From the NCBI GenBank assembly GCA_963759805.1, contig CAVXAT010000001.1:32001-96000 (forward strand): a DNA stretch of 64,000 nt, read 5' to 3'. The notes beneath the pieces were generated by a model. The model did not search any database, was not told the origin of the DNA, and worked only from the letters and a program-made list of their open reading frames with translations. Source of the stretch: an uncultured bacterium (lineage in GTDB: Bacteria > Babelota > Babeliae > Babelales > RVW-14). Position numbers and translations under genes: made by a program. Shown one piece after another: positions 1 to 64,000 of the stretch. Within the stretch, counting starts at the first letter, position 1. Each line of letters starts with the position of its first letter.

Positions 1-179
1 AATTTTTTCATTAAGTTCTTTGAATTTATCCTCGATTTTGGATTGAATCCAAAAAGACTTAATTGTATTGATATCCGGCTCGATACTTTTTAAAGTTTCT
101 CGTAAATCGTCAATTAACATGGTTTTTTTACTCTATTTCTAAAAAATAATTAAAAAATAATTTACTCAGGCAAACCTGT

Positions 180-1352
180 TCAGGCAAGTCTTGCAATGCA
201 CTGTTCAATGTTCGAACTACGTTCAAGTGGTGTCGGATGGGTAATATGATTGTAAAGCTGATTGGTATAATGTTCGATAAATTCATATTTTTGGCTTATC
301 TCGCGTTCCTCTTCCTCCCCCATGTACTCTGCTAAATTTGAACAAGCCTTGTGCATTTTTTCATAAATGCGAAAGAACTCTTTTTCCGTCATACCCATTT
401 TAGGATCTAATGAATATGTCAGAGCGTCTTGAAAGACTTTATTAACAACATGCCCAAATTTTTTATGTGTAGAGCAGACTCCCAGATCTCCCAGTTCGGG
501 CATTTCATTTACCATAGAGTTTACGATAATTCTGATAACCTGGTGTGCATCCCCAAGATTTAATCTCAAAAGATCTGCATTTCCAGTTAAAATGTTATAC
601 ATGTGACCTGCCAGAGTAACCATGTCAATTGCCTGAGTCAAATTTTTGGCATCCGTTTTGCCCAGAAATTCTACAGCTTTTGAATCTGCAAAATATTCAC
701 ATTTTTTTGACTCCTGTTTATCTGTGTCGCACATGTGACCTATCTCATGTCCAATAATTGCGGCCAAAAGCTTATTTCCGTAGTTTTTCCACAAAAGAAG
801 TTTTATTAGACCCTCGCCAAGAACAAGTTTATGTTTTTGCTCAATGTGTTTATCAACAATGGTTTCAACTTGACGCTTGTAAGTCCTGGTGGTGGTTTTA
901 GTGTGAGTTATTGTTGCAGTGTTAGCACTTGCATTGTAAATGGTGCTATCGCTGCCAACGTACAAAACGAGTTTTGGCATTTCGATTTTTGCGTTTTGCA
1001 CAAATTTTTTAACAATATCTTTTACTGTTCTGTAAAGAGTTGGGCTACACGATTGATACTCATCAAGACTAATCTCATTAAGACTAGTTTGTGTTGCGGA
1101 TTTCTTAAGATTTGCGATTTCGCATTCGATTGTTTGATAGGAGTTGTTTGTTGGCTTTAATTCAATTGTGGCTTGAACCAAAGCGCTATAGGTCAAGCAG
1201 GCGGACTGATCTACAAGAATTTGATCTACAGTATGTTGTTGTGCAAATAAGTTGCCGCTCAGCAGGCAAAGGCTTGCCAAGCCTAGACCAAAACCGTGTG
1301 TAAAAACGAGTTTAAAAATCAGAGATTTAGAGTCAAAAATTACGTTTTTCAT
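180..1352 (-). CDS. Secreted M48-like zinc metalloprotease domain protein
   Basis: ORF 180..1367 with likely start MKNVIF at 1352; N-terminal hydrophobic segment; HEIGH zinc motif followed by E-x-x-AD and C-terminal THP..ER, typical of M48-like peptidases. Confidence 0.6.
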   Translation of the reverse strand: MKNVIFDSKSLIFKLVFTHGFGLGLASLCLLSGNLFAQQHTVDQILVDQSACLTYSALVQATIELKPTNNSYQTIECEIANLKKSATQTSLNEISLDEYQSCSPTLYRTVKDIVKKFVQNAKIEMPKLVLYVGSDSTIYNASANTATITHTKTTTRTYKRQVETIVDKHIEQKHKLVLGEGLIKLLLWKNYGNKLLAAIIGHEIGHMCDTDKQESKKCEYFADSKAVEFLGKTDAKNLTQAIDMVTLAGHMYNILTGNADLLRLNLGDAHQVIRIIVNSMVNEMPELGDLGVCSTHKKFGHVVNKVFQDALTYSLDPKMGMTEKEFFRIYEKMHKACSNLAEYMGEEEEREISQKYEFIEHYTNQLYNHITHPTPLERSSNIEQCIARLA

Positions 1353-1484
1353 TTTTATATACCCCATTTTTTATAATTTTAACGATAAATCAAATTAAAA
1401 ACCAGTTAAGTATATTAAAACATATAAAATCCTAATTGTCAATTTGCAAGCTTATGTCTATTTTTTAATAATTATTAACTATGG

Positions 1485-1517
1485 AAAAGCCCTCTGTGTT
1501 AAATTCAGAGGGCTTTT
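1485..1517 (-). terminator. Intrinsic terminator (possibly bidirectional)
   Basis: aaaagccctctg...cagagggctttt 12-bp stem downstream of the minus-strand repeat gene. Confidence 0.7.
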
Positions 1518-1553
1518 AAATCTAAAAAATCAGTTTGTTAAAAGAACGCCTAA

Positions 1554-2402
1554 TCAATTAAGCTTTGGCCTTTGTCCTTTTCTACCCAATGCCCTAGATA
1601 AATCTTTTGCGACACGTTTTACAGAAAGATCTTCATTTTTAAAGCCATCAATTGCAGCTTTTTTGGCTTCTTCGAATCCTTGTCCTTTTTCAACCAATGC
1701 ATTAAATAAAATTAATGCATAGCATTTTCCATTACTATCTTCATTTTTCATACAATCAACGGCGGCTTTTATGGCTTTTTCAAATCCTTGTCCTTTTTTA
1801 ACCAATGCATTAAATAAAAATAATGCTATATATCTTACGGCACTATCTTCATTTTTCATACAATCAACGGCGGCTTTTATGGCTTCTTCGAATCCTTGTC
1901 CTTTTTCAACCAATTCCATAAATAAAATTAATGCGTCATGTTTTCCATTACTATCTTCATTTTTCATACAATCAACGGCGGCTTTTATGGCTTCTTCAAA
2001 TCCTTGTCCTTTTTCAACCAATTCACTAAATAAAAATAATGCTATATGTCTTACGGTACTATCTTCATTTTTCATACAATCAACGGCAGCTTTTATAGCT
2101 TCTTTAAATCCTTGTCCTTTTTCAACCAATTCCCTAAATAAATTTAATGTTTTTTGTTTTACATAAAGATCTTCATTTTTAATGCCATCAACAGCAACCT
2201 TTATGGCTTGTTCAAAGTCTTGTTCTGTTTCCAATTCATCTGTTTCCAATTCAACAGCTTTAACGGCAACTTTAATTCTTTTTTCCAAACTTTGTTTTTC
2301 TCCTACTGCATTGTCGCAACACAAAACAGCTGCAAAATTTTGTGATACAAAAAGAGCAGTAATAACAATTAAAGCTCTAACCTTATTTCTAAACATTTCC
2401 AT
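1554..2402 (-). CDS. Secreted HEAT/ARM-like alpha-helical repeat protein (36-aa repeats)
   Basis: ATG at 2402 preceded by AGGAGG; signal-peptide-like N-terminus; repeats EAIKAAVDCMKNEDxxxxxxALxLFxxLVEKGQGF. Confidence 0.75.
   Translation of the reverse strand: MEMFRNKVRALIVITALFVSQNFAAVLCCDNAVGEKQSLEKRIKVAVKAVELETDELETEQDFEQAIKVAVDGIKNEDLYVKQKTLNLFRELVEKGQGFKEAIKAAVDCMKNEDSTVRHIALFLFSELVEKGQGFEEAIKAAVDCMKNEDSNGKHDALILFMELVEKGQGFEEAIKAAVDCMKNEDSAVRYIALFLFNALVKKGQGFEKAIKAAVDCMKNEDSNGKCYALILFNALVEKGQGFEEAKKAAIDGFKNEDLSVKRVAKDLSRALGRKGQRPKLN
1600..2215. repeat. Intragenic 108-bp tandem repeat (~5.5 copies)
   Basis: aatccttgtccttt recurs at 1675, 1783, 1891, 1999 and 2107 (period 108); outer boundaries approximate. 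Confidence 0.9.
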
Positions 2403-2757
2403 GGTCTGCCTCCTAAATAAAATAATAAACAATAGACTTAACGCTTCCATTTCACTAATAATCTTACATGGCGACATATGAAATAGCAAACGGGTGGTAG
2501 GTCAAAACAGCTTGTTTGGTTCTTTATTTACTATCTGGCAAATTGAAAAAAACAAGTCAAATTTTTACGAATGTTATTAATTAAAAAATTTAATGCTATA
2601 AATAATGCTATGAATTAGGATGGTTTAACCACAAGAGTCAAAGAAAGCTGGAATTCTTTCGTTTTATTTATTAAAATATAATTATCGACGTATTTTGGGG
2701 TGTAGTTATAAAAACTTAATTTTTATTAAAAATTAACCATATTAAGGTGTGATAGAT

Positions 2758-4614
2758 ATGAAAAAAAATCTAAGAGGTGGTGGTTTTTCAAACCGTGGTC
2801 CTAATGCAATTTGGATCTTACTGTTTTTTATCGGAATGGGGGTATTGTACCTGTTTTATTATAACAACTCTAATCGAGATGTTGAGATTCTTACTTACAG
2901 TAAATTATTGAGCGCTGTTGAGCAACAAAAAGTGGCATCCGTTGCAGTTCAGGATCAGCTGGCTAGTGGAAAATTCAAAGATGGCAAACAATTTAAATCA
3001 TATGTTGCTCCAACTGAAAAATTTTGGGATGTACTCAAGTCCAATAATGTTGATGTTGAGGTTTATCCTGAGGAGAAGACCTCTTGGGGCATTTATATAT
3101 TTTTAATGCTTTTGCCTTTCTTAATATTGATATTCTTCTTCTATATGCGACAGAATCAAGGTGGCGGTGGTGGAGGAGCAGGTAAAATTTTTAATGTTGG
3201 AAAAAGCAAAGCTAAATTTTTCTCGCCCAATACAATTACCGTGACATTCAAAGATGTTGCGGGTGTAACCGAGGCAAAAGAGGATCTTTTAGATATAATT
3301 GATTTCTTAAAAAGTCCTGCAAAATTTGAAGCGATTGGAGCAAAGATTCCTCGTGGCATCCTGTTAACAGGAGCGCCTGGAAACGGAAAAACTTTGCTTG
3401 CAAAAGCTGTTGCCGGTGAGGCAAATTGTCCATTTTTCAGCATCAGTGGATCTGATTTTGTGGAGGTGTTTGTGGGCGTTGGAGCATCCAGAGTTCGAGA
3501 TTTATTCGCGCAAGCTCGTAAGCACAGCCCTTGTATCCTATTTATTGACGAAATAGATGCTGTAGGTCGTCAAAGAGGTATTGGACTTGGTGGTGGGAAT
3601 GACGAGCGCGAACAGACCCTTAACCAGTTATTATCCGAAATGGACGGTTTTGTAACAGAACCTGGGGCAATTATAGTGTTAGCCGCAACCAATCGGCCGG
3701 ATGTGCTGGATAAAGCATTGCTTCGTCCAGGCCGATTTGACAGAATAATTGAGGTTCCATATCCGGATTTAACGAGCAGAGAAGCTATTCTTAAGGTTCA
3801 CTCACGCAAGGTCAAGCTTGATCCGGAAGTTGATCTGAATAAGATTGCTCGTGGTACACCAGGTTTTAGTGGAGCCGATTTGGAAAATTTGATTAATGAG
3901 GGGGCTTTGTTAGCCTCTAAAAACGGTGAACTTTGTGTAAAAAATGAGCATTTTGAGATAGCAAGAGATAAAATTATGCTTGGATCGGAGCGTAAGACTC
4001 TTATTTTAACGGACAAAGATAAGCAGTTAACGGCTTACCATGAAGCCGGGCATACACTTCTGAATATACTATTGCCAAGTACCGATCCATTTCATAAGGT
4101 AACGATTATTCCTCGTGGTAGGTCGCTGGGCGTCTCTTGGTCTTTGCCTGAAAGGGACCAGCATTCCAGAAGTAGGAGTGAGATGCTGGCTAAGATAACA
4201 ATATGCATGGGCGGATTGATAGTTGAGAAGATGAAATTTGATGAACAAACGACGGGTGCATCAAATGATATTGAAAAGGCTACGGACATCGCCAGAGATA
4301 TGGTGTGCCGTTATGGAATGTCTGATTTAGGGCCAATTGATTATAACTATAATATTGAACATCCTTATCTTGGACGGGATATTCAAAATCACAGAGAATT
4401 CTCTGAAAAAACTGCTGAAAGAATTGATTCTGAAGTTGCAAAAATCATAGCTTCTTGCCATGAAAACGGCAAAAAGCTTTTAACTGAGAATATTGATAAA
4501 TTGGAGATTTTGGCTAGTAAGTTGATTGAGAAAGAGACGCTGCAGGCCAAAGAGATTTACGAACTTTTAAATATTGAACCAAGAGAGCTGTACTCATTTA
4601 AGCCAAACGAGTAA
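2758..4614 (+). CDS. ftsH: ATP-dependent zinc metalloprotease FtsH
   Basis: Two TM segments, Walker A GAPGNGKT, Walker B FIDEID, SRH ATNRPDVLDKALLRPGRFD, HEAGH. Confidence 0.97.
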   Translation: MKKNLRGGGFSNRGPNAIWILLFFIGMGVLYLFYYNNSNRDVEILTYSKLLSAVEQQKVASVAVQDQLASGKFKDGKQFKSYVAPTEKFWDVLKSNNVDVEVYPEEKTSWGIYIFLMLLPFLILIFFFYMRQNQGGGGGGAGKIFNVGKSKAKFFSPNTITVTFKDVAGVTEAKEDLLDIIDFLKSPAKFEAIGAKIPRGILLTGAPGNGKTLLAKAVAGEANCPFFSISGSDFVEVFVGVGASRVRDLFAQARKHSPCILFIDEIDAVGRQRGIGLGGGNDEREQTLNQLLSEMDGFVTEPGAIIVLAATNRPDVLDKALLRPGRFDRIIEVPYPDLTSREAILKVHSRKVKLDPEVDLNKIARGTPGFSGADLENLINEGALLASKNGELCVKNEHFEIARDKIMLGSERKTLILTDKDKQLTAYHEAGHTLLNILLPSTDPFHKVTIIPRGRSLGVSWSLPERDQHSRSRSEMLAKITICMGGLIVEKMKFDEQTTGASNDIEKATDIARDMVCRYGMSDLGPIDYNYNIEHPYLGRDIQNHREFSEKTAERIDSEVAKIIASCHENGKKLLTENIDKLEILASKLIEKETLQAKEIYELLNIEPRELYSFKPNE

Positions 4615-4742
4615 AAGTAAATTAGTGAAAGTGTTGCTCAAGTTATAAATATTAAGTCCATAATTTAAAAAACTTCAAAAAATATGGACTTATGCTAAAA
4701 TAGAATTACATTAAGATTTAGTTTTGCGAAAGGACTTTGTAA

Positions 4743-4940
4743 ATGGCAAATATATGTGCAATATGTGACAAACGACCACAGGTTGGGAATTTTGTAAGTA
4801 ACGCAAATAATAAGACAAAGCGTTGGATCTATCCAAACGTCCACGTGATCCGTTTCAGATTAAAAGGCCAAACTGGCGTGTACAGAGATGCTGTATGCAC
4901 AAAGTGCCTAAAAGCTGGTAAAATTGAAAAAGTTGTTTAA
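4743..4940 (+). CDS. rpmB: 50S ribosomal protein L28
   Basis: CxxC...GNxVSxANNKTKRWIYPNV...CTKCLK pattern. Confidence 0.92.
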   Translation: MANICAICDKRPQVGNFVSNANNKTKRWIYPNVHVIRFRLKGQTGVYRDAVCTKCLKAGKIEKVV

Positions 4941-4968
4941 TTGATTTAACATTCAGGGATTATTAGAA

Positions 4969-5238
4969 ATGGCAAATATTAAATCTGCAAAAAAGAGAGC
5001 AAGGCAGACTATTAAAAAAGAGAAAGTGAATCAAGCTAGGCTTTCTGAGATCAAAACATATGCAAAAAATATTTTGAAAGCACTTGAAGAGAAAGACGTT
5101 GAAACTGCAAAGCGTCTATTTAAAGTTGCTGAAACTAAGATTGCAAGAGCAAAGGGTAAGGGAACATTAAAGGCAAATACAGCGGCTCGAAAAATTAGCA
5201 GACTATCAAAAAAGGTTTTTGCCACAGCTGAAGTTTAG
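4969..5238 (+). CDS. rpsT: 30S ribosomal protein S20
   Basis: MANIKSAKKRARQ...NTAARKISRL. Confidence 0.96.
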   Translation: MANIKSAKKRARQTIKKEKVNQARLSEIKTYAKNILKALEEKDVETAKRLFKVAETKIARAKGKGTLKANTAARKISRLSKKVFATAEV

Positions 5239-5289
5239 TGAATTCTTGTAAAAAGTATGTGTCACTTTCAGAAAAGTGAGGGATAGGGT

Positions 5290-5883
5290 ATGATGAAGTC
5301 GAGTGAGTTGGTTTTGATCGTTGAAACGGTTGAAGAAGGTGTAAAATTTTATACCGAGAAGCTAGGTTTCGATATTATTGATCTCCAGGAAAGTTCTGAG
5401 AATGGAAGGCATTTGGTCTCGGCGCGCCTTCACAAAGGAAAGTGTATAATTATACTGCGAGCGCCACTTGTCGAAGAACTTGCGGCTTTCAGTTTTATTA
5501 AACGCTGCGTAAATCGCTGTACCGGTCTTTATATTGAAATGAAAAAAGGGCTTGAAAAGTATTATCAACGTTGCATCAAAAGGGGTATTAAGGTTGTCGG
5601 AGAGTTAAAAAAATCAGAACATGGGAATCTAGAATTTTCAATTAGGGATCCATTCGGAACGATGCTTACTTTTGCTGAACCAGTTGCCAAAGATGCTGCT
5701 AAATCTTTTGATATTCTTGGTATGGCAGTTGATAAAAATGCATTGAAAGCTAAAAATGCTGCATACATCAAGACAACATCTGATCAGATTATCAGTAATT
5801 TAAAAGAACTTGGAATTCTACGTCGCGCAGCTAAGAAGTTTGCAAAAGCAAAGCTTAAAGAACTTTCAAAAACACTGAAGTAA
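5290..5883 (+). CDS. VOC/glyoxalase-fold protein with basic C-terminal extension
   Basis: V..VEEGVKFYTEKLGF and EFSIRDPFG motifs of the VOC superfamily. Confidence 0.7.
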   Translation: MMKSSELVLIVETVEEGVKFYTEKLGFDIIDLQESSENGRHLVSARLHKGKCIIILRAPLVEELAAFSFIKRCVNRCTGLYIEMKKGLEKYYQRCIKRGIKVVGELKKSEHGNLEFSIRDPFGTMLTFAEPVAKDAAKSFDILGMAVDKNALKAKNAAYIKTTSDQIISNLKELGILRRAAKKFAKAKLKELSKTLK

Positions 5884-5891
5884 TTCCGTTG

Positions 5892-5918
5892 TGTCATGCT
5901 GAATTTATTTCAGCATCC
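5892..5918. repeat. REP/RPE-like palindrome
   Basis: tgtcatgctgaatttatttcagcatcc; same family as gtcatcctgaacttgattcaggatc at 9127/9415. Confidence 0.6.
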
Positions 5919-5945
5919 ATAATAGATTTATTCCGATCAAAATTG

Positions 5946-5971
5946 GGGCGAACATAGTTTCGCCCTTTTTT
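5946..5971 (+). terminator. Intrinsic terminator
   Basis: gggcgaa-catagt-ttcgccc followed by T6. Confidence 0.7.
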
Positions 5972-5978
5972 AGTGTCT

Positions 5979-6491
5979 TTAAATTTTACTAAACCCATCA
6001 CGAAGCATTTTATAAACTTTTTTTATATCAGAGCTCAGAATCTTTACATTTCCAATTGTTTCACAAAAATTGGTGTCCCCTATCCAACGAGGAAGGATGT
6101 GAACATGAAGGTGTGATGGAATTCCACCGCCACCGGCAATTCCCATATTGATTCCAATGTTGAAACCCTTTGCTTTCAAAGCATTTTCAAGAACTGTTGT
6201 TGCAACAGATGTTACTTCAAAAATCTCAGATCTCGCTTTTTTGCTGACATTTCTGATGTTACCTTCATGCTCATTTGGTAAAACCATCAAATGCCCAACA
6301 TTGTATGGGAACATGTTCATCATTATAAAACAGTTATCAAAACGTTTCAAAATTAAATATTTTTCATCTTGATTTAATGTAAGTTGATGACAAAAAACGC
6401 AGTTGTTTGGGAATTTATTTTTATCTTTGTTTTCGCGATTGTCATTTATGTAATCATGCCGCCATGGGGCATACAAAAGATCTCTTTTCAC
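5979..6491 (-). CDS. HIT family hydrolase (Ap4A phosphorylase/FHIT-like)
   Basis: LYAPWR, CVFC, PYNVGHLMV, GFNIGIN, HLHVHILPRW. Confidence 0.88.
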   Translation of the reverse strand: MKRDLLYAPWRHDYINDNRENKDKNKFPNNCVFCHQLTLNQDEKYLILKRFDNCFIMMNMFPYNVGHLMVLPNEHEGNIRNVSKKARSEIFEVTSVATTVLENALKAKGFNIGINMGIAGGGGIPSHLHVHILPRWIGDTNFCETIGNVKILSSDIKKVYKMLRDGFSKI

Positions 6492-6614
6492 AATAATCTC
6501 CTAAAATATTTGATTTTCGATGGCTTAAGAATAAACAAATGAGCATCGAATTTCAATAAACAGCAAAACTCTATATTTTTAGATAATAACTGTTGGGAAT
6601 TCTTGCCAAAATTC

Positions 6615-6642
6615 TTGACGTTCTAGGTACATCTGGTAGCCT
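6615..6642 (+). promoter_or_regulatory. Putative sigma70 promoter for tRNA-Leu
   Basis: TTGACG-16 bp-TAGCCT with upstream TG, about 36 bp before the tRNA. Confidence 0.45.
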
Positions 6643-6678
6643 ATTGCTAGATGTTTTCATTGAAATAATAAAATTTGT

Positions 6679-6762
6679 GCCGAAGTGGCGGAACTGGCAG
6701 ACGCACGGGACTCAAAATCCCGCGGTAGCAATATCGTGTCGGTTCGACTCCGACCTTCGGCA
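6679..6762 (+). tRNA. tRNA-Leu(CAA), CCA not encoded
   Basis: Acceptor gccgaag/cttcggc, anticodon arm cggga-ctCAAaa-tcccg, long variable arm, GGTTCGACTCC T-arm. Confidence 0.95.
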
Positions 6763-6830
6763 CTCTCCTACGCCCTTCCCCCTTCGCTCAGGTAGCTATG
6801 GGGGACAAGACGTGGCTACGAAGAGCAGGC
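6763..6830 (+). repeat. Nested REP-like hairpin element directly 3' of tRNA-Leu
   Basis: Outer ctctcctacgcc...ggctacgaagagcaggcc, inner cccccttcgc...gctatgggggacaag. Confidence 0.65.
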
Positions 6831-6865
6831 CATCCTTCTTAAATGGGTGTCAAAAGGGTTTTTCT

Positions 6866-7216
6866 ATGTTAGATTCTTCATGTATCTTCTGTAAAATTAT
6901 TCAAGGCTCTATTCCCAGTGTTGTTGTAAAAGAGAATGAGTATATCACGGTGATTAAGAATATTGCTCCAAAAGCGCCTGTGCACTACCTAATCATACCC
7001 AAAAAGCATCTTGCTGATGTTGCAGCGCTAACAGATTCAGATAAAGAATTTGGCTGGCAGATGTTAAAAATTGCAGCCGAGATTTCAAAAGACGAAAAGC
7101 TACAAGGTTTTAATCTTGTAGCAAACAACGGGCATGCAGCAGGTCAAAGCGTGTTTCACTTACATTTTCATTTTATTTCCGGTAAAAATCTTTATTCAGG
7201 TGGATTTACATTGTGA
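6866..7216 (+). CDS. HIT/HinT-like purine nucleoside phosphoramidase
   Basis: CIFCKII, APKAPVHYLIIPKKH, AGQSVFHLHFH; true start at 6866 because the longer ORF runs through the tRNA. Confidence 0.9.
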   Translation: MLDSSCIFCKIIQGSIPSVVVKENEYITVIKNIAPKAPVHYLIIPKKHLADVAALTDSDKEFGWQMLKIAAEISKDEKLQGFNLVANNGHAAGQSVFHLHFHFISGKNLYSGGFTL

Positions 7217-8166
7217 AGAAATTTAGTTTTAAGAAAAAATTTTGGGTAACTGTTGCCATTTTAACCACAATATCTTTTATAATTGTTGGTCTTTCATACC
7301 ACATAATGCACATGCTTTTGTACACAAGTGATAGCATTTTCTATGGTAAAAAACAGTCTGTTCTTGCTCAAGAGGTTCGGGAAGAGCTTTACAAACTTAA
7401 TGAGATTCAAAACGTAAAATTCAAATCAGCTGATAATCTAACCCTTACCGGGATAATTATAAAAAGACCTAAAGCAAAGGCTAATTTGCTGCTATGCCAT
7501 GGTTACAGATCAAGCAAAGAGTTCATGTACGGTTTTATAGATTTATTTCCGGATTTTAACATGCTGTTGTTCGATTTTAGGGCGCATGGACAAAGCGAAG
7601 GCAAAATGATTTCTATTGGATGCCATGAATACAAAGATGTTTTTGCAGCTGCCGAATTTATGAAGAAATCCATGCTTGAACAGGATGGTGTTACATTGCC
7701 ATTTATAATTCTAGGCATTTCGATGGGAGCGGCTTCTGGCATTAAAGCAGCAAGCTTAGATCCTAACCTCTGTGATGCTTTGATCATTGATTCAACATTT
7801 TCGAATTTGCACAGTATCATGATTAAAGGTTTTGCGATTAAGTCAGGGCTCCCTTATTATCCATTTTTCCCAATTATTCGGTACTTCTTTGAAAGCGCAG
7901 CGGATTGCAAGATTTGCGAAATGAATCCCGTAAAATGCATTGAAAAAATTACAAAACCTATTCTTTTTATTCATTCATGTAACGATAATTTTATCTCGCC
8001 TAAACATGGTTTACGTCTTTACGAACATGCAGGACTTTCTCGGTATGCAAGGCTTTGGATTGGACCAAAGTGTCGGCATGGTTGGTTGCATTCTTATTAT
8101 TCAGATATTTATAAGAAAAAGGTTAACGGTTTCTTGCGCAAAGCAATTAATCTAGACGTTAAATAA
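7213..8166 (+). CDS. Membrane-anchored alpha/beta hydrolase
   Basis: HGY, FDFRAHGQSEG, GISMG nucleophile elbow, D and H catalytic positions. Confidence 0.85.
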   Translation: MKKFSFKKKFWVTVAILTTISFIIVGLSYHIMHMLLYTSDSIFYGKKQSVLAQEVREELYKLNEIQNVKFKSADNLTLTGIIIKRPKAKANLLLCHGYRSSKEFMYGFIDLFPDFNMLLFDFRAHGQSEGKMISIGCHEYKDVFAAAEFMKKSMLEQDGVTLPFIILGISMGAASGIKAASLDPNLCDALIIDSTFSNLHSIMIKGFAIKSGLPYYPFFPIIRYFFESAADCKICEMNPVKCIEKITKPILFIHSCNDNFISPKHGLRLYEHAGLSRYARLWIGPKCRHGWLHSYYSDIYKKKVNGFLRKAINLDVK

Positions 8167-8178
8167 AGAGGCTTTCAA

Positions 8179-9099
8179 ATGGTGTACGATGTTGCTGTCA
8201 TAGGATCAGGTCCTGCTGGGCTTACTGCTGGAATTTACATGTCACGAGCAAAACTTAATACTATCATTTTTGAGGGCACACAGCCCGGTGGACAGCTGAC
8301 TACGACGACTATGGTTGAAAACTGGCCGGGCAATGTCTCAATCGATGGGCCAGATTTGATGATGCAGATGCGCAATCATGCGCAGCATTACGGTTGTAAG
8401 CTTGAAATGAATCAAATTATCAAAGTTGATTTTGAAAATAAGTCTTATGTGCTACATCTTGATAATGGGCAAACAGTTCAGGCAAATAGTGTGATTATTG
8501 CAACAGGAGCGGCTCACAGACAGCTTGGTTGTCCGGGAGAAAAGGAGTATTTTTCCAAAGGCGTGTCGGTTTGTGCAACATGTGATGCCCCATTTTTTAA
8601 AGATAAGCATGTGGTAGTTGTCGGTGGTGGGGACTCAGCCGTTACGGAAGCCGAACATCTGACGCATTTTACAAAAAAGCTCACGCTTGTTCATATTCTT
8701 GATCAATTAACGGCAAAAGATCCAATTAAATACAAAGTGATGGAAAATCCAAATGTTGATATAATCTACAGTTCTGCCGTAAAAGAGATTAAAGGCGATG
8801 GCCATAAGATGACATCTGTCATTATTGAAAATCAAAAAGATAAATCATTAAAAGAAATTAGTGCTGATGGGCTTTTTGTTGCAATTGGCATGAGCCCAAA
8901 TACTGCTATCTTTAAAGATCAGATAGAGTTAGATAAATATGGGTATGTAGTTGTAAAAGACAACACCAAAACAAGCAAAGAGGGTGTATTCGTTGCCGGA
9001 GATGCTGCTGATTACAGATACCGTCAGGCGATAACGGCTGCCGGGACCGGATGTATGGCGGCGCTTGATTGCCAGGCATACTTAAGTAGGCTAAAATAA
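8179..9099 (+). CDS. trxB: Thioredoxin reductase
   Basis: GSGPAG, CATCD redox motif, GGGDSA, GVFVAGD. Confidence 0.96.
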   Translation: MVYDVAVIGSGPAGLTAGIYMSRAKLNTIIFEGTQPGGQLTTTTMVENWPGNVSIDGPDLMMQMRNHAQHYGCKLEMNQIIKVDFENKSYVLHLDNGQTVQANSVIIATGAAHRQLGCPGEKEYFSKGVSVCATCDAPFFKDKHVVVVGGGDSAVTEAEHLTHFTKKLTLVHILDQLTAKDPIKYKVMENPNVDIIYSSAVKEIKGDGHKMTSVIIENQKDKSLKEISADGLFVAIGMSPNTAIFKDQIELDKYGYVVVKDNTKTSKEGVFVAGDAADYRYRQAITAAGTGCMAALDCQAYLSRLK

Positions 9100-9146
9100 G
9101 GACAAGGCTTATCACCTCCCCCCTTTGTCATCCTGAACTTGATTCA

Positions 9147-9397
9147 CAACTGTCCGAAGTGCTTTAAAAGCCATCTGAACGCTTGTTGCGCTCACTCAAG
9201 GGCGCTCGCCCTGAGTGCCGAGCCTTGCGAGGCGTATCGAAGGGTGCGCCCTAAAAACTTATTCTATCCGCCGTTGCGCTCTATCCTTCGATACGATTTG
9301 CTAAGCAACAAGTTGCTTGCAAATCACTCAGGACGAGCGCGATGAAAACCATACGCATCCGACGATTCAAAGCTACGTTTAACACTTCGGACAGTTA
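9147..9397. mobile_element. MITE (251 bp, non-autonomous) inserted in a REP
   Basis: Terminal inverted repeats caactgtccgaagtg (9147-9161) and cacttcggacagtta (9383-9397); flanked by 13-bp direct repeat tgaacttgattca (9134-9146, 9398-9410). Confidence 0.85.
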
Positions 9398-9440
9398 TGA
9401 ACTTGATTCAGGATCCATGGATTTATGGTTCCTTTAATTT

Positions 9441-10388
9441 CTAAAGTTTTGATGTAACCTCTTTAACCACTTGCTCGATTGGCTTATCGCACAAAATTCC
9501 GGCGGAATTAGCGTGACCTCCTCCTCCAAACTGTTTGGCAAATTCGTTTACGTCTGTAATTTTTGAACGAAGTGAGACTTTCGTTTGCCCCTGTGCCGTT
9601 TCATAAAAAAACAGTGTTACGTCAATGTCACAGATCTGTGACATTAGGTTATTAAAGCCGATTAAAGATGACATTTCAATCCCAAAATCTTTTAGCTCTT
9701 TTTGTGTTACAACTGCCCAGGCTGCGTTTTTATTGGGTGAGACCTTTATACTGCTCAGAAGCTTTCCCCACAACATCAGAACGTTACAACTTTTATTTGA
9801 AAGTAGCTCAGTTTTGAGTTGAAATAAGCTTGCTCCTTGGTCCATTAACGTGGCTGCGATTTTTAAAGTTTTTGAGTTGGTTGATTGGGTGTGAAATAAT
9901 TGGGTGTCATAAAGAATTCCGAATAGTAGGCACTCTGCCACATACTGGTCAATAACATTAGCATCCCAAACTGAAAGTAGTAGATAAAGCTCCTCGCATG
10001 CGCTCGATGACTCTCCATTTACAAAATTAAATTTTCCATTAAGTGTATTGCTGGTATGGTGATCTATATTTATAAGAGGGACTGATTTGAAGGAATCCGG
10101 AAAATAAAGTCGCTCATAGTTTGCCGTATCGCATGTTATTATCAAATCAGGGCTTTGCATATGTTTATTAATTAAAATCTTTTTTGGATGTCTTTTAAAG
10201 TCAAATTCCGGTTGGGTTGGATAAACCGTTTCAACCTTTTTTCCCATTCGTGACAGGATGTAATCTAGCGCTGCACAAGCTGAAACCCCATCTCCGTCCG
10301 GTTGGGAGTGGGTAAGTAGGGTGATTTTATTTGAAGAATTGATTAATTCCCATGCCTGTCCTACGGATTTTTTATCATAGATTTTCAT
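9441..10388 (-). CDS. DHH/DHHA1 phosphoesterase (NrnA-like nanoRNase/pAp phosphatase)
   Basis: H..PDGD, D, NIDHH, DT, SLRS and GGGGH motifs; start at 10388 after GGAG. Confidence 0.9.
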   Translation of the reverse strand: MKIYDKKSVGQAWELINSSNKITLLTHSQPDGDGVSACAALDYILSRMGKKVETVYPTQPEFDFKRHPKKILINKHMQSPDLIITCDTANYERLYFPDSFKSVPLINIDHHTSNTLNGKFNFVNGESSSACEELYLLLSVWDANVIDQYVAECLLFGILYDTQLFHTQSTNSKTLKIAATLMDQGASLFQLKTELLSNKSCNVLMLWGKLLSSIKVSPNKNAAWAVVTQKELKDFGIEMSSLIGFNNLMSQICDIDVTLFFYETAQGQTKVSLRSKITDVNEFAKQFGGGGHANSAGILCDKPIEQVVKEVTSKL

Positions 10389-10720
10389 CAAAAACTCCAA
10401 ATTTAAAAGATTACTTTAAAATAGAGACCCATAAGGAGAAGATTGTTATAAAATCCACGAACTATGTCAACAGTTTGTTGTGAAGAAAGAAAGTCTACCA
10501 AGCTTGAGCTGTCGCAAGGGTAAGGCACATTGCGTCCAAAACCTGCAAAAAGCAGCAAAAAACAGTGTTTTTTGGCGTAATTTAATTACCTGGGGCCTGA
10601 ATATCCGATCAAAACAGAGGTTTAAAATATCAAAAAATTACAATGTGAAAACTTTTATTGCTTGAGTTTGCCATAAATAATTTCTATTCACACCTAACCA
10701 AAAGCCGCATGGATACGCGT

Positions 10721-10749
10721 TTGACAAATTATAAAATATCTTTTAAGAT
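10721..10749 (+). promoter_or_regulatory. Putative sigma70 promoter
   Basis: TTGACA-17 bp-TAAGAT upstream of the FolC-like gene. Confidence 0.55.
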
Positions 10750-10916
10750 TAACATAATGATATAATTTAAAATTGCATCATACACATATTACACCTGGTT
10801 CAACAACTACAATTTGAATTTGCATGAAAGTGTTTGCTCAAATTAGAACAGGGAATTAAATATTGAATTAATTTTTAGAATATTTAAATACAATGAGTAT
10901 ATGAAAGGTAGGAACA

Positions 10917-12320
10917 ATGTTAGCGAATGTTAAACAATCACAAAAAAAGGTGGGGGCCGAGGTAGGCCGGATAAGAAACTACAACGAAGTTGTAGATTAT
11001 CTTAACGCACTCACTTATGCCGAGTATAATGAAAACGTTATTACTCGCATGCAATTGTTAGACAAGATTTTCGATAACGTATCAAAAAAAATTGATACAA
11101 TTCTTGTTTCCGGAACAAACGGAAAGAGTTTAACATTGCACTTTGCTGCCAAACTTTTAAAAGAAGAGGGCTTCAAGGTAGGCTTATCTTACTCAAATCA
11201 TATTTTGACTTACAATGAACAGATTGTTTCTGATGCACAGCTTATCCAAAATAAAGATTTTGCCGATGTTGTTAATGAGGTAATCAATGCTGCCGAAATG
11301 AATAACATTAAGGCCACTGCGCATGAAATTCTTACAATCGCATCATTACTGCAATTCGTTAAAGAAAAATCCGATGTAGCAATACTTGAAGTACGATATG
11401 GCGGTAAATTTGACGCAACAAACATATGTAATCCAAAAATTGCTGCACTGACTCGCGTTGCTCAAGATGGTTTAGGTCTTCTTGATACGGATCTTGATAA
11501 AGTTGCATTTGAAATGCTTGAAACGGCAAAAGAGGGAACTTGGTTCATCTCAGCCGAGCAAAGTAAAATCAGATTACAAAAAATGAAAAATTGGGCTGTA
11601 GCTCACAATATTAAGTGGGCAATGCCGATACGTAAGCTTGCGGCTCTCCCATACATATACGAACAGTTGTTTGGAAGAGTTGCATCATTAGGTGAAAGAA
11701 TTGCCCAGATTTATGTCGAAGATATAAAAGGCAAATTTTCTCCGTTCTTGCGTGGAAACTTATTGATTACTCAACGTGGTCAACGCGGTCGTCCAACAAT
11801 TGAGGCAAAGCGTCAAGCTGAGCTCAATCCAGCTAAGACATTAAAAGGCTTCTGGACAGAACAGTTTGATTTACTTCGTGGACGCTTTGAACTGTTGAAT
11901 AAAGAGAAACCATCAATCTTGCTTGATAATGCAAGTAATATTGATGCCCTTGCAAACTTATACTTGGGCGTAAGATTACTGCATTACCAGAAACCCCTAA
12001 AAGGTCTTGCACTTATTATTGGATTTAGCAAAGCAAATGATTCGCTTGAAGCTATCAAGTTGCTTAGATACTTACTCAAAAAAGTTAGCGGTTCGGTGTT
12101 CTTTGTTTCACTTCCAGGTCACGTGGAATCACATGATCCAAATGAGTTGGCAAACATGGCAAAGGAACTTAACGTTAAAGTTAAGGGTTGCGCTTGCTTG
12201 GCTGAGGCAATCGAACAGGCTAAAACAGTTATCGATGAACGTGATGGCTTGATTGCAATCACAGGTTCACATGATCTTATCAGAGAGTTCTGGAAGATTC
12301 GTGGAATAAAGAAGTTCTAA
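10917..12320 (+). CDS. Divergent FolC-like / Mur ligase family protein
   Basis: VSGTNGKS, EV..GG.FDATN, GRFE, LD.A.N motifs. Confidence 0.7.
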   Translation: MLANVKQSQKKVGAEVGRIRNYNEVVDYLNALTYAEYNENVITRMQLLDKIFDNVSKKIDTILVSGTNGKSLTLHFAAKLLKEEGFKVGLSYSNHILTYNEQIVSDAQLIQNKDFADVVNEVINAAEMNNIKATAHEILTIASLLQFVKEKSDVAILEVRYGGKFDATNICNPKIAALTRVAQDGLGLLDTDLDKVAFEMLETAKEGTWFISAEQSKIRLQKMKNWAVAHNIKWAMPIRKLAALPYIYEQLFGRVASLGERIAQIYVEDIKGKFSPFLRGNLLITQRGQRGRPTIEAKRQAELNPAKTLKGFWTEQFDLLRGRFELLNKEKPSILLDNASNIDALANLYLGVRLLHYQKPLKGLALIIGFSKANDSLEAIKLLRYLLKKVSGSVFFVSLPGHVESHDPNELANMAKELNVKVKGCACLAEAIEQAKTVIDERDGLIAITGSHDLIREFWKIRGIKKF

Positions 12321-12334
12321 TTAATTAAAAATAC

Positions 12335-12396
12335 TTAACTTAAAAACTAAAAGCGGGATGTGAAAATTTACATCCCGCTTTTAGTTTTTAAGTTAA
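12335..12396. terminator. Bidirectional terminator, 27-bp perfect inverted repeat
   Basis: ttaacttaaaaactaaaagcgggatgt-8 nt-acatcccgcttttagtttttaagttaa between convergent genes. Confidence 0.85.
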
Positions 12397-12404
12397 TACA
12401 AATT

Positions 12405-13337
12405 TTAAACCGTAGAGCTTTTAATCTTGTTGCTTTGTACAGTTGCTTGGCCTTGTAAAACAATATAGTCTTTTTCTAAATTTCTCAGATAATCAAGCAT
12501 CTTTGCAGAGTACTGTGGATCGCGCAGAGCAAAATCTAGATTCGCCTGCAGTAATCCCAATGGGTTTCCAACATCATATCGAGTCCCTTGAATTTTATAG
12601 GCAAAAACCTTCTCGCCTGCGTAAAGCAGCGCTTGAATAGCGTCTGTAAGTTGGATTTCTCCTCCCACCCCAACTTTAGATTCTCCCAGAACATCAAAAA
12701 TATTTGGAGAAAGGACATATCGACCGATAAGTGCAAGATTTGAAGGAGCGTCGGATATCTTTGGTTTTTCAACCAACTCTTTAACTTGAAAGAGATTGGG
12801 GGAAAACTGTCGTTTGATTCCAATGACTCCATAACGTGAGGCATGTTCGATAGGAATCTCTTGTACCCCAATGACATTGCATTTTTCCTGATGTGCTATC
12901 TGCATTAGTTGCAAAATAGCTGGAACTTGGCTCAAGATTATCTCATCAGGTAGCATGACAGCAACATACTCTTTGCTTACAACTGTTTTTGCAGTCCAAA
13001 CGGCATGTCCAAGTCCAAGCGGATTTTTTTGTCGGATGTAAATGAAGTTTGTTGAATCAATAATTTTGTTTAAACCTTCGACGTAACTTAATTTACCTTT
13101 TTCTTTTAAAAATGAATCTAATGTAGAATTTGTATCAAAGTGATCTTCAATGGTTTTTTCTGATTTTCCTGTGACAACAACAAAAGTTTCCATTCCTGAT
13201 TTTGCGCCTTCTTCAACAATGTATTGAATTGCCGGCTTGTCCAAGATGGGTAACATCCCCTTGGGCGTCGTTTTTGTTGCAGGAAGAAAGCGTGTGCCAA
13301 TACCTCCGGCAGGAATTATCGCTTTTGTTACTTTCAT
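12405..13337 (-). CDS. galU: UTP--glucose-1-phosphate uridylyltransferase
   Basis: KAIIPAGGIGTRFLPATK..PK, RQKNPLGLGHAV, VEKP, GEIQLTDA. Confidence 0.93.
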   Translation of the reverse strand: MKVTKAIIPAGGIGTRFLPATKTTPKGMLPILDKPAIQYIVEEGAKSGMETFVVVTGKSEKTIEDHFDTNSTLDSFLKEKGKLSYVEGLNKIIDSTNFIYIRQKNPLGLGHAVWTAKTVVSKEYVAVMLPDEIILSQVPAILQLMQIAHQEKCNVIGVQEIPIEHASRYGVIGIKRQFSPNLFQVKELVEKPKISDAPSNLALIGRYVLSPNIFDVLGESKVGVGGEIQLTDAIQALLYAGEKVFAYKIQGTRYDVGNPLGLLQANLDFALRDPQYSAKMLDYLRNLEKDYIVLQGQATVQSNKIKSSTV

Positions 13338-13368
13338 TACTCATTCTCCTTTTTACTTCAATATGTAT

Positions 13369-14403
13369 TTAAAATTGATTTAAAAATTTAATGTTACCAC
13401 TGTAAAAAAGCCTTACATCATCAATGTTGTACTTAAGCATTGCTAGTCTGGTTAGCCCAAATCCAAAGGCAAAGCCCGAGTATTTTTCAGGATCAATGCC
13501 GTTCAATCTAAGTACGTTTGGATGAACCATGCCACACGGAAATATCTCTATCCAAGTTGATCTTTTGCATACCGAGCAACCCTTCTTGCAAAAAGGGCAA
13601 CGCATATCAATTTCAAAACCCGGCTCAACAAATGGGAAAAATCCTGGTCTGATGCGAATATCCAAATTATCCGTCTTAAATAAAGTTTTTAAAAATATCT
13701 GAGCTGTTGCAAATAGATGCGAAATATTTATATTTTCGCCAATTAACATTCCTTCGCATTGCATGAAGACATAATCATGTGATGCGTCGGTTGCTTCTTG
13801 TCTGAAAGCTTTCCCTGGGGATACCACTGCCAATGGAAGTGGTTTATTTCGCATTGCGTGTACCTGAACTGAAGATGTTTGAGTTCTAAGTACCATATTG
13901 GGTAAATTTAGCCAGAATGTATCTTGCATGTCGCGTGCGGGATGGTCTTTGGGAACATTGAGCGCTTCAAAATTATACTCCTCGCTCTCAACTTCCGGTC
14001 CATCAACAACCTCATATCCCATTGACACAAAAATATCTTCAACTTCACGCACAAATAGGGTAAGTGGATGGAGTGTGCCATTTTTTGCATTTGGTTGATA
14101 AGCGGTGACATCAAAATTCTGTTTTTTAAAGTTTTCGGTTTGAGTCTGCTTAAATATAATTTGTGCTTTTGTTTGTTCGATGCTACTGTCTGTGTCAATT
14201 TTGAATTGATTTATAAGTGGGCCAAACTCTTTCTTCTCTTCTGCGGAAAAATTTTTGATTTGGCTGAGCAGATCAGTTACCATGCTTTTTTTCCCAAGAT
14301 ATTTAACTCTCAGGTCATCCAATGCTCGAAGATTGGTAACATTTTTCAGGTCTGTTTCGAACCCATTTTTCAAATTTTGAATTTTATCTTTTAAATCTGA
14401 CAT
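13369..14403 (-). CDS. pheS: Phenylalanine--tRNA ligase alpha subunit
   Basis: HPARDMQDTF, LRTQTS, FFPFVEPG, GFAFGFG; likely start at 14403 after GGAG. Confidence 0.97.
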   Translation of the reverse strand: MSDLKDKIQNLKNGFETDLKNVTNLRALDDLRVKYLGKKSMVTDLLSQIKNFSAEEKKEFGPLINQFKIDTDSSIEQTKAQIIFKQTQTENFKKQNFDVTAYQPNAKNGTLHPLTLFVREVEDIFVSMGYEVVDGPEVESEEYNFEALNVPKDHPARDMQDTFWLNLPNMVLRTQTSSVQVHAMRNKPLPLAVVSPGKAFRQEATDASHDYVFMQCEGMLIGENINISHLFATAQIFLKTLFKTDNLDIRIRPGFFPFVEPGFEIDMRCPFCKKGCSVCKRSTWIEIFPCGMVHPNVLRLNGIDPEKYSGFAFGFGLTRLAMLKYNIDDVRLFYSGNIKFLNQF

Positions 14404-14487
14404 ATCCACTCCAAGAAAAGCATTCTCTTCAAACATTTAAGCTTCTAAAATCGTAACACTTTTTTGTTTTTTTGCCACAAAATGTTT

Positions 14488-15552
14488 CTATCTAATTTTT
14501 AGAGTAAGTAAAGCGGTCAAGCAAAGAATCATGGAGATTATCCAAAAACGTACTGTTACCTTGCTTTCCTTCCATCCCTTTAGTTCAAAATGATGGTGAA
14601 TGGGAGCCATAAGAAATATTCTTTTGCCTGTTAATTTAAAATATGCCACCTGTAAAATTACAGATACGGTCTCCATGACAAATATTCCGCCGCTGATCAG
14701 CAGTAAAAATTCTTGGCGAACAATCAATGCAAGAAATGCCAGCCCTGCTCCCATGGCCAGTGATCCTACGTCACCCATAAAAATCTGTGCAGGATAAGTG
14801 TTGTACCACAAAAATCCGACCAGTGCTCCAACAAGTGTACATGCCAGAACTGTCATCTCAGCACTGCCGGAATATGGAATGAAAAGATAAGTAGCAAATT
14901 TCACATGTCCGGCCAGATATGCAATAAATGCAAAGGTTGAAAAGTTAAAAATCAGCGGGCCGGCTGCAAGGCCATCAAGGCCATCCGTTAAATTGACCGC
15001 ATTGCTTGTGGCAACTATGATAAACGTTGCCCATGGAATTAATAGAATGCCAATCTCCGGCATAAAATTTTTAAAAAATGGAACGCAGATGCTTGTGTTG
15101 GGGGACAGCATTAAATACCATGCCAGTGATAGTAGTAAGCCAAATCCTATCTGAAGTCTAAATTTTAAAGAGGCAGAAATTCCCTTTTTGTATTTGAGCT
15201 TATAAACATCATCAAGAAATCCGATTAGACCATAACCCAGAACGCAGATCAGAAATAACCAAACATTAATTTTGGTTAAATTAGTCCAAAGCAATGCATT
15301 TATTAAAAACACTGATATAACAAAGAGGCCACCCATTGTCGGGGTGTCGTTTTTGGCCTGATGCGATTCGGGTGTCCACTCGCGAGCCTTGGAGCGGAAG
15401 TTTTTTTGGCAAAATCGTATGAACCTGTTTCCGAATGCAAATGAGATTAAAAGTGATGATAAAAGTGCGCATATTGAACGTACGCTGACGTAATGAAATA
15501 CGTTGAAAAAACTGTATTTTGTCTGCAATGCTTGGGCCATATGATATATCAT
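14488..15552 (-). CDS. mraY: Phospho-N-acetylmuramoyl-pentapeptide transferase
   Basis: TPTMGG, GFLDD, NAVNLTDGLDGL, FMGDVGS, MAPIHHHFE. Confidence 0.97.
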   Translation of the reverse strand: MIYHMAQALQTKYSFFNVFHYVSVRSICALLSSLLISFAFGNRFIRFCQKNFRSKAREWTPESHQAKNDTPTMGGLFVISVFLINALLWTNLTKINVWLFLICVLGYGLIGFLDDVYKLKYKKGISASLKFRLQIGFGLLLSLAWYLMLSPNTSICVPFFKNFMPEIGILLIPWATFIIVATSNAVNLTDGLDGLAAGPLIFNFSTFAFIAYLAGHVKFATYLFIPYSGSAEMTVLACTLVGALVGFLWYNTYPAQIFMGDVGSLAMGAGLAFLALIVRQEFLLLISGGIFVMETVSVILQVAYFKLTGKRIFLMAPIHHHFELKGWKESKVTVRFWIISMILCLTALLTLKIR

Positions 15553-15567
15553 AAAAATTCCGTCCCT

Positions 15568-15646
15568 TTGTCATCCTGTCTGTCGGCCAGACCCAGCCCG
15601 CTCGTGGTGAGCCTGTCGAACCATCGCCCATCGGGCGGCGGGCATC
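15568..15646. repeat. Composite REP-like remnant
   Basis: GC-rich tttgtcatcctg... plus gctcgtggtgagcctgtcgaacca, related to motifs at 9125 and 9203. Confidence 0.5.
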
Positions 15647-15756
15647 TAATAAGTTAATAAAGGCTAAGTATAGCAAAAGTATTCTAATATCCCAAGTCGT
15701 GTTTGGTGCTTTTCAGACGCCCGTAGTTTCCCAACCACGGGCGATGATTTGATTTT

Positions 15757-17679
15757 TTATGACTTTGCTTTAATAAGTCTACGTTCAACAGTGGCTGCAA
15801 GAGCATTAATAAGCTCCGGCTTTACCTCACACAGCTTATTAAAAATTTCTGGATTTCTAGAAACAAAATCAAAAATTTTGTTATCATCAGGCGTGCGATT
15901 GCCAGATGTGCCATTTCCAGCTGCAGCAGGTTCTGTTTGTTTTGGAGTAGCCGCACTGGATGCATCTTGTTCAGTCTCAGAAACCCCCGCTTTAGATTCG
16001 GTGAGTCCAGATTCGCCGATTACTTTGGAAGCCTTTTCTTGTAAGTCACCTGATAAATATGGCATTATTTTATAAATCAGTCCGGCGGCTAAAACAGGAC
16101 TTGTTCGAGCCAACAAGAAAAATGCAGCCTCTTTAAAATTTTCAAATTTTCGGTCGAACGCATACTCCAGAAAATCTACCATTGTCTGCGCGGTTCCGGC
16201 ACCCACGCCTTTGAATTTTCCGCTATCAATCCAATTTCCGGAAAAAATTGCATCTTTAATGCTCGCAAAAAATCCTTTTTCGCCTACTTTCAGATCTTTA
16301 TTGATAAGACCTCTTGCAGTTTCTAAAATTTTCCCCATGTCAACCAGAGCTGTAAGCGCAGGATCTTTTGCGTCAAGTTCTAGAACATATTTTATTATTA
16401 ACTGTTTTACTAACTCTATTTTTGAAGTCTCAACATTTTGCTTAAGCTTGCTTTTTGTCATAATTATTAAGTCTGCAAGCAGGCACTCAAGTTCAAAAAG
16501 TCTTCGATCTGCAACTTGCGGTTGAAGTTTATTAGCAAAAAAATCTTGTAAGAAGGTACAGTACAAGTTAAAAAATTCACAGAACTGCTTGTTTGAGTAA
16601 AGTAATTCATACTTCTTACTTTCAAGAAATAGTTTGTGTCGGATCAGGAGTTCAGCTTTTTCCTGATTATCTTTAAAATTTAAAGCAGGCTTATAAAATT
16701 TAACAACATCGTTTTTTATTTTTATTAATTTTGTGAGCAAGAGTTCCAAAATTAAGTTAGAGCTGCTATTTTTACCTGACGTTTGCATAGAAGCCCTATC
16801 TGTTGCAAATGCGTTAATTGCTTCTTCGATTTTGTTTAGAAAAGAATCAACGTCAAGTTGTCCCCCAAGTTTTTGTGCTTTATAAAAAGTTGAAATTATC
16901 TCGAAGTACTCTTCAGATAAGACTACTTTTTCAGCATAAAAATTCTGGCTCAAAATTTTACTTAAATAATAAGCTTGTGCTGATGATTGGGTAATCCCAC
17001 ACAAAACATATTGAATAAGAGAGCTTTGTAATCTTGAGGGTAAACTTTTGAAGATAATTGATCTAACTGATTTTTCTGGATATGCCATCGGATGGATGCG
17101 CCCGGTGTCGATCAGAGAACCAAAAATTTTAAGCTTTGCTTTCTGCATCTCGGCAAAATCAAGGGGTTCTTGCAATACTGAGACTTTTGAGTCCTCAGAC
17201 GAAACAGAGAGAGCTTCCAAATTCAAGCAAGCGAACTTAAACCAGTAGATTACTTCACTTAATCTTTGGGCGTACCACGGTGCGTAGTCTAATCTGCTGG
17301 TTGTTCCGAAATCTGCAAGACTTTTGATATTGGCAATCTTGTGGTCAACCAAAAGCTTAAGATTGCTTAACTCTGTCTGATTCAATGAAGTCGTTTTGCC
17401 TAAAAACAGATAAGTATCAAAAATTGAATTAAACTCTTCTGTGATGGCCTGAATTTTTGCTTTTTCACGTTCAGGTGATGTATCTTCAGGAGTTTTAGCA
17501 GGAGTCGTGGGCTCGAGAGTAAGTTGTTTATCTTTTGCATTTGTTGGCTTTGCACCCAAAATATCTGGATTATCTGCTAAAAGCTGTTCAAGTTCGGGCT
17601 CAACTTTTTGAGCTAATATTGGTGCTGAAGTAATAACCAACCCTAAACTTATCACAGATATATATTTTAATATTTTCAT
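15757..17679 (-). CDS. Hypothetical secreted helical protein
   Basis: 640-aa ORF with GGAGG RBS and signal peptide; no recognisable motif. Confidence 0.7.
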   Translation of the reverse strand: MKILKYISVISLGLVITSAPILAQKVEPELEQLLADNPDILGAKPTNAKDKQLTLEPTTPAKTPEDTSPEREKAKIQAITEEFNSIFDTYLFLGKTTSLNQTELSNLKLLVDHKIANIKSLADFGTTSRLDYAPWYAQRLSEVIYWFKFACLNLEALSVSSEDSKVSVLQEPLDFAEMQKAKLKIFGSLIDTGRIHPMAYPEKSVRSIIFKSLPSRLQSSLIQYVLCGITQSSAQAYYLSKILSQNFYAEKVVLSEEYFEIISTFYKAQKLGGQLDVDSFLNKIEEAINAFATDRASMQTSGKNSSSNLILELLLTKLIKIKNDVVKFYKPALNFKDNQEKAELLIRHKLFLESKKYELLYSNKQFCEFFNLYCTFLQDFFANKLQPQVADRRLFELECLLADLIIMTKSKLKQNVETSKIELVKQLIIKYVLELDAKDPALTALVDMGKILETARGLINKDLKVGEKGFFASIKDAIFSGNWIDSGKFKGVGAGTAQTMVDFLEYAFDRKFENFKEAAFFLLARTSPVLAAGLIYKIMPYLSGDLQEKASKVIGESGLTESKAGVSETEQDASSAATPKQTEPAAAGNGTSGNRTPDDNKIFDFVSRNPEIFNKLCEVKPELINALAATVERRLIKAKS

Positions 17680-17705
17680 GTAAATTTACCTCCAAGCCAA
17701 ACAGG

Positions 17706-20210
17706 TTAGCTTAAGCTTTGTTCAGTTATTCCAACACAACCCAAAAATGTTTTATAATGGCTTGGTATAGTTTTCCACAGGTACCTGTACAAATTTGCAT
17801 TATTTTTGAAGTGAGTAGAATGAGACAGAATTTGTGCCAGTGAGTTTTGTAAACGTTGCTTGACGTACATAAATTTGTCAGAATTTTCAGTTATATCTTT
17901 TACAAACTCGCCCAAAAATGACTCTCTGAGCATGATATTTGCCACAAAATCTTCATGCTTATCGCTATCAATTATATGTCCAACTTCGAGCTCTAATTTT
18001 GCGATCTGGTCAAATTTATCTTTAGAAATTTTATCTGAACGTACAGATGAAAACGCTTTTCTGTACGCTTCGAGTGTTTTGGTCTTGTCATTATCTTGAC
18101 GAATTTGTTTTGCTGTTGCCTCAAGTTGTTTTGCAAATGATTTTTGTAAACAGAGCGTTTCATCTAACAAAAGCTCTTGAATTGCTCTGTCTTCGATGTC
18201 TTTAATTAGATTAAGTTCGCTCAGCTTGGAATCAATTTGAAAATTCAATTCATTCGCTTTGTTATCAAGAAGGGTTGCTACAGTTTTACGTACTGCCAAC
18301 TTACCGTCAATCGATTTTTCTACAACAGGTTGAGCAGATGCCTGAGCGATGCGATCTTCAAGTGTTTTAATCGAGCTTAAAAGTTTATCGGATGGAACTC
18401 CGCCGGCTTGTTGCTTGACTTCCAGCATTTTATAAAGCTTAGCAAGATTTTGCTTATCTTTTTCAATCGTGTCACCATCTTGTTTTTTTGTTACACCTAA
18501 TTTTTCATTCACATTGACAGTAATGTCCTTTTGGACTGCCAAAATTTGAGCGTCAATTTTTGATAGATCAGATTTTAGTGTCTCAATTTTGGCTTGAACA
18601 TCGGGAGTATTTTTGCTGGCTTGTAAAATTAAAACCTTTTGCCATTTTGCCAGTTGCTCAGCTTTTTCAGCCTTTTGTTTTTCAAGCTTTTCAAGTTCAG
18701 ATTTGAGTTGTGTTATCTGTTCCTGGCGATTTTGTTCAAGTGATTTTTTAGATGTAGATTCGTCTTCGTCTGAAATAATTGTTTCGATTTCACTTTTAAT
18801 TTGGCTGAAGAACCGGCTTCCCTCTGGAGATCTAACAAATTTTTCTAATTCAATACGGCTCTTTTCTTTTGCGGCAAATTCAGTTTTATATTTGAATGAG
18901 GTTGCATCATTTTTTGTAAATAGGGCCTTTTTTGTCTGGAGATACTCTTTGAATGAGCTGCACAAAGTAATCAAAACACTTTTTAATGCATTGATTAATG
19001 AAATGTCTTGGGTTACATATGCTACCAAATATTCATCGTGTATCTGGTCATGTGCCAAAATGAATTTTGGCAATTTTGATTGCCCCGCATTTATCTGATT
19101 TATCAAATCTGCGGGCTTATCAGACGTACTCGAAAATAGGAACTCTTCATAGCCAACCATGGTTAGTGCAAATTTGTTGTTTGGAGCCGATATATCAGAT
19201 CTAAAATTTACAAAATCTTTCATATCAACTATTCCATAGTCATTAGGTTTTATAAAGCTATTAATTTGGGCTTGTAAACTTGTGGTTCCCAACAAGCTTT
19301 GTGATAAAGATGTGGCTTGAGAAGATAAATCTTGTGTAGATGCGTCTTGGGTTGAGCCATTTGTGCCAGTATAGTTTTTGAATTTCTCAAAAACTAATTT
19401 TGCCATTTTTTCATCTCTGAAGACAAAGCTTTTAACTTGAAGTGGTGCTTCTATTGTTTGGCTAGCGTCTGAGTTATCATTAATAAGTACAGACCACAAG
19501 TTATCAATAAATTCGATTAATTCAAACTTATTATCTTTCAAAATAGTTTTAAGAGATTCAGGGAGATAAGTGGATAAATGTTTGTTTTTATCAATGAATT
19601 GAAGGTCATCAACTTGGCTTAATCTGAACAGTAAGCAGAAGGTTTCTTCTACTACTCTGGACCATTGCCCATCGGTTCTGGCGGTATTTAGCAAAATTAA
19701 AAATTTAAAGGTAAAAAGCTGAACCGGATTTAACTTAAAATCCATCAACCATTTTAAGATTTCTATATCTTTTACGTTTTTGTAAAGTTCATTTTCGATT
19801 ACAACTCTTGCAAAATCGGCGAGAGAGGCTCTATCTGAATCTTCCGTGTTGTTGCCCCCAAATTTTACCGGATTAATTTGGGCTGCGACCGATTGAAGTG
19901 GTGTAAAAATATTTCCATGTCCGGCTTGAATATCAAATGAGACTTCTTGTCCTGCAATTACAAAAACAACTTTGTCGTTTGTGTAATAATTTAGATTTTT
20001 AACCGTTCTTAGAGATGAGTAAAATGCATCAATAAGATTACTAAAATCAAAACCTTGATTTTGTTGAGTCTTGACTCGTTGCGTCTTGACTTCTTGAGTC
20101 TCGACTTGTTGCGCACCAAGCTTTTGTGCAGTAACATTTTTTGTTGCAACAGATAACAGTGAAAACACAAAGAAAGAAAACACTAAAACTTTTCTGGATA
20201 CCTTGTTCAT
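17706..20210 (-). CDS. Hypothetical secreted coiled-coil protein
   Basis: 834-aa ORF with signal peptide and a K/E/Q-rich heptad region. Confidence 0.7.
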   Translation of the reverse strand: MNKVSRKVLVFSFFVFSLLSVATKNVTAQKLGAQQVETQEVKTQRVKTQQNQGFDFSNLIDAFYSSLRTVKNLNYYTNDKVVFVIAGQEVSFDIQAGHGNIFTPLQSVAAQINPVKFGGNNTEDSDRASLADFARVVIENELYKNVKDIEILKWLMDFKLNPVQLFTFKFLILLNTARTDGQWSRVVEETFCLLFRLSQVDDLQFIDKNKHLSTYLPESLKTILKDNKFELIEFIDNLWSVLINDNSDASQTIEAPLQVKSFVFRDEKMAKLVFEKFKNYTGTNGSTQDASTQDLSSQATSLSQSLLGTTSLQAQINSFIKPNDYGIVDMKDFVNFRSDISAPNNKFALTMVGYEEFLFSSTSDKPADLINQINAGQSKLPKFILAHDQIHDEYLVAYVTQDISLINALKSVLITLCSSFKEYLQTKKALFTKNDATSFKYKTEFAAKEKSRIELEKFVRSPEGSRFFSQIKSEIETIISDEDESTSKKSLEQNRQEQITQLKSELEKLEKQKAEKAEQLAKWQKVLILQASKNTPDVQAKIETLKSDLSKIDAQILAVQKDITVNVNEKLGVTKKQDGDTIEKDKQNLAKLYKMLEVKQQAGGVPSDKLLSSIKTLEDRIAQASAQPVVEKSIDGKLAVRKTVATLLDNKANELNFQIDSKLSELNLIKDIEDRAIQELLLDETLCLQKSFAKQLEATAKQIRQDNDKTKTLEAYRKAFSSVRSDKISKDKFDQIAKLELEVGHIIDSDKHEDFVANIMLRESFLGEFVKDITENSDKFMYVKQRLQNSLAQILSHSTHFKNNANLYRYLWKTIPSHYKTFLGCVGITEQSLS

Positions 20211-20468
20211 AAATCCCCCGAATTAGTCCTCTAGGACAATAATATAAAAACCACCATTACAGTACGGGCAGTATAGCAGGCATAATTGGGAATTGCAAAC
20301 GCAAAGAGTCCCTTGCAACGCGGGCTTGCGGTATTATTTCAGTTATAATTTAAGACGTATTTCGACTTTGATTTTTAAGACAGCTTTACAATCCCTATTT
20401 TGGGGAAAATGCCATTTTTTTAGTACTTTTATACCATCATTTTTTGATAAATTCAGCCTAAAGTTTTG

Positions 20469-20497
20469 TTGACGAAAGAACTTTTTTTCTTTACTAT
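20469..20497 (+). promoter_or_regulatory. Putative sigma70 promoter for tRNA-Val/tRNA-Asn
   Basis: TTGACG-17 bp-TACTAT, 30 bp upstream of tRNA-Val. Confidence 0.65.
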
Positions 20498-20526
20498 CTA
20501 CCTAGCAATTGAAATTAATACACCAG

Positions 20527-20603
20527 GGGCGAATAGCTCAGTTGGTTAGAGCACCTGCCTTACAAGCAGGGGGTCACAGGTTCGAATCCTGTTTCGCCCA
20601 CCA
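20527..20603 (+). tRNA. tRNA-Val(TAC)
   Basis: gggcgaa/ttcgccc acceptor, anticodon loop ctTACaa, GGTTCGAATCC, encoded CCA. Confidence 0.97.
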
Positions 20604-20679
20604 TACTTCGCCCTCGCCCTGTGCACCGTAGCTATAAAAAGCGAAGGTGCATACGCTCGTGGCTTCGTATGGCAGGCCA
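20601..20679 (+). repeat. Nested REP-like hairpin element 3' of tRNA-Val
   Basis: Outer ccatacttcgcc...ggcttcgtatggcaggcca, inner inverted tgcaccgtagct...agcgaaggtgca. Confidence 0.65.
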
Positions 20680-20723
20680 GTTTTCGTATAATTCAAATTG
20701 AATTCTTGAAATATAAAATTTGT

Positions 20724-20799
20724 TCCCCGATAGCTCAGTTGGTAGAGCACACGACTGTTAATCGTTAGGTCGCAGGTTCGAGTCCTGCTCGGGGAGCCA
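20724..20799 (+). tRNA. tRNA-Asn(GTT)
   Basis: tccccga/tcgggga acceptor, anticodon loop ctGTTaa, GGTTCGAGTCC, encoded CCA. Confidence 0.97.
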
Positions 20800-20939
20800 T
20801 CTCTTACCATCTACGGAATCTAGTATCAAATTAAACGGTTTTTTGGCTTCAAAGCGCACTTTTTTACCTTCTACCCTAAGGTTCTGAAGTACCAAGCATA
20901 AAAGTTGCCTTCTTTTCTCAACTTCAGAACTTATAAATA

Positions 20940-21941
20940 ACGCCAGTTCGATAATTAAAAAAGTTCTTTAAAAAAAGCCTTTCTCGTTTAAATTGAGAAA
21001 AATGAAACCCTCAAAAAAAAAGAGAAAGGCTAAACATGTTCTTAACAACTATTTTTTGCGAAATTGATGATTTTTGCAAGCAATATGAAAAATATGTTAA
21101 AGAAAAGAGAGTAAAGAATAACACGTTAAATGCTGCAGGACGCCCACGAGGCATGACTCTAAGCGATATTCTTACGATTTGCGTATATTTTCATTATTCT
21201 GGATATCACACATTCAAAAGATATTACAAAGACCATGTTTGCAAAGAATTGAAAACAGCCTTTGGGGCTTTGGTTAGCTACACTCGCTTTACTGAGTTAA
21301 TGCATGAGGCTGCAGAGCCATTGGCATTATTTGCTGCAAGTCGCAACAGTAAAAATATGCGCGGTATTGCCTTTATTGATTCCACAAAATTGGTTGTGTG
21401 CCACAATCTTCGAATTTACTCACACAAAGTTTTTAAGGGTATTGCTCAGCGCGGAAAATCATCAATGGGCTGGTTTTATGGGTTCAAACTCCATCTTGTG
21501 ATTAATCATTTCGGTGAAATTTTGTCATTTTGGATTACCCCAGGAAATACTGATGACCGTAACGAATCAGTTATTTCTAAAGTTACAAAAAATCTTTGGG
21601 GTTGGCTTTTTGGCGATCGTGGTTATATATCACAACCTCTTTTTGAAAAACTTTTTAGGCGTGGTCTCAAGCTTATAACAAAGCTTAAAAAGGGTATGAA
21701 AAACAAGCTCATGATCTTTTTTGAAAAACTTTTTCTAAAAAAACGAAACATCATTGAATCTGTTAACAATATCCTGAAAAATACCTTTAAAATCGAACAT
21801 ACTAGACATAGATGTGTTAAAAATTTTTTCACGAATGTTTTTGCTGCAATTTCAGCCTATTCTTTTCATCAACACAAACCTGCGATAGGTGTGGGGTTTT
21901 TTGCTGAAATTCCAAGCCTTAACTAATTATCGAACTGGCGT
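20940..21941 (+). mobile_element. IS982-family insertion sequence, copy 1 (1002 bp)
   Basis: 18-bp perfect TIR acgccagttcgataatta / taattatcgaactggcgt; TSD taaata (20934-20939, 21942-21947). Confidence 0.93.
21036..21926 (+). CDS. IS982-family DDE transposase
   Basis: IDST, GWFYGFKLHL, GDRGY, R..IESV motifs. Confidence 0.92.
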   Translation: MFLTTIFCEIDDFCKQYEKYVKEKRVKNNTLNAAGRPRGMTLSDILTICVYFHYSGYHTFKRYYKDHVCKELKTAFGALVSYTRFTELMHEAAEPLALFAASRNSKNMRGIAFIDSTKLVVCHNLRIYSHKVFKGIAQRGKSSMGWFYGFKLHLVINHFGEILSFWITPGNTDDRNESVISKVTKNLWGWLFGDRGYISQPLFEKLFRRGLKLITKLKKGMKNKLMIFFEKLFLKKRNIIESVNNILKNTFKIEHTRHRCVKNFFTNVFAAISAYSFHQHKPAIGVGFFAEIPSLN

Positions 21942-23459
21942 TAAATAAGTCATAAGCGCGGTTTGTTAGATCCAGTACATATTTTGACGTAATATAGTAG
22001 TTGTCGTCTGTCTCTTGCAACATCCCTAGTTGGGACTCCAAATCTGCTATTTCTTCACGGAACCCCTGGTCATATTTGTCATACTCGTTCTCAGTAATTC
22101 TCCCTTTGAGTTTATCCAAATATAGGTTGCTTCTCATTTTTGTTATGGTTTTATGCTTCTGAGTTAGCTCTTCGAAGCTTTTGGCCTGGAAATCTGCTTT
22201 GTCATTTTGTGCAGTGTTAATGGCGTTTATTGTTTGGAGTAATATCTCCTCAGGGATTTGCATCTGCTTAAAAATCTGTCCCAGCTGCTCAGTAATTGCC
22301 TCTTCTCGCAGCCATTGTGCGTCATGCTTGCCGTTATATTGCGTGCAGTGGTAATAAACCAAGCCCTTCTGTTTTTCAGGCGTCATTGACAGACCACAGT
22401 GCCCGCAACGAAATATTCCCCGATAAATGTATGGCTTGCCCGCGTACTTAAATCTTTTTTTATTAAAGCCTGATATGACTTGTTGGACCTGGTCAAAAAG
22501 CGTTTTGGTAATAATTGGGGCGTAGCGATGAGGATACAGTTTGTTTTTACAGACCATAAAACCGTAATAAAATGGATCGTTTAGAATTTTACCAAGAAAG
22601 CCTTTGCGCCATTTAATTCCGTACTCTTCATTCAATTTTTCGCATAGTAAGCCCATCGAAAATCCGCCTGTGGCATACAGCTCAAATGCCTTTTGAACAA
22701 TCTGCGAAGCATTCTCATCGACAACAATATCTTTTTTGCCATCCAGCTTAGTAATGTTCTTATAACCAAATGGAGCTCTACTTGGCCACTCGCCGCTGCG
22801 TAATTTTTGTTCTATGGCTCTTTTCACATTATCACTGATAGCATCTGAGTAATATTTTGATAGCCCAAGGCTCATGCTGAACTGAAATTTTTCAGCAGCA
22901 GAAATTTGGCTGTTTATTCTTTGCCCATCAGAGGCAAAGTGTAATTCGATTTCATCACATAAAGCCTTTTCGTAGAGTAAATGAACTCTTTTGTCAAAAA
23001 TGCTTCTGGATAAGCGATCTACTTTGTCAAAACAGACGAAAACTTTTTCATTTTGCTTGATAACAAAATCTATGATGCTATCAAATTCATCTCTCTGGGT
23101 TTTATAAGCGCTTTCATCAAAACTAAATTCTTTAACTATTTCAAAGTTTTTGTTCTGGCAATATCTTTTTAACCGCTCGATTTGGGCTGGAAGCGAGTTG
23201 CCAGCCTCTCTTTGCTCTTCTGTGCTAACGCGCGCAATGATTATGGCTTTCATTTGTTTTTTGCTCCTTTAAAGATTTTGAAAATTAGTTTCTAAATTAT
23301 TTAATATTTATGGTTTTTAAGCAACATTTTTTGTGGATAGGGCCTCAAGTGTGAAATAAAACACGTAAAAACGGTGCCCCTTGACAAAGTATATTTTTTA
23401 TAATAAATTTCAAATAGATATATTTAATTTATATTTGATTCAAAAAATAGGAGGTTATT

Positions 23460-24884
23460 ATGAAAAGAATAGTTCATATTTTTTTGATTTTGCCATTCTT
23501 GTTAGTGTTGTTACAGTTTAATCTTTGTGCAATGGAAGTTCCAAAAGAGGAACAAAAATATGAACACACAAGTGGGCATATTAATTCAACGTTAGATGCA
23601 TGCATTGATTCTTTTGTAAAAAAAGGAATATTTAATGGCATTGTCATGGTTATTAAAGATGACAACATCTTGATTCATAAGGGTTATGGATTTTTGGATT
23701 GTAACTCAAAAAAATTGATCAGTCTTGATACGAAATTTCGGCTGGGATCTGTTTCAAAACAGTTTACAGCGCTGGCGATAATTCAGCTTTTTGAACAAAA
23801 TAAGTTGAATATACAAGATGATATCAAATTGTATATACCTGAATTTCCAGTAGATGGAGTTAAAATTCATAACTTATTAACCCATACAAGTGGTTTGCCA
23901 TTATATTGGAAAATTTCCGGTGAGGACAGAAGTCGAGTTTATAGTAGAGATGAGGCTGTAAAAATTATTTGTAATGGGGTTGGTGAGATTGGATTATTTT
24001 TTAACCCAGGTACTCAGTTTAGGTATTCAGCATCAAATTATGTTTTGTTAGCCGCTATTGTTGAGAGAATTTCAGGAATTTCGTTTGAAAATTACATTAA
24101 ACAAAATATTTTTGATCGAATAAAAACTACTGGAATTGGATGTTGTTGCAAGTGTTGCAAGCCTGTTGATGGTTTGGCTACTGGGCACATATTAAAGGAT
24201 GAAAATCTATTGACTGTTATTCCTCTTGATGCCCTTGCTGTCCCTGGTACTGGAAGTTTATATGCAACTGCAGGAGATCTTTACAAATGGGCTAACGCGT
24301 TAAAAACACCAGGCATTTTGCTTGGCCCTAAAGGGCTTTCCCTGATGTTTGAGCCGTATGTTAAAACTACCCCAGATTTTATAAAAGATAGTGAATATGC
24401 TTATGGTTGGTTCATAACACTTATCCATGGGCATAAGTGTATAGGTCATTTTGGTAAAGTTATGGGCTTTCGGTCTGGCATTTTTAGATATGTTGATGAT
24501 AATACTGTTATAATTATTTTGAGCAATTTTGAACATGCACAGGTAGAACCTCTCAATACATCTTTGGCTGCGATTATATTTGGTTTTAAACCAGAATTAC
24601 CTCAAGTCATCAAACCAGTCGAAATAGATAGCTCAATGTTTTCTTTGTATGAAGGATTGTATGGTTGCAATGGGGAACAACTGTCTATATTCATGGATAG
24701 ATTAACTGGGGATATATATACTCAAATTATTGGACACTCCAGGCAAAAATTACTTTCTCAATCGAGTTCTGCATTTGTCCTTGAGCGATATCCGATAAAG
24801 TTTGATTTTATGAAAAATCATGAAGGTTGTTACTATATAAATATTGAAAAAAATGGCAAAATAAGTACCTGGACTAAAATTTAG
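23460..24884 (+). CDS. Secreted serine hydrolase, beta-lactamase class C/PBP fold
   Basis: Signal peptide, SVSK (SxxK), LLTHTSG, F.PGTQFRYS, GHFG. Confidence 0.85.
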   Translation: MKRIVHIFLILPFLLVLLQFNLCAMEVPKEEQKYEHTSGHINSTLDACIDSFVKKGIFNGIVMVIKDDNILIHKGYGFLDCNSKKLISLDTKFRLGSVSKQFTALAIIQLFEQNKLNIQDDIKLYIPEFPVDGVKIHNLLTHTSGLPLYWKISGEDRSRVYSRDEAVKIICNGVGEIGLFFNPGTQFRYSASNYVLLAAIVERISGISFENYIKQNIFDRIKTTGIGCCCKCCKPVDGLATGHILKDENLLTVIPLDALAVPGTGSLYATAGDLYKWANALKTPGILLGPKGLSLMFEPYVKTTPDFIKDSEYAYGWFITLIHGHKCIGHFGKVMGFRSGIFRYVDDNTVIIILSNFEHAQVEPLNTSLAAIIFGFKPELPQVIKPVEIDSSMFSLYEGLYGCNGEQLSIFMDRLTGDIYTQIIGHSRQKLLSQSSSAFVLERYPIKFDFMKNHEGCYYINIEKNGKISTWTKI

Positions 24885-24991
24885 TTAGTAAATTTTGGTT
24901 ACCAATTTGATGTAGTTTGCAGTGGCATAAGTTGTCTGAATTTTGTATTTTTGATTTAATTATTTTTCATAAGTTTAAGAAAGTTTGACAT

Positions 24992-26056
24992 ATGATTTTT
25001 TTTGATCCACAAGTAATTCAGCATATTGAACGTCGTGTTGATGAGTACGTTCAGCCATTGGTAGCACAAAAATTATTTTCAGGAGTCTTATTTTTTGCTA
25101 ATAAGAACAGCATATTATTACGCAAGGGATACGGGAAGGCTAATTATACTAATGATTTGTCAACAATGCCTGGTACCAAATATCGATTATGTTCTGTTTC
25201 TAAGCAATTCATTGCTTTAGTGATTTTGCAATTAAATAAGCATGAAAAATTACGGCTTCAAGATCCTGTGGCGCATTATTTGCCTGAATATGTTAAGGAC
25301 AATCGAATTACTATTGAACATCTCTTAATCCATACCTCGGGAATTCAAAACTATACTAAACTTGATGCCTTTAGAACAAAGATTATGTCAGGGCCACTTC
25401 GCTTACCAGAGTTAGTTGATTTATTTAAAAATAAACCATTGGACTTTGAGCCGGGCAAAAAATTTGCCTATGGAAGTTCTGGATATGTTTTGTTGGCGGC
25501 ACTAATTGAAAAAATATCTAACCAATCATATGCTGATTACCTAAAATCAAATATTCTTAATCATTTGCACATGAATGATAGTGGAAGAAACTTTCAAGAT
25601 GTCTTGAACAAAGATAATGCTGTAGGCTACCAGATGAGTGCTGGAGTCCTCGAAGCCACATCTAAGTGGGCATCAGAAACGGCTATAGGTGTTGGTGATT
25701 TTTATTCTACTGTTGATGATTTATATAAATGGAATAAAGCCATATTTAGTGAAAAAAGTTTCGAAGCTGATTTAGTCAGAACAATGTCTACACCCTACAT
25801 ACAAGCGTCTAATTTTTTTGATAATCCAAAATATGGTTATGGGCTTTTTATATCCTCAATTCTTGGTCGAAAATGCATTGGGCATTTTGGACGGTTAGGT
25901 GGTTTTCATACGCTTTTTTTACATTTTGTTCAAGAAGATGCTTGTTTAATTATGTTGAGTAATTTTGAACACAGCCCCTTGGAAGAAATGGCAACACAGC
26001 TTTTGCCTATTTTACTAAAGCCGGTTAATGGAATGATACGCACAAAAGACGTATAA
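24992..26056 (+). CDS. Serine hydrolase, beta-lactamase class C/PBP fold
   Basis: SVSK, LLIHTSG, FEPGKKFAYG, GHFG; paralog of the upstream gene without a signal peptide. Confidence 0.85.
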   Translation: MIFFDPQVIQHIERRVDEYVQPLVAQKLFSGVLFFANKNSILLRKGYGKANYTNDLSTMPGTKYRLCSVSKQFIALVILQLNKHEKLRLQDPVAHYLPEYVKDNRITIEHLLIHTSGIQNYTKLDAFRTKIMSGPLRLPELVDLFKNKPLDFEPGKKFAYGSSGYVLLAALIEKISNQSYADYLKSNILNHLHMNDSGRNFQDVLNKDNAVGYQMSAGVLEATSKWASETAIGVGDFYSTVDDLYKWNKAIFSEKSFEADLVRTMSTPYIQASNFFDNPKYGYGLFISSILGRKCIGHFGRLGGFHTLFLHFVQEDACLIMLSNFEHSPLEEMATQLLPILLKPVNGMIRTKDV

Positions 26057-26462
26057 CTATTGAATTGAATCCATGGTTAATAACTTTATTTATCTTGATG
26101 ACTGCGAATTCAAAACGAAGTTTAAGTAAAAATTACATCTTTTAAATAAACTTTTTCTTGCCTTTAATTCCAGATTGCCTATATTTAAACGTTGAATGTA
26201 GTAAATTGAAGTAATGATTCAACAGGAGAGTACAAATGAAAAAATTTAATCTTATCGGTTGCCGGCATGGGCTAGGGTGCTTACCTAGCGGCTGGCTCAC
26301 TTACAATCGAAGGCAATTGCATTTCTGCGACAGCAGAATATCGCAATCACTCAGTAAGTAACCGTCACACAATTCTAATTTAGGTTCAGAAAATAATTTT
26401 TAATTTACATGCTGACGTTAGTCAGCATCAGGTGATACAAAAAGTATTGCCCAAGAGGTTTA

Positions 26463-26792
26463 ATGGTTTTCAAGAAAATCCCGCCAAGAGCGGTCGTGGT
26501 TTTGCCTTTTGAAGAACATCATCGTGTTGTAAAAGTCGTTGAGTTGCTGGCAGCAGTTGCTCGACGTGTTGACGCACGAAGCGTCAAGGTTCGATGTGTC
26601 AGTGCCGGCAAACGAAAATCTTCAGAAGAAAAAGGCACAGGGTTAAAACAAAAACAAGAAAATAGGGTTCGTACATTTTACGGACCTTGTTTTTTTGAGC
26701 AAACTCTTTATCCTGAAACGGAAAATTTAGCATTTATTTGCATATTTAAGAACACGTTGCCGCAGCCCTCGATACGATTTATTTTGCAGTAA
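26463..26792 (+). CDS. Small hypothetical protein upstream of Rep
   Basis: GAGG RBS before the ATG; amphipathic helix plus basic tail; 3' part uncertain. Confidence 0.5.
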   Translation: MVFKKIPPRAVVVLPFEEHHRVVKVVELLAAVARRVDARSVKVRCVSAGKRKSSEEKGTGLKQKQENRVRTFYGPCFFEQTLYPETENLAFICIFKNTLPQPSIRFILQ

Positions 26793-26858
26793 ACTGCTGC
26801 ATAAATCACTCGGGACGAGCGGCGGAGATTTACGGCCTTTGCATGAATCGAGATTTCC

Positions 26859-28016
26859 ATGATAGACACCATAGTTTTAACATTCACTAGCAACATGTAT
26901 CGCATAACAGACCCTGACAAATTTAGGCCATCTGCTCGTTGGATAGAAAATCCGTCGTTGATTAATTGCGATATTCGGTCAAAGCAAAATACAACAAAAA
27001 AAGAGCTGAGTCGTGGAATTTACAAGCCATCTCTTACGTTGTCCAATTGCATCGGCTCTAGCGGGCTGCGCGATATTATGCTCAAAGTTGAATTGTCATT
27101 GCCCAAGCTATTGTTTGGGAATAATTTTCAAGAATTGCAGTATAAAGATTTTTCGCTAATCACAAAAAAGTTGGTGGGAAAATTAGAGGCAATGGGGGTT
27201 GAGATTGACGAAGATGTACTTGCTCATGCGAATGTTTCTGCCATTCATTATGCAAAAAATATTATTCTTAAAGATGGCTCAACGCCATTTCATTACATTC
27301 AAAAGATTAAAGAATCAAATATTTCTGCAGTTCTTGATACCAATCAGACGAATTACCGCAACGACGGGCTTAGTTATAAGTGGCATTGCAATTCATATGA
27401 AGTTGTTTTCTACGATAAAATCAAAGAGCTTGAAAAGACAAAACAGAGCAGCAAAAGGACAATCGAAAAGGATGGGGCTTTGCAAATCAAGCTTTTGGAT
27501 CGGTTAACTCGCAGAAAAAAGTTGGAGATCTTGCGCATGGAGGTGAGGCTTAATAAACGGCAAAAAATCAGACAGCTGTTTGCCAAACTTGGTATTAAAT
27601 CAGATTTAACATTTCATAGCTTATTTAAGCCTGCCACGGCTAAAAAAGTTTTATTGCATTATCTTGACGAGCTTGAAAGCAAACGGCCAGCCTTACTTGA
27701 TTATAAAGACAAAGACGATGGAGCTTTGCTGGCGGCTTTGTGTTTTAATAATCCGGAACTTAGGCCCAAACAAATTTTACAGATGTTTGGTTTGAAAAAG
27801 GCACTTGAATTTATAACGCCACGAGAGTTAAGTGTTTTATTTTCACGCATTCATTCTAGGCGGTTTCAGAGGTTTATGACAGAGGTCAAGAAAGTAAAAT
27901 TGCCAAACGAGAACAATTCGTTTGGCATTATACGAGAACAGGTTGTGAAATTTAAGCCGTGCAAGATTCGTGAAGCGTCGCAATCATTTCGCAATCGTGA
28001 CGTAATCTTGTCGTAA
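26859..28016 (+). CDS. Putative phage/plasmid replication initiator (gene II/X / Rep_trans-like)
   Basis: N-terminal MIDT, SLPKLLFGNN, FYDK..E and LRMEVRL motifs resembling this family. Confidence 0.6.
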   Translation: MIDTIVLTFTSNMYRITDPDKFRPSARWIENPSLINCDIRSKQNTTKKELSRGIYKPSLTLSNCIGSSGLRDIMLKVELSLPKLLFGNNFQELQYKDFSLITKKLVGKLEAMGVEIDEDVLAHANVSAIHYAKNIILKDGSTPFHYIQKIKESNISAVLDTNQTNYRNDGLSYKWHCNSYEVVFYDKIKELEKTKQSSKRTIEKDGALQIKLLDRLTRRKKLEILRMEVRLNKRQKIRQLFAKLGIKSDLTFHSLFKPATAKKVLLHYLDELESKRPALLDYKDKDDGALLAALCFNNPELRPKQILQMFGLKKALEFITPRELSVLFSRIHSRRFQRFMTEVKKVKLPNENNSFGIIREQVVKFKPCKIREASQSFRNRDVILS

Positions 28017-28048
28017 TCCTATCAATACGCTTTAACCCTTTGTAATAA

Positions 28049-28402
28049 TTATTTCTTATTAAAGACCAGATGCGGTTCTTGTCCCAATAGTGCAAAAAGA
28101 CGTGCGATGCTGGCAATTGTCAAATTGGCAGCGCCATTTTTTATTTTGGCAATATGTGCGGGACTAACATCCAATCGTTTGACGAGCTCATTAAAACCAA
28201 TATTTTTTTCTTTCATGTAATTATTCATGGCATTTGTAATATCATTTTGTAACGACTTAAGAGCCCTTGCTTCCAACATTGCTTGTTGTTCAATTTCGGT
28301 GATTTCTGATTTAGTTAATCTTTTTTCCATTAACTTTTGAAAGCTTTTCGTTGAAAATTTCTTCGTTGTTACTATCTTCTTCTCTTTTCCTGCCTTATTC
28401 AT
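28049..28402 (-). CDS. XRE-HTH antitoxin
   Basis: HTH ELVKRLDVSPAHIAKIKNG.ANLTI; lies downstream of the RelE-like gene. Confidence 0.75.
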   Translation of the reverse strand: MNKAGKEKKIVTTKKFSTKSFQKLMEKRLTKSEITEIEQQAMLEARALKSLQNDITNAMNNYMKEKNIGFNELVKRLDVSPAHIAKIKNGAANLTIASIARLFALLGQEPHLVFNKK

Positions 28403-28436
28403 GGTAACTACTCCTTATCATTGTTCTGCGTTATTT

Positions 28437-28760
28437 TTACTGAGTTTGTGTTAACCTTGTACGTGCAATTTTAATATCATTTTGTTGGTTACTTTTATCA
28501 CCTGCATGCAGCAAAATTATGATCTTATTCTTATAAAAGCAGTAATAAATTCTAAAACCATAGTTTCTTTCGCGTAACTCAAATAGGCCTTTGCCTAGTG
28601 TTCTGCTATGTGGAAGTTTTAAATCATTACCACAAACTTCAAGCAGTTTTAGTTCTTTGGATACGGCTTTGAATTGTTCCCGCGTTAATTTTAGTAACCA
28701 ACGCTCAACCGAGCGTTTGCCTGAGTTATCAACCCAATAGTCTATAGTCCATTTTATCAT
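28437..28760 (-). CDS. RelE/ParE-superfamily (HigB/Gp49-like) toxin
   Basis: LPHSRTLGKGLFELR..GFRIYY..ILLHAGDK..Q..DI..A; toxin-before-antitoxin order. Confidence 0.85.
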   Translation of the reverse strand: MIKWTIDYWVDNSGKRSVERWLLKLTREQFKAVSKELKLLEVCGNDLKLPHSRTLGKGLFELRERNYGFRIYYCFYKNKIIILLHAGDKSNQQNDIKIARTRLTQTQ

Positions 28761-28824
28761 AATTTTACAACTCACTTTCTCATGAAAATATAAATTGAAC
28801 TTTTAATAAATAATCTTCAAAAAC

Positions 28825-28858
28825 TACTATATTTTAGTATAGTATATTTTAATATACT
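28825..28858. promoter_or_regulatory. Two overlapping palindromes, putative TA operator
   Basis: tactata-ttttag-tatagta and agtata-ttttaa-tatact upstream of the toxin. Confidence 0.5.
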
Positions 28859-28958
28859 GGCAAGATCTTTTTGTAATAAAAAAGTTTCTTTTTACTTTGC
28901 CCAAATATGATACAATTGCTGCATCATAAAAATACACTTAAATCAGAAAGATATTGTA

Positions 28959-30404
28959 ATGAAAGCCATTCTTATTGCTCGTGTGAGTACTGAAGAGCAG
29001 CGAGATGCAGGCAACTCATTGCCCGCGCAAATTGCACGTCTTGAAAGATATTGCCAGAATAAAAACTTTGATATTTTGCAGATCTATAGTTTTGATGAAA
29101 GTGCATACAAAAACGATCGCGTTGAATTTGATCGAATTATTGATCTTATTTTAAATCAGCAAGAAAAGATTGTAGTATGTTGCGACAAAGTCGATCGACT
29201 CTCACGCAATGTATTTGATAAACGGGTTTCGATACTTTATGAAAAAGCATTGTTTGACCAGATAGAATTACATTTTATATCTGATGGACAGATCATCAAT
29301 AGTAATATATCTGCGGTAGAAAAATTTCAATTCAGCATCAGTTTGGGATTGGCCAAATATTATTCAGATGCGATCAGTGATAATGTAAAACGAGCTATGG
29401 AACAGAAATTACGAAAAGGCGAGTGGCCTTCAAAAGCTCCATTTGGTTATAAAAACATCACCAAGCCGGATGGGAAAAAAGATATTGTTGTTGATGAATA
29501 TAATTCACGCATTGTTCAAAAGACATTTGAATTGTACGCAACTGGTGGCTTCTCAATGAGTTTGTTATGTGAAAAATTAAACAAAGAGCATGGTCTTAAG
29601 TGGCGAAAAGGTTTTCTTGATAAGATTTTAAATGAGTCATTTTATTACGGTGTTATGGTATGCAAATGTAGGATGTACCCTCATCGATACCCTCCAATAA
29701 TAACCCAATCACTTTTTGATCAAGTACAACAGATTATAGATGGATTTAAAAAGAAGCGATTCAAATATGCAGGCAAACAACCATATGCTTACCGCGGGTT
29801 AATACGTTGTGCTCATTGTGGATTGTCAGTAACGCCTGAAAAGCAGAAGGGCTTGGTCTATTATCATTGCACTCAGTACAATGGTAAGCATGGGGCCAAA
29901 TGGATAAGAGAGGAAGCGATCACTGAGCAACTTGGCGCAGTATTTAGAAATTTACAGATGCCTGCAGAAATTGTACACCAAATTACCCAGACTCTGAACG
30001 AAGTTCATGAAAATAAAATTGAATTTCATAATAACGAGTTCGACAAGCTCGCTAGGGAGCAAAAAAATCTGACTACCATGCTTGATAATTTATATCTTGA
30101 TAGACTTCAAAGAAAAATTTCTGAGCGTGACTATGACAAGTTTTATCAATCAATGCATGATCGAATAACTGATATTGCGATACGCCTTGACCAGTTACAG
30201 GAAGCGGAAGATGTTTATCATTTTACTGCAACGTTTGTACTTGAGGTCATAAAACGTGCGTATGAGTTATTTGTAAGTGCTGAAATTGAAGAAAAACGCC
30301 AACTAATTAAATTGATGCTATTGAATTTGAGAATAGAGGGCGAAAATCTTGTGTGGGACGTACAAAAACCGTTTGATTTGTTTTTGAATGCCACCGAAAA
30401 TTAA
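28959..30404 (+). CDS. Large serine recombinase (LSR2), close paralog of LSR1
   Basis: ARVSTEEQ, DKVDRLSR, CAHC; long identical stretches with LSR1; ends KPFDLFLNATEN* without the WL tail. Confidence 0.92.
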   Translation: MKAILIARVSTEEQRDAGNSLPAQIARLERYCQNKNFDILQIYSFDESAYKNDRVEFDRIIDLILNQQEKIVVCCDKVDRLSRNVFDKRVSILYEKALFDQIELHFISDGQIINSNISAVEKFQFSISLGLAKYYSDAISDNVKRAMEQKLRKGEWPSKAPFGYKNITKPDGKKDIVVDEYNSRIVQKTFELYATGGFSMSLLCEKLNKEHGLKWRKGFLDKILNESFYYGVMVCKCRMYPHRYPPIITQSLFDQVQQIIDGFKKKRFKYAGKQPYAYRGLIRCAHCGLSVTPEKQKGLVYYHCTQYNGKHGAKWIREEAITEQLGAVFRNLQMPAEIVHQITQTLNEVHENKIEFHNNEFDKLAREQKNLTTMLDNLYLDRLQRKISERDYDKFYQSMHDRITDIAIRLDQLQEAEDVYHFTATFVLEVIKRAYELFVSAEIEEKRQLIKLMLLNLRIEGENLVWDVQKPFDLFLNATEN

Positions 30405-30471
30405 ATATCGTTAATGGGTTCTTTAACCAGTTTTCAATAGTCCTTAGATTTATTGGGAGTGCTACATTTAT

Positions 30472-31056
30472 TTATAGCAAATTGTCTTCCGTTGATTTGT
30501 AACTATATTTTCTCTTTATAGTCCATCCGGATGTTTTTTTATTGTTTCTTTGCCAGTGGGATTCATAAACATTTGATTGGCCTATTCCAATTAAAACAGT
30601 AATAAAATCATCTAAGTCAATCCAATAAAGTCCATTGTTTTTTTCCCAGCCGCTTGTTACAAAAAATCCGTCTGTATAATCTTTATCTTCTTGAGATAAA
30701 CAAAAAACATATGAATGTATGATTAAATTGCATAAAATGGGTAACTCGATTTTGTTATTTTTACCAGACTCTTCAATGTTATAAAATCTGTCGATTTGAT
30801 GCCAATTTAGCAAGTCAGGTTGCTTTGTGTTATCTTTTATGGAAAATTTCTTATTTTTTATATACCAGTATTCAGTTTTAATATCGGAGCCAATTTTTTC
30901 AGCTTCTATAAGTTTACGAATAGCATAGGCAGATATCATTATTTTTTTCTCAAATAATATTGCTTGTTTTGAAGAAGGTCTTTTTTTTGACCATCGCTGT
31001 AAAATATCAGCATCTTTGATTAACTCATATTTCCAATCTGAAGATTCCCAGATCAT
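30472..31056 (-). CDS. Hypothetical protein (possible HEPN-like)
   Basis: Likely start MIWESSDWK after AAGGA; LCNLIIHS motif. Confidence 0.6.
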   Translation of the reverse strand: MIWESSDWKYELIKDADILQRWSKKRPSSKQAILFEKKIMISAYAIRKLIEAEKIGSDIKTEYWYIKNKKFSIKDNTKQPDLLNWHQIDRFYNIEESGKNNKIELPILCNLIIHSYVFCLSQEDKDYTDGFFVTSGWEKNNGLYWIDLDDFITVLIGIGQSNVYESHWQRNNKKTSGWTIKRKYSYKSTEDNLL

Positions 31057-31109
31057 ATATTCCTTGTAATTTTTTGATGGCTTTAATCTTGTAAACAATT
31101 TTAAACAGT

Positions 31110-32678
31110 CTAACGTAATTTAAGGTCAATTTCAAAGCTTGAATAAACCGTTTTTATGTTTTGTAGCCTAAAATCAAACCCGATTTTGCGATTTATAAAT
31201 GAGTCTCGCATGTGGAGCCATTCTGGTTGATCACTCATTTTTGCGAAGATAGAGAAGGGCTCTTTAAGCTCCAGGTCGAGCTTGTCACCATTTAATTTAA
31301 AGTTCGAAACCATAAAATTCAAAAGTTGCTGTTTTTCATTCATTTTCGAACCCAGAAAAAGCTCTTTAGATTGCTGAGCCAAGCTCAAGACTGTTTGGGC
31401 GGTGATTAGGCATGATTCATCCGCATTAACATGGGCCTTCATTTCTAGAGTGATATTTCGCTGTCGTGTTTTATATTCATATAGCTTCAGACGGTATGTT
31501 TCAGCATCAATTCTTCCATCTAGATACATGTCTATCAATTTTGAGATTCTATCTTGGATATGGTCCAATTCTTTGCGTAAGGCTTCTTGAGAATGCTGGT
31601 AAAAGTCTTGTTCAGTTGCGTAAGAATGTTTTAGATGCGCAATTATGTCGCTAATCTGCTTGTCTGATAGCTTAATTTTATCGAAATACTTTAACACTTC
31701 AGCCAGGATTGCTTCCTCTTTAACCCATACCTTGGTGCAAACTCGTTTTGCATTGCTGCAGCAGTAATAAACATACTTCCCTTTCTTGATATCCCCTGTA
31801 ATTGTACAGCCACAATTTGCACATTTAATTAGCCCACGGAAAAGAAGTTCTTTTCCAGCATAATGAGCGGGTGCTTTATGGTGTCCGGCAATTATATCCT
31901 GCACTTTATCGAAAAGCTCCTCAGATATAATTGGCGTATATTTGTGAGGATACAGCTCACCATTCATACGCATAACCCCTGAATAAAAAGGGTTTTTGAG
32001 TGTGAGTTCAACCCTGCTGGAAAGTATAGGGCTTCCCAGAGCATTTCTCATCCCCAATCGAGTCATTGCATCAGTAATGGTTTGAAAAGAGTGAGTGCCT
32101 GTGGCGTAAAGTTCAAACATCTTCATTACAAAAGGAGCCTGGTCAGAGTCTATCTCAATTGACTTTTGGCCAGATGGAAGCGTTACATTCTTGTAACCAA
32201 ATGGTGCTTTAGCAGTCCATTGGCCATTTCGTGTACTCTGGTCTTTACTGCGTTTTACGTTATCACTGAGCTGGCGGACATAACTTGAGGCAAAGAGAAC
32301 TCCAATGTCCCATTGTAAAAGCTGTGCGCTGTTGGCCTCTTTGTTTATAACCAGTCCCTCACGCAGAAAGTGCAGCTCCAACTTGCCTTGCTTTCGGAGC
32401 TCGTCTAGTTGTGGAGTTTCGCGAAAACTACGTTGCAGTCGGTCAACTGTGTCAGTAACAAGCGCAATAGGCTCGTTTGAATTTTTGACATAGGTGAGAA
32501 TTTTATCAAATTGTTTTCGGGTTTCTTTTGATGACGATTCGGTAACTTGAAAAGGTGGCTCACTAAGCTGCATATTTCTTTTAAGAACGTATTCAGTAAG
32601 TCGTCTGACTTGAGCAGGAATGGACTGTCCCTCTTCCTGCTCCTTGCTTGAAACTCTGGCTAAAATTATTGCTTTCAT
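31110..32678 (-). CDS. Large serine recombinase (LSR3)
   Basis: ARVSS, DTVDRLQR, CANC zinc ribbon, coiled coil; reads through the GGAGCCAT core as EWLH. Confidence 0.92.
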   Translation of the reverse strand: MKAIILARVSSKEQEEGQSIPAQVRRLTEYVLKRNMQLSEPPFQVTESSSKETRKQFDKILTYVKNSNEPIALVTDTVDRLQRSFRETPQLDELRKQGKLELHFLREGLVINKEANSAQLLQWDIGVLFASSYVRQLSDNVKRSKDQSTRNGQWTAKAPFGYKNVTLPSGQKSIEIDSDQAPFVMKMFELYATGTHSFQTITDAMTRLGMRNALGSPILSSRVELTLKNPFYSGVMRMNGELYPHKYTPIISEELFDKVQDIIAGHHKAPAHYAGKELLFRGLIKCANCGCTITGDIKKGKYVYYCCSNAKRVCTKVWVKEEAILAEVLKYFDKIKLSDKQISDIIAHLKHSYATEQDFYQHSQEALRKELDHIQDRISKLIDMYLDGRIDAETYRLKLYEYKTRQRNITLEMKAHVNADESCLITAQTVLSLAQQSKELFLGSKMNEKQQLLNFMVSNFKLNGDKLDLELKEPFSIFAKMSDQPEWLHMRDSFINRKIGFDFRLQNIKTVYSSFEIDLKLR

Positions 32679-32691
32679 TACTGTATAAACC

Positions 32692-32883
32692 TTATTGTAT
32701 TTGTTGGATATTTTTCAATAGTTGCTCTAGGTCATTCTTGTCATAGAGCCGATACTTATTTTGTGGATTACGTAGGACCTTAATCTTGTGTGCTTTTTCC
32801 CAGTTTCTAAGCGTGTTAGACGTAACCCCAAGAAATTCTGCTGCTGCCGTAACACACATGTAATCATTAATTTTTTTAATCAT
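32692..32883 (-). CDS. MerR/excisionase-like HTH protein
   Basis: AAEFLGVTSNTLRNWE...RNP..YRLY; immediately upstream of LSR3. Confidence 0.8.
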   Translation of the reverse strand: MIKKINDYMCVTAAAEFLGVTSNTLRNWEKAHKIKVLRNPQNKYRLYDKNDLEQLLKNIQQIQ

Positions 32884-32962
32884 AAAAATTACCCTTTCAA
32901 TATTATCATATAGTTAAAAGACCTCAATAAAATCAATAAAAACCTTCACTTTAAAATACTGT

Positions 32963-34027
32963 TTAATTTTTTAGAAGAGCATTTTTTTTCAGAGCAGCAT
33001 CTATTTTAGTTAAAAGCCATTCTTTTATATTTACACCATTGGCTATAGCCTCCCCAATATCCTTGCCTTTTTCAGTTGGGCATGGAATTATATGTGGGTA
33101 TAAATTTTTCAACTTTTCAAACGATTTTACACCTGCTTCATCATTATCGTGACAATCCAAAACTACTTTCTTTTGACTTGCAAGAGTATGTGTAATGTTA
33201 TCAGGATTCTTTATGTTGCCACCAATAGCCACAAAAAATGCAAACTCACCTGTGGCATAATGTCCGGCAAATGCATCTAGTTCAGACTCTACAAAAATCA
33301 TTGCAGGATTACTACGATTTCCAATTATACTTAATCCGTTCATACTTCCAGAGACAGCTACATATTTTGGCCAAGTACACCCTTTGGTCCAATTTTTACA
33401 TCGAATTTTTAATCTGATAACGTTGCCATCATACGAGTCAATCGTAGGGATAACAAGCCCTTCGGGTAACTTAATTTGCCTAGGTTTTCCATCTTCGCCA
33501 TATTCAGGCTCAAGGCCCCATATTTCTCTGTCACAAGAAAGATATTTTGAATTCCAACCAATTTGATATTTTATAACTGCTTCAAGAGGTATTCCTCTTT
33601 CGCTTAACCAATTTAACATATCGTTTTCTCTCAAAAGTGCTTGCTGTGATTGTTTAACAAATTCACCTGCCGCATTTTTCCACTCGGTAAGGGGCGGAAC
33701 AAGCATAGCAGGTTTAAATTTTGCCGATTTTTCTATCTTAAACTTAGGATCAAAAGTGCTTACTGCAATATTTGCATTTACATATTTTGCAGCATCTTGA
33801 AATGACATTCCAAGAAACTCCCGACAAAACTGAATAGAATCCCCATGAATACCACACTGTCGGCACAAGTACCTTCCATCACATTTACCCATTTTAAAAT
33901 TTGGCTGCATAATAAACCGATCTATTCCACCACAAGCAGGACAGGAGCTATGGAATTCGCCCCCCTCGGTTTCTGCCGCCTTTTTTGCATTAAGCCCTAT
34001 TCCCGCAGTAATTTCGACTAAATTCAT
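32963..34027 (-). CDS. DNA primase-like protein (zinc finger + TOPRIM)
   Basis: CPACGG.DRF, CRQCG..GD.I, FVESELDA, HDNDEAG, GKD. Confidence 0.8.
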   Translation of the reverse strand: MNLVEITAGIGLNAKKAAETEGGEFHSSCPACGGIDRFIMQPNFKMGKCDGRYLCRQCGIHGDSIQFCREFLGMSFQDAAKYVNANIAVSTFDPKFKIEKSAKFKPAMLVPPLTEWKNAAGEFVKQSQQALLRENDMLNWLSERGIPLEAVIKYQIGWNSKYLSCDREIWGLEPEYGEDGKPRQIKLPEGLVIPTIDSYDGNVIRLKIRCKNWTKGCTWPKYVAVSGSMNGLSIIGNRSNPAMIFVESELDAFAGHYATGEFAFFVAIGGNIKNPDNITHTLASQKKVVLDCHDNDEAGVKSFEKLKNLYPHIIPCPTEKGKDIGEAIANGVNIKEWLLTKIDAALKKNALLKN

Positions 34028-34094
34028 GTTGTCTCCTTAAGCTTTATAGCTAACAAAATTAATTCAAAATTTATTTTCATAAAAATTTCCAATC

Positions 34095-34320
34095 GGTCCA
34101 ATTTTGGTCCAAGCTTATAACCTTTTATAACGTTGATTGCCAGCCGTTCGTCCAATTGGTCCAAGTAGTCCAAGGTGTTTTATTCCAAATTTTTAAAACA
34201 CAAAGGGGTAGTAAGCATTTTTTTTAGGAATGCAAATAATACGGACCACCTGGACTAGTTGGACCAAGCTCGATCTAATCAGGGTTAATACTTAATCAGA
34301 ACTTGGACTGAGCTTGGACG
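34095..34320. repeat. Mirror-symmetric iteron array, putative replication origin
   Basis: GTCC at 34096, 34107, 34150, 34159, 34168 and inverted GGAC at 34243, 34252, 34261, 34305, 34316. Confidence 0.75.
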
Positions 34321-34326
34321 TGTTAA

Positions 34327-35913
34327 TTAAAATTCAATTTTTTCACCCAATGCTCCCTCCCAAATTGCAGCACCTACTTTATAAGCCTTACAAAATTCGG
34401 ATCTAGCAATCTCCAAATCTGGAACATTGTATTGCCTTTGTCGTGTCCCACCGCTTGGACGTATTATACTTATCGAAGGAATTAGCTTTTGAAGTTCTTT
34501 ACTAAAAATTTCTCTGTTTACATTTTTTTCACCATTTTCTCTGCACCAAGAACAGTAATCATTAAAAACATCTTTTATACAGATATTTTGCCAAACTCCA
34601 CCTTCAATTTCACCTTTATCTATTTGCGTAATGCCAAGGCTAACCTCAAATAATGCCTCATAGATATATTTATGAGCAGAATTGGCAGACCTAAGTTTTA
34701 TATCAAACGCGCTAATATTCTCAGGCAAAACGCGTGGATTAAAGCCATCTAAGTTTTCGTTTTGCAGGTCAAATAACAAGGCTTCATAGCCTCCAGATTT
34801 TAACTGTTCTTCTATTGCTGCAAAATATTGATGATCTTCTTTGTGTTCATTTGAAATCCCTAATACAAAAAATCGTCTATCATCACGGTCGATGTGAACA
34901 GGCCAGTCCTCATTACTACTTAAAATCACATGCTTAAAATTGCGAACCATAAAACGATCTTTACCTTTGCCCTCAATTAAACAGGTACGCTCTGTTATCA
35001 TTGCTTTTAGAGTTCCAATATCTCTTCGATCTCCGCCCCAAAGTGCTTCATTTGCATGTATTAATACTGCATGCTTGAGATGATAATTAAAATGTGAAAC
35101 AAGCTCAGATATACTGCTTAACAAGACATAATGTTGGCCAAGTAGAATACCAAGCGGTTCGACAAAACTATTTTTACCAGTACCCTGAGACCCGCATAAC
35201 ACAAGTGCTGTGTGAACGTCATCTGGATGTTGAAAAATACTCGATAACCACTTGCGAACAAATAAATAAGTTTTGTGATTCTTATTGCATATATTGGTAA
35301 AGACATGTTCCCAATATTTTGAACAATCGCCTTCTATGGGTTCCTTTGCGAATCCCTTCCACAGGTTGTAGTATCCAGTAATATTTTGCAATTTAGGATC
35401 AAAGACGATTCCATTATATTCACGTCTTAATGGACTCTTTAACCAAATATCAGCTTTAGTTCTCATCTTGCCATCAGGGCATAGTACAGGTTTATTTTCA
35501 TATTGACTTTTAAAGGATTGTTTGCTTTCAAGAGTAAAGTCCTTGCCGCCAAAAATAGGGCTAGGCTTCTCTGTGAGAACATAAAATTGATCGGTGTGAA
35601 TTACTGCATGCTTTTTATTTAGTTCTTCTACAACTAAATCTTCAACCCACAAAGCCAGTCTCTCTTCTTCAAGCAACCTAAAGCTATTTTGCAAATTTAT
35701 AAGTCTTGATGATATATCAATTGGTACATCAGGTTTGGGTAGTAAGATTTTTAAAAAATCCTCAATACTATCCTCACCATGTCCTAACTCTCTTTTATCT
35801 TCAATAAGAGCTAGTTTTTTCGCCTCCCAGGCATTACGTAATACCTTCAGCCTCTCTTGGTGCTGAGCGTCTTTTTGTTGCTGATTCTCTGAATCTTTGA
35901 TATAATTAGCCAT
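34327..35913 (-). CDS. Primase-associated helicase (D5/SF3-like NTPase)
   Basis: Walker A GSQGTGKN, ANE Walker B-like, EGKG.D, SN, DRRF; C-terminal winged-helix-like region. Confidence 0.8.
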   Translation of the reverse strand: MANYIKDSENQQQKDAQHQERLKVLRNAWEAKKLALIEDKRELGHGEDSIEDFLKILLPKPDVPIDISSRLINLQNSFRLLEEERLALWVEDLVVEELNKKHAVIHTDQFYVLTEKPSPIFGGKDFTLESKQSFKSQYENKPVLCPDGKMRTKADIWLKSPLRREYNGIVFDPKLQNITGYYNLWKGFAKEPIEGDCSKYWEHVFTNICNKNHKTYLFVRKWLSSIFQHPDDVHTALVLCGSQGTGKNSFVEPLGILLGQHYVLLSSISELVSHFNYHLKHAVLIHANEALWGGDRRDIGTLKAMITERTCLIEGKGKDRFMVRNFKHVILSSNEDWPVHIDRDDRRFFVLGISNEHKEDHQYFAAIEEQLKSGGYEALLFDLQNENLDGFNPRVLPENISAFDIKLRSANSAHKYIYEALFEVSLGITQIDKGEIEGGVWQNICIKDVFNDYCSWCRENGEKNVNREIFSKELQKLIPSISIIRPSGGTRQRQYNVPDLEIARSEFCKAYKVGAAIWEGALGEKIEF

Positions 35914-35981
35914 ATATGAGTTCCTTTGTTTTGTGCCAGCTTGCTACTGGCATTTTTTATTAAAATGTACAATTCAAAAAC

Positions 35982-36158
35982 TTACTCAGCAGTGTTCGAA
36001 TCCCCTTTTTTTACTTGAGATTCTTTATTTTTTTCTGATTCTTTGCTACGAGCTCTTTCCTGTCTTTTGTTTCTGAGGTCAATCTTGTAGAGCAGACCAA
36101 AAAATCCATTCAGGTTATGAGTGTCTGTGGCTTCTTTGCCAGGATTTATAATCTTCAT
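35982..36158 (-). CDS. Small 58-aa protein (not in the ORF track)
   Basis: MKIINPGKEATDTHNLNGFFGLLYKIDLRNKRQERARSKESEKNKESQVKKGDSNTAE*, codirectional with and upstream of the helicase. Confidence 0.5.
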   Translation of the reverse strand: MKIINPGKEATDTHNLNGFFGLLYKIDLRNKRQERARSKESEKNKESQVKKGDSNTAE

Positions 36159-36195
36159 GAACGTAGCTTACACTGTGTGACAAGGCGTTTTAAGC

Positions 36196-36226
36196 GTAGG
36201 GAAGGCATAGGGAAGCGGTACGGAAG
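36196..36226. promoter_or_regulatory. Three direct repeats at 11-bp period
   Basis: gtagggaag, atagggaag and gtacggaag at 36196, 36207 and 36218. Confidence 0.55.
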
Positions 36227-36290
36227 AATTTTGAAAATCATTAAAAATAATATGTAACTTTTTCTCTGAATACTGGTATTTTATAGACTT

Positions 36291-37730
36291 ATGTTTTGTA
36301 TGGTTTTTAAATGTAATCCGCTAAAGACTAATATTCAGGTACCCATGAAATATCAAGATTTATTACATGGTGAGTTAAGCTCACTCGGACATTTTTTTGA
36401 TGAGTATTTTGCATCTAAATCAGATCTGGATGCCATAAAAATTGTCACAGAAAATATTTTACCTTTCCTGCGCACATCGCCGTTAATTGCTCCTCTTATT
36501 GATCAATGGGCTAGCGATGGACATAATATTCGTAGAAATTACACAAAGAATGTTAAAAAGCTACACACACATATCAAGGGAATATTTGAATCCTTGAATT
36601 CTAAAATTGAAGTTGAATACAAAGAATTCATAGAATCAGTACAGAGGTTTACAAGCAATGCTGACAATGATGCGGAATCTAGCAGAATTGTCGCGGATCT
36701 TGAAAAAGCTAAGACATTTAGTACTCAACATACAAGATATAATCTGTATGAACACCTGCTAAAATCAATTAAATCTATAATTGAACAAGACATTCGAGAT
36801 ATAAATTTTAAGGACATTGAAAATGCTACATCACTTATTTATCAATTAAGTTATCACCTTTTGTACGATGAAAAACATCATCTTATAACAAGTTATGCTC
36901 AGATATATCGCGATATGGAAGTCAGAAAACCTAAAATTATAATTTCAGATTTTACATCATATTTTGACGAACTAGCGGCAATGCATGACACGATCTACGG
37001 ATGGTATGATGTAATAAATCCAGGTATTGCCATAGATCATCTTGAATTAATAAAATGGGTTTGGAATAAGCCAGGCTCTTTTTTTGCTCATAAAAAGAAT
37101 AAATCTGAAGCTACTCAAGCACGCACCTCGCAATCCTACATGTTTCGCTCTGTCTGGAAAGAAATTACTTGTATCAGAAAAAATAAGTCTGCCAATGAAA
37201 AAGTTCGCCTACTTAAACGATCACACCTGGATAAATGCATAAAATTAATTCTGGATGATATAATTCTTTACCAAGCACGCGATTGTAAACCAATTGTTGA
37301 AACGAAATCTAACTCATTGTTGTATGGGTTCACGATTAAGCTTAATTCTGAACTCGTTTTTATGCTTGAAGTTCAATACTCCATAAATGGTAGAGTAACA
37401 AGCAAATTATTAGCAACATTTAAAAACACAAACTCTGGAAGGTACAAAATTGCAAAGGCTTTGACCGATAAGCAGCATGGTGCCAAAATCGATGAGGGCT
37501 CATCTATTCCCAGATTTTTGACACATACGAAGCTTGATGGAATAATAGGCCGATACATTCTGCCAAGTCTTTCTCGTAGCGAATTTGAAATCCGCAATTG
37601 GTACACAACCGTCTGTATAGATGAAAAACCAGATATTCATGAACCTCGTACGCTCTACATAAACTTGTCCGATAAAGAACTTGATCAATTGGTTAATGAA
37701 ATTGATAAATTAGAAGTATGTCAAATGTAA
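36291..37730 (+). CDS. Hypothetical protein
   Basis: 479-aa ORF (start may be 36345); no recognisable motif. Confidence 0.65.
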   Translation: MFCMVFKCNPLKTNIQVPMKYQDLLHGELSSLGHFFDEYFASKSDLDAIKIVTENILPFLRTSPLIAPLIDQWASDGHNIRRNYTKNVKKLHTHIKGIFESLNSKIEVEYKEFIESVQRFTSNADNDAESSRIVADLEKAKTFSTQHTRYNLYEHLLKSIKSIIEQDIRDINFKDIENATSLIYQLSYHLLYDEKHHLITSYAQIYRDMEVRKPKIIISDFTSYFDELAAMHDTIYGWYDVINPGIAIDHLELIKWVWNKPGSFFAHKKNKSEATQARTSQSYMFRSVWKEITCIRKNKSANEKVRLLKRSHLDKCIKLILDDIILYQARDCKPIVETKSNSLLYGFTIKLNSELVFMLEVQYSINGRVTSKLLATFKNTNSGRYKIAKALTDKQHGAKIDEGSSIPRFLTHTKLDGIIGRYILPSLSRSEFEIRNWYTTVCIDEKPDIHEPRTLYINLSDKELDQLVNEIDKLEVCQM

Positions 37731-37736
37731 TGGTTT

Positions 37737-38336
37737 CTACATAAGATCTAAAATTTGGTCTCGCCTATCTGGATACCACTCAAGCAATTCCTTTATGCAG
37801 GCTTGCTCATATTTATTTTCATACATTTGATAGAGTGCCTTCTTTGCCTCGAAGGTCGCACGTCGCATCCGCTTGGGCCTCGCATTATGCTCGATAGACC
37901 CACCCCTAATTTTGATTGAATTCTTGATGTTAACACCCATCAACAGACAGCGTTCAGATGCGATTAGGCGTTGTTTATAATATCCGAGGTTTAAACATTT
38001 TCTGCAACTAAAAAGGCCATCCTTGCAATACAACATTCGCATTCGCTGACCACACTTTGGGCAATGCAGAAAGTAGCGAAATCCGCCATAGTTACAGGTC
38101 TGTCTCTCGATTGGTATATCATATTTACCACCTACATATTCGACGCTGTACTTGTCATATAAAAGCGTAGCCTTCAACTTGTATGGCGGCATCTCAAGTG
38201 CAATTTTGTTCAGGCAGGCTTCAAATGATCCCTTGATCTTGAATAGCGAGAAAGAGTCTAGGCAGTAGTAGCGCGTGCATAACGGCTTTGGCGTATGTTT
38301 AATTTTAACCTTCCAATACCAACCCCAGTGTGTCAT
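37737..38336 (-). CDS. Hypothetical double-CxxC zinc-binding protein
   Basis: GGFRYFLHCPKC...FSCRKC.NL.Y..Q and RPKRM motifs. Confidence 0.65.
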   Translation of the reverse strand: MTHWGWYWKVKIKHTPKPLCTRYYCLDSFSLFKIKGSFEACLNKIALEMPPYKLKATLLYDKYSVEYVGGKYDIPIERQTCNYGGFRYFLHCPKCGQRMRMLYCKDGLFSCRKCLNLGYYKQRLIASERCLLMGVNIKNSIKIRGGSIEHNARPKRMRRATFEAKKALYQMYENKYEQACIKELLEWYPDRRDQILDLM

Positions 38337-38648
38337 GTTATGCCCCTCTATTTATCGAAATACACAGAGAACCTTGCCTGATCGTTAAATATTCAATGCT
38401 ATGATGTAGAAATAGGTTTATGTGTTTTAATCATATCACCCATTGGTCATAAAACATATCAAATGAACGCGTAGAATCCAACGCTTTTTCACTGCGCTAC
38501 TTGGCTTATTTTGATATTCAATTTTTAAGAATCTGTTAATCTTGAATATTCCAGGGGCAAGTCATATAAATTGTTGCAGTATACAGCAACTGAACGAAGT
38601 CCTGAATAAGTTAATAAGATATAACGGTTTAAAATTGAAAGATCGGTT

Positions 38649-40588
38649 ATGAAGGGATTTTTTATGTTTTTTGGTTTAGCTCTTTGTACATTATTGAGTG
38701 GATGTAGCCAGCCAACATCAAGATCTAGCGTGGATGCTGTTCCTCTCATTCCACGGGAAGTTCTTTTTGGAAATCCAGAAAAAGCGAACCCAAAAATTTC
38801 ACAAAATGGTAAACACTTGGCCTACTTAGCTTCGGTTGATGGTGTAATGAATGTCTGGGTGAAAACAATTGGCAAGAACGATGCCCAGACCGTAAGCAGG
38901 GACAACGATCGTGGAATTTGGATGTACTGGTGGACATACAATGATAAGTATCTTTTATATGCACAAGACAGAGGCGGTGACGAAAATTGGCATATTTATC
39001 GGGTTAATATTACAACAAACGAAACTGTTGATTTGACCCCTTTTGAGGGAGTTAAGGCAAGTGTTTGTGATACAAACAAAAAATATCCAAACACTGTTTT
39101 GATTACCATGAACAAAGAAAATTCAAAACTTTTTGATGTATATCGGTTAGCCCTCGAAACCGGCAAAATTGAATTGTTGGAAAAGAATCCAGGAAATGTT
39201 GCGTGTTGGATTGCCGATGATGATTTAGTTGTTAGGGCTGCCAAAACATTTAATGCTGATGCAGGGGCATCATTAATATTTCGTGTATCAGAAAAAGACG
39301 AATGGAAAAAATAATTAAAACCTGGAATTTTGAAGATGCAGGTCCCGTTGAAGGTGAAGGGAACATGGGAATCTTTGGGTTTTCGCATGATGGTAAAAAG
39401 TTATACCTAAAAGATTCTTCAGACTCAAATACAGTACGTTTGGTTGAATATGATTGTACTTCTGGAAACCAGACAATTTTGGCGCAAGATCCTATTTTTG
39501 ATGTTACAGGATTACTTATTAAACATAGCACAAAAATGCCTCTAGCAGTAATCATTGCAAAAGAGCGTAACACTTGGATTCCATTTGATAACAAATTTGC
39601 TCCAATTCTGCAGTCCATGCAATGTGTTGACGATGGGGTTTTGATGATAAGCAGTTCTTCAATTGATGGTCGCTATTGGGTCATTGGATTTATTCATGAC
39701 AATCAATCTACAAAATATTTTTTATTTGATACAAAAACAAATAAAACAGAGCTTCTTTTTGTGGAGCGTCCAGAGCTTAACAAGTATCAGTTGGCATCAA
39801 AGAATCCAATATCGTTTATTGCTCGCGATGGGCTTAAAATTCACGGTTATTTAACCTGTCCGCTCGGAGCTTCTCATAAAAATTTGCCACTGATCTTGCG
39901 TGTTCATGGTGGGCCATGGTGCCGTGATTCGTGGGGCCAAGATCCTATGGCACAATTGTTTGCCAATCGTGGTTATGCTTGCTTGCAAGTGAACTACCGT
40001 GGATCGATTGGGTATGGAAAAGCGTTTATGAATGCTGGCGATTGCGAATGGGGCGGCAAGATGCATGATGATTTAATTGACGCTGTAAATTGGGCGATTA
40101 CTACAGGGATTGCAGATCCTAAAAAAATTGCAATTTATGGTGGTTCATATGGTGGATATGCGGCGCTCGTTGGTGCAACCTTTACGCCAGATGTATTTTG
40201 TTGTGCTATTGATATTTGTGGCATAAGTAATCTCATCACCTGGATTAATTCATTTCCTCCATATTGGGTTTACATAAAAAAGCAATTAGGTTTACGGGTT
40301 GGCAATCCTGAAAAGGATGCTGAATATTTAAAATCTCGTTCGCCATTATTCAAAATCGACAATATCAAAATTCCAATATTGATTGCTCAGGGCGCTAATG
40401 ATCCACGTGTTAAACAGGCAGAATCAGAACAGATAGTTGATGTCATGAAGGCAAAGGGTTTGCCATATGAGTATGTGTTATTTTCTGATGAAGGGCATGG
40501 TTTTGTCAAGCCCAAAAATAATTTGAAGTTTGCTGCGATTGCGGAAAAATTTCTGGCCAAGCATCTTGGCGGCAGGTATGAAGAGTAA
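38649..40588 (+). pseudogene. S9 prolyl oligopeptidase/acylaminoacyl-peptidase lipoprotein, frameshifted
   Basis: Lipobox LLSGC and beta-propeller in ORF 38649..39314; VHGGP, GGSYGG, QGANDPRV and DEGHG in ORF 39302..40588; one extra A in the A6 run at 39307-39312 gives a single 646-aa protein. Confidence 0.8.
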
Positions 40589-40629
40589 GTTAAATAACTA
40601 GTAAATTTTAATAACATGGAAAGGTCATA

Positions 40630-41868
40630 ATGTTCTGTTTTTGTTTAAAATATACTTTTTACATTATCGCAGGTATTACTTTTTTGGTAGCTGGAATCTT
40701 TGTGTATTTGACTTGGTTTCAACCACCATTCTACTTCCCCAAGCCAACAGGCCAATATGCCGTTGGAATCAAAACTTATCATTGGATTGATGTATCGCGC
40801 CGAGAGATGTTAAATGTTGATCCAGTACATCCTAACCGAGAGCTTATGGTAAGTATCTGGTACCCAGCCCAGGGAACATTGCCAGAGAAGCCCACAAAGC
40901 CATACGTACCCTGCATCCCTTACTTCCAAAAAAATCAAAAAATAGCTTGGTTTTTGGTCAAGCATTCTCACTCTATCTATTCTTACGCCCATCCAGAAAC
41001 TTTTCTAGTAAATGATATATCACAATTTCCGGTTATCATTTTTTCTCATGGCCTTGGATGTACTCGTGATAGCAATATTGCTCAGTGCGAAGAGCTTGCA
41101 AGTAACGGCTACATTGTTGTTGGGATAAGCCATACGTATGATAGTGCTGCTGTTCAGTTCCCTGATGGCCGAATTGTTAGCCAAAATAATATACCAAAAT
41201 CGTTGGACGAAGAAATCGAAACATGGATTTATGATGTGCATTTTGTGCTTAACCAACTTGAACAGCTTGAAAGCAATAAAGATTCTATGTTTTATCGACG
41301 TTTTGATCTAAAAAATATTGGAATGTTTGGACATTCTTATGGTGGTGCAACGGCAATACAAATGTGTCGTCGTGAACCACGCATCAAGGCTGGCGTTAAT
41401 ATGGATGGGAATTTGTATGGCATAGATGGTACAAAAGCTTTTGACAAACCATGTATGTTTATGCTTGCAGCAGAGTCAGTCGAGGTATACGAGCGGGCAT
41501 GGACTCAGACCGATTTGAAAAATTTTGGAATAAAGTCTCAAGATGATGCACAAAAGGAGAAATCAACGTATTTACCTGCCATTGAACAGCTTACACACAT
41601 AAATGGACAGGATATTTATACATTTGTTGTTAAAGATTCAGGGCATTATGTTTTTTGCGATAACGCATTACTGAAAGATGTATCGCCAGTTTCGTATTTT
41701 GTGGGTGACCTTGGAACGGGATCAATTGATGGATTTCGAGCAACAGAAATTGTTAATGCGTATCTTCTAACCTTCTTCAATAAATACCTCAAGGGCCTGC
41801 CATCGGATCTGTTGGATGAAAATGATAAGAAGTATGCAGAGGTTGAAATTAAATATTGGGGAAAATAA
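40630..41868 (+). CDS. PAF-acetylhydrolase-like alpha/beta hydrolase
   Basis: PTGQYAVG, IWYP, FSHGLG, ELASNGY, GHSYGG, NMDG. Confidence 0.8.
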   Translation: MFCFCLKYTFYIIAGITFLVAGIFVYLTWFQPPFYFPKPTGQYAVGIKTYHWIDVSRREMLNVDPVHPNRELMVSIWYPAQGTLPEKPTKPYVPCIPYFQKNQKIAWFLVKHSHSIYSYAHPETFLVNDISQFPVIIFSHGLGCTRDSNIAQCEELASNGYIVVGISHTYDSAAVQFPDGRIVSQNNIPKSLDEEIETWIYDVHFVLNQLEQLESNKDSMFYRRFDLKNIGMFGHSYGGATAIQMCRREPRIKAGVNMDGNLYGIDGTKAFDKPCMFMLAAESVEVYERAWTQTDLKNFGIKSQDDAQKEKSTYLPAIEQLTHINGQDIYTFVVKDSGHYVFCDNALLKDVSPVSYFVGDLGTGSIDGFRATEIVNAYLLTFFNKYLKGLPSDLLDENDKKYAEVEIKYWGK

Positions 41869-41870
41869 AC

Positions 41871-42743
41871 ATGAAAGTTGGATTAAGCACAGTCAGCCTT
41901 TCAACGGCCATCAAATCTGGAGAAATGGATATTCTTCAAGCAATGCAATGGGTAGCGGATAACGGTGGAGAGCATATCGAGATTTGTCCCTCAAATTGTT
42001 TCACTTTAACTCAGAATAATGCGCTAATTGAATCTGTAGTAAATAAGGCAAAAGAGATTAATCTTGAAATTTCCAGTTACACGATAAAAGCAAACTTTCT
42101 TCAGGATAATAATGCTGCTTATGATGCTGAAATTGAACGCATAATTCATGAAGTTGATATTGCAAAAAAGCTTGGAGCCAGCCGAATGCGCCATGATGTT
42201 TGCAACTGGCACGTCGAAAACACCTCCGAAGAACAATTCCAAAAGGATCTTCCAAAACTCGCACATGCTTGCCGTAAAATTGCTGATTACGCAAAACAAT
42301 TCGATATTATAACCAGCGTCGAAAATCATGGACTTTACGTCCAGCATAGCCATAGAATTCGCCAATTAATAGAATCTGTCGACAGGGAAAACTTCAGAAC
42401 CACACTTGATATAGGAAACTTCATCTGCGTGGACGAAGATCCGATTTCTGCTGTAACACAAAATGCCAAGTATGCATCACATGTACATGTTAAAGATTTT
42501 TTGATAAAGCTGCACAATGCTCCATATCCTGGGGAAGGTTGGATAAGAACCCCAGCCGGAAATCACTGGCGTGGTACCATAATTGGTCATGGCAACATAA
42601 ATGTTGCTGAATGTCTTTCAATAATCAAGAAATCAGGTTATGACGGATATATTGCAGTCGAATTTGAGGGAATTGAAGACTGCATAGTTGGTTCACGTAT
42701 TGGAATGGCAAATGCAAAAAGGTTCTGGGTAGATGCAAAATAA
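41871..42743 (+). CDS. Sugar phosphate isomerase/epimerase (xylose-isomerase-like TIM barrel)
   Basis: VENHG, LDIGN, HVHVKD, GYDGYIAVEFEG. Confidence 0.85.
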   Translation: MKVGLSTVSLSTAIKSGEMDILQAMQWVADNGGEHIEICPSNCFTLTQNNALIESVVNKAKEINLEISSYTIKANFLQDNNAAYDAEIERIIHEVDIAKKLGASRMRHDVCNWHVENTSEEQFQKDLPKLAHACRKIADYAKQFDIITSVENHGLYVQHSHRIRQLIESVDRENFRTTLDIGNFICVDEDPISAVTQNAKYASHVHVKDFLIKLHNAPYPGEGWIRTPAGNHWRGTIIGHGNINVAECLSIIKKSGYDGYIAVEFEGIEDCIVGSRIGMANAKRFWVDAK

Positions 42744-42789
42744 GGTCTGATAGCACTTATCATCATTGTATTAATAAACATGAAAATAA

Positions 42790-43935
42790 TTAGCGCTGCA
42801 ATAATAAGTTTTCCATAAACAAGTTAGGTTGATTTTCCAAAAATGCATGCGCTATTTCTTTATAAGCCTCAGCTTGCCACACATGATTACGTCCATGCAG
42901 ATTGTTTGTAAATATGGCAAATTTAGGCGTTTTAACAGCATTCCACAATGTTGCAAATTCTTCTGCATTACAATAACAATCATTTAAGCTTTGAAAAAAT
43001 AATATTGGACAGGTCAATTTTGAAAGATAATAAGATAATGGCAAAGTATGTAAATCCACCCATGCAAGCCATTCAGTTAATTTAAAACCACAAGCCTGAG
43101 TGATTTCCTGATCGGTTAGGCAAGGTAATGGAGAATGTGGAGTTTCGACAGTGCAAAGAAGCGATGGATCTTTAATAATACTCTTTACTACGCGTTCAAG
43201 TGAAGGCCAGCTTCCATCAAAAATCAATTTATCAAAAAGATTTGGCCTTTTTGCGGTTGCCCTGGCAAAAACATAAGATGAGAAGCAAAGACCTAAACCA
43301 AACACATTTCGGTAATTCTTTTGTTGCTTGCACGCATCAATAGCTGCTATGACATCATCTTCTTCCAATGTTCCTATTCCTGACACATTGAAGTCTATTC
43401 CTCGAATTTCCCAAGAGAGTAGCCCCATCCATTTCCAAGGAAGCAAATAAGACACGTCAATACTATGATCAGATCCTATCCCTCGATAATCAAATAATAA
43501 CAAATCGTATGTTGGAAAAATTTTAACAAATGGCAACATGCGTTCACGTTGAACTGGAAATCCAGTACCCAAAACTAAAAGTGTATCGCTTTTGCGATCA
43601 AAAAAAGTACAATGAATTGCTGGCGATGTTTCACATGAAACCGTAAGCGGTTCTCCACTAAGTTCATTCAATTTTTGAAATGCTTTTCGTGGATTTTTTA
43701 TAAAAACAGGATTAAAGCAGTCCGGATCACTACTTTTTAAAGTTTTATTGCATTCATATGCTAATTTTAAAAACGAAAAGTCCAAGGTAAGGCAGCTTTG
43801 CTCATCCTGAATTTCGGATTTAAGAATAAGTTCCTTGCCTAGCAAGTCTTCTGATTGCGGCTTGCCTACCTGCATTGGGTAGCAAATGTCTGCAAATCCT
43901 AACAACAAAATTATCAAAAACCAATTTCTTTTCAT
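42790..43935 (-). CDS. Secreted alpha/beta hydrolase-fold protein
   Basis: FDYRGIG, GLCFS at the nucleophile elbow, ND.YC, HGRNH. Confidence 0.65.
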   Translation of the reverse strand: MKRNWFLIILLLGFADICYPMQVGKPQSEDLLGKELILKSEIQDEQSCLTLDFSFLKLAYECNKTLKSSDPDCFNPVFIKNPRKAFQKLNELSGEPLTVSCETSPAIHCTFFDRKSDTLLVLGTGFPVQRERMLPFVKIFPTYDLLLFDYRGIGSDHSIDVSYLLPWKWMGLLSWEIRGIDFNVSGIGTLEEDDVIAAIDACKQQKNYRNVFGLGLCFSSYVFARATAKRPNLFDKLIFDGSWPSLERVVKSIIKDPSLLCTVETPHSPLPCLTDQEITQACGFKLTEWLAWVDLHTLPLSYYLSKLTCPILFFQSLNDCYCNAEEFATLWNAVKTPKFAIFTNNLHGRNHVWQAEAYKEIAHAFLENQPNLFMENLLLQR

Positions 43936-44178
43936 CGAGGCCTCAGTAATAGCGATAGAAGCAAAACATATTAAATAGATATTAAAAAGCTACACTAACG
44001 CTTGCAAAAAATCAATCGATTGACTGTGTTGGATTTAACGGCATGATGAACGCTTTACGTACCAACCGCCTCTGTATTTTTATTGTAAATAAGCTTTGGC
44101 TTAAGCCACGATAGAGTATGTGGAATTAAGAATTCTTCGGTTCCGGTAAAATCGTTTAACCTAGGGCGTCCTTGTGCG

Positions 44179-44297
44179 AGTTTTAGGCCGTAAATTGTAG
44201 ACTGATGTCTTCTCGATTAATCGCTGGCAGTAAAGCTAAATCTTGTTTCATCCGCTTCCAATTAAAAGTTCGAAGTGGGACCATTTGCTGGAGCCAT
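44179..44297. repeat. att-like arm plus core (junction B/C)
   Basis: 44256-44297 matches 47652-47693 at 38/42 nt; 44179-44274 aligns without gaps to 46525-46620. Confidence 0.8.
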
Positions 44298-44681
44298 TCT
44301 TTGGCAAAGCTGCGTCTGGCATGGGGATTCCAATCATTCTGGTTTTTGTAACAAATTGTCTAGAAATTCTCATTAGTAATTTTCTTATTATTCTCAAGTA
44401 CATTATACAGTGAAATGAAGAACTTCAATGTAGGAATGAATTATGTAACGTTAGCAGTATCATTAGGTAATGCCGATGCACAAGCACTATTAAATGCTCA
44501 AGCAAAATCTATGAAGATAAACGCTGAGAGTATAGCCAAAGGGCTATCCATGCGTTTTACAGTTACGGGTAATGACTAGCAACCCAATGATTTTGAAACG
44601 GCCATTCAAAAAGGAATGGCCTACAATTATAGTGACCCCCATTGTCAAGACAAATTTTTAACTTATATTTCAGAATTTTTA

Positions 44682-45602
44682 TCAGGCCATTTGTATCCCC
44701 ATTGATTTATTTTGTTGAACGATGATTTTGCTATTACATACAAAAGCCAATGATTCGAAAGTAAAATCAGATTGGTCTACTGCAATGATAGCTCCATAGT
44801 AAACTTCATCTGGTTTTTTATATTCGAGTGATTGGTGAAAGCGTTCTCTATTATAAAAGTTGATATAGTTTTTTATAATTAATCGCGTCTCAGCAATGTT
44901 TTCAAGAACATAAAAACACAGTGCTTCATATTTAATAGTTCGCCAGAATCGTTCAATAATGATGTTGTCTGCCCATCGACCTATTCCATCCATACTAATT
45001 TTGATACCTTCTTTTTCTAAACGAGCAACCCATCTTTCACTTGTAAACTGGCACCCTTGATCACTATTTAAAATCTCAGGCTTACCGAGTACGAGAGCCA
45101 TTTCCAATGCTTCAAGACAAACGTCTGTATCGAGATATGGTGACAATGCCCATCCCATAATCTTGCGACTAAAAACATCGATAAGACAAACCAAATAAAC
45201 AAACCCACCTCTTATTTTTACGTATGTGATATCTGTTTTCCAGACTTGGTTTGGGCGGCAAACTCGTAATCCTCTTAAAAGATATTTGTACACCTTGTGT
45301 TCCTTGTTTGGAATGCTAGTTTTTTTATAAGGGGCAACTGCACAAAGACCTGTCAACGTCATTAGCCGCTGTGTTCTTTTAATGTTGTGGTTAAAGCTTT
45401 TTTCGATAAGAACTTCGTGTATTTTTCGATATCCATAAAATGGATGTCTCTCATATTCGTTGCGTATCTCATCCATAATCACCTCGTCTTGGTTGTTGGC
45501 CTTCTTTGGCTTGTAATAAAGGCTACTTCGATTTATACCGAGCAGATCGCATTTTCTGGACAAGTTCAATTTGTTGTTGTGCTCAATCCATTGCTTGCGC
45601 AC
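44682..45602 (-). CDS. IS3 transposase OrfB (DDE)
   Basis: YGYRK, NQVWKTDITY, IDVFSR, NSDQGCQFTS, DNIIIERFW. Confidence 0.92.
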   Translation of the reverse strand: MRKQWIEHNNKLNLSRKCDLLGINRSSLYYKPKKANNQDEVIMDEIRNEYERHPFYGYRKIHEVLIEKSFNHNIKRTQRLMTLTGLCAVAPYKKTSIPNKEHKVYKYLLRGLRVCRPNQVWKTDITYVKIRGGFVYLVCLIDVFSRKIMGWALSPYLDTDVCLEALEMALVLGKPEILNSDQGCQFTSERWVARLEKEGIKISMDGIGRWADNIIIERFWRTIKYEALCFYVLENIAETRLIIKNYINFYNRERFHQSLEYKKPDEVYYGAIIAVDQSDFTFESLAFVCNSKIIVQQNKSMGIQMA

Positions 45603-45610
45603 TTGGATAT

Positions 45611-45889
45611 CTAGCGACTGAGCACTTGTACTAAAAAATTGCGCTCTTCCTTTACTTGTTCAAGGTCTGCCAAAATCTTGTCATATGTTTCTTCTTTTTT
45701 AACTTTTCTTTTGTCTGCAAAAAGTTCGTTGCCATGCTCTTCTAGGTGTTGCTTCCATGCATATGCTTGGCATGTTGAAATATTAAATTCTCTACAGATG
45801 GTATCAACTGATTTGTCGGCCTTTATCATAGCTAAAGCCACCTTAAGTTTAAGCTTGTCATCATGACTTTTTTTCGTGTCATCACTCAT
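45611..45889 (-). CDS. IS3 OrfA (HTH), joined to OrfB by a -1 frameshift
   Basis: KLKVAL...YAWK HTH; T-TTT-TTA slippery site at 45638-45632; OrfB lies in the -1 frame and is open through the site. Confidence 0.8.
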   Translation of the reverse strand: MSDDTKKSHDDKLKLKVALAMIKADKSVDTICREFNISTCQAYAWKQHLEEHGNELFADKRKVKKEETYDKILADLEQVKEERNFLVQVLSR

Positions 45890-45990
45890 GAGAATGCCTT
45901 TCTTGTAAAGCAAATTTTTAGATTTAACATTCTCATGCTAATTCATTATTATTGTCGTTGTACACAGTTTATCCATTTGCGTTTATTGCA

Positions 45991-46266
45991 TTAAAGCGCC
46001 CGCAATAATGACTCACGTTCTACAATAAGCTTGCCTATAATCACATGAAACTTTTCAACATCTAAACTTTTTTTTGCAGCCATTTTTTCACTCGAAAAAA
46101 CTTCAATGCCTCGATCTTCAAGCCGTTTTTTCCATGCATAAATTTGACTTGTCGCTAATGCAAATTCTTGGCATAATTCAGCTATTGGCCTATCAGCCTT
46201 TATAGCTGCCAATGCAACTTTTAGTTTAAATTTGTTGCTGTGGGTTCTGCTTACTTTGTTACTCAT
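45991..46266 (-). CDS. Second IS3 OrfA-like HTH protein
   Basis: FKLKVALAAIK...IYAWKK...IGKLIVER. Confidence 0.75.
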   Translation of the reverse strand: MSNKVSRTHSNKFKLKVALAAIKADRPIAELCQEFALATSQIYAWKKRLEDRGIEVFSSEKMAAKKSLDVEKFHVIIGKLIVERESLLRAL

Positions 46267-46524
46267 TTAATGCCCCCCGGGCTCATTGTTATAACTAATA
46301 TTTTTAAAGTACTTATTTTCTCAAGTTGCACTGTCTAGTTTTATGGGGTCAGTATAAATCTCAAATAAAAGGTCCTTTATTTTTCAACAATACCTCAGAA
46401 AACTTTTTCTGGGGTATTGTGTTGTTGAGCTTCTTATCTAAGTTGTCGTTGATTAATTTTCAATCTATACCACAAAATTATCAATCCAACCCAAGAATCG
46501 TTTATTCTTGCCCATCCTGATGTA

Positions 46525-46620
46525 AGTTTTAAGCCAAGATTTGTAGGCGGCTGTCTTCTCGATTAATCATTGGCAATAAAACTAAATCTTGTTTCATTCT
46601 TTTCTAATTAAAAGTTCGAA
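46525..46620. repeat. Degenerate copy of the att-arm/integrase-tail sequence
   Basis: Ungapped 96-bp similarity to 44179-44274; lacks the GGAGCCAT core. Confidence 0.75.
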
Positions 46621-46650
46621 TGTACAAAATTTATTATACCAGATTTTACG

Positions 46651-47445
46651 TTATTTATTTTTCGATAGATCAAGGCTCTTGAACACATAATCCCAAATTT
46701 TATCATTACCTGTCCACACAATTTCTGTAGGAGGCGTGTAATAAAAATTTAAAACATTTTTTAGATTCCATGGACTACTGCATTCAATTCCCTCATCGAT
46801 AGCAATCAATGTGTATTTTGTTGTTTTAAAAAACTTTTCCATCATTAAGCAAAAGCTTTGTGCTTGTTTTTTTGTTATATTTTTCCTAAAAAAATAAATA
46901 TGTTTTTTAGCTTGTAATGCAGAATAAAAACGTGCTATTCTTCGATCATATTTTTCTTTTACTTCAGCAAATTCATCTACAATATTTTTTTCTTTGTCAA
47001 AATCATGAACGAATTCTAATGCAAAATTTTTATTGCTTACAATATGGGTTGATCCACTAGAATCTACAATTTGTAATGCATCTATTTTTAAAAAATCTTT
47101 AAATTTATTTTCTATCAAATTAATAACAAGGTCAAAATCATATGATTTCATCCAATCAAAAGGGAAAAAACCATTATTAAGGCCTGTATGTTGAATCTGA
47201 TGAGCAACTTCACAATTTTGACCAAGACTTATCAAAATGAATTTATTTGGAAAAATATCTTTTTTATCAGTTAGGGTTCTTAAATTATTCTGATTTTCAA
47301 GCTTAAGATATAAAAGTTTTTGCTCGTTTAAAGATTGGTCTTGAGATAAATTTTGAACATTATCTCCATATAATGAAAAGTTAACCAAGATGATTAAAAA
47401 CATAAATTTGAAGTTAACCAACTCCAATGGTTCCCATTTCTTCAT
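46651..47445 (-). CDS. DUF1796-like putative papain-like cysteine peptidase
   Basis: ISLG.NC, PFDW, F.HDF, KY.RRI.RF; start after AGGAG. Confidence 0.7.
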   Translation of the reverse strand: MKKWEPLELVNFKFMFLIILVNFSLYGDNVQNLSQDQSLNEQKLLYLKLENQNNLRTLTDKKDIFPNKFILISLGQNCEVAHQIQHTGLNNGFFPFDWMKSYDFDLVINLIENKFKDFLKIDALQIVDSSGSTHIVSNKNFALEFVHDFDKEKNIVDEFAEVKEKYDRRIARFYSALQAKKHIYFFRKNITKKQAQSFCLMMEKFFKTTKYTLIAIDEGIECSSPWNLKNVLNFYYTPPTEIVWTGNDKIWDYVFKSLDLSKNK

Positions 47446-47651
47446 ACCGACTCTCCTTCTAAAATGGGTTGTGAATAAATTATTGAACCCCAATGCATTT
47501 ATGAATAAATACTCAATGCTTTAATGAATTGTTAGTAATCATATAATTTTTCAATTATAATTTGCAACTTCAACAGATATTTAATTGTGTAATACCGTTG
47601 TTATCGATAATTTGAGTTAGTGTAAATGTAGGAATATTATTTTGTAGATTT

Positions 47652-47693
47652 TTCCAATTAAAAGTTCGAAGTGGGGCCATGTTGTGGAGCCAT
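47652..47693. repeat. Putative outermost attR of the tRNA-Asn island
   Basis: ttccaattaaaagttcgaagtggggccatgttgtGGAGCCAT, followed directly by a REP of the type that follows the other tRNAs. Confidence 0.75.
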
Positions 47694-47774
47694 CCTACGC
47701 TCTGCGCCCGTCGGGCTTGTAACTTCCAGCCTTCGCCCGATGTGGCTACGGCGGACAAGACGGATGGCAGGCCA
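47689..47774 (+). repeat. Nested REP-like hairpin element
   Basis: Outer gccatcctacgc...acggatggcaggcca, inner gccttcgcc...ggctacggcggacaag. Confidence 0.65.
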
Positions 47775-48051
47775 TCTTTTTTTAGGGATTATCTATGACT
47801 TTGCTCGATGACATTATTCAATCTTATTGCAAGGATTCGAAATCATCAAATTTATAAATTTACATTTTTGTTCAGCATTTTTGTTCTTTGAACAATCCAG
47901 AGGCTCTTTTTGCGAGTTTTAGGATTAAATTGGCGTACTCTGGCGATAAGTAGAGCCATTTTAGCAAATTTTTAGCAAATCTGGACAAATCCGATATTGC
48001 ATGTAGAATTTGTCCAATAGCCTTTAAACCCCAGCTAATTGGAGATTTAAG

Positions 48052-49221
48052 ATGATAAAACGTGAACTTTCGGAAGATATTTTAAGTGGAGCGCGTTATT
48101 TTCCTGTTGTTGGCATTCTAGGGCCAAGGCAGTCTGGCAAAACAACCCTTGCCAGGGAATTATTCAAGAATCACGCCTATCTTTCACTTGAAGATTTAGA
48201 TTTACGAGCAACGGCAAAGAATGATCCAAGAACATTTTTATTGGCTAATCGTAATGAACATGGCATCATTATAGATGAATTTCAGTACGTACCCGAACTT
48301 CTGTCATACATTCAAACAACTGTAGACCAAGATAAGAAGTCTGGATATTTCATATTAACCGGTTCTCAAAATTTTTTGATGAATGCAGCAATTACACAAT
48401 CTTTGGCTGGAAGAATTTCACTCCACACTCTTTTGCCGTTATCAATTTCAGAGCTCAAGCAGAGTAACCATCTGCCGTCTGAAATTGAGCCCATGCTTTA
48501 CCAGGGCTGCTATCCAGCAATTTATTCAGAAAATATACCGCCAGAAAAGCTCTATAAAAACTATTTGAAAACATACATAGAACGTGATGTTCGACAACTT
48601 ACAAATATTGGTGATTTGACGACGTTTCAAACATTTATCAAATTGTGCGCAGCACGTGTTGGTCAACTGATCAATCTTACGGTATTGGGCAATGATGCTG
48701 GTGTGAGTGATGTTACGGTCAAGCGTTGGCTCAGTATTTTGGAAGCAAGCTACATTGCTTTTCGCGTACACCCTTATAATAAAAGTCTTGGTAAACGTAT
48801 AGTCAAAACGGCTAAGCTTTATTTTTATGACCCGGGCCTTGTTTGTTATCTTCTTCAGATTCAACAGGAAGATTTGGCAAGTCATCCGAACAAAGGCAAT
48901 ATTTTTGAGTCGTTTATTATCTCTGATATTCTCAAACATTATTACAATCAAGGCATTGATCCACAAGTATACTTTTGGCGTGATAAAACAGAAAATGAGG
49001 TTGATTGCATTATACAAGATGGGCAAAAGCTTATACCAATAGAGATCAAGGCTGGCAGAACGTTTAATACACGTTTTCTTGATGGCCTCAATTATTGGGA
49101 TGCCTTGGCACATGAAAAAAGCACACAAGGCTATATTGTTTTTGGAGGTTCATCACAACAAGCGCGCCCTCATAGGGCTCTTGTAAGTTGGCAATCGATT
49201 GACGAGCTATTCAAGAAATAG
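48052..49221 (+). CDS. AAA_14 ATPase with DUF4143 domain
   Basis: GPRQSGKT, IIDEFQ, TGS, SLAGR, KLYFYDPG, EVD...IEIK. Confidence 0.88.
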   Translation: MIKRELSEDILSGARYFPVVGILGPRQSGKTTLARELFKNHAYLSLEDLDLRATAKNDPRTFLLANRNEHGIIIDEFQYVPELLSYIQTTVDQDKKSGYFILTGSQNFLMNAAITQSLAGRISLHTLLPLSISELKQSNHLPSEIEPMLYQGCYPAIYSENIPPEKLYKNYLKTYIERDVRQLTNIGDLTTFQTFIKLCAARVGQLINLTVLGNDAGVSDVTVKRWLSILEASYIAFRVHPYNKSLGKRIVKTAKLYFYDPGLVCYLLQIQQEDLASHPNKGNIFESFIISDILKHYYNQGIDPQVYFWRDKTENEVDCIIQDGQKLIPIEIKAGRTFNTRFLDGLNYWDALAHEKSTQGYIVFGGSSQQARPHRALVSWQSIDELFKK

Positions 49222-49270
49222 ATCTTTTTGGCCCTGTGAAAAAATGTTTTTCCATCCAACATATTTTGTT

Positions 49271-49299
49271 TTGACAGTCTATTTAACTGGTGCTATCCT
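49271..49299 (+). promoter_or_regulatory. Putative sigma70 promoter
   Basis: TTGACA-17 bp-TATCCT with extended -10 TG. Confidence 0.55.
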
Positions 49300-49349
49300 G
49301 ACAAAAATGTTATTTTTTAAAAAAAGTTTGATTAGAGTAGACTGGTAAA

Positions 49350-50360
49350 ATGAAGAAAATTTTTTTTGTTTTGTTCTTTTTTACATCTTCTATCCTTGCA
49401 ACAGAGATGTCTTTTCATCCAGCTGTGACAGATGGAGTCAATGTTTGGGCTGGCTTCGATCTCCTCTATTGGAAATCATGGGAGAAAGCTTTAGTTGCAA
49501 CTAACAGATTGTCGAATGTTTATACCACTGACGATTTCACACAAACTAGCCTTGTTCATCCTCATAGCGATTGGGATCTTGGGTATCGACTCGATTGCGG
49601 ATATATCTTCTCTAAGAATCATTTATGGGACATTGAAGGAAATTTTTTACACTATGCGTCTTTTGCATCATATCATAAGGCTTCTGGCAATTCCTATGAA
49701 GGAATGTTTCCCATATGGTCTTTGTCTAGTGATGTTATCTCGGGAGATTATGTTTTCGGGACGGCATTGAATTGGAAATCGACTCTCAACATGGCTGACA
49801 TACAAGCAGGAAGATGTTTTTCATTTTTCGATCGTTTATATCTAAAACCCTTTTTTGGTCTCCGTTTACTATGCTTAGATCAGCATGGGCATGTAAACTA
49901 TAAAGGAGGGATGTTTTTGATCGGAATCGTACAGCCTGAGGTCTCAATTAATGGAACTGATTATATTAATATGGAAAATAACTATTGGGGCATGGGACCT
50001 CGTGTAGGAATGCAAGGGCAACTCCACATCAAAAAAGGAGTGGGGCTCTCTGGTCTAGCCGCAATCGCATTTCCTTATGGTTCTTTTTATGTGAAACAGA
50101 AAGAAGTCTATCTCAACACTGTTCGTTATTTTCATCAAGAACATATAGATCGATTTTGTTGGGTTGCGGATTTTTCTGGAGGGGTCTATTGGAAAATGCC
50201 ATTTCTTCAAGATAGATGTGCCTTCACTATAGGTGCAGACTGGGAATATCATCTCTTTCTTCATCAGTTCGAGTTGAAAAGAGATGCTTTTGATCTGGTA
50301 CCGAAAAATCGAAATTTTTCTACTAAGGGTGTGACATTTTCAGTTCGATTTGATTTTTAA
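49350..50360 (+). CDS. Outer-membrane beta-barrel protein (Legionella MOMP/Lpg1974-like)
   Basis: Signal peptide, LLYWK, W..GYR, YWGMGPRVG, amphipathic strands, terminal F. Confidence 0.65.
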   Translation: MKKIFFVLFFFTSSILATEMSFHPAVTDGVNVWAGFDLLYWKSWEKALVATNRLSNVYTTDDFTQTSLVHPHSDWDLGYRLDCGYIFSKNHLWDIEGNFLHYASFASYHKASGNSYEGMFPIWSLSSDVISGDYVFGTALNWKSTLNMADIQAGRCFSFFDRLYLKPFFGLRLLCLDQHGHVNYKGGMFLIGIVQPEVSINGTDYINMENNYWGMGPRVGMQGQLHIKKGVGLSGLAAIAFPYGSFYVKQKEVYLNTVRYFHQEHIDRFCWVADFSGGVYWKMPFLQDRCAFTIGADWEYHLFLHQFELKRDAFDLVPKNRNFSTKGVTFSVRFDF

Positions 50361-50377
50361 AAAATATGAGAGATACC

Positions 50378-51001
50378 ATGAAAAAAATTTTGTGTGCATT
50401 ACTGCTTCTCTACCTAGAGATATGCTTTGCGACGCCAGCACAGGTGATGATTATTCGTCATGCTGAAAAGAATACCAATGCATATGAATTAACAGGGCCT
50501 GGAGTAGAACGAGCGCAGGCGCTCGGATCTTATTTTACTCAAATCAATGATCCAAATAATCCGGGATTTGTAGGCAAAGCAGGACTTACAAATGTAACAC
50601 TTTTTGCCTATGGGCCCCCTTTTGCTTTGTATGCAGCAAGGCCAGTACACTTAGGTGGCGATTTTAATACTCGTTGTATTCAAACGATTACCCCCACGGC
50701 ACTCAAGTTGGAGTTGCCTATAAATTCCCCTTACGGACCTGGCCAAGAGAAGGATTTGGCACAGTCTATCCTAAATAATAACCAATATAACGGCAAAAAC
50801 ATTTTGATCTGCTGGCATGAGGGAGTAATCCCAGCCTTAATCGAGGCTTTCGGCTATAAATGTCGATACAACGTTGTAACCTATCCTGAGGATCGTTTCG
50901 ATTTTGTTTGGGTCATGACTTTTCCTATACCCAACCCTGCGCCAACGCTGAACCCCATTTTACAAAAGTTACTTTATGATGATCTAAATACTTTTCCGTG
51001 A
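50378..51001 (+). CDS. Secreted histidine phosphatase family protein, copy 1
   Basis: IIRHAEK, R, R..QT, ILICWH motifs; signal peptide. Confidence 0.8.
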   Translation: MKKILCALLLLYLEICFATPAQVMIIRHAEKNTNAYELTGPGVERAQALGSYFTQINDPNNPGFVGKAGLTNVTLFAYGPPFALYAARPVHLGGDFNTRCIQTITPTALKLELPINSPYGPGQEKDLAQSILNNNQYNGKNILICWHEGVIPALIEAFGYKCRYNVVTYPEDRFDFVWVMTFPIPNPAPTLNPILQKLLYDDLNTFP

Positions 51002-51030
51002 TCAATAAACATTTTAGTACGCTCTCTTGC

Positions 51031-51212
51031 GAGGGGTCTATTTGAAAATGCCATTTCTTCAAGATAGATATGCATTCACTATAGGTGCAAACTGGGAATA
51101 TCATCTCTTTCTTCATCAGTTCGAGTTGAAAAGAGATGCTTTTGATCTGGTACCGAAAAATCGAAATTTTTCGACTAAGGGTGTGACATTTTCAGTTCGA
51201 TTTGATTTTTAA
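51031..51212 (+). pseudogene. Duplicated 3' fragment of the OMP gene
   Basis: Near-identical to 50179-50360. Confidence 0.85.
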
Positions 51213-51229
51213 AAAATATGAGAGATACC

Positions 51230-51850
51230 ATGAAAAAAATTTTGTGTGCATTACTGCTTCTCTACCTAGAGATATGCTTTGCGACGCCAGCACAGGTGAT
51301 CATTATTCGTCATGGTGAAAAGAATACCAATACATCTGAATTAACAGGACCTGGGGTAGAACGAGCGCAGGCGCTCGGATCTTATTTTACTCAAATCAAT
51401 GATCCAAATAGTCCGGGATTTGTAGGCAAAGCAGGACTTACAAATGTAACACTTTTTGCCTATGGGCTTCCTTTTGCTTTGTATGCAGTAAGGCCAGTAC
51501 ATTTAAGTGACGATTTCAATACTCGTTGTATCCAAACGATTGCCCCCATGGCACTCATGTTGAAGTTGCCTATAAATTCCTCTTATGGAACCGGCCAAGA
51601 GCGGGAGTTGGCACAGTCTATCCTAAATAATCCCCAATATAACGGCAAAAACATTTTGATCTGCTGGCATCATTCCGTAATCCCAACCTTAATCAAGGCT
51701 TTCGGCTATAAATGTCGATACAACGTTGACGCCTATCCTGCTCGTTTCGATTTTGTTTGGGTCCTGACTTTTCCCATACCCAACCCTGTGCCAACGCTAG
51801 ACCCCATTTTACAAAAGTTACTTTATGGTGATCTCAATACTTTCCCGTGA
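51230..51850 (+). CDS. Secreted histidine phosphatase family protein, copy 2
   Basis: IIRHGEK, ILICWHH; diverged paralog of copy 1. Confidence 0.8.
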   Translation: MKKILCALLLLYLEICFATPAQVIIIRHGEKNTNTSELTGPGVERAQALGSYFTQINDPNSPGFVGKAGLTNVTLFAYGLPFALYAVRPVHLSDDFNTRCIQTIAPMALMLKLPINSSYGTGQERELAQSILNNPQYNGKNILICWHHSVIPTLIKAFGYKCRYNVDAYPARFDFVWVLTFPIPNPVPTLDPILQKLLYGDLNTFP

Positions 51851-51861
51851 TCAATAAACAT

Positions 51862-52968
51862 TTAGAATGACAATTCCAAACCCGCGCTTCCTCCATGAAA
51901 AAGCACATGGGAATTGGAACTCACGCCGAGCGCATTCACAGAGGTCGGATCTGAATTTGAATAAGTCTCATGTATCTGCCCGGGAGCCAGAGAGATGCCC
52001 GTAACCCATAGCGCCTCATAGCCGAGCTTCAGTGCAATCATATTGGTAACTTGATATTTACACTGCAAGCCGACTTCGCCAACAAAAGCGAGGTGATTGG
52101 TCGCAGCGTCTGAATCATACACGACCTTTGCAATGCTAACTCCAGTTGATTCTGACGCATGATTCCAATACCCTCCGATCTTTATCAATCCGTTGAGGAA
52201 GAAATGGCTACACCTGAATAATTTCCCGACCATACCGATCTGTAACCCATAGAGATTGTTTGTGGTGCTTGTATTCCAAAAGGGAGGATATGTCGGGGCT
52301 GGGGTGCCCGGTTGTTTTTCAAACCACGCAACATAGGCAAGATTGGCTTTCGGATAAATTTTCCATGTGGGCTGAATACGATCTCGTGGCGGAATTGTGC
52401 CTTGAAGGTTTTCATGCAGCTGCAGCCATCGAAATCCGGCAAACAAGGTTATCACGTTGGAGAATTTCTTCTGCATGTTGAGTTCCGCATTATAAAGTTT
52501 CGTAGAGTAGTCCCATGTCATTGACTGGTACGTAAAATCCTGAGTCTGAAAAAAATCGCCAGGAGCCCTCATTACCAGCCAGTCCAGCGGATTATCAGGT
52601 CCAATGGATCGGGTGGAGTTCCAGTCGCCGATGTGAAAAAAAGATAATAATAAATCATGTTTGGAATCGACGTGGTAAGCCGCGCCCAACCTAAATCCAG
52701 GGGAAAATCCCTGTTTAAGATTGGTGCTGTTAAGGGCCGGGTCACCGTGCGTGGCCGGAATATTTAAGAAATAGGTGGTGCCCTGTACTCGTTCAACAAG
52801 CGTATACTTGGCAGTGCCGACACGGTCAAAGATGATCGCTTCCGCTGATAAGGTACACCGTGGAGGGTGTAACAACGGGACTGCATTGGCTTGTATACAA
52901 AAACAGAAGAGAATCGGAAGCAAGAGCTTTAAAGAAAATTTATACTTTCTTAGATTACGAAATTGCAT
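51862..52968 (-). CDS. Outer-membrane beta-barrel protein (BBP7-like)
   Basis: Signal peptide, ELN, GFRW, TNNLYG.QIG, LGYEALW..G, HGGSAGLELSF terminus. Confidence 0.6.
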   Translation of the reverse strand: MQFRNLRKYKFSLKLLLPILFCFCIQANAVPLLHPPRCTLSAEAIIFDRVGTAKYTLVERVQGTTYFLNIPATHGDPALNSTNLKQGFSPGFRLGAAYHVDSKHDLLLSFFHIGDWNSTRSIGPDNPLDWLVMRAPGDFFQTQDFTYQSMTWDYSTKLYNAELNMQKKFSNVITLFAGFRWLQLHENLQGTIPPRDRIQPTWKIYPKANLAYVAWFEKQPGTPAPTYPPFWNTSTTNNLYGLQIGMVGKLFRCSHFFLNGLIKIGGYWNHASESTGVSIAKVVYDSDAATNHLAFVGEVGLQCKYQVTNMIALKLGYEALWVTGISLAPGQIHETYSNSDPTSVNALGVSSNSHVLFHGGSAGLELSF

Positions 52969-53017
52969 GTCTGAACTCCCTTAATTCTTAGGATTAATAA
53001 GCAAAAAGGCTTATGTC

Positions 53018-53491
53018 TTAATATTCAAATTTATCGGTTTTTTGCTTCCAAGCTTCAAATGCTTTTACAGCTTCGTATTGCATTATTTGAATTGTAGGAA
53101 TAGATCTTTCCGACATTGTTTTTTTTAATTCATCGTAGATAAATGAATCGTCAAACCCTATTTTTTGGGCATCAGTTCTACTATTGGCATAAAAAATTTT
53201 GTCTATTCTTGCCCAATAAATTGCCCCCAAGCACATTGGGCAGGGTTCGCATGATGTATATATTATGCAACCGGATAAATCAAAGGATTTCAATGCTGAG
53301 CAAGCAGCTCTGATTGCATTTATTTCTGCATGTGCAGTTGGGTCATTATCTAATGTTACACTATTTGATGCTTTTGATATAATTTTCCGGTCTTTTACAA
53401 TCACGGCGCCAAAGGGGCCCCCTTTGTTATTAACGCTGTTAAGCGAAAGTTCTATTGCAATCAGCATGAAATTCTTATCTTTTTCTTGCAT
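53018..53491 (-). CDS. Nucleoside/guanine deaminase (cytidine-deaminase fold)
   Basis: GGPFGAVIV, DPTAHAE, SCEPCPMC, GFDD. Confidence 0.9.
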   Translation of the reverse strand: MQEKDKNFMLIAIELSLNSVNNKGGPFGAVIVKDRKIISKASNSVTLDNDPTAHAEINAIRAACSALKSFDLSGCIIYTSCEPCPMCLGAIYWARIDKIFYANSRTDAQKIGFDDSFIYDELKKTMSERSIPTIQIMQYEAVKAFEAWKQKTDKFEY

Positions 53492-53715
53492 AAAAAATTC
53501 CTTCTACAGAATCTAATATCAAAATAGTCGCAATAGCCAATTCCTTTTGTGTTCCCTTGCCTTCCAGTTATGAAATTCTTTAAAGAGATTTAAAATGCCT
53601 TGTTTCGATGATTGATCAATTACCTTATTTATGAATTTTAAACTTCTTTTTATATCAACACGATACCCTTTATCCCTTTGATCGATAAGTACAATATTAT
53701 TGCCTTGTACTATTA

Positions 53716-54717
53716 ACGCCAGTTCGATAATTAAAAAAGTTCTTTAAAAAAAGCCTTTCTCGTTTAAATTGAGAAAAATGAAACCCTCAAAAAAAAAGAG
53801 AAAGGCTAAACATGTTCTTAACAACTATTTTTTGCGAAATTGATGATTTTTGCAAGCAATATGAAAAATATGTTAAAGAAAAGAGAGTAAAGAATAACAC
53901 GTTAAATGCTGCAGGACGCCCACGAGGCATGACTCTAAGCGATATTCTTACGATTTGCGTATATTTTCATTATTCTGGATATCACACATTCAAAAGATAT
54001 TACAAAGACCATGTTTGCAAAGAATTGAAAACAGCCTTTGGGGCTTTGGTTAGCTACACTCGCTTTACTGAGTTAATGCATGAGGCTGCAGAGCCATTGG
54101 CATTATTTGCTGCAAGTCGCAACAGTAAAAATATGCGCGGTATTGCCTTTATTGATTCCACAAAATTGGTTGTGTGCCACAATCTTCGAATTTACTCACA
54201 CAAAGTTTTTAAGGGTATTGCTCAGCGCGGAAAATCATCAATGGGCTGGTTTTATGGGTTCAAACTCCATCTTGTGATTAATCATTTCGGTGAAATTTTG
54301 TCATTTTGGATTACCCCAGGAAATACTGATGACCGTAACGAATCAGTTATTTCTAAAGTTACAAAAAATCTTTGGGGTTGGCTTTTTGGCGATCGTGGTT
54401 ATATATCACAACCTCTTTTTGAAAAACTTTTTAGGCGTGGTCTCAAGCTTATAACAAAGCTTAAAAAGGGTATGAAAAACAAGCTCATGATCTTTTTTGA
54501 AAAACTTTTTCTAAAAAAACGAAACATCATTGAATCTGTTAACAATATCCTGAAAAATACCTTTAAAATCGAACATACTAGACATAGATGTGTTAAAAAT
54601 TTTTTCACGAATGTTTTTGCTGCAATTTCAGCCTATTCTTTTCATCAACACAAACCTGCGATAGGTGTGGGGTTTTTTGCTGAAATTCCAAGCCTTAACT
54701 AATTATCGAACTGGCGT
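53716..54717 (+). mobile_element. IS982-family insertion sequence, copy 2 (1002 bp)
   Basis: Same TIRs as copy 1; TSD tactatta (53708-53715, 54718-54725). Confidence 0.93.
53812..54702 (+). CDS. IS982-family DDE transposase
   Basis: Protein identical to 21036..21926. Confidence 0.92.
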   Translation: MFLTTIFCEIDDFCKQYEKYVKEKRVKNNTLNAAGRPRGMTLSDILTICVYFHYSGYHTFKRYYKDHVCKELKTAFGALVSYTRFTELMHEAAEPLALFAASRNSKNMRGIAFIDSTKLVVCHNLRIYSHKVFKGIAQRGKSSMGWFYGFKLHLVINHFGEILSFWITPGNTDDRNESVISKVTKNLWGWLFGDRGYISQPLFEKLFRRGLKLITKLKKGMKNKLMIFFEKLFLKKRNIIESVNNILKNTFKIEHTRHRCVKNFFTNVFAAISAYSFHQHKPAIGVGFFAEIPSLN

Positions 54718-55890
54718 TACTATTAGATTCCATGGCGCAAAATCGGTTAGTTTTTCTCGTGTAAGTTTGGCTACCGATTGCTTAATGTCTTCTTTTGTAG
54801 GATATGTACCATTAAGCATAAGAAATGTTACAAGATTTATTCCCTTTTTCCATTCAGGACCAGATGAATGGCCTTTTTTTAGAAAGGTTTTTTGCGTATA
54901 AGAGCTTTTAATACGGAATAAGTCCATATACGAATCTTTAGATTTCCATGCAAAGCACTTGCAGCGCAATCCACTTTTATTACGCTGCAACCAAAACATT
55001 TGTTCTTCCATTTTCGGTTCATATGCGCACGGAGTTTGTAAAATTAATTTTCCGGATTGTTTAGCAAAATATTCAACAACCTTTCTTTTTGCCATGTTTT
55101 CTGACGAAACATTTGACCAAGGAGTTTGGATAAATATATTGTCCCCCAAGCGTAATATAGCATTGACTGTCTGTTTCCAATTGCAATTTTCATGATCAAT
55201 ATAATCAAAAGCCAAAACCACATCAAAATGTTCACAATCGGCAAGCTTTTCCAGCTCTTTCAGTGACATTCTTTTGTTTAAAAGAACTATGTTTTGCAAA
55301 TGAGAGTTCAGATGACAAAGCTCCAAGAGTTGGTCGGCCCGTCGCGATGAACCATCATTATCCTCAGACATAATGCATGTTGAAGCAAAATCATTAGCAA
55401 TACGAAATGTAAAATATCCTTGTCCTGCACCAAGATCGAGCACCGTAATGGGCCGTTTGTATCGTTCTAGTATAGGCTTAATGACATCATAGCATCTTTG
55501 ACAATCGCTAAGCCCTTTTTGTACTACAACATTGTTAACAATAACATCTTGGCATTCTTGATGTTGCCGCGCGGCATTAACTTGAAAAATACAGAACGAT
55601 AAAGATACGCACGCAAAGAACTTTGCGTGAAATTGTTTTTTCATACTCCCTCCCCAAATGGCATGTACACCCCAATATTTAATCTCCTGTCGTTTAGTAT
55701 AATCAATAGTGATTCTTCAGATAAAGATATTTATTTTTCAAACAGAATATTAAGTATAATTCGCTATTGCTCCAAATTGTGTTTGGCAACCACATAATGA
55801 ACTTCCAGCGTCAATTGAAAGATTTTGCAAAAATTGTTAAATTTATAAAAACATTAATTAAAAACAATTTATTAACCCAAAGATCCCATT

Positions 55891-56880
55891 ATGAGTTTTG
55901 CAATACAAACAGATAACCTCACAAAAACGTTTTCCGTTAGGAAAAAACCTGTCACGGCCGTCAACGGCATCAGTCTCACGGTTCATACCGGTGAAATTTT
56001 TGGATTTCTTGGTCCAAATGGCGCGGGAAAAACTACTACCATGCGTATGCTTACGACGTTGCTTAAACCAACAGGGGGGACTGCATTAGTTGCAGGTTAC
56101 GATCTTTCAAAACAACCGGAGTTGGTGCGTGCAAACATTGGGTATGTTAGTCAATCCGGTGGGCTTGAAGGTAGTGCCACTGCTCGTGAAAACTTAATCT
56201 TGCAGGCAAGAGTGTTCGGTAAAAGTTTTAAAGAAGCATCCGTGCGAGTAGATGAGCTCATCAAGGCTTTTGACTTGCAAGAATTTGCTGATCGCTATGT
56301 GCAGACTTATTCTGGTGGGCAACGACGTAAAGTTGACATTGCTCTTGGTTTGGTACACAACCCCAAGCTTCTATTTTTAGATGAGCCTACCGTTGGGCTT
56401 GATCCGCAAAGTCGTGCAAATATATGGGCTCAAATTCGTAAGTTACGTGAACAAGGCACAACTATTTTTTTAACTACTCATTACTTGGATGAAGCAGACA
56501 ATTTATGCGATAGAGTTGCCATTGTCGATCATGGAATTATCGTTGCTCTTGATTCTCCTCAATCTCTCAAGCGCCTGATTGCCAGTGATATAATTGTCTT
56601 GGAGATGGCAAAACAGACACCAGAACAAACTCAAAAACAAGTGATTGATACCTTAGACATAAAAGCACTGTTTACTTCAATTGCTGACGTACGTGAAGTG
56701 ATTAAAGAAAAAGAAAGTATTAGATTGCTTGTGCGACATGGTGAAGCACTGCTTCCTGATATTTTGCGGCTCTGTGATAAAGCAGGGATTGCGCTAACAA
56801 CCATCGCGCTGCATCATCCAACATTAGATGATGTATTTTTACAAAAAACAGGACGATCATTTATTCAAGAAGATAAATAG
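55891..56880 (+). CDS. ABC exporter ATP-binding subunit (DrrA-like)
   Basis: GPNGAGKT, YSGGQ, FLDEPT, TTHY, C-terminal PTLDDVF. Confidence 0.92.
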   Translation: MSFAIQTDNLTKTFSVRKKPVTAVNGISLTVHTGEIFGFLGPNGAGKTTTMRMLTTLLKPTGGTALVAGYDLSKQPELVRANIGYVSQSGGLEGSATARENLILQARVFGKSFKEASVRVDELIKAFDLQEFADRYVQTYSGGQRRKVDIALGLVHNPKLLFLDEPTVGLDPQSRANIWAQIRKLREQGTTIFLTTHYLDEADNLCDRVAIVDHGIIVALDSPQSLKRLIASDIIVLEMAKQTPEQTQKQVIDTLDIKALFTSIADVREVIKEKESIRLLVRHGEALLPDILRLCDKAGIALTTIALHHPTLDDVFLQKTGRSFIQEDK

Positions 56881-56894
56881 TAAGGAAATCTGCT

Positions 56895-57656
56895 ATGGCA
56901 TTATTTCGCGACACCGGACTTATTTTTTCAAGAAGTCTTCAAATTACATTGCGCAATCCCGTATGGATTATATTTGGGCTTTTTCAGCCGCTCTGTTTTT
57001 TTCTTTTATTTGCGCCACTTCTGGATAAGCTTGTCGGCAATCCCGGCTTTGGCGCGGGCAGTTCGCTAGTAATATTTACGCCGGGACTTTTAATCATGAC
57101 AGCTATGTATGCAACAGCTTTTGTTGGTTTCAATTTGATTGATGATATACGTTCAGGCGTCATCGAACGCTTTCGCGTAACGCCAATAAATAGAGTAGCA
57201 CTGCTTTTGGGGCGATCACTGCGCGATGTGTTCATTCTTGTTATTCAATCAATATTTCTTCTTATTCTTGCATGGTTCTTTGGATTAAAAGCACCATTGA
57301 TAGGTATTTTACTATCATTTGGCTTGGTTATTATGATTGGATTTTCAATATCAGTTATATCTTACAGCGTTGCGATGATCTTGCAGAATGAAGATAGCCT
57401 TGCCCCAGCTATTAATTTTTTTCTGTTGCCTGCACAGTTGTTAGCAGGAGTGACTCTTCCTTTAACCCTTGCTCCTGCATGGCTTGCAAGAATCGCATTT
57501 TTCAATCCTCTTTCTCATGCAGTGTCGGCAGCAAGAGCACTTTTTCATGGTTCATATACCGATGCAACAGTTTGGTGGGGATTTGGGGTAATGGTGCTGG
57601 TAACGATCGTTGCATTTTACTGGTCAGCCAATTTGTTCAAGAAATCTGCCGAGTAG
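56895..57656 (+). CDS. ABC-2 type permease (DrrB-like)
   Basis: Six TM segments, NPLSHAV; operonic with the ATPase. Confidence 0.9.
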   Translation: MALFRDTGLIFSRSLQITLRNPVWIIFGLFQPLCFFLLFAPLLDKLVGNPGFGAGSSLVIFTPGLLIMTAMYATAFVGFNLIDDIRSGVIERFRVTPINRVALLLGRSLRDVFILVIQSIFLLILAWFFGLKAPLIGILLSFGLVIMIGFSISVISYSVAMILQNEDSLAPAINFFLLPAQLLAGVTLPLTLAPAWLARIAFFNPLSHAVSAARALFHGSYTDATVWWGFGVMVLVTIVAFYWSANLFKKSAE

Positions 57657-57747
57657 TTTTTTATTATTTTCTTGCTTTGCCATTTAATCTGGTATTAGGC
57701 TATCTCAAGATGTTTTGTAACATTAGTTGCTAGCTGAAGGAGATTGT

Positions 57748-57918
57748 ATGGTTTATGTGGAATATCAGGGCTACTTTGTTGGGTGGGGAACATTGGCTTT
57801 AATTAACTCCGCCTTGGCACAGCTGCATGGTCGCAGCGCGCTTTTATGGTTTTTTCTATCACTGTTTTTTGGTCCAATTGCAACATTTTTTCTCTTAATA
57901 ACATACAAAAAAATATAA
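57748..57918 (+). CDS. Small membrane protein
   Basis: AGGAG RBS; LAQ..GRS.L.WF.LS.FFGPIA. Confidence 0.65.
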   Translation: MVYVEYQGYFVGWGTLALINSALAQLHGRSALLWFFLSLFFGPIATFFLLITYKKI

Positions 57919-57928
57919 GGAGATAGTC

Positions 57929-58396
57929 ATGAGTATTTTCTCAAGTATTTTCTCATTTGGTAAGAAGGCTACAGCTAAGATCAGAACCCAATGGTTGATA
58001 TCCTTTGTAATTTTTTATCTTGTATTTGTTGGGTTATCATTTTTTTATTGTGATCTTTTATGCAAGTGGTTGGGATTTCCTGGGGCATCGTGTTGTAGTT
58101 TCTGTCTTTTTATTCCATTTCTTATTCTTTTTAGTGCAGTGCCCGTCTATTATTTTGCTTATAAAAAAAATGGGACTAAGTGGTTGATGTTTACAATTAT
58201 AAAAATGTACATATGGATTGCCATGTCTTTGGGTTTGATAGGTTTAGCTGCATATGGGTGCTACATGAAGCATTTTCATGAGATTATAAATTCTCTGGCT
58301 TTGATAGGGATTATCTCTTTTGTATTGCTGATAAATTGTGCCTATTTTTTGATTAACTGTTATCGTCTTTACAAAATTAATGAAGCCAGACGTTGA
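57929..58396 (+). CDS. Hypothetical 4-TM membrane protein
   Basis: AGGAG RBS; four hydrophobic segments. Confidence 0.65.
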   Translation: MSIFSSIFSFGKKATAKIRTQWLISFVIFYLVFVGLSFFYCDLLCKWLGFPGASCCSFCLFIPFLILFSAVPVYYFAYKKNGTKWLMFTIIKMYIWIAMSLGLIGLAAYGCYMKHFHEIINSLALIGIISFVLLINCAYFLINCYRLYKINEARR

Positions 58397-58440
58397 ATGG
58401 TTTTTTTAATTTCATGAGATTTTTTATTCATGTTCCATAT

Positions 58441-59223
58441 CTACCATGTGTAATATAGCGCTGCATAATATAAAAACTGTCCAAGTCCAGTGTGATTGCC
58501 AACGGAATAGATGAGCTGTAAAGTTTTATGCAACTTTATACCTCCTCCAACATTAAATGCAAATGATTCATGTTCATTAATCTTGGCTTTGGTTTGATAA
58601 ATTGTTTCTAATCCCATCCACCAATACTTGGTTATTTCTCGTTGGATAACCGACCCAAAAAATAAATAATCTTTATTATTTAGTCCGGGATTAAACCAGT
58701 ATCCCCCACCGCCGAATGCTGTCCATTCCTGCCCTTTTTTACCCCAGCTTTTTTGTAACCATAGTGGTATGAATACCTGCGTCTTCCCATTTCCTAGCCC
58801 TTTTCCCGAATCTCCGGTTGGCGCCTCTATCAAAGGGAAAATTCCAATTTGAGGTACTGATTTGGTTTCATGGATGATGCGATATTTTACTCCAAGTTCA
58901 ATGATTCCGGGGCCGTAATTGGCAGATTGGCCGTTTTTTTTATCAATTGTTAAAGGAACAATTATATGAAGCTGGGTGTCTTTAAATGCTCCATAATCCG
59001 CTTCAACCAAAGGCAGAAAGGCGTAAAATTCATTTGAACTTTTAGTTCCTATGGACCCCAAATAAAATTCTCCGTGTTTATATGGAATGGCGTCAGGGTC
59101 ATCTGTGATGAATGGAGGGCCTGCTTGCAGAAAATTGTCTGTCAATGTTATAAATGACAATGTTGTAAAAAAGATAAGAAGAGTCCAAGCATTTTTAATT
59201 TTTACGGTATTTTTAATCTTCAC
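58441..59223 (-). CDS. Putative outer-membrane beta-barrel/transporter
   Basis: GTG start after GGGAG, signal peptide, GPPFITDDP, ELGVKYR, PTGD..GLG.G, aromatic C-terminus. Confidence 0.6.
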   Translation of the reverse strand: MKIKNTVKIKNAWTLLIFFTTLSFITLTDNFLQAGPPFITDDPDAIPYKHGEFYLGSIGTKSSNEFYAFLPLVEADYGAFKDTQLHIIVPLTIDKKNGQSANYGPGIIELGVKYRIIHETKSVPQIGIFPLIEAPTGDSGKGLGNGKTQVFIPLWLQKSWGKKGQEWTAFGGGGYWFNPGLNNKDYLFFGSVIQREITKYWWMGLETIYQTKAKINEHESFAFNVGGGIKLHKTLQLIYSVGNHTGLGQFLYYAALYYTW

Positions 59224-59331
59224 GTACCAATCTCCCTTGTGAGATGAAAGATATACAGGATAGCTACTACAGCTACAAAATAGCACGCAGAGTTTTTCTT
59301 ATCAATTCAAAAACATATCCGTGATAATATT

Positions 59332-59907
59332 TCAGCTCGATTCAATTTCAATCGATTCCTTGCCCTCTATCTCCTCCTTGGTGACAAGTCCACTGATAGC
59401 AAATGCACGTTTCAGCGCCATTGCTTCAGCTACTTTAAGAATCATTGCATTGGTATACTGTTGCCAGATAGGGGCATCTTTTTTGTAATACTCTTTAATA
59501 CTTACAAATACGGAAGTTGCCTTTTCACGGTCTTTGCGAAAGACATTACAAAAGGCTCCGGTTAATTTTGATTTATCAAAAATTAGATGGTCCGGTCCAT
59601 AGGTAATGAGTAAACTTCCATCATCTCTTTTGGTAAGTACATCTCCCTGATAAACTACTTCGCTTTCTATGCCATTAAAATGTTCATTAAGATTTGCTAT
59701 TTTCAGATATCCGTCTCTACTTGTAATGACAGTCGACCTCCCACCATACTTAATAAAATAAATTTCTTTTTTAAGCGGATCAAGATTGTACGCATGACAT
59801 AAGTACATAAACGATTTAAATTCGTCATCGGTTGCTCCTTGAGCAACCATTTTTTTTATGTGTTCCTGATCTTCTTTAACAAGATCAATTTTAGGTTTGG
59901 GTACCAT
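59332..59907 (-). CDS. RecT/Bet-family single-strand annealing protein
   Basis: F...C....LDP.KKEIYFIKY, DGY.KIA, W.....MI.KVAE..ALKRAF; likely start at 59907. Confidence 0.85.
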   Translation of the reverse strand: MVPKPKIDLVKEDQEHIKKMVAQGATDDEFKSFMYLCHAYNLDPLKKEIYFIKYGGRSTVITSRDGYLKIANLNEHFNGIESEVVYQGDVLTKRDDGSLLITYGPDHLIFDKSKLTGAFCNVFRKDREKATSVFVSIKEYYKKDAPIWQQYTNAMILKVAEAMALKRAFAISGLVTKEEIEGKESIEIESS

Positions 59908-60222
59908 TATAATTTTCCAATTAAAAACTAAGTTGAAATGAAGCGCACCAAGGCTTAAAAGCCGGGTATCGCGCGAAATTCCGCCATAGCCTCTGGCGAC
60001 GGCGAATAAACGCTGTAAAGCTAGGATTATACACATTTTTCTTATTAATTCAAAAAGATACAAAATTAATTTTTAGTTGATTGAAATCTATAATGCTTTG
60101 TTTTTCGCTTAAAACGGCTATTTTTGCTGTAAGGTTTGATTTTCGACCATGGATGGTTATAATAACGGTATATTTTGACCATGCATGGTTGAAAATGACA
60201 GATTAAGCTGGAAAGGTGGACC

Positions 60223-61584
60223 ATGAAGCGTTTAATTGATTATCATTTGCGTAAATGGAAAGATAGCCCATTGCGACAACCTCTTTTGCTCAGAGGGGCT
60301 CGTCAGGTGGGAAAAACTTATGCTGTAAGGGAGTTTGGAAAAACATTTACTTCGTTTGTAGAGATAAATTTTGAATCCAATAAAAAAGCAAAAACAATTT
60401 TTAACGCTGATCTTGATCCCAAAAGAATTTTACGAGAAATTTCTGCCATAACGGAGAAGGAGATTATCCCAGGACAGACACTTCTGTTTTTTGATGAAAT
60501 TCAGGCTGTACCTGATGGAATTTTAGCGCTGCGCTATTTTTATGAGATTATGCCCGAGCTCCACGTTATTGCAGCCGGATCATTACTTGACTTTGCCATA
60601 CAGCAGGTCGGTGTGCCGGTAGGAAGGGTTCAATTTTTATACATGTATCCAATGTCATTCATCGAATTTTTAGCTGCTCTTGAATATAACATTATTATTA
60701 AAGAGATTTTATCGCATTCCATTAATGAAGAGCTTGCATCAGTTATTCATGATAAAATTTTTGGCCTGCTCGGGAATTATTTAGCAATAGGTGGAATGCC
60801 ACAAGCTGTTGTCTGTTGGAAAAATATGCTGAATTTGCATGCATGTGCCCAGGTGCCGGAAACCCTTGTTGCCGCCTATCAATTTGACTTTGTAAAATAT
60901 GGGAAAAGTCATCAAATCAAGTATCTTGATTTACTTTTTTCGCGCATTCCTGCACAACTTGGGAAAATTTTTAAATACAGTCAAATAGGTGATTTTAGAA
61001 AAAGAGAACTTGAACCGTGCGTGGATCTTCTGATCACTGCCGGGGTTATACATAGAGTAACACATTCTGAAGCTCAAGGTATTCCATTGGGAGCACAAGC
61101 CGATCTGAACTCATTCAAATTACTCTTCCTGGATGTTGGATTGAGTCAATTTATCCTTGATCTAAAAACGGGTGATTGGCTATTAAATCCCTTGGAAGAA
61201 TTTGTAAATAAAGGCATGTTGATTGAATCATTTGTTGGGCAAGAACTTTTGGCATATGAGCACCCCAGACGAAAAGCCCAATTATATTATTGGAAACGTG
61301 ATTCACGCGCAAGCGAAGCGGAAGTTGATTATATCGTTCAGCTTGGAAGGGAGATTATTCCAGTTGAGGTCAAAAGTGGTAAAGGCAGGACACTTAGAAG
61401 TATCCAACATTTCTTGGAGAGTCATAAGAATAGTCCGTATGGCATTCGGTTTTCAACAAATAATTACTCGGTTTACGAAAAAATTCATTCTTATCCATTG
61501 TATGCGATTGCCAATGTTGTTGCCACAGCTGACCAAGACGTTAAAGATTCATTGATTTCGTTGATTACGACAGTTACTCTTTAA
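60223..61584 (+). CDS. AAA_14 ATPase with DUF4143 domain
   Basis: GARQVGKT, FFDEIQ, AAGSLL, GGMP, DVGL, EVDY...PVEVKSG. Confidence 0.88.
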   Translation: MKRLIDYHLRKWKDSPLRQPLLLRGARQVGKTYAVREFGKTFTSFVEINFESNKKAKTIFNADLDPKRILREISAITEKEIIPGQTLLFFDEIQAVPDGILALRYFYEIMPELHVIAAGSLLDFAIQQVGVPVGRVQFLYMYPMSFIEFLAALEYNIIIKEILSHSINEELASVIHDKIFGLLGNYLAIGGMPQAVVCWKNMLNLHACAQVPETLVAAYQFDFVKYGKSHQIKYLDLLFSRIPAQLGKIFKYSQIGDFRKRELEPCVDLLITAGVIHRVTHSEAQGIPLGAQADLNSFKLLFLDVGLSQFILDLKTGDWLLNPLEEFVNKGMLIESFVGQELLAYEHPRRKAQLYYWKRDSRASEAEVDYIVQLGREIIPVEVKSGKGRTLRSIQHFLESHKNSPYGIRFSTNNYSVYEKIHSYPLYAIANVVATADQDVKDSLISLITTVTL

Positions 61585-62758
61585 CTCTTCTTGCAAGCAA
61601 AGGATTAATGCGTGTAACAATTTCATAGTTGATGGTTTGGCAACATTGAGCCATTTTGTCAGCTGTTATGCCCGCATGGTCGCCCAGCAAAGTTACTTCA
61701 TCTTCAAGACAAACTTTTAAGCCCGTAATATCTACGGCGCAAAGATTCATAGAAATTCTACCAACAATTGAAGCGAGTTGGTTGTTGATCAATACTTTTC
61801 CCTTATTTGATAGCCTTCTATCAAGCCCATCCCAGTAACCAACCGGAAGGATGGCAATTCGTGCTTGTTTATCAGTCTTGTGTGTACGATCGTAACCGAT
61901 GTAGCTGCCTGCTGGCAGGTCTTTGATTTGAATAATTTTTGTTTTCCAAGTTAAAACAGGTTTTAGAGAAAACTGCGGATAAGATTGTTGTGTCATCTGT
62001 TTGTTCTCATGAGATGGCCACAAACCGTATAAACCAATTCCTACTCTTACCAAAGTATGGTGGCTTGCTGTGTTTGCAGTAGCAGCGGCAGAACAAGCAG
62101 CATGTTTTAAAGGAATTGATACTCCCATCGATTCTAATTGATTAATGAGATTATCAAATCGCTCGATCTGGTAATTCGTAAATGTCTGATCTGTACTTTC
62201 TGATTCAGCAAAATGAGTGAAGATCCCTTGAACGGAGACAAAAGGTAATTTGCAAATACTGTTAATGGTTTTTAGAATTTCATCATTATTCAGTCCAAGC
62301 CGTGAAAGTCCTGTATCTACTTTAAGATGGATGATAGCCTTTTTATTCACTATTTTTCCCAAGTTATTAAGTTCCAAAATAGTGTTAACATCATACATCA
62401 CCAAACCAATATTCTGAGTAATTGCATCTTGTAAATTGCCATCTGCGACGATACTTAAGACAAACAGCGGTTTGCTGATACCTATTGATCTTAAAAATAG
62501 TGCTTCATGCAAACTTACAACAAATAACATGTCGACAGAATTATTCTGATCACAAATTTTTGCAATTTGCTCGATACCATGGCCATATGCGTTGCTTTTG
62601 ATTACACAAGCGAGTGATGCCGGTTTTATAACAGCTTTGTAGTTACTTATGTTATGTTCAAATGCTTTTTTATCAATTTCAACCCACGAACTGGCTGGGG
62701 CTTCTTTCATGTAAGTTATAAAAGAATCTTTAACTTTTTCTTTATTGGAAACTATCAT
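61574..62758 (-). CDS. alr: Alanine racemase
   Basis: VIKSNAYGHG PLP lysine, HLKVDTG.SRLG, VRVGIGLYG, IGY, VGRISM, TINYE. Confidence 0.95.
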   Translation of the reverse strand: MIVSNKEKVKDSFITYMKEAPASSWVEIDKKAFEHNISNYKAVIKPASLACVIKSNAYGHGIEQIAKICDQNNSVDMLFVVSLHEALFLRSIGISKPLFVLSIVADGNLQDAITQNIGLVMYDVNTILELNNLGKIVNKKAIIHLKVDTGLSRLGLNNDEILKTINSICKLPFVSVQGIFTHFAESESTDQTFTNYQIERFDNLINQLESMGVSIPLKHAACSAAATANTASHHTLVRVGIGLYGLWPSHENKQMTQQSYPQFSLKPVLTWKTKIIQIKDLPAGSYIGYDRTHKTDKQARIAILPVGYWDGLDRRLSNKGKVLINNQLASIVGRISMNLCAVDITGLKVCLEDEVTLLGDHAGITADKMAQCCQTINYEIVTRINPLLARRVKE

Positions 62759-62782
62759 GGAATACTTTCTTTTAATTATTGT

Positions 62783-63790
62783 CTAAGCATTCTCTATCTT
62801 GCTGTTCTCTATCTCGCCTGCAAGTATTGCATCCGCTTCTTTATCGGTCAACCAGAGATTGTCATGCTTAAGAAAATCAAGCTGTAAAAGTGCTCGGCTG
62901 GTACTCCACTGGCCACATAATTTTTTGCCCCCCAGCATTTGATAGCCGGCAAATGCTATCTTCTTTTTTGCACATGCACTTGCAATCGAGTTAAGATCAT
63001 CTTCCTGATCATCGAAAGAGATAATCTGTGTAGGTTTAAAGTGATTTGGGTCCTTGGCTAAATGGTCCAGAAAGGCTTCCAATACCTTTCCTTTGTCTGT
63101 CCGATTTGCGAAAATAATCCCCTTGTAAAGGCAAGGATTTTGGTTGCGATATTTTGGAATAGCTGTCAAAGAAACGTCGGAGATTTGTCCCTCAAAATTT
63201 ATCCCAAAATTGCTTAACATATCTGCGCGCCACTTCGGCATATTTTCAATACATCCATAAGGGCCGCTCCACATTGAGGTTAATGCAACAACGGTGCATC
63301 CTTGGCGTCGTATCTGTTTGATAATATTGACAATATCTGGGTCAAAAACGAAGCGTTGGGCCTGTTGAAATATAAGACCCAACACCGGTTCTATTGAACT
63401 TTTGCTTAAAAGAAGTCCGGGATATTTAAGGAGTGCACGTATCCCGAACCATAATGGAAAGTCAAAATTGGCCATGACATCAGCTGCCGTAATCAACGTG
63501 TCATCAACGTCAAACGTGACCAATGTTTTTTTGTCGCAAGCATCAAATATTTTTTGTACTTCACGGTAAGTTTCAATTTGCTTGAACGGTCCAGATGAAG
63601 GCTCTTTAAAAAACCAGTTACTTCTTAGCGACATGAATGGCATAATTGTCGAACTGACAAATGCTAATGTAAAAAGTATAAATTTTGCTTTTGAATGTTT
63701 TAAATGCCAAAACAATGCAGCCTCTTTCGGGTTTATATTATTATTAAAATTTACGAGCTCTAATGCATTTAAGGCTAACTGATATGGCAA
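62783..63790 (-). CDS. DUF2608-like HAD-superfamily protein
   Basis: LVTFDVDDTL, ALTS, KG, IISFDD; true start probably downstream of 63790. Confidence 0.7.
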   Translation of the reverse strand: MPYQLALNALELVNFNNNINPKEAALFWHLKHSKAKFILFTLAFVSSTIMPFMSLRSNWFFKEPSSGPFKQIETYREVQKIFDACDKKTLVTFDVDDTLITAADVMANFDFPLWFGIRALLKYPGLLLSKSSIEPVLGLIFQQAQRFVFDPDIVNIIKQIRRQGCTVVALTSMWSGPYGCIENMPKWRADMLSNFGINFEGQISDVSLTAIPKYRNQNPCLYKGIIFANRTDKGKVLEAFLDHLAKDPNHFKPTQIISFDDQEDDLNSIASACAKKKIAFAGYQMLGGKKLCGQWSTSRALLQLDFLKHDNLWLTDKEADAILAGEIENSKIENA

Positions 63791-64000
63791 AAATATTCAA
63801 ATGCATTAAATATCGCAACGGGTTGCTGGCTTTGCAGGACCGTGGCTGGGTTCTAAAAAATCACACTAGTAATTTTTCGCAATAAAAAACATAATTTTTT
63901 GTGTCTTAGTATTTTCAGTTAATTGGCTTGTGGTAGTCGCTTGTTGCTTATTGCAAACCATGGTAACTTTGTGGTGTAAATTGTGATAATAATGTTAATT

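What the first reader, a model, noticed from the sequence alone, without database searches (positions are those of the whole stretch)
20758..47693. Serine integrases whose att core lies inside their own gene: integration would swap the C-terminal tail
Seen: the reverse complement of the tRNA-Asn 3' end GGAGCCA is TGG CTC C (Trp-Leu). LSR1, with the IS removed, runs through the core into the antisense tRNA and ends WLPEQDSNLRPND* (13 aa; the stop overlaps the anticodon). LSR3 runs through the core at 31214 and ends WLHMRDSFINRKIGFDFRLQNIKTVYSSFEIDLKLR* (36 aa). At the two cores with no integrase, the same frame is still open: WLQQMVPLRTFNWKRMKQDLALLPAINREDISLQFTA* (37 aa, 44296-44183) and WLHNMAPLRTFNWKNLQNN...NIC* (40 aa, 47692-47570). 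These two share PLRTFNWK. Inference: each circular element encodes an integrase with a long attP-encoded tail. Integration replaces it with a short tRNA-encoded tail or, in tandem arrays, with a neighbour's tail. This could be a built-in directionality or stability switch. Known analogues are the split tyrosine integrase of SSV1 and attP inside the repressor gene of mycobacteriophage BPs. I do not know of a characterised LSR case.
Basis: partly seen in the sequence, partly recalled or inferred. Interest (0 to 1): 0.85.

Follow-up and report, generated by a model that had tools for sequence, protein, structure and literature searches.

The report
tRNA-targeting serine integrases swap tails
Mobile elements stacked behind a tRNA gene carry integrase genes that run across their own joining site, so insertion would swap a conserved 36-residue end of the enzyme for a scrap read off the tRNA or for a neighbour's end, a likely but untested on/off or direction switch.

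Summary
Observation confirmed. Three elements lie in tandem behind tRNA-Asn, bounded by four GGAGCCA cores; the host flank resumes at 47693. Both integrase frames cross a core at a TGG codon.

The design is family-wide: 119 of 122 related integrase ends next to a called tRNA/tmRNA read open and in frame into it.

The long tails form three protein families that track integrase clades. The 31220 tail is under purifying selection: 9 synonymous to 2 non-synonymous changes against a close relative. It belongs to the LSR1/2 clade but is fused to LSR3, a true neighbour swap.

Two corrections. The LRTF part of PLRTFNWK mostly reflects a DNA motif shifted 5 bp from its tRNA-arm position, as expected for an attP zinc-domain site, and the two orphan tails show no coding selection. 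The design also has serine-integrase precedent: Dehalococcoides DsiB and streptococcal rumA elements, besides phage Mx8.

The canonical integrase fold ends before the core, so no known domain is lost. The tail's function is untested; no circles or reads were seen. The scan noted this design before on other DNA (102 notes). New variant of a known kind.

The parts
20724..20799 (+). tRNA-Asn(GTT), integration target; its last 7 nt are the att core and its T-loop supplies TCGAAC at +18 on the integrase strand
20793..20799 (+). core 1 (attL of element A)
20758..20799 (-). 13-aa tail read antisense to the tRNA; stop overlaps the anticodon
   Evidence: same tail on intact homologues L013, L104, L136 and P0003, P0004
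20800..20939 (-). C-terminal piece of LSR1 (P' arm of element A)
   Evidence: tblastn hit; 96% identity to IS-free L215
20940..21941 (+). insertion sequence with DDE transposase (21036-21926) and terminal inverted repeats, breaking LSR1; IS982-type by recall
21942..23253 (-). LSR1, N-terminal part (resolvase, recombinase, zinc ribbon domains)
23460..26056 (+). two PF00144 serine-hydrolase (beta-lactamase-fold) genes, cargo of element A; no resistance function shown
26859..28016 (+). replication-protein-like gene, found beside LSR1/2-clade integrases in many loci
   Evidence: phrog_702 E 1e-4
28049..28775 (-). HTH antitoxin-like and Gp49/DUF891 toxin-like pair
28959..30404 (+). LSR2, inverted second integrase of the LSR1 clade; stops two codons before the core position; nearest homologues target tRNA-Asp
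31110..31220 (-). 36-aa long tail, family 1 (P arm of element A), fused in frame to LSR3; under purifying selection
31214..31220 (+). core 2, junction of elements A and B
31110..32678 (-). LSR3, intact 522-aa large serine integrase carrying its neighbour's tail
32963..35913 (-). primase and D5-like primase/helicase genes of element B
   Evidence: same module beside the 71% homologue in L013
36291..43935 (.). further element B genes and cargo (37737 conserved in related elements; S9 peptidase, PAF-AH-like hydrolase, isomerase-like TIM barrel, uncalled hydrolase-like gene)
44183..44296 (-). 37-aa long tail, family 2 (P arm of element B, the type that goes with LSR3); no integrase reads into it here
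44290..44296 (+). core 3; TCGAAC at +23 on the integrase strand
44297..47692 (.). element C, integrase-less relic: transposase genes 44682-45913, DUF1796 gene 46651-47493, and a core-less, stop-containing copy of the P arm at 46496-46642
47570..47692 (-). 40-aa long tail, family 2, orphan; no coding selection against its orthologue in L183
47686..47692 (+). core 4, right end (attR) of the array
47693..47780 (+). host flank: repeat that trails tRNA 3' ends in this lineage, displaced from tRNA-Asn

Best explanation
These are tandem integrative elements whose large serine integrase genes run across their own crossover site at the tRNA 3' end, so the free circle would encode the enzyme with a conserved 30-40-residue tail that likely favours integration, while the integrated copy ends in a scrap read off the tRNA or in its neighbour's tail. 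Shown: the anatomy, the family-wide frame register, the tail families and selection on the family-1 tail. Inferred from att anatomy: crossover inside the 7-bp core; each new element inserts at the tRNA and pushes older ones away, which joins the older integrase to the newer element's tail (order C, then B, then A). Inferred, untested: the tail is an appendage beyond the zinc-ribbon and coiled-coil domain that raises attP x attB activity or damps attL x attR activity. An incoming circle can only make the long form, and a lone integrated element can only make the short form, which keeps all canonical domains and must carry out or permit excision.
For: Frame register: 119 of 122 integrase ends with a called tRNA/tmRNA are open and in frame, over 18 target types. 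Close homologues of LSR3 occur with the tRNA tail (P0003, P0004), a family-2 tail (P0007) and the family-1 tail (P0002). att signature: GTCAA at -8..-4 and TTGAC at +13..+17 centre the site inside the core; TCGAAC is at +18 in tRNA arms and +23 in family-2 P arms, the 5-bp shift described for attB versus attP (PMC3783163). Tail family by nearest upstream tail: LSR1/2 clade family 1 in 19 of 20, LSR3 clade family 2 in 8 of 8, third clade family 3 in 3 of 3. Selection: window tail versus L216, 9 synonymous and 2 non-synonymous, pN/pS 0.053 against 0.18 for the LSR3 body, binomial p 1.4e-5; beyond the att arm 7 and 2. Fourteen disjoint close family-1 pairs give pN/pS 0.25 against 1.07 and 1.81 in the other frames. 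Of 150 listed family-1 proteins, 27 carry an LSR C-terminus before the tail and 84 end 35-38 residues after the junction. The profile match to A118 integrase stops at position 471, before W487. Precedent: Mx8, where the swap lowers activity or alters site use (PMC4701971; PMC6070905).
Against: No circle, transcript or protein was observed. The tail is low-confidence in the LSR3 model (pLDDT under 50 for 494-522) and moderate (52-79, two helices) in a cognate fusion, so no docking site is shown. Nine of 12 classified integrases that read into a long tail carry a non-cognate one (this includes the window and its close relative), which is hard to square with a clade-specific docking surface. Family-2 tails are poorly conserved beyond codon 12: no pair reached 70% identity, so they could not be tested family-wide, and the window's two orphans look neutral (3 synonymous, 12 non-synonymous pooled). 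Most family-1 hits are orphans with no integrase in frame. Clade-tail matching follows from linkage on the circle and does not show co-evolution; kin are not independent. Family-wide tail sets were chosen by a protein profile, which biases them. LSR1 is broken, so element A may be dead here. The rumA integrases change frame on integration, and phage relatives L003/L007 use another frame, so the W codon is not universal.
Confidence: 0.55

Rival explanations
1. Stability switch: the long tail is a C-terminal degradation signal that keeps integrase short-lived on the circle, and the tRNA tail removes it.
For: Long tails end in two apolar residues more often than host proteins: 26 of 131 family-1 proteins, 12 of 27 family-1 and 7 of 29 family-2 locus tails, against 70 of 906 background and 10 of 118 tRNA tails. 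The tRNA-Asn tail ends in D. The BPs analogy and the ClpXP tag rule are recalled, not from a call.
Against: About 80% of family-1 proteins lack such an ending, none ends in AA, and the window's fused tail ends in KLR. Conservation sits in the middle of the tail, not the last residues. Kin inflate the enrichment.
Confidence: 0.15
2. On/off switch: the tail is needed for folding or assembly, and the short form is essentially inactive, locking the element in until a neighbour's long-tailed integrase acts in trans.
For: McMurdie et al. proposed this for DsiB. Strong selection on the tail while it is fused to LSR3 in two lineages. Many orphan tails and integrase-less elements.
Against: The short form keeps all canonical domains and models at high confidence up to about residue 480. 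Most related integrases stand alone with tRNA tails and intact frames, so they need a way out.
Confidence: 0.15
3. RNA-level control or by-product: what matters is that the mRNA end becomes antisense to an abundant tRNA, or the overlap is only compact genome packing and the tail is not regulatory.
For: tRNA tails vary from 3 to 180 aa (median 13) with no conserved length. Family-2 tails show little conservation beyond the att arm.
Against: Family-1 tails are conserved as protein well past the roughly 25-bp att arm, with varied synonymous codons at fixed residues.
Confidence: 0.15

Closest known systems
Dehalococcoides ssrA-specific integrase DsiB (McMurdie et al. 2011, PMC3146451; passages and section 5 read, supplements not seen)
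   Same: Large serine recombinase on the opposite strand whose 3' end always overlaps attL and reads into the antisense of the target RNA gene or into the adjacent island; tandem islands; integrase-less islands; same regulatory idea proposed.
   Different: Targets tmRNA in the T-loop with a 20-bp repeat and has a six-gene module with DsiA; the authors found the C-termini divergent. Here the target is the tRNA acceptor end with a 7-bp core, there is no DsiA-like partner, and one tail family is conserved as protein.
Single serine integrases of streptococcal ICEs at rumA (Ambroset et al. 2016, PMC4701971; passages read)
   Same: att site inside the serine integrase gene; integration changes the length and sequence of the C-terminus; functional difference proposed.
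   Different: Target is a protein gene, with reciprocal 3' exchange and a change of frame; elements are conjugative.
Myxococcus phage Mx8 integrase (seen only as described in PMC4701971, PMC6070905 and PMC4383910; original papers not read)
   Same: attP inside int; integration replaces the C-terminus with 13 residues; activity or site preference changes, shown experimentally.
   Different: Tyrosine recombinase; loses 112 residues, against about 36 here.
Phage-type large serine integrases (A118/LI, SPbeta SprA, Bxb1, phiC31)
   Same: Same domains and fold; 5-bp shift of the outer motif between attB and attP (PMC3783163). [quoted passage not shown]
   Different: About 24% identity to the listed cultivated-phage integrases. 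Their att sites lie outside the gene and excision needs a separate directionality factor (recalled; PMC11722253 passages for the factor). Islander (PMC4383910, 2014) states that serine integrases were not known to target tRNA genes.

Membership tests
Large serine integrase | Catalytic domain with N-terminal serine | tested here: met
   PF00239 in all three; R8 and S10 invariant in 84 homologues
Large serine integrase | Recombinase domain, zinc ribbon, coiled coil | tested here: met
   PF07508, PF13408; C286, C289, C307 invariant; long helices 339-386 and 392-443; best fold matches are serine integrases
Large serine integrase | Short core with outer motif 5 bp closer in attB than in attP | tested here: met
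   TCGAAC at +18 in 119 tRNA arms and +23 in family-2 P arms, also in phage relatives. One arm only; a whole-site symmetry score was uninformative
Large serine integrase | Separate recombination directionality factor | not tested
   No candidate named by Pfam or PHROGs; no dedicated search made
Large serine integrase | Unidirectional attP x attB recombination | not testable with these tools
   needs an assay
DsiB-type ssrA islands | Serine integrase overlapping attL, tandem islands | tested here: met
DsiB-type ssrA islands | Target ssrA with a 20-bp repeat | tested here: not met
   target is tRNA-Asn with a 7-bp core; 6 relatives do target tmRNA
DsiB-type ssrA islands | Six-gene module with DsiA, ParB, Mom | tested here: not met
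   neighbours are rep-like, toxin-antitoxin-like, primase and helicase genes
Streptococcal rumA ICE integrases | att inside serine integrase gene | tested here: met
Streptococcal rumA ICE integrases | rumA target and conjugation module | tested here: not met
   tRNA target; no conjugation family among 30 ORFs scanned
Mx8-type integrase | Tyrosine recombinase | tested here: not met
   serine family
Mx8-type integrase | C-terminal swap changes activity | not testable with these tools
   needs an assay

The most novel reading that the evidence does not exclude
The attP-encoded tail is a built-in directionality module that works across integrase clades: with it the enzyme integrates, without it the enzyme excises with no separate factor, and tandem arrays hand tails between unrelated integrases so that an inner element such as LSR3 here makes the circle-form enzyme from the chromosome and steers the mobility of the whole array.
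Probability: 0.2. Interest if true: 0.85.

Novelty: new variant of a known kind. Interest (0 to 1): 0.6.

Why it matters
Serine integrases are major genome-engineering tools, and how they choose direction is an active question. A widespread family that inserts at the near-universal 3' end of tRNA genes and rewrites its own C-terminus gives a direct two-construct test of whether a terminal module can set activity or direction without a separate factor. It also has a practical side: proteins of this family taken from chromosome annotations are usually the truncated form, so screens may have tested the wrong version, and island finders that look only for tyrosine integrases or long tRNA repeats would miss these 7-bp-core arrays.

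Tried and rejected
Sequencing runs for 28000-36000: none was listed, so circle junctions and expression stayed unchecked. Complex prediction of tail with tail or tail with zinc domain: tool not available; no result. Alignment A3 put tail-only rows in the wrong columns and was discarded. A whole-site palindrome score on reconstructed att sites gave no clear centre. The promoter and terminator scan was near shuffle levels (57 against 45.6; 10 against 9.0). A first empty-site pattern had a wrong spacer and found nothing (fixed). One search picked the wrong tRNA where two were close (fixed); about nine junction positions are off by two codons, which leaves the frame unchanged. The family-2 pair test had no pairs and the script ended in an error. 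The two best phage-collection hits and one plasmid hit (L297-L299) proved to be integrated, tRNA-tail forms, not circles. The tree is the quick version only. Four other GGAGCCA copies (14603, 30886, 42174, 51983) were rejected as chance: no integrase frame, tail family or +23 motif. Paper searches that found no description of a tRNA-targeting serine integrase family with conserved swapped tails; the library lacks most subscription journals. PMC12884075 passages held nothing on this.
Full report
Check of the observation. tRNA-Asn spans 20724-20799, and its last seven bases recur at 31214, 44290 and 47686. On the minus strand each reads TGG CTC C. LSR1 (23253 downwards) is interrupted by an insertion sequence that has two further identical copies in the genome. 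The stretch between it and the tRNA is the in-frame integrase end, and the IS-free orthologue L215 (91% identical) is open through the core. LSR3 (32678-31110) is intact and crosses the core at 31214. The 7-mer alone occurs 8 times in the window against 4.1 expected, so context had to decide which copies are att sites.

Anatomy. The DNA right of 47692 matches what follows tRNA-Asn at an empty site in a relative (L124/L175) and the repeat trailing tRNA-Glu and tRNA-Lys in this genome, so 47692 is the right end of the array. Three units result. A (20800-31220) holds LSR1, two serine hydrolases, a rep-like gene, a toxin-antitoxin-like pair and the inverted, end-truncated LSR2. B (31221-44296) holds LSR3, primase, helicase and hydrolase cargo. 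C (44297-47692) has no integrase. The order of arrival C, B, A is inferred from the stacking. The host is likely a Babeliales bacterium: the best named hit (71%) carries that label.

The design is family-wide. From 266 loci I obtained 184 distinct integrase ends. 122 had a called tRNA or tmRNA on the opposite strand within 100 nt (one more was dropped because its T-loop was not matched), and 119 of the 122 were open and in frame across its 3' end. The exceptions were L023, L040 and L206. Targets span 18 types, led by Asn (37), Asp (17) and Glu-TTC (14), with 6 tmRNA. Hosts include Babeliales, Chlamydiae, Patescibacteria, Chloroflexota, Acidobacteriota and Proteobacteria. The tRNA-derived tail runs from 3 to 180 aa, median 13. 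The other 62 ends are long-tail forms, truncated tRNA-like ends, contig ends or unclassified. Near-duplicates and kin remain in these counts, so they are not independent events. Phage relatives L003 and L007 enter the tRNA in another frame.

att signature. Logos place GTCAA at -8..-4 in the integrase arm (LSR1/2 clade) and its inverse TTGAC at +13..+17 in family-1 P arms, centring the site inside the core. TCGAAC lies at +18 in tRNA arms and at +23 in family-2 P arms. Rutherford et al. (PMC3783163, passages) describe this 5-bp shift of the zinc-domain motif between attB and attP. The motif keeps its distance in phage relatives where it encodes different residues. The LRTF of PLRTFNWK is therefore best read as a DNA binding site. 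The window's orphan tails look neutral: 1 synonymous to 4 non-synonymous between them, and 2 to 8 for 47692 against L183. Against this reading, 44296 versus its core-less copy at 46642 gave 7 to 10 (pN/pS 0.39), though that copy has stops.

Long tails are proteins. Tails upstream of integrases fall into three families. The nearest upstream tail was family 1 for 19 of 20 LSR1/2-clade integrases, family 2 for 8 of 8 LSR3-clade ones and family 3 for 3 of 3 of a third clade (clades agree with a quick tree). So the 31220 tail is of the LSR1/2 type and the 44296 tail of the LSR3 type. LSR3 here wears its neighbour's tail, and locus L153 shows the reciprocal case. Of 12 classified integrases reading into a long tail, 9 carry a non-cognate one. 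The family-1 profile matched 49 of 151 genomes of the order and 219 protein clusters. Of the 150 listed, 27 have a recognisable integrase end before the tail and 84 stop 35-38 residues after the junction; most others look like gene calls over orphan tails. The cleanest selection test is L216, a close relative found through LSR2 with the same A|B junction: 9 synonymous and 2 non-synonymous changes over codons 0-30, 7 and 2 beyond the att arm, pN/pS 0.053 against 0.18 in the LSR3 body (p 1.4e-5 and 2.4e-4). Fourteen disjoint family-1 pairs gave 0.25 against 1.07 and 1.81 in other frames, but that set was chosen by a protein profile. Family 2 could not be tested this way: 24 tails, 6 with stops, no pair at 70%.

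Structure. The LSR3 model (mean pLDDT 87) is a standard large serine integrase. The profile match to A118 integrase stops at position 471, so the swap at W487 removes no known domain. The tail is unresolved in LSR3 and forms two moderately confident helices in the cognate fusion L227.

Mechanism. Shown: anatomy, register, tail families and selection on family 1. Inferred: crossover in the core and stacking order. Untested: what the tail does. An incoming circle can make only the long form and a lone integrated element only the short form, so the simplest use is to favour integration on arrival and lower or redirect activity afterwards, as measured for Mx8 (0.55). A degradation tag has weak support: apolar endings in 26 of 131 family-1 proteins against 70 of 906 host proteins and 10 of 118 tRNA tails, but this tail ends in KLR (0.15). 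An inactive short form (0.15) and an RNA-level or neutral explanation (0.15) remain. The frequency of non-cognate fusions argues against a clade-specific contact, and the selection seen on the 31220 tail could act either on the hybrid LSR3 or on circles of A or A+B.

What is known. McMurdie et al. 2011 (PMC3146451; passages and section 5; supplements not seen) report that the serine integrase gene dsiB always overlaps attL, reads into ssrA or the adjacent island, and may be functional only on the circle or behind a neighbour. Ambroset et al. 2016 (PMC4701971; passages) report att sites inside serine integrase genes at rumA and cite Mx8 (112 residues replaced by 13, lower activity). The Mx8 papers themselves were not read; PMC6070905 passages describe altered site use. 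Islander (PMC4383910; passages) stated in 2014 that serine integrases were not known to target tRNA genes. Ten searches found no paper on a tRNA-targeting serine integrase family with conserved swapped tails, within a library that lacks most subscription journals. This scan's own notes hold 102 similar findings in at least 97 genomes; I saw eight summaries, used none as support, and they agree with the anatomy tested here. SSV1, BPs, IS family names and the ClpXP tag rule are recalled.

Verdict. Real and widespread. The principle is known, including for serine integrases. The tRNA-end target, the selected tail families and the cross-clade tail exchange in arrays are, as far as these searches reach, undescribed and directly testable. 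New variant of a known kind; interest 0.6.

Noticed in passing
window 47836-47941 (-): Frameshifted remnant of a third-clade serine integrase end just beyond the host flank, about 80% identical to tRNA-Asn integrases of same-genus genomes; an older, decayed insertion.
   Followed up: partly
window 28959-30404 (+): LSR2 is inverted, stops two codons before the core position and has no core; the same end and orientation occur in L216, and its nearest homologues target tRNA-Asp. Origin unexplained (inversion or off-target insertion).
   Followed up: partly
G000:C5 27562, 28762, 30421 (-): Three family-2 orphan tails stacked 2-5 kb behind tRNA-Gln with no integrase.
   Followed up: partly
G000:C9 11150-12562, C10 48701-50800, C3 19000-21200: Further members in the same genome: an integrase ending in tRNA-Arg with a 3-residue tail, and two broken integrases followed by long tails.
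   Followed up: partly
L166 (G038:C8), G138:C7: Five or six orphan family-1 tails in tandem about 1 kb apart, like a cassette array of attR scars.
   Followed up: no
window 20604-20680, 47693-47780, 44297-44330: GC-rich palindromic repeat that trails tRNA 3' ends in this lineage; the arm right of 44296 looks by eye like a decayed copy. Related text appears in frame in another gene (G000:C1 near 287464).
   Followed up: partly
L215 3041-3140: LSR1 orthologue whose end is tRNA-like for six codons and then continues as a family-3 tail, suggesting a shifted crossover or later recombination.
   Followed up: no
L002-L012 (viral contigs): Phage-encoded subclade that crosses the tRNA end in another reading frame and has its own helical long tails.
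   Followed up: partly
window 49350-52968: Outer-membrane-protein-like genes (PF05150) and a recently duplicated 210-aa gene pair with 300-nt near-identical repeats.
   Followed up: no
G000:C19 8658-9110: Seven copies of the tRNA-trailing repeat at 69-nt spacing just before tRNA-Val.
   Followed up: no
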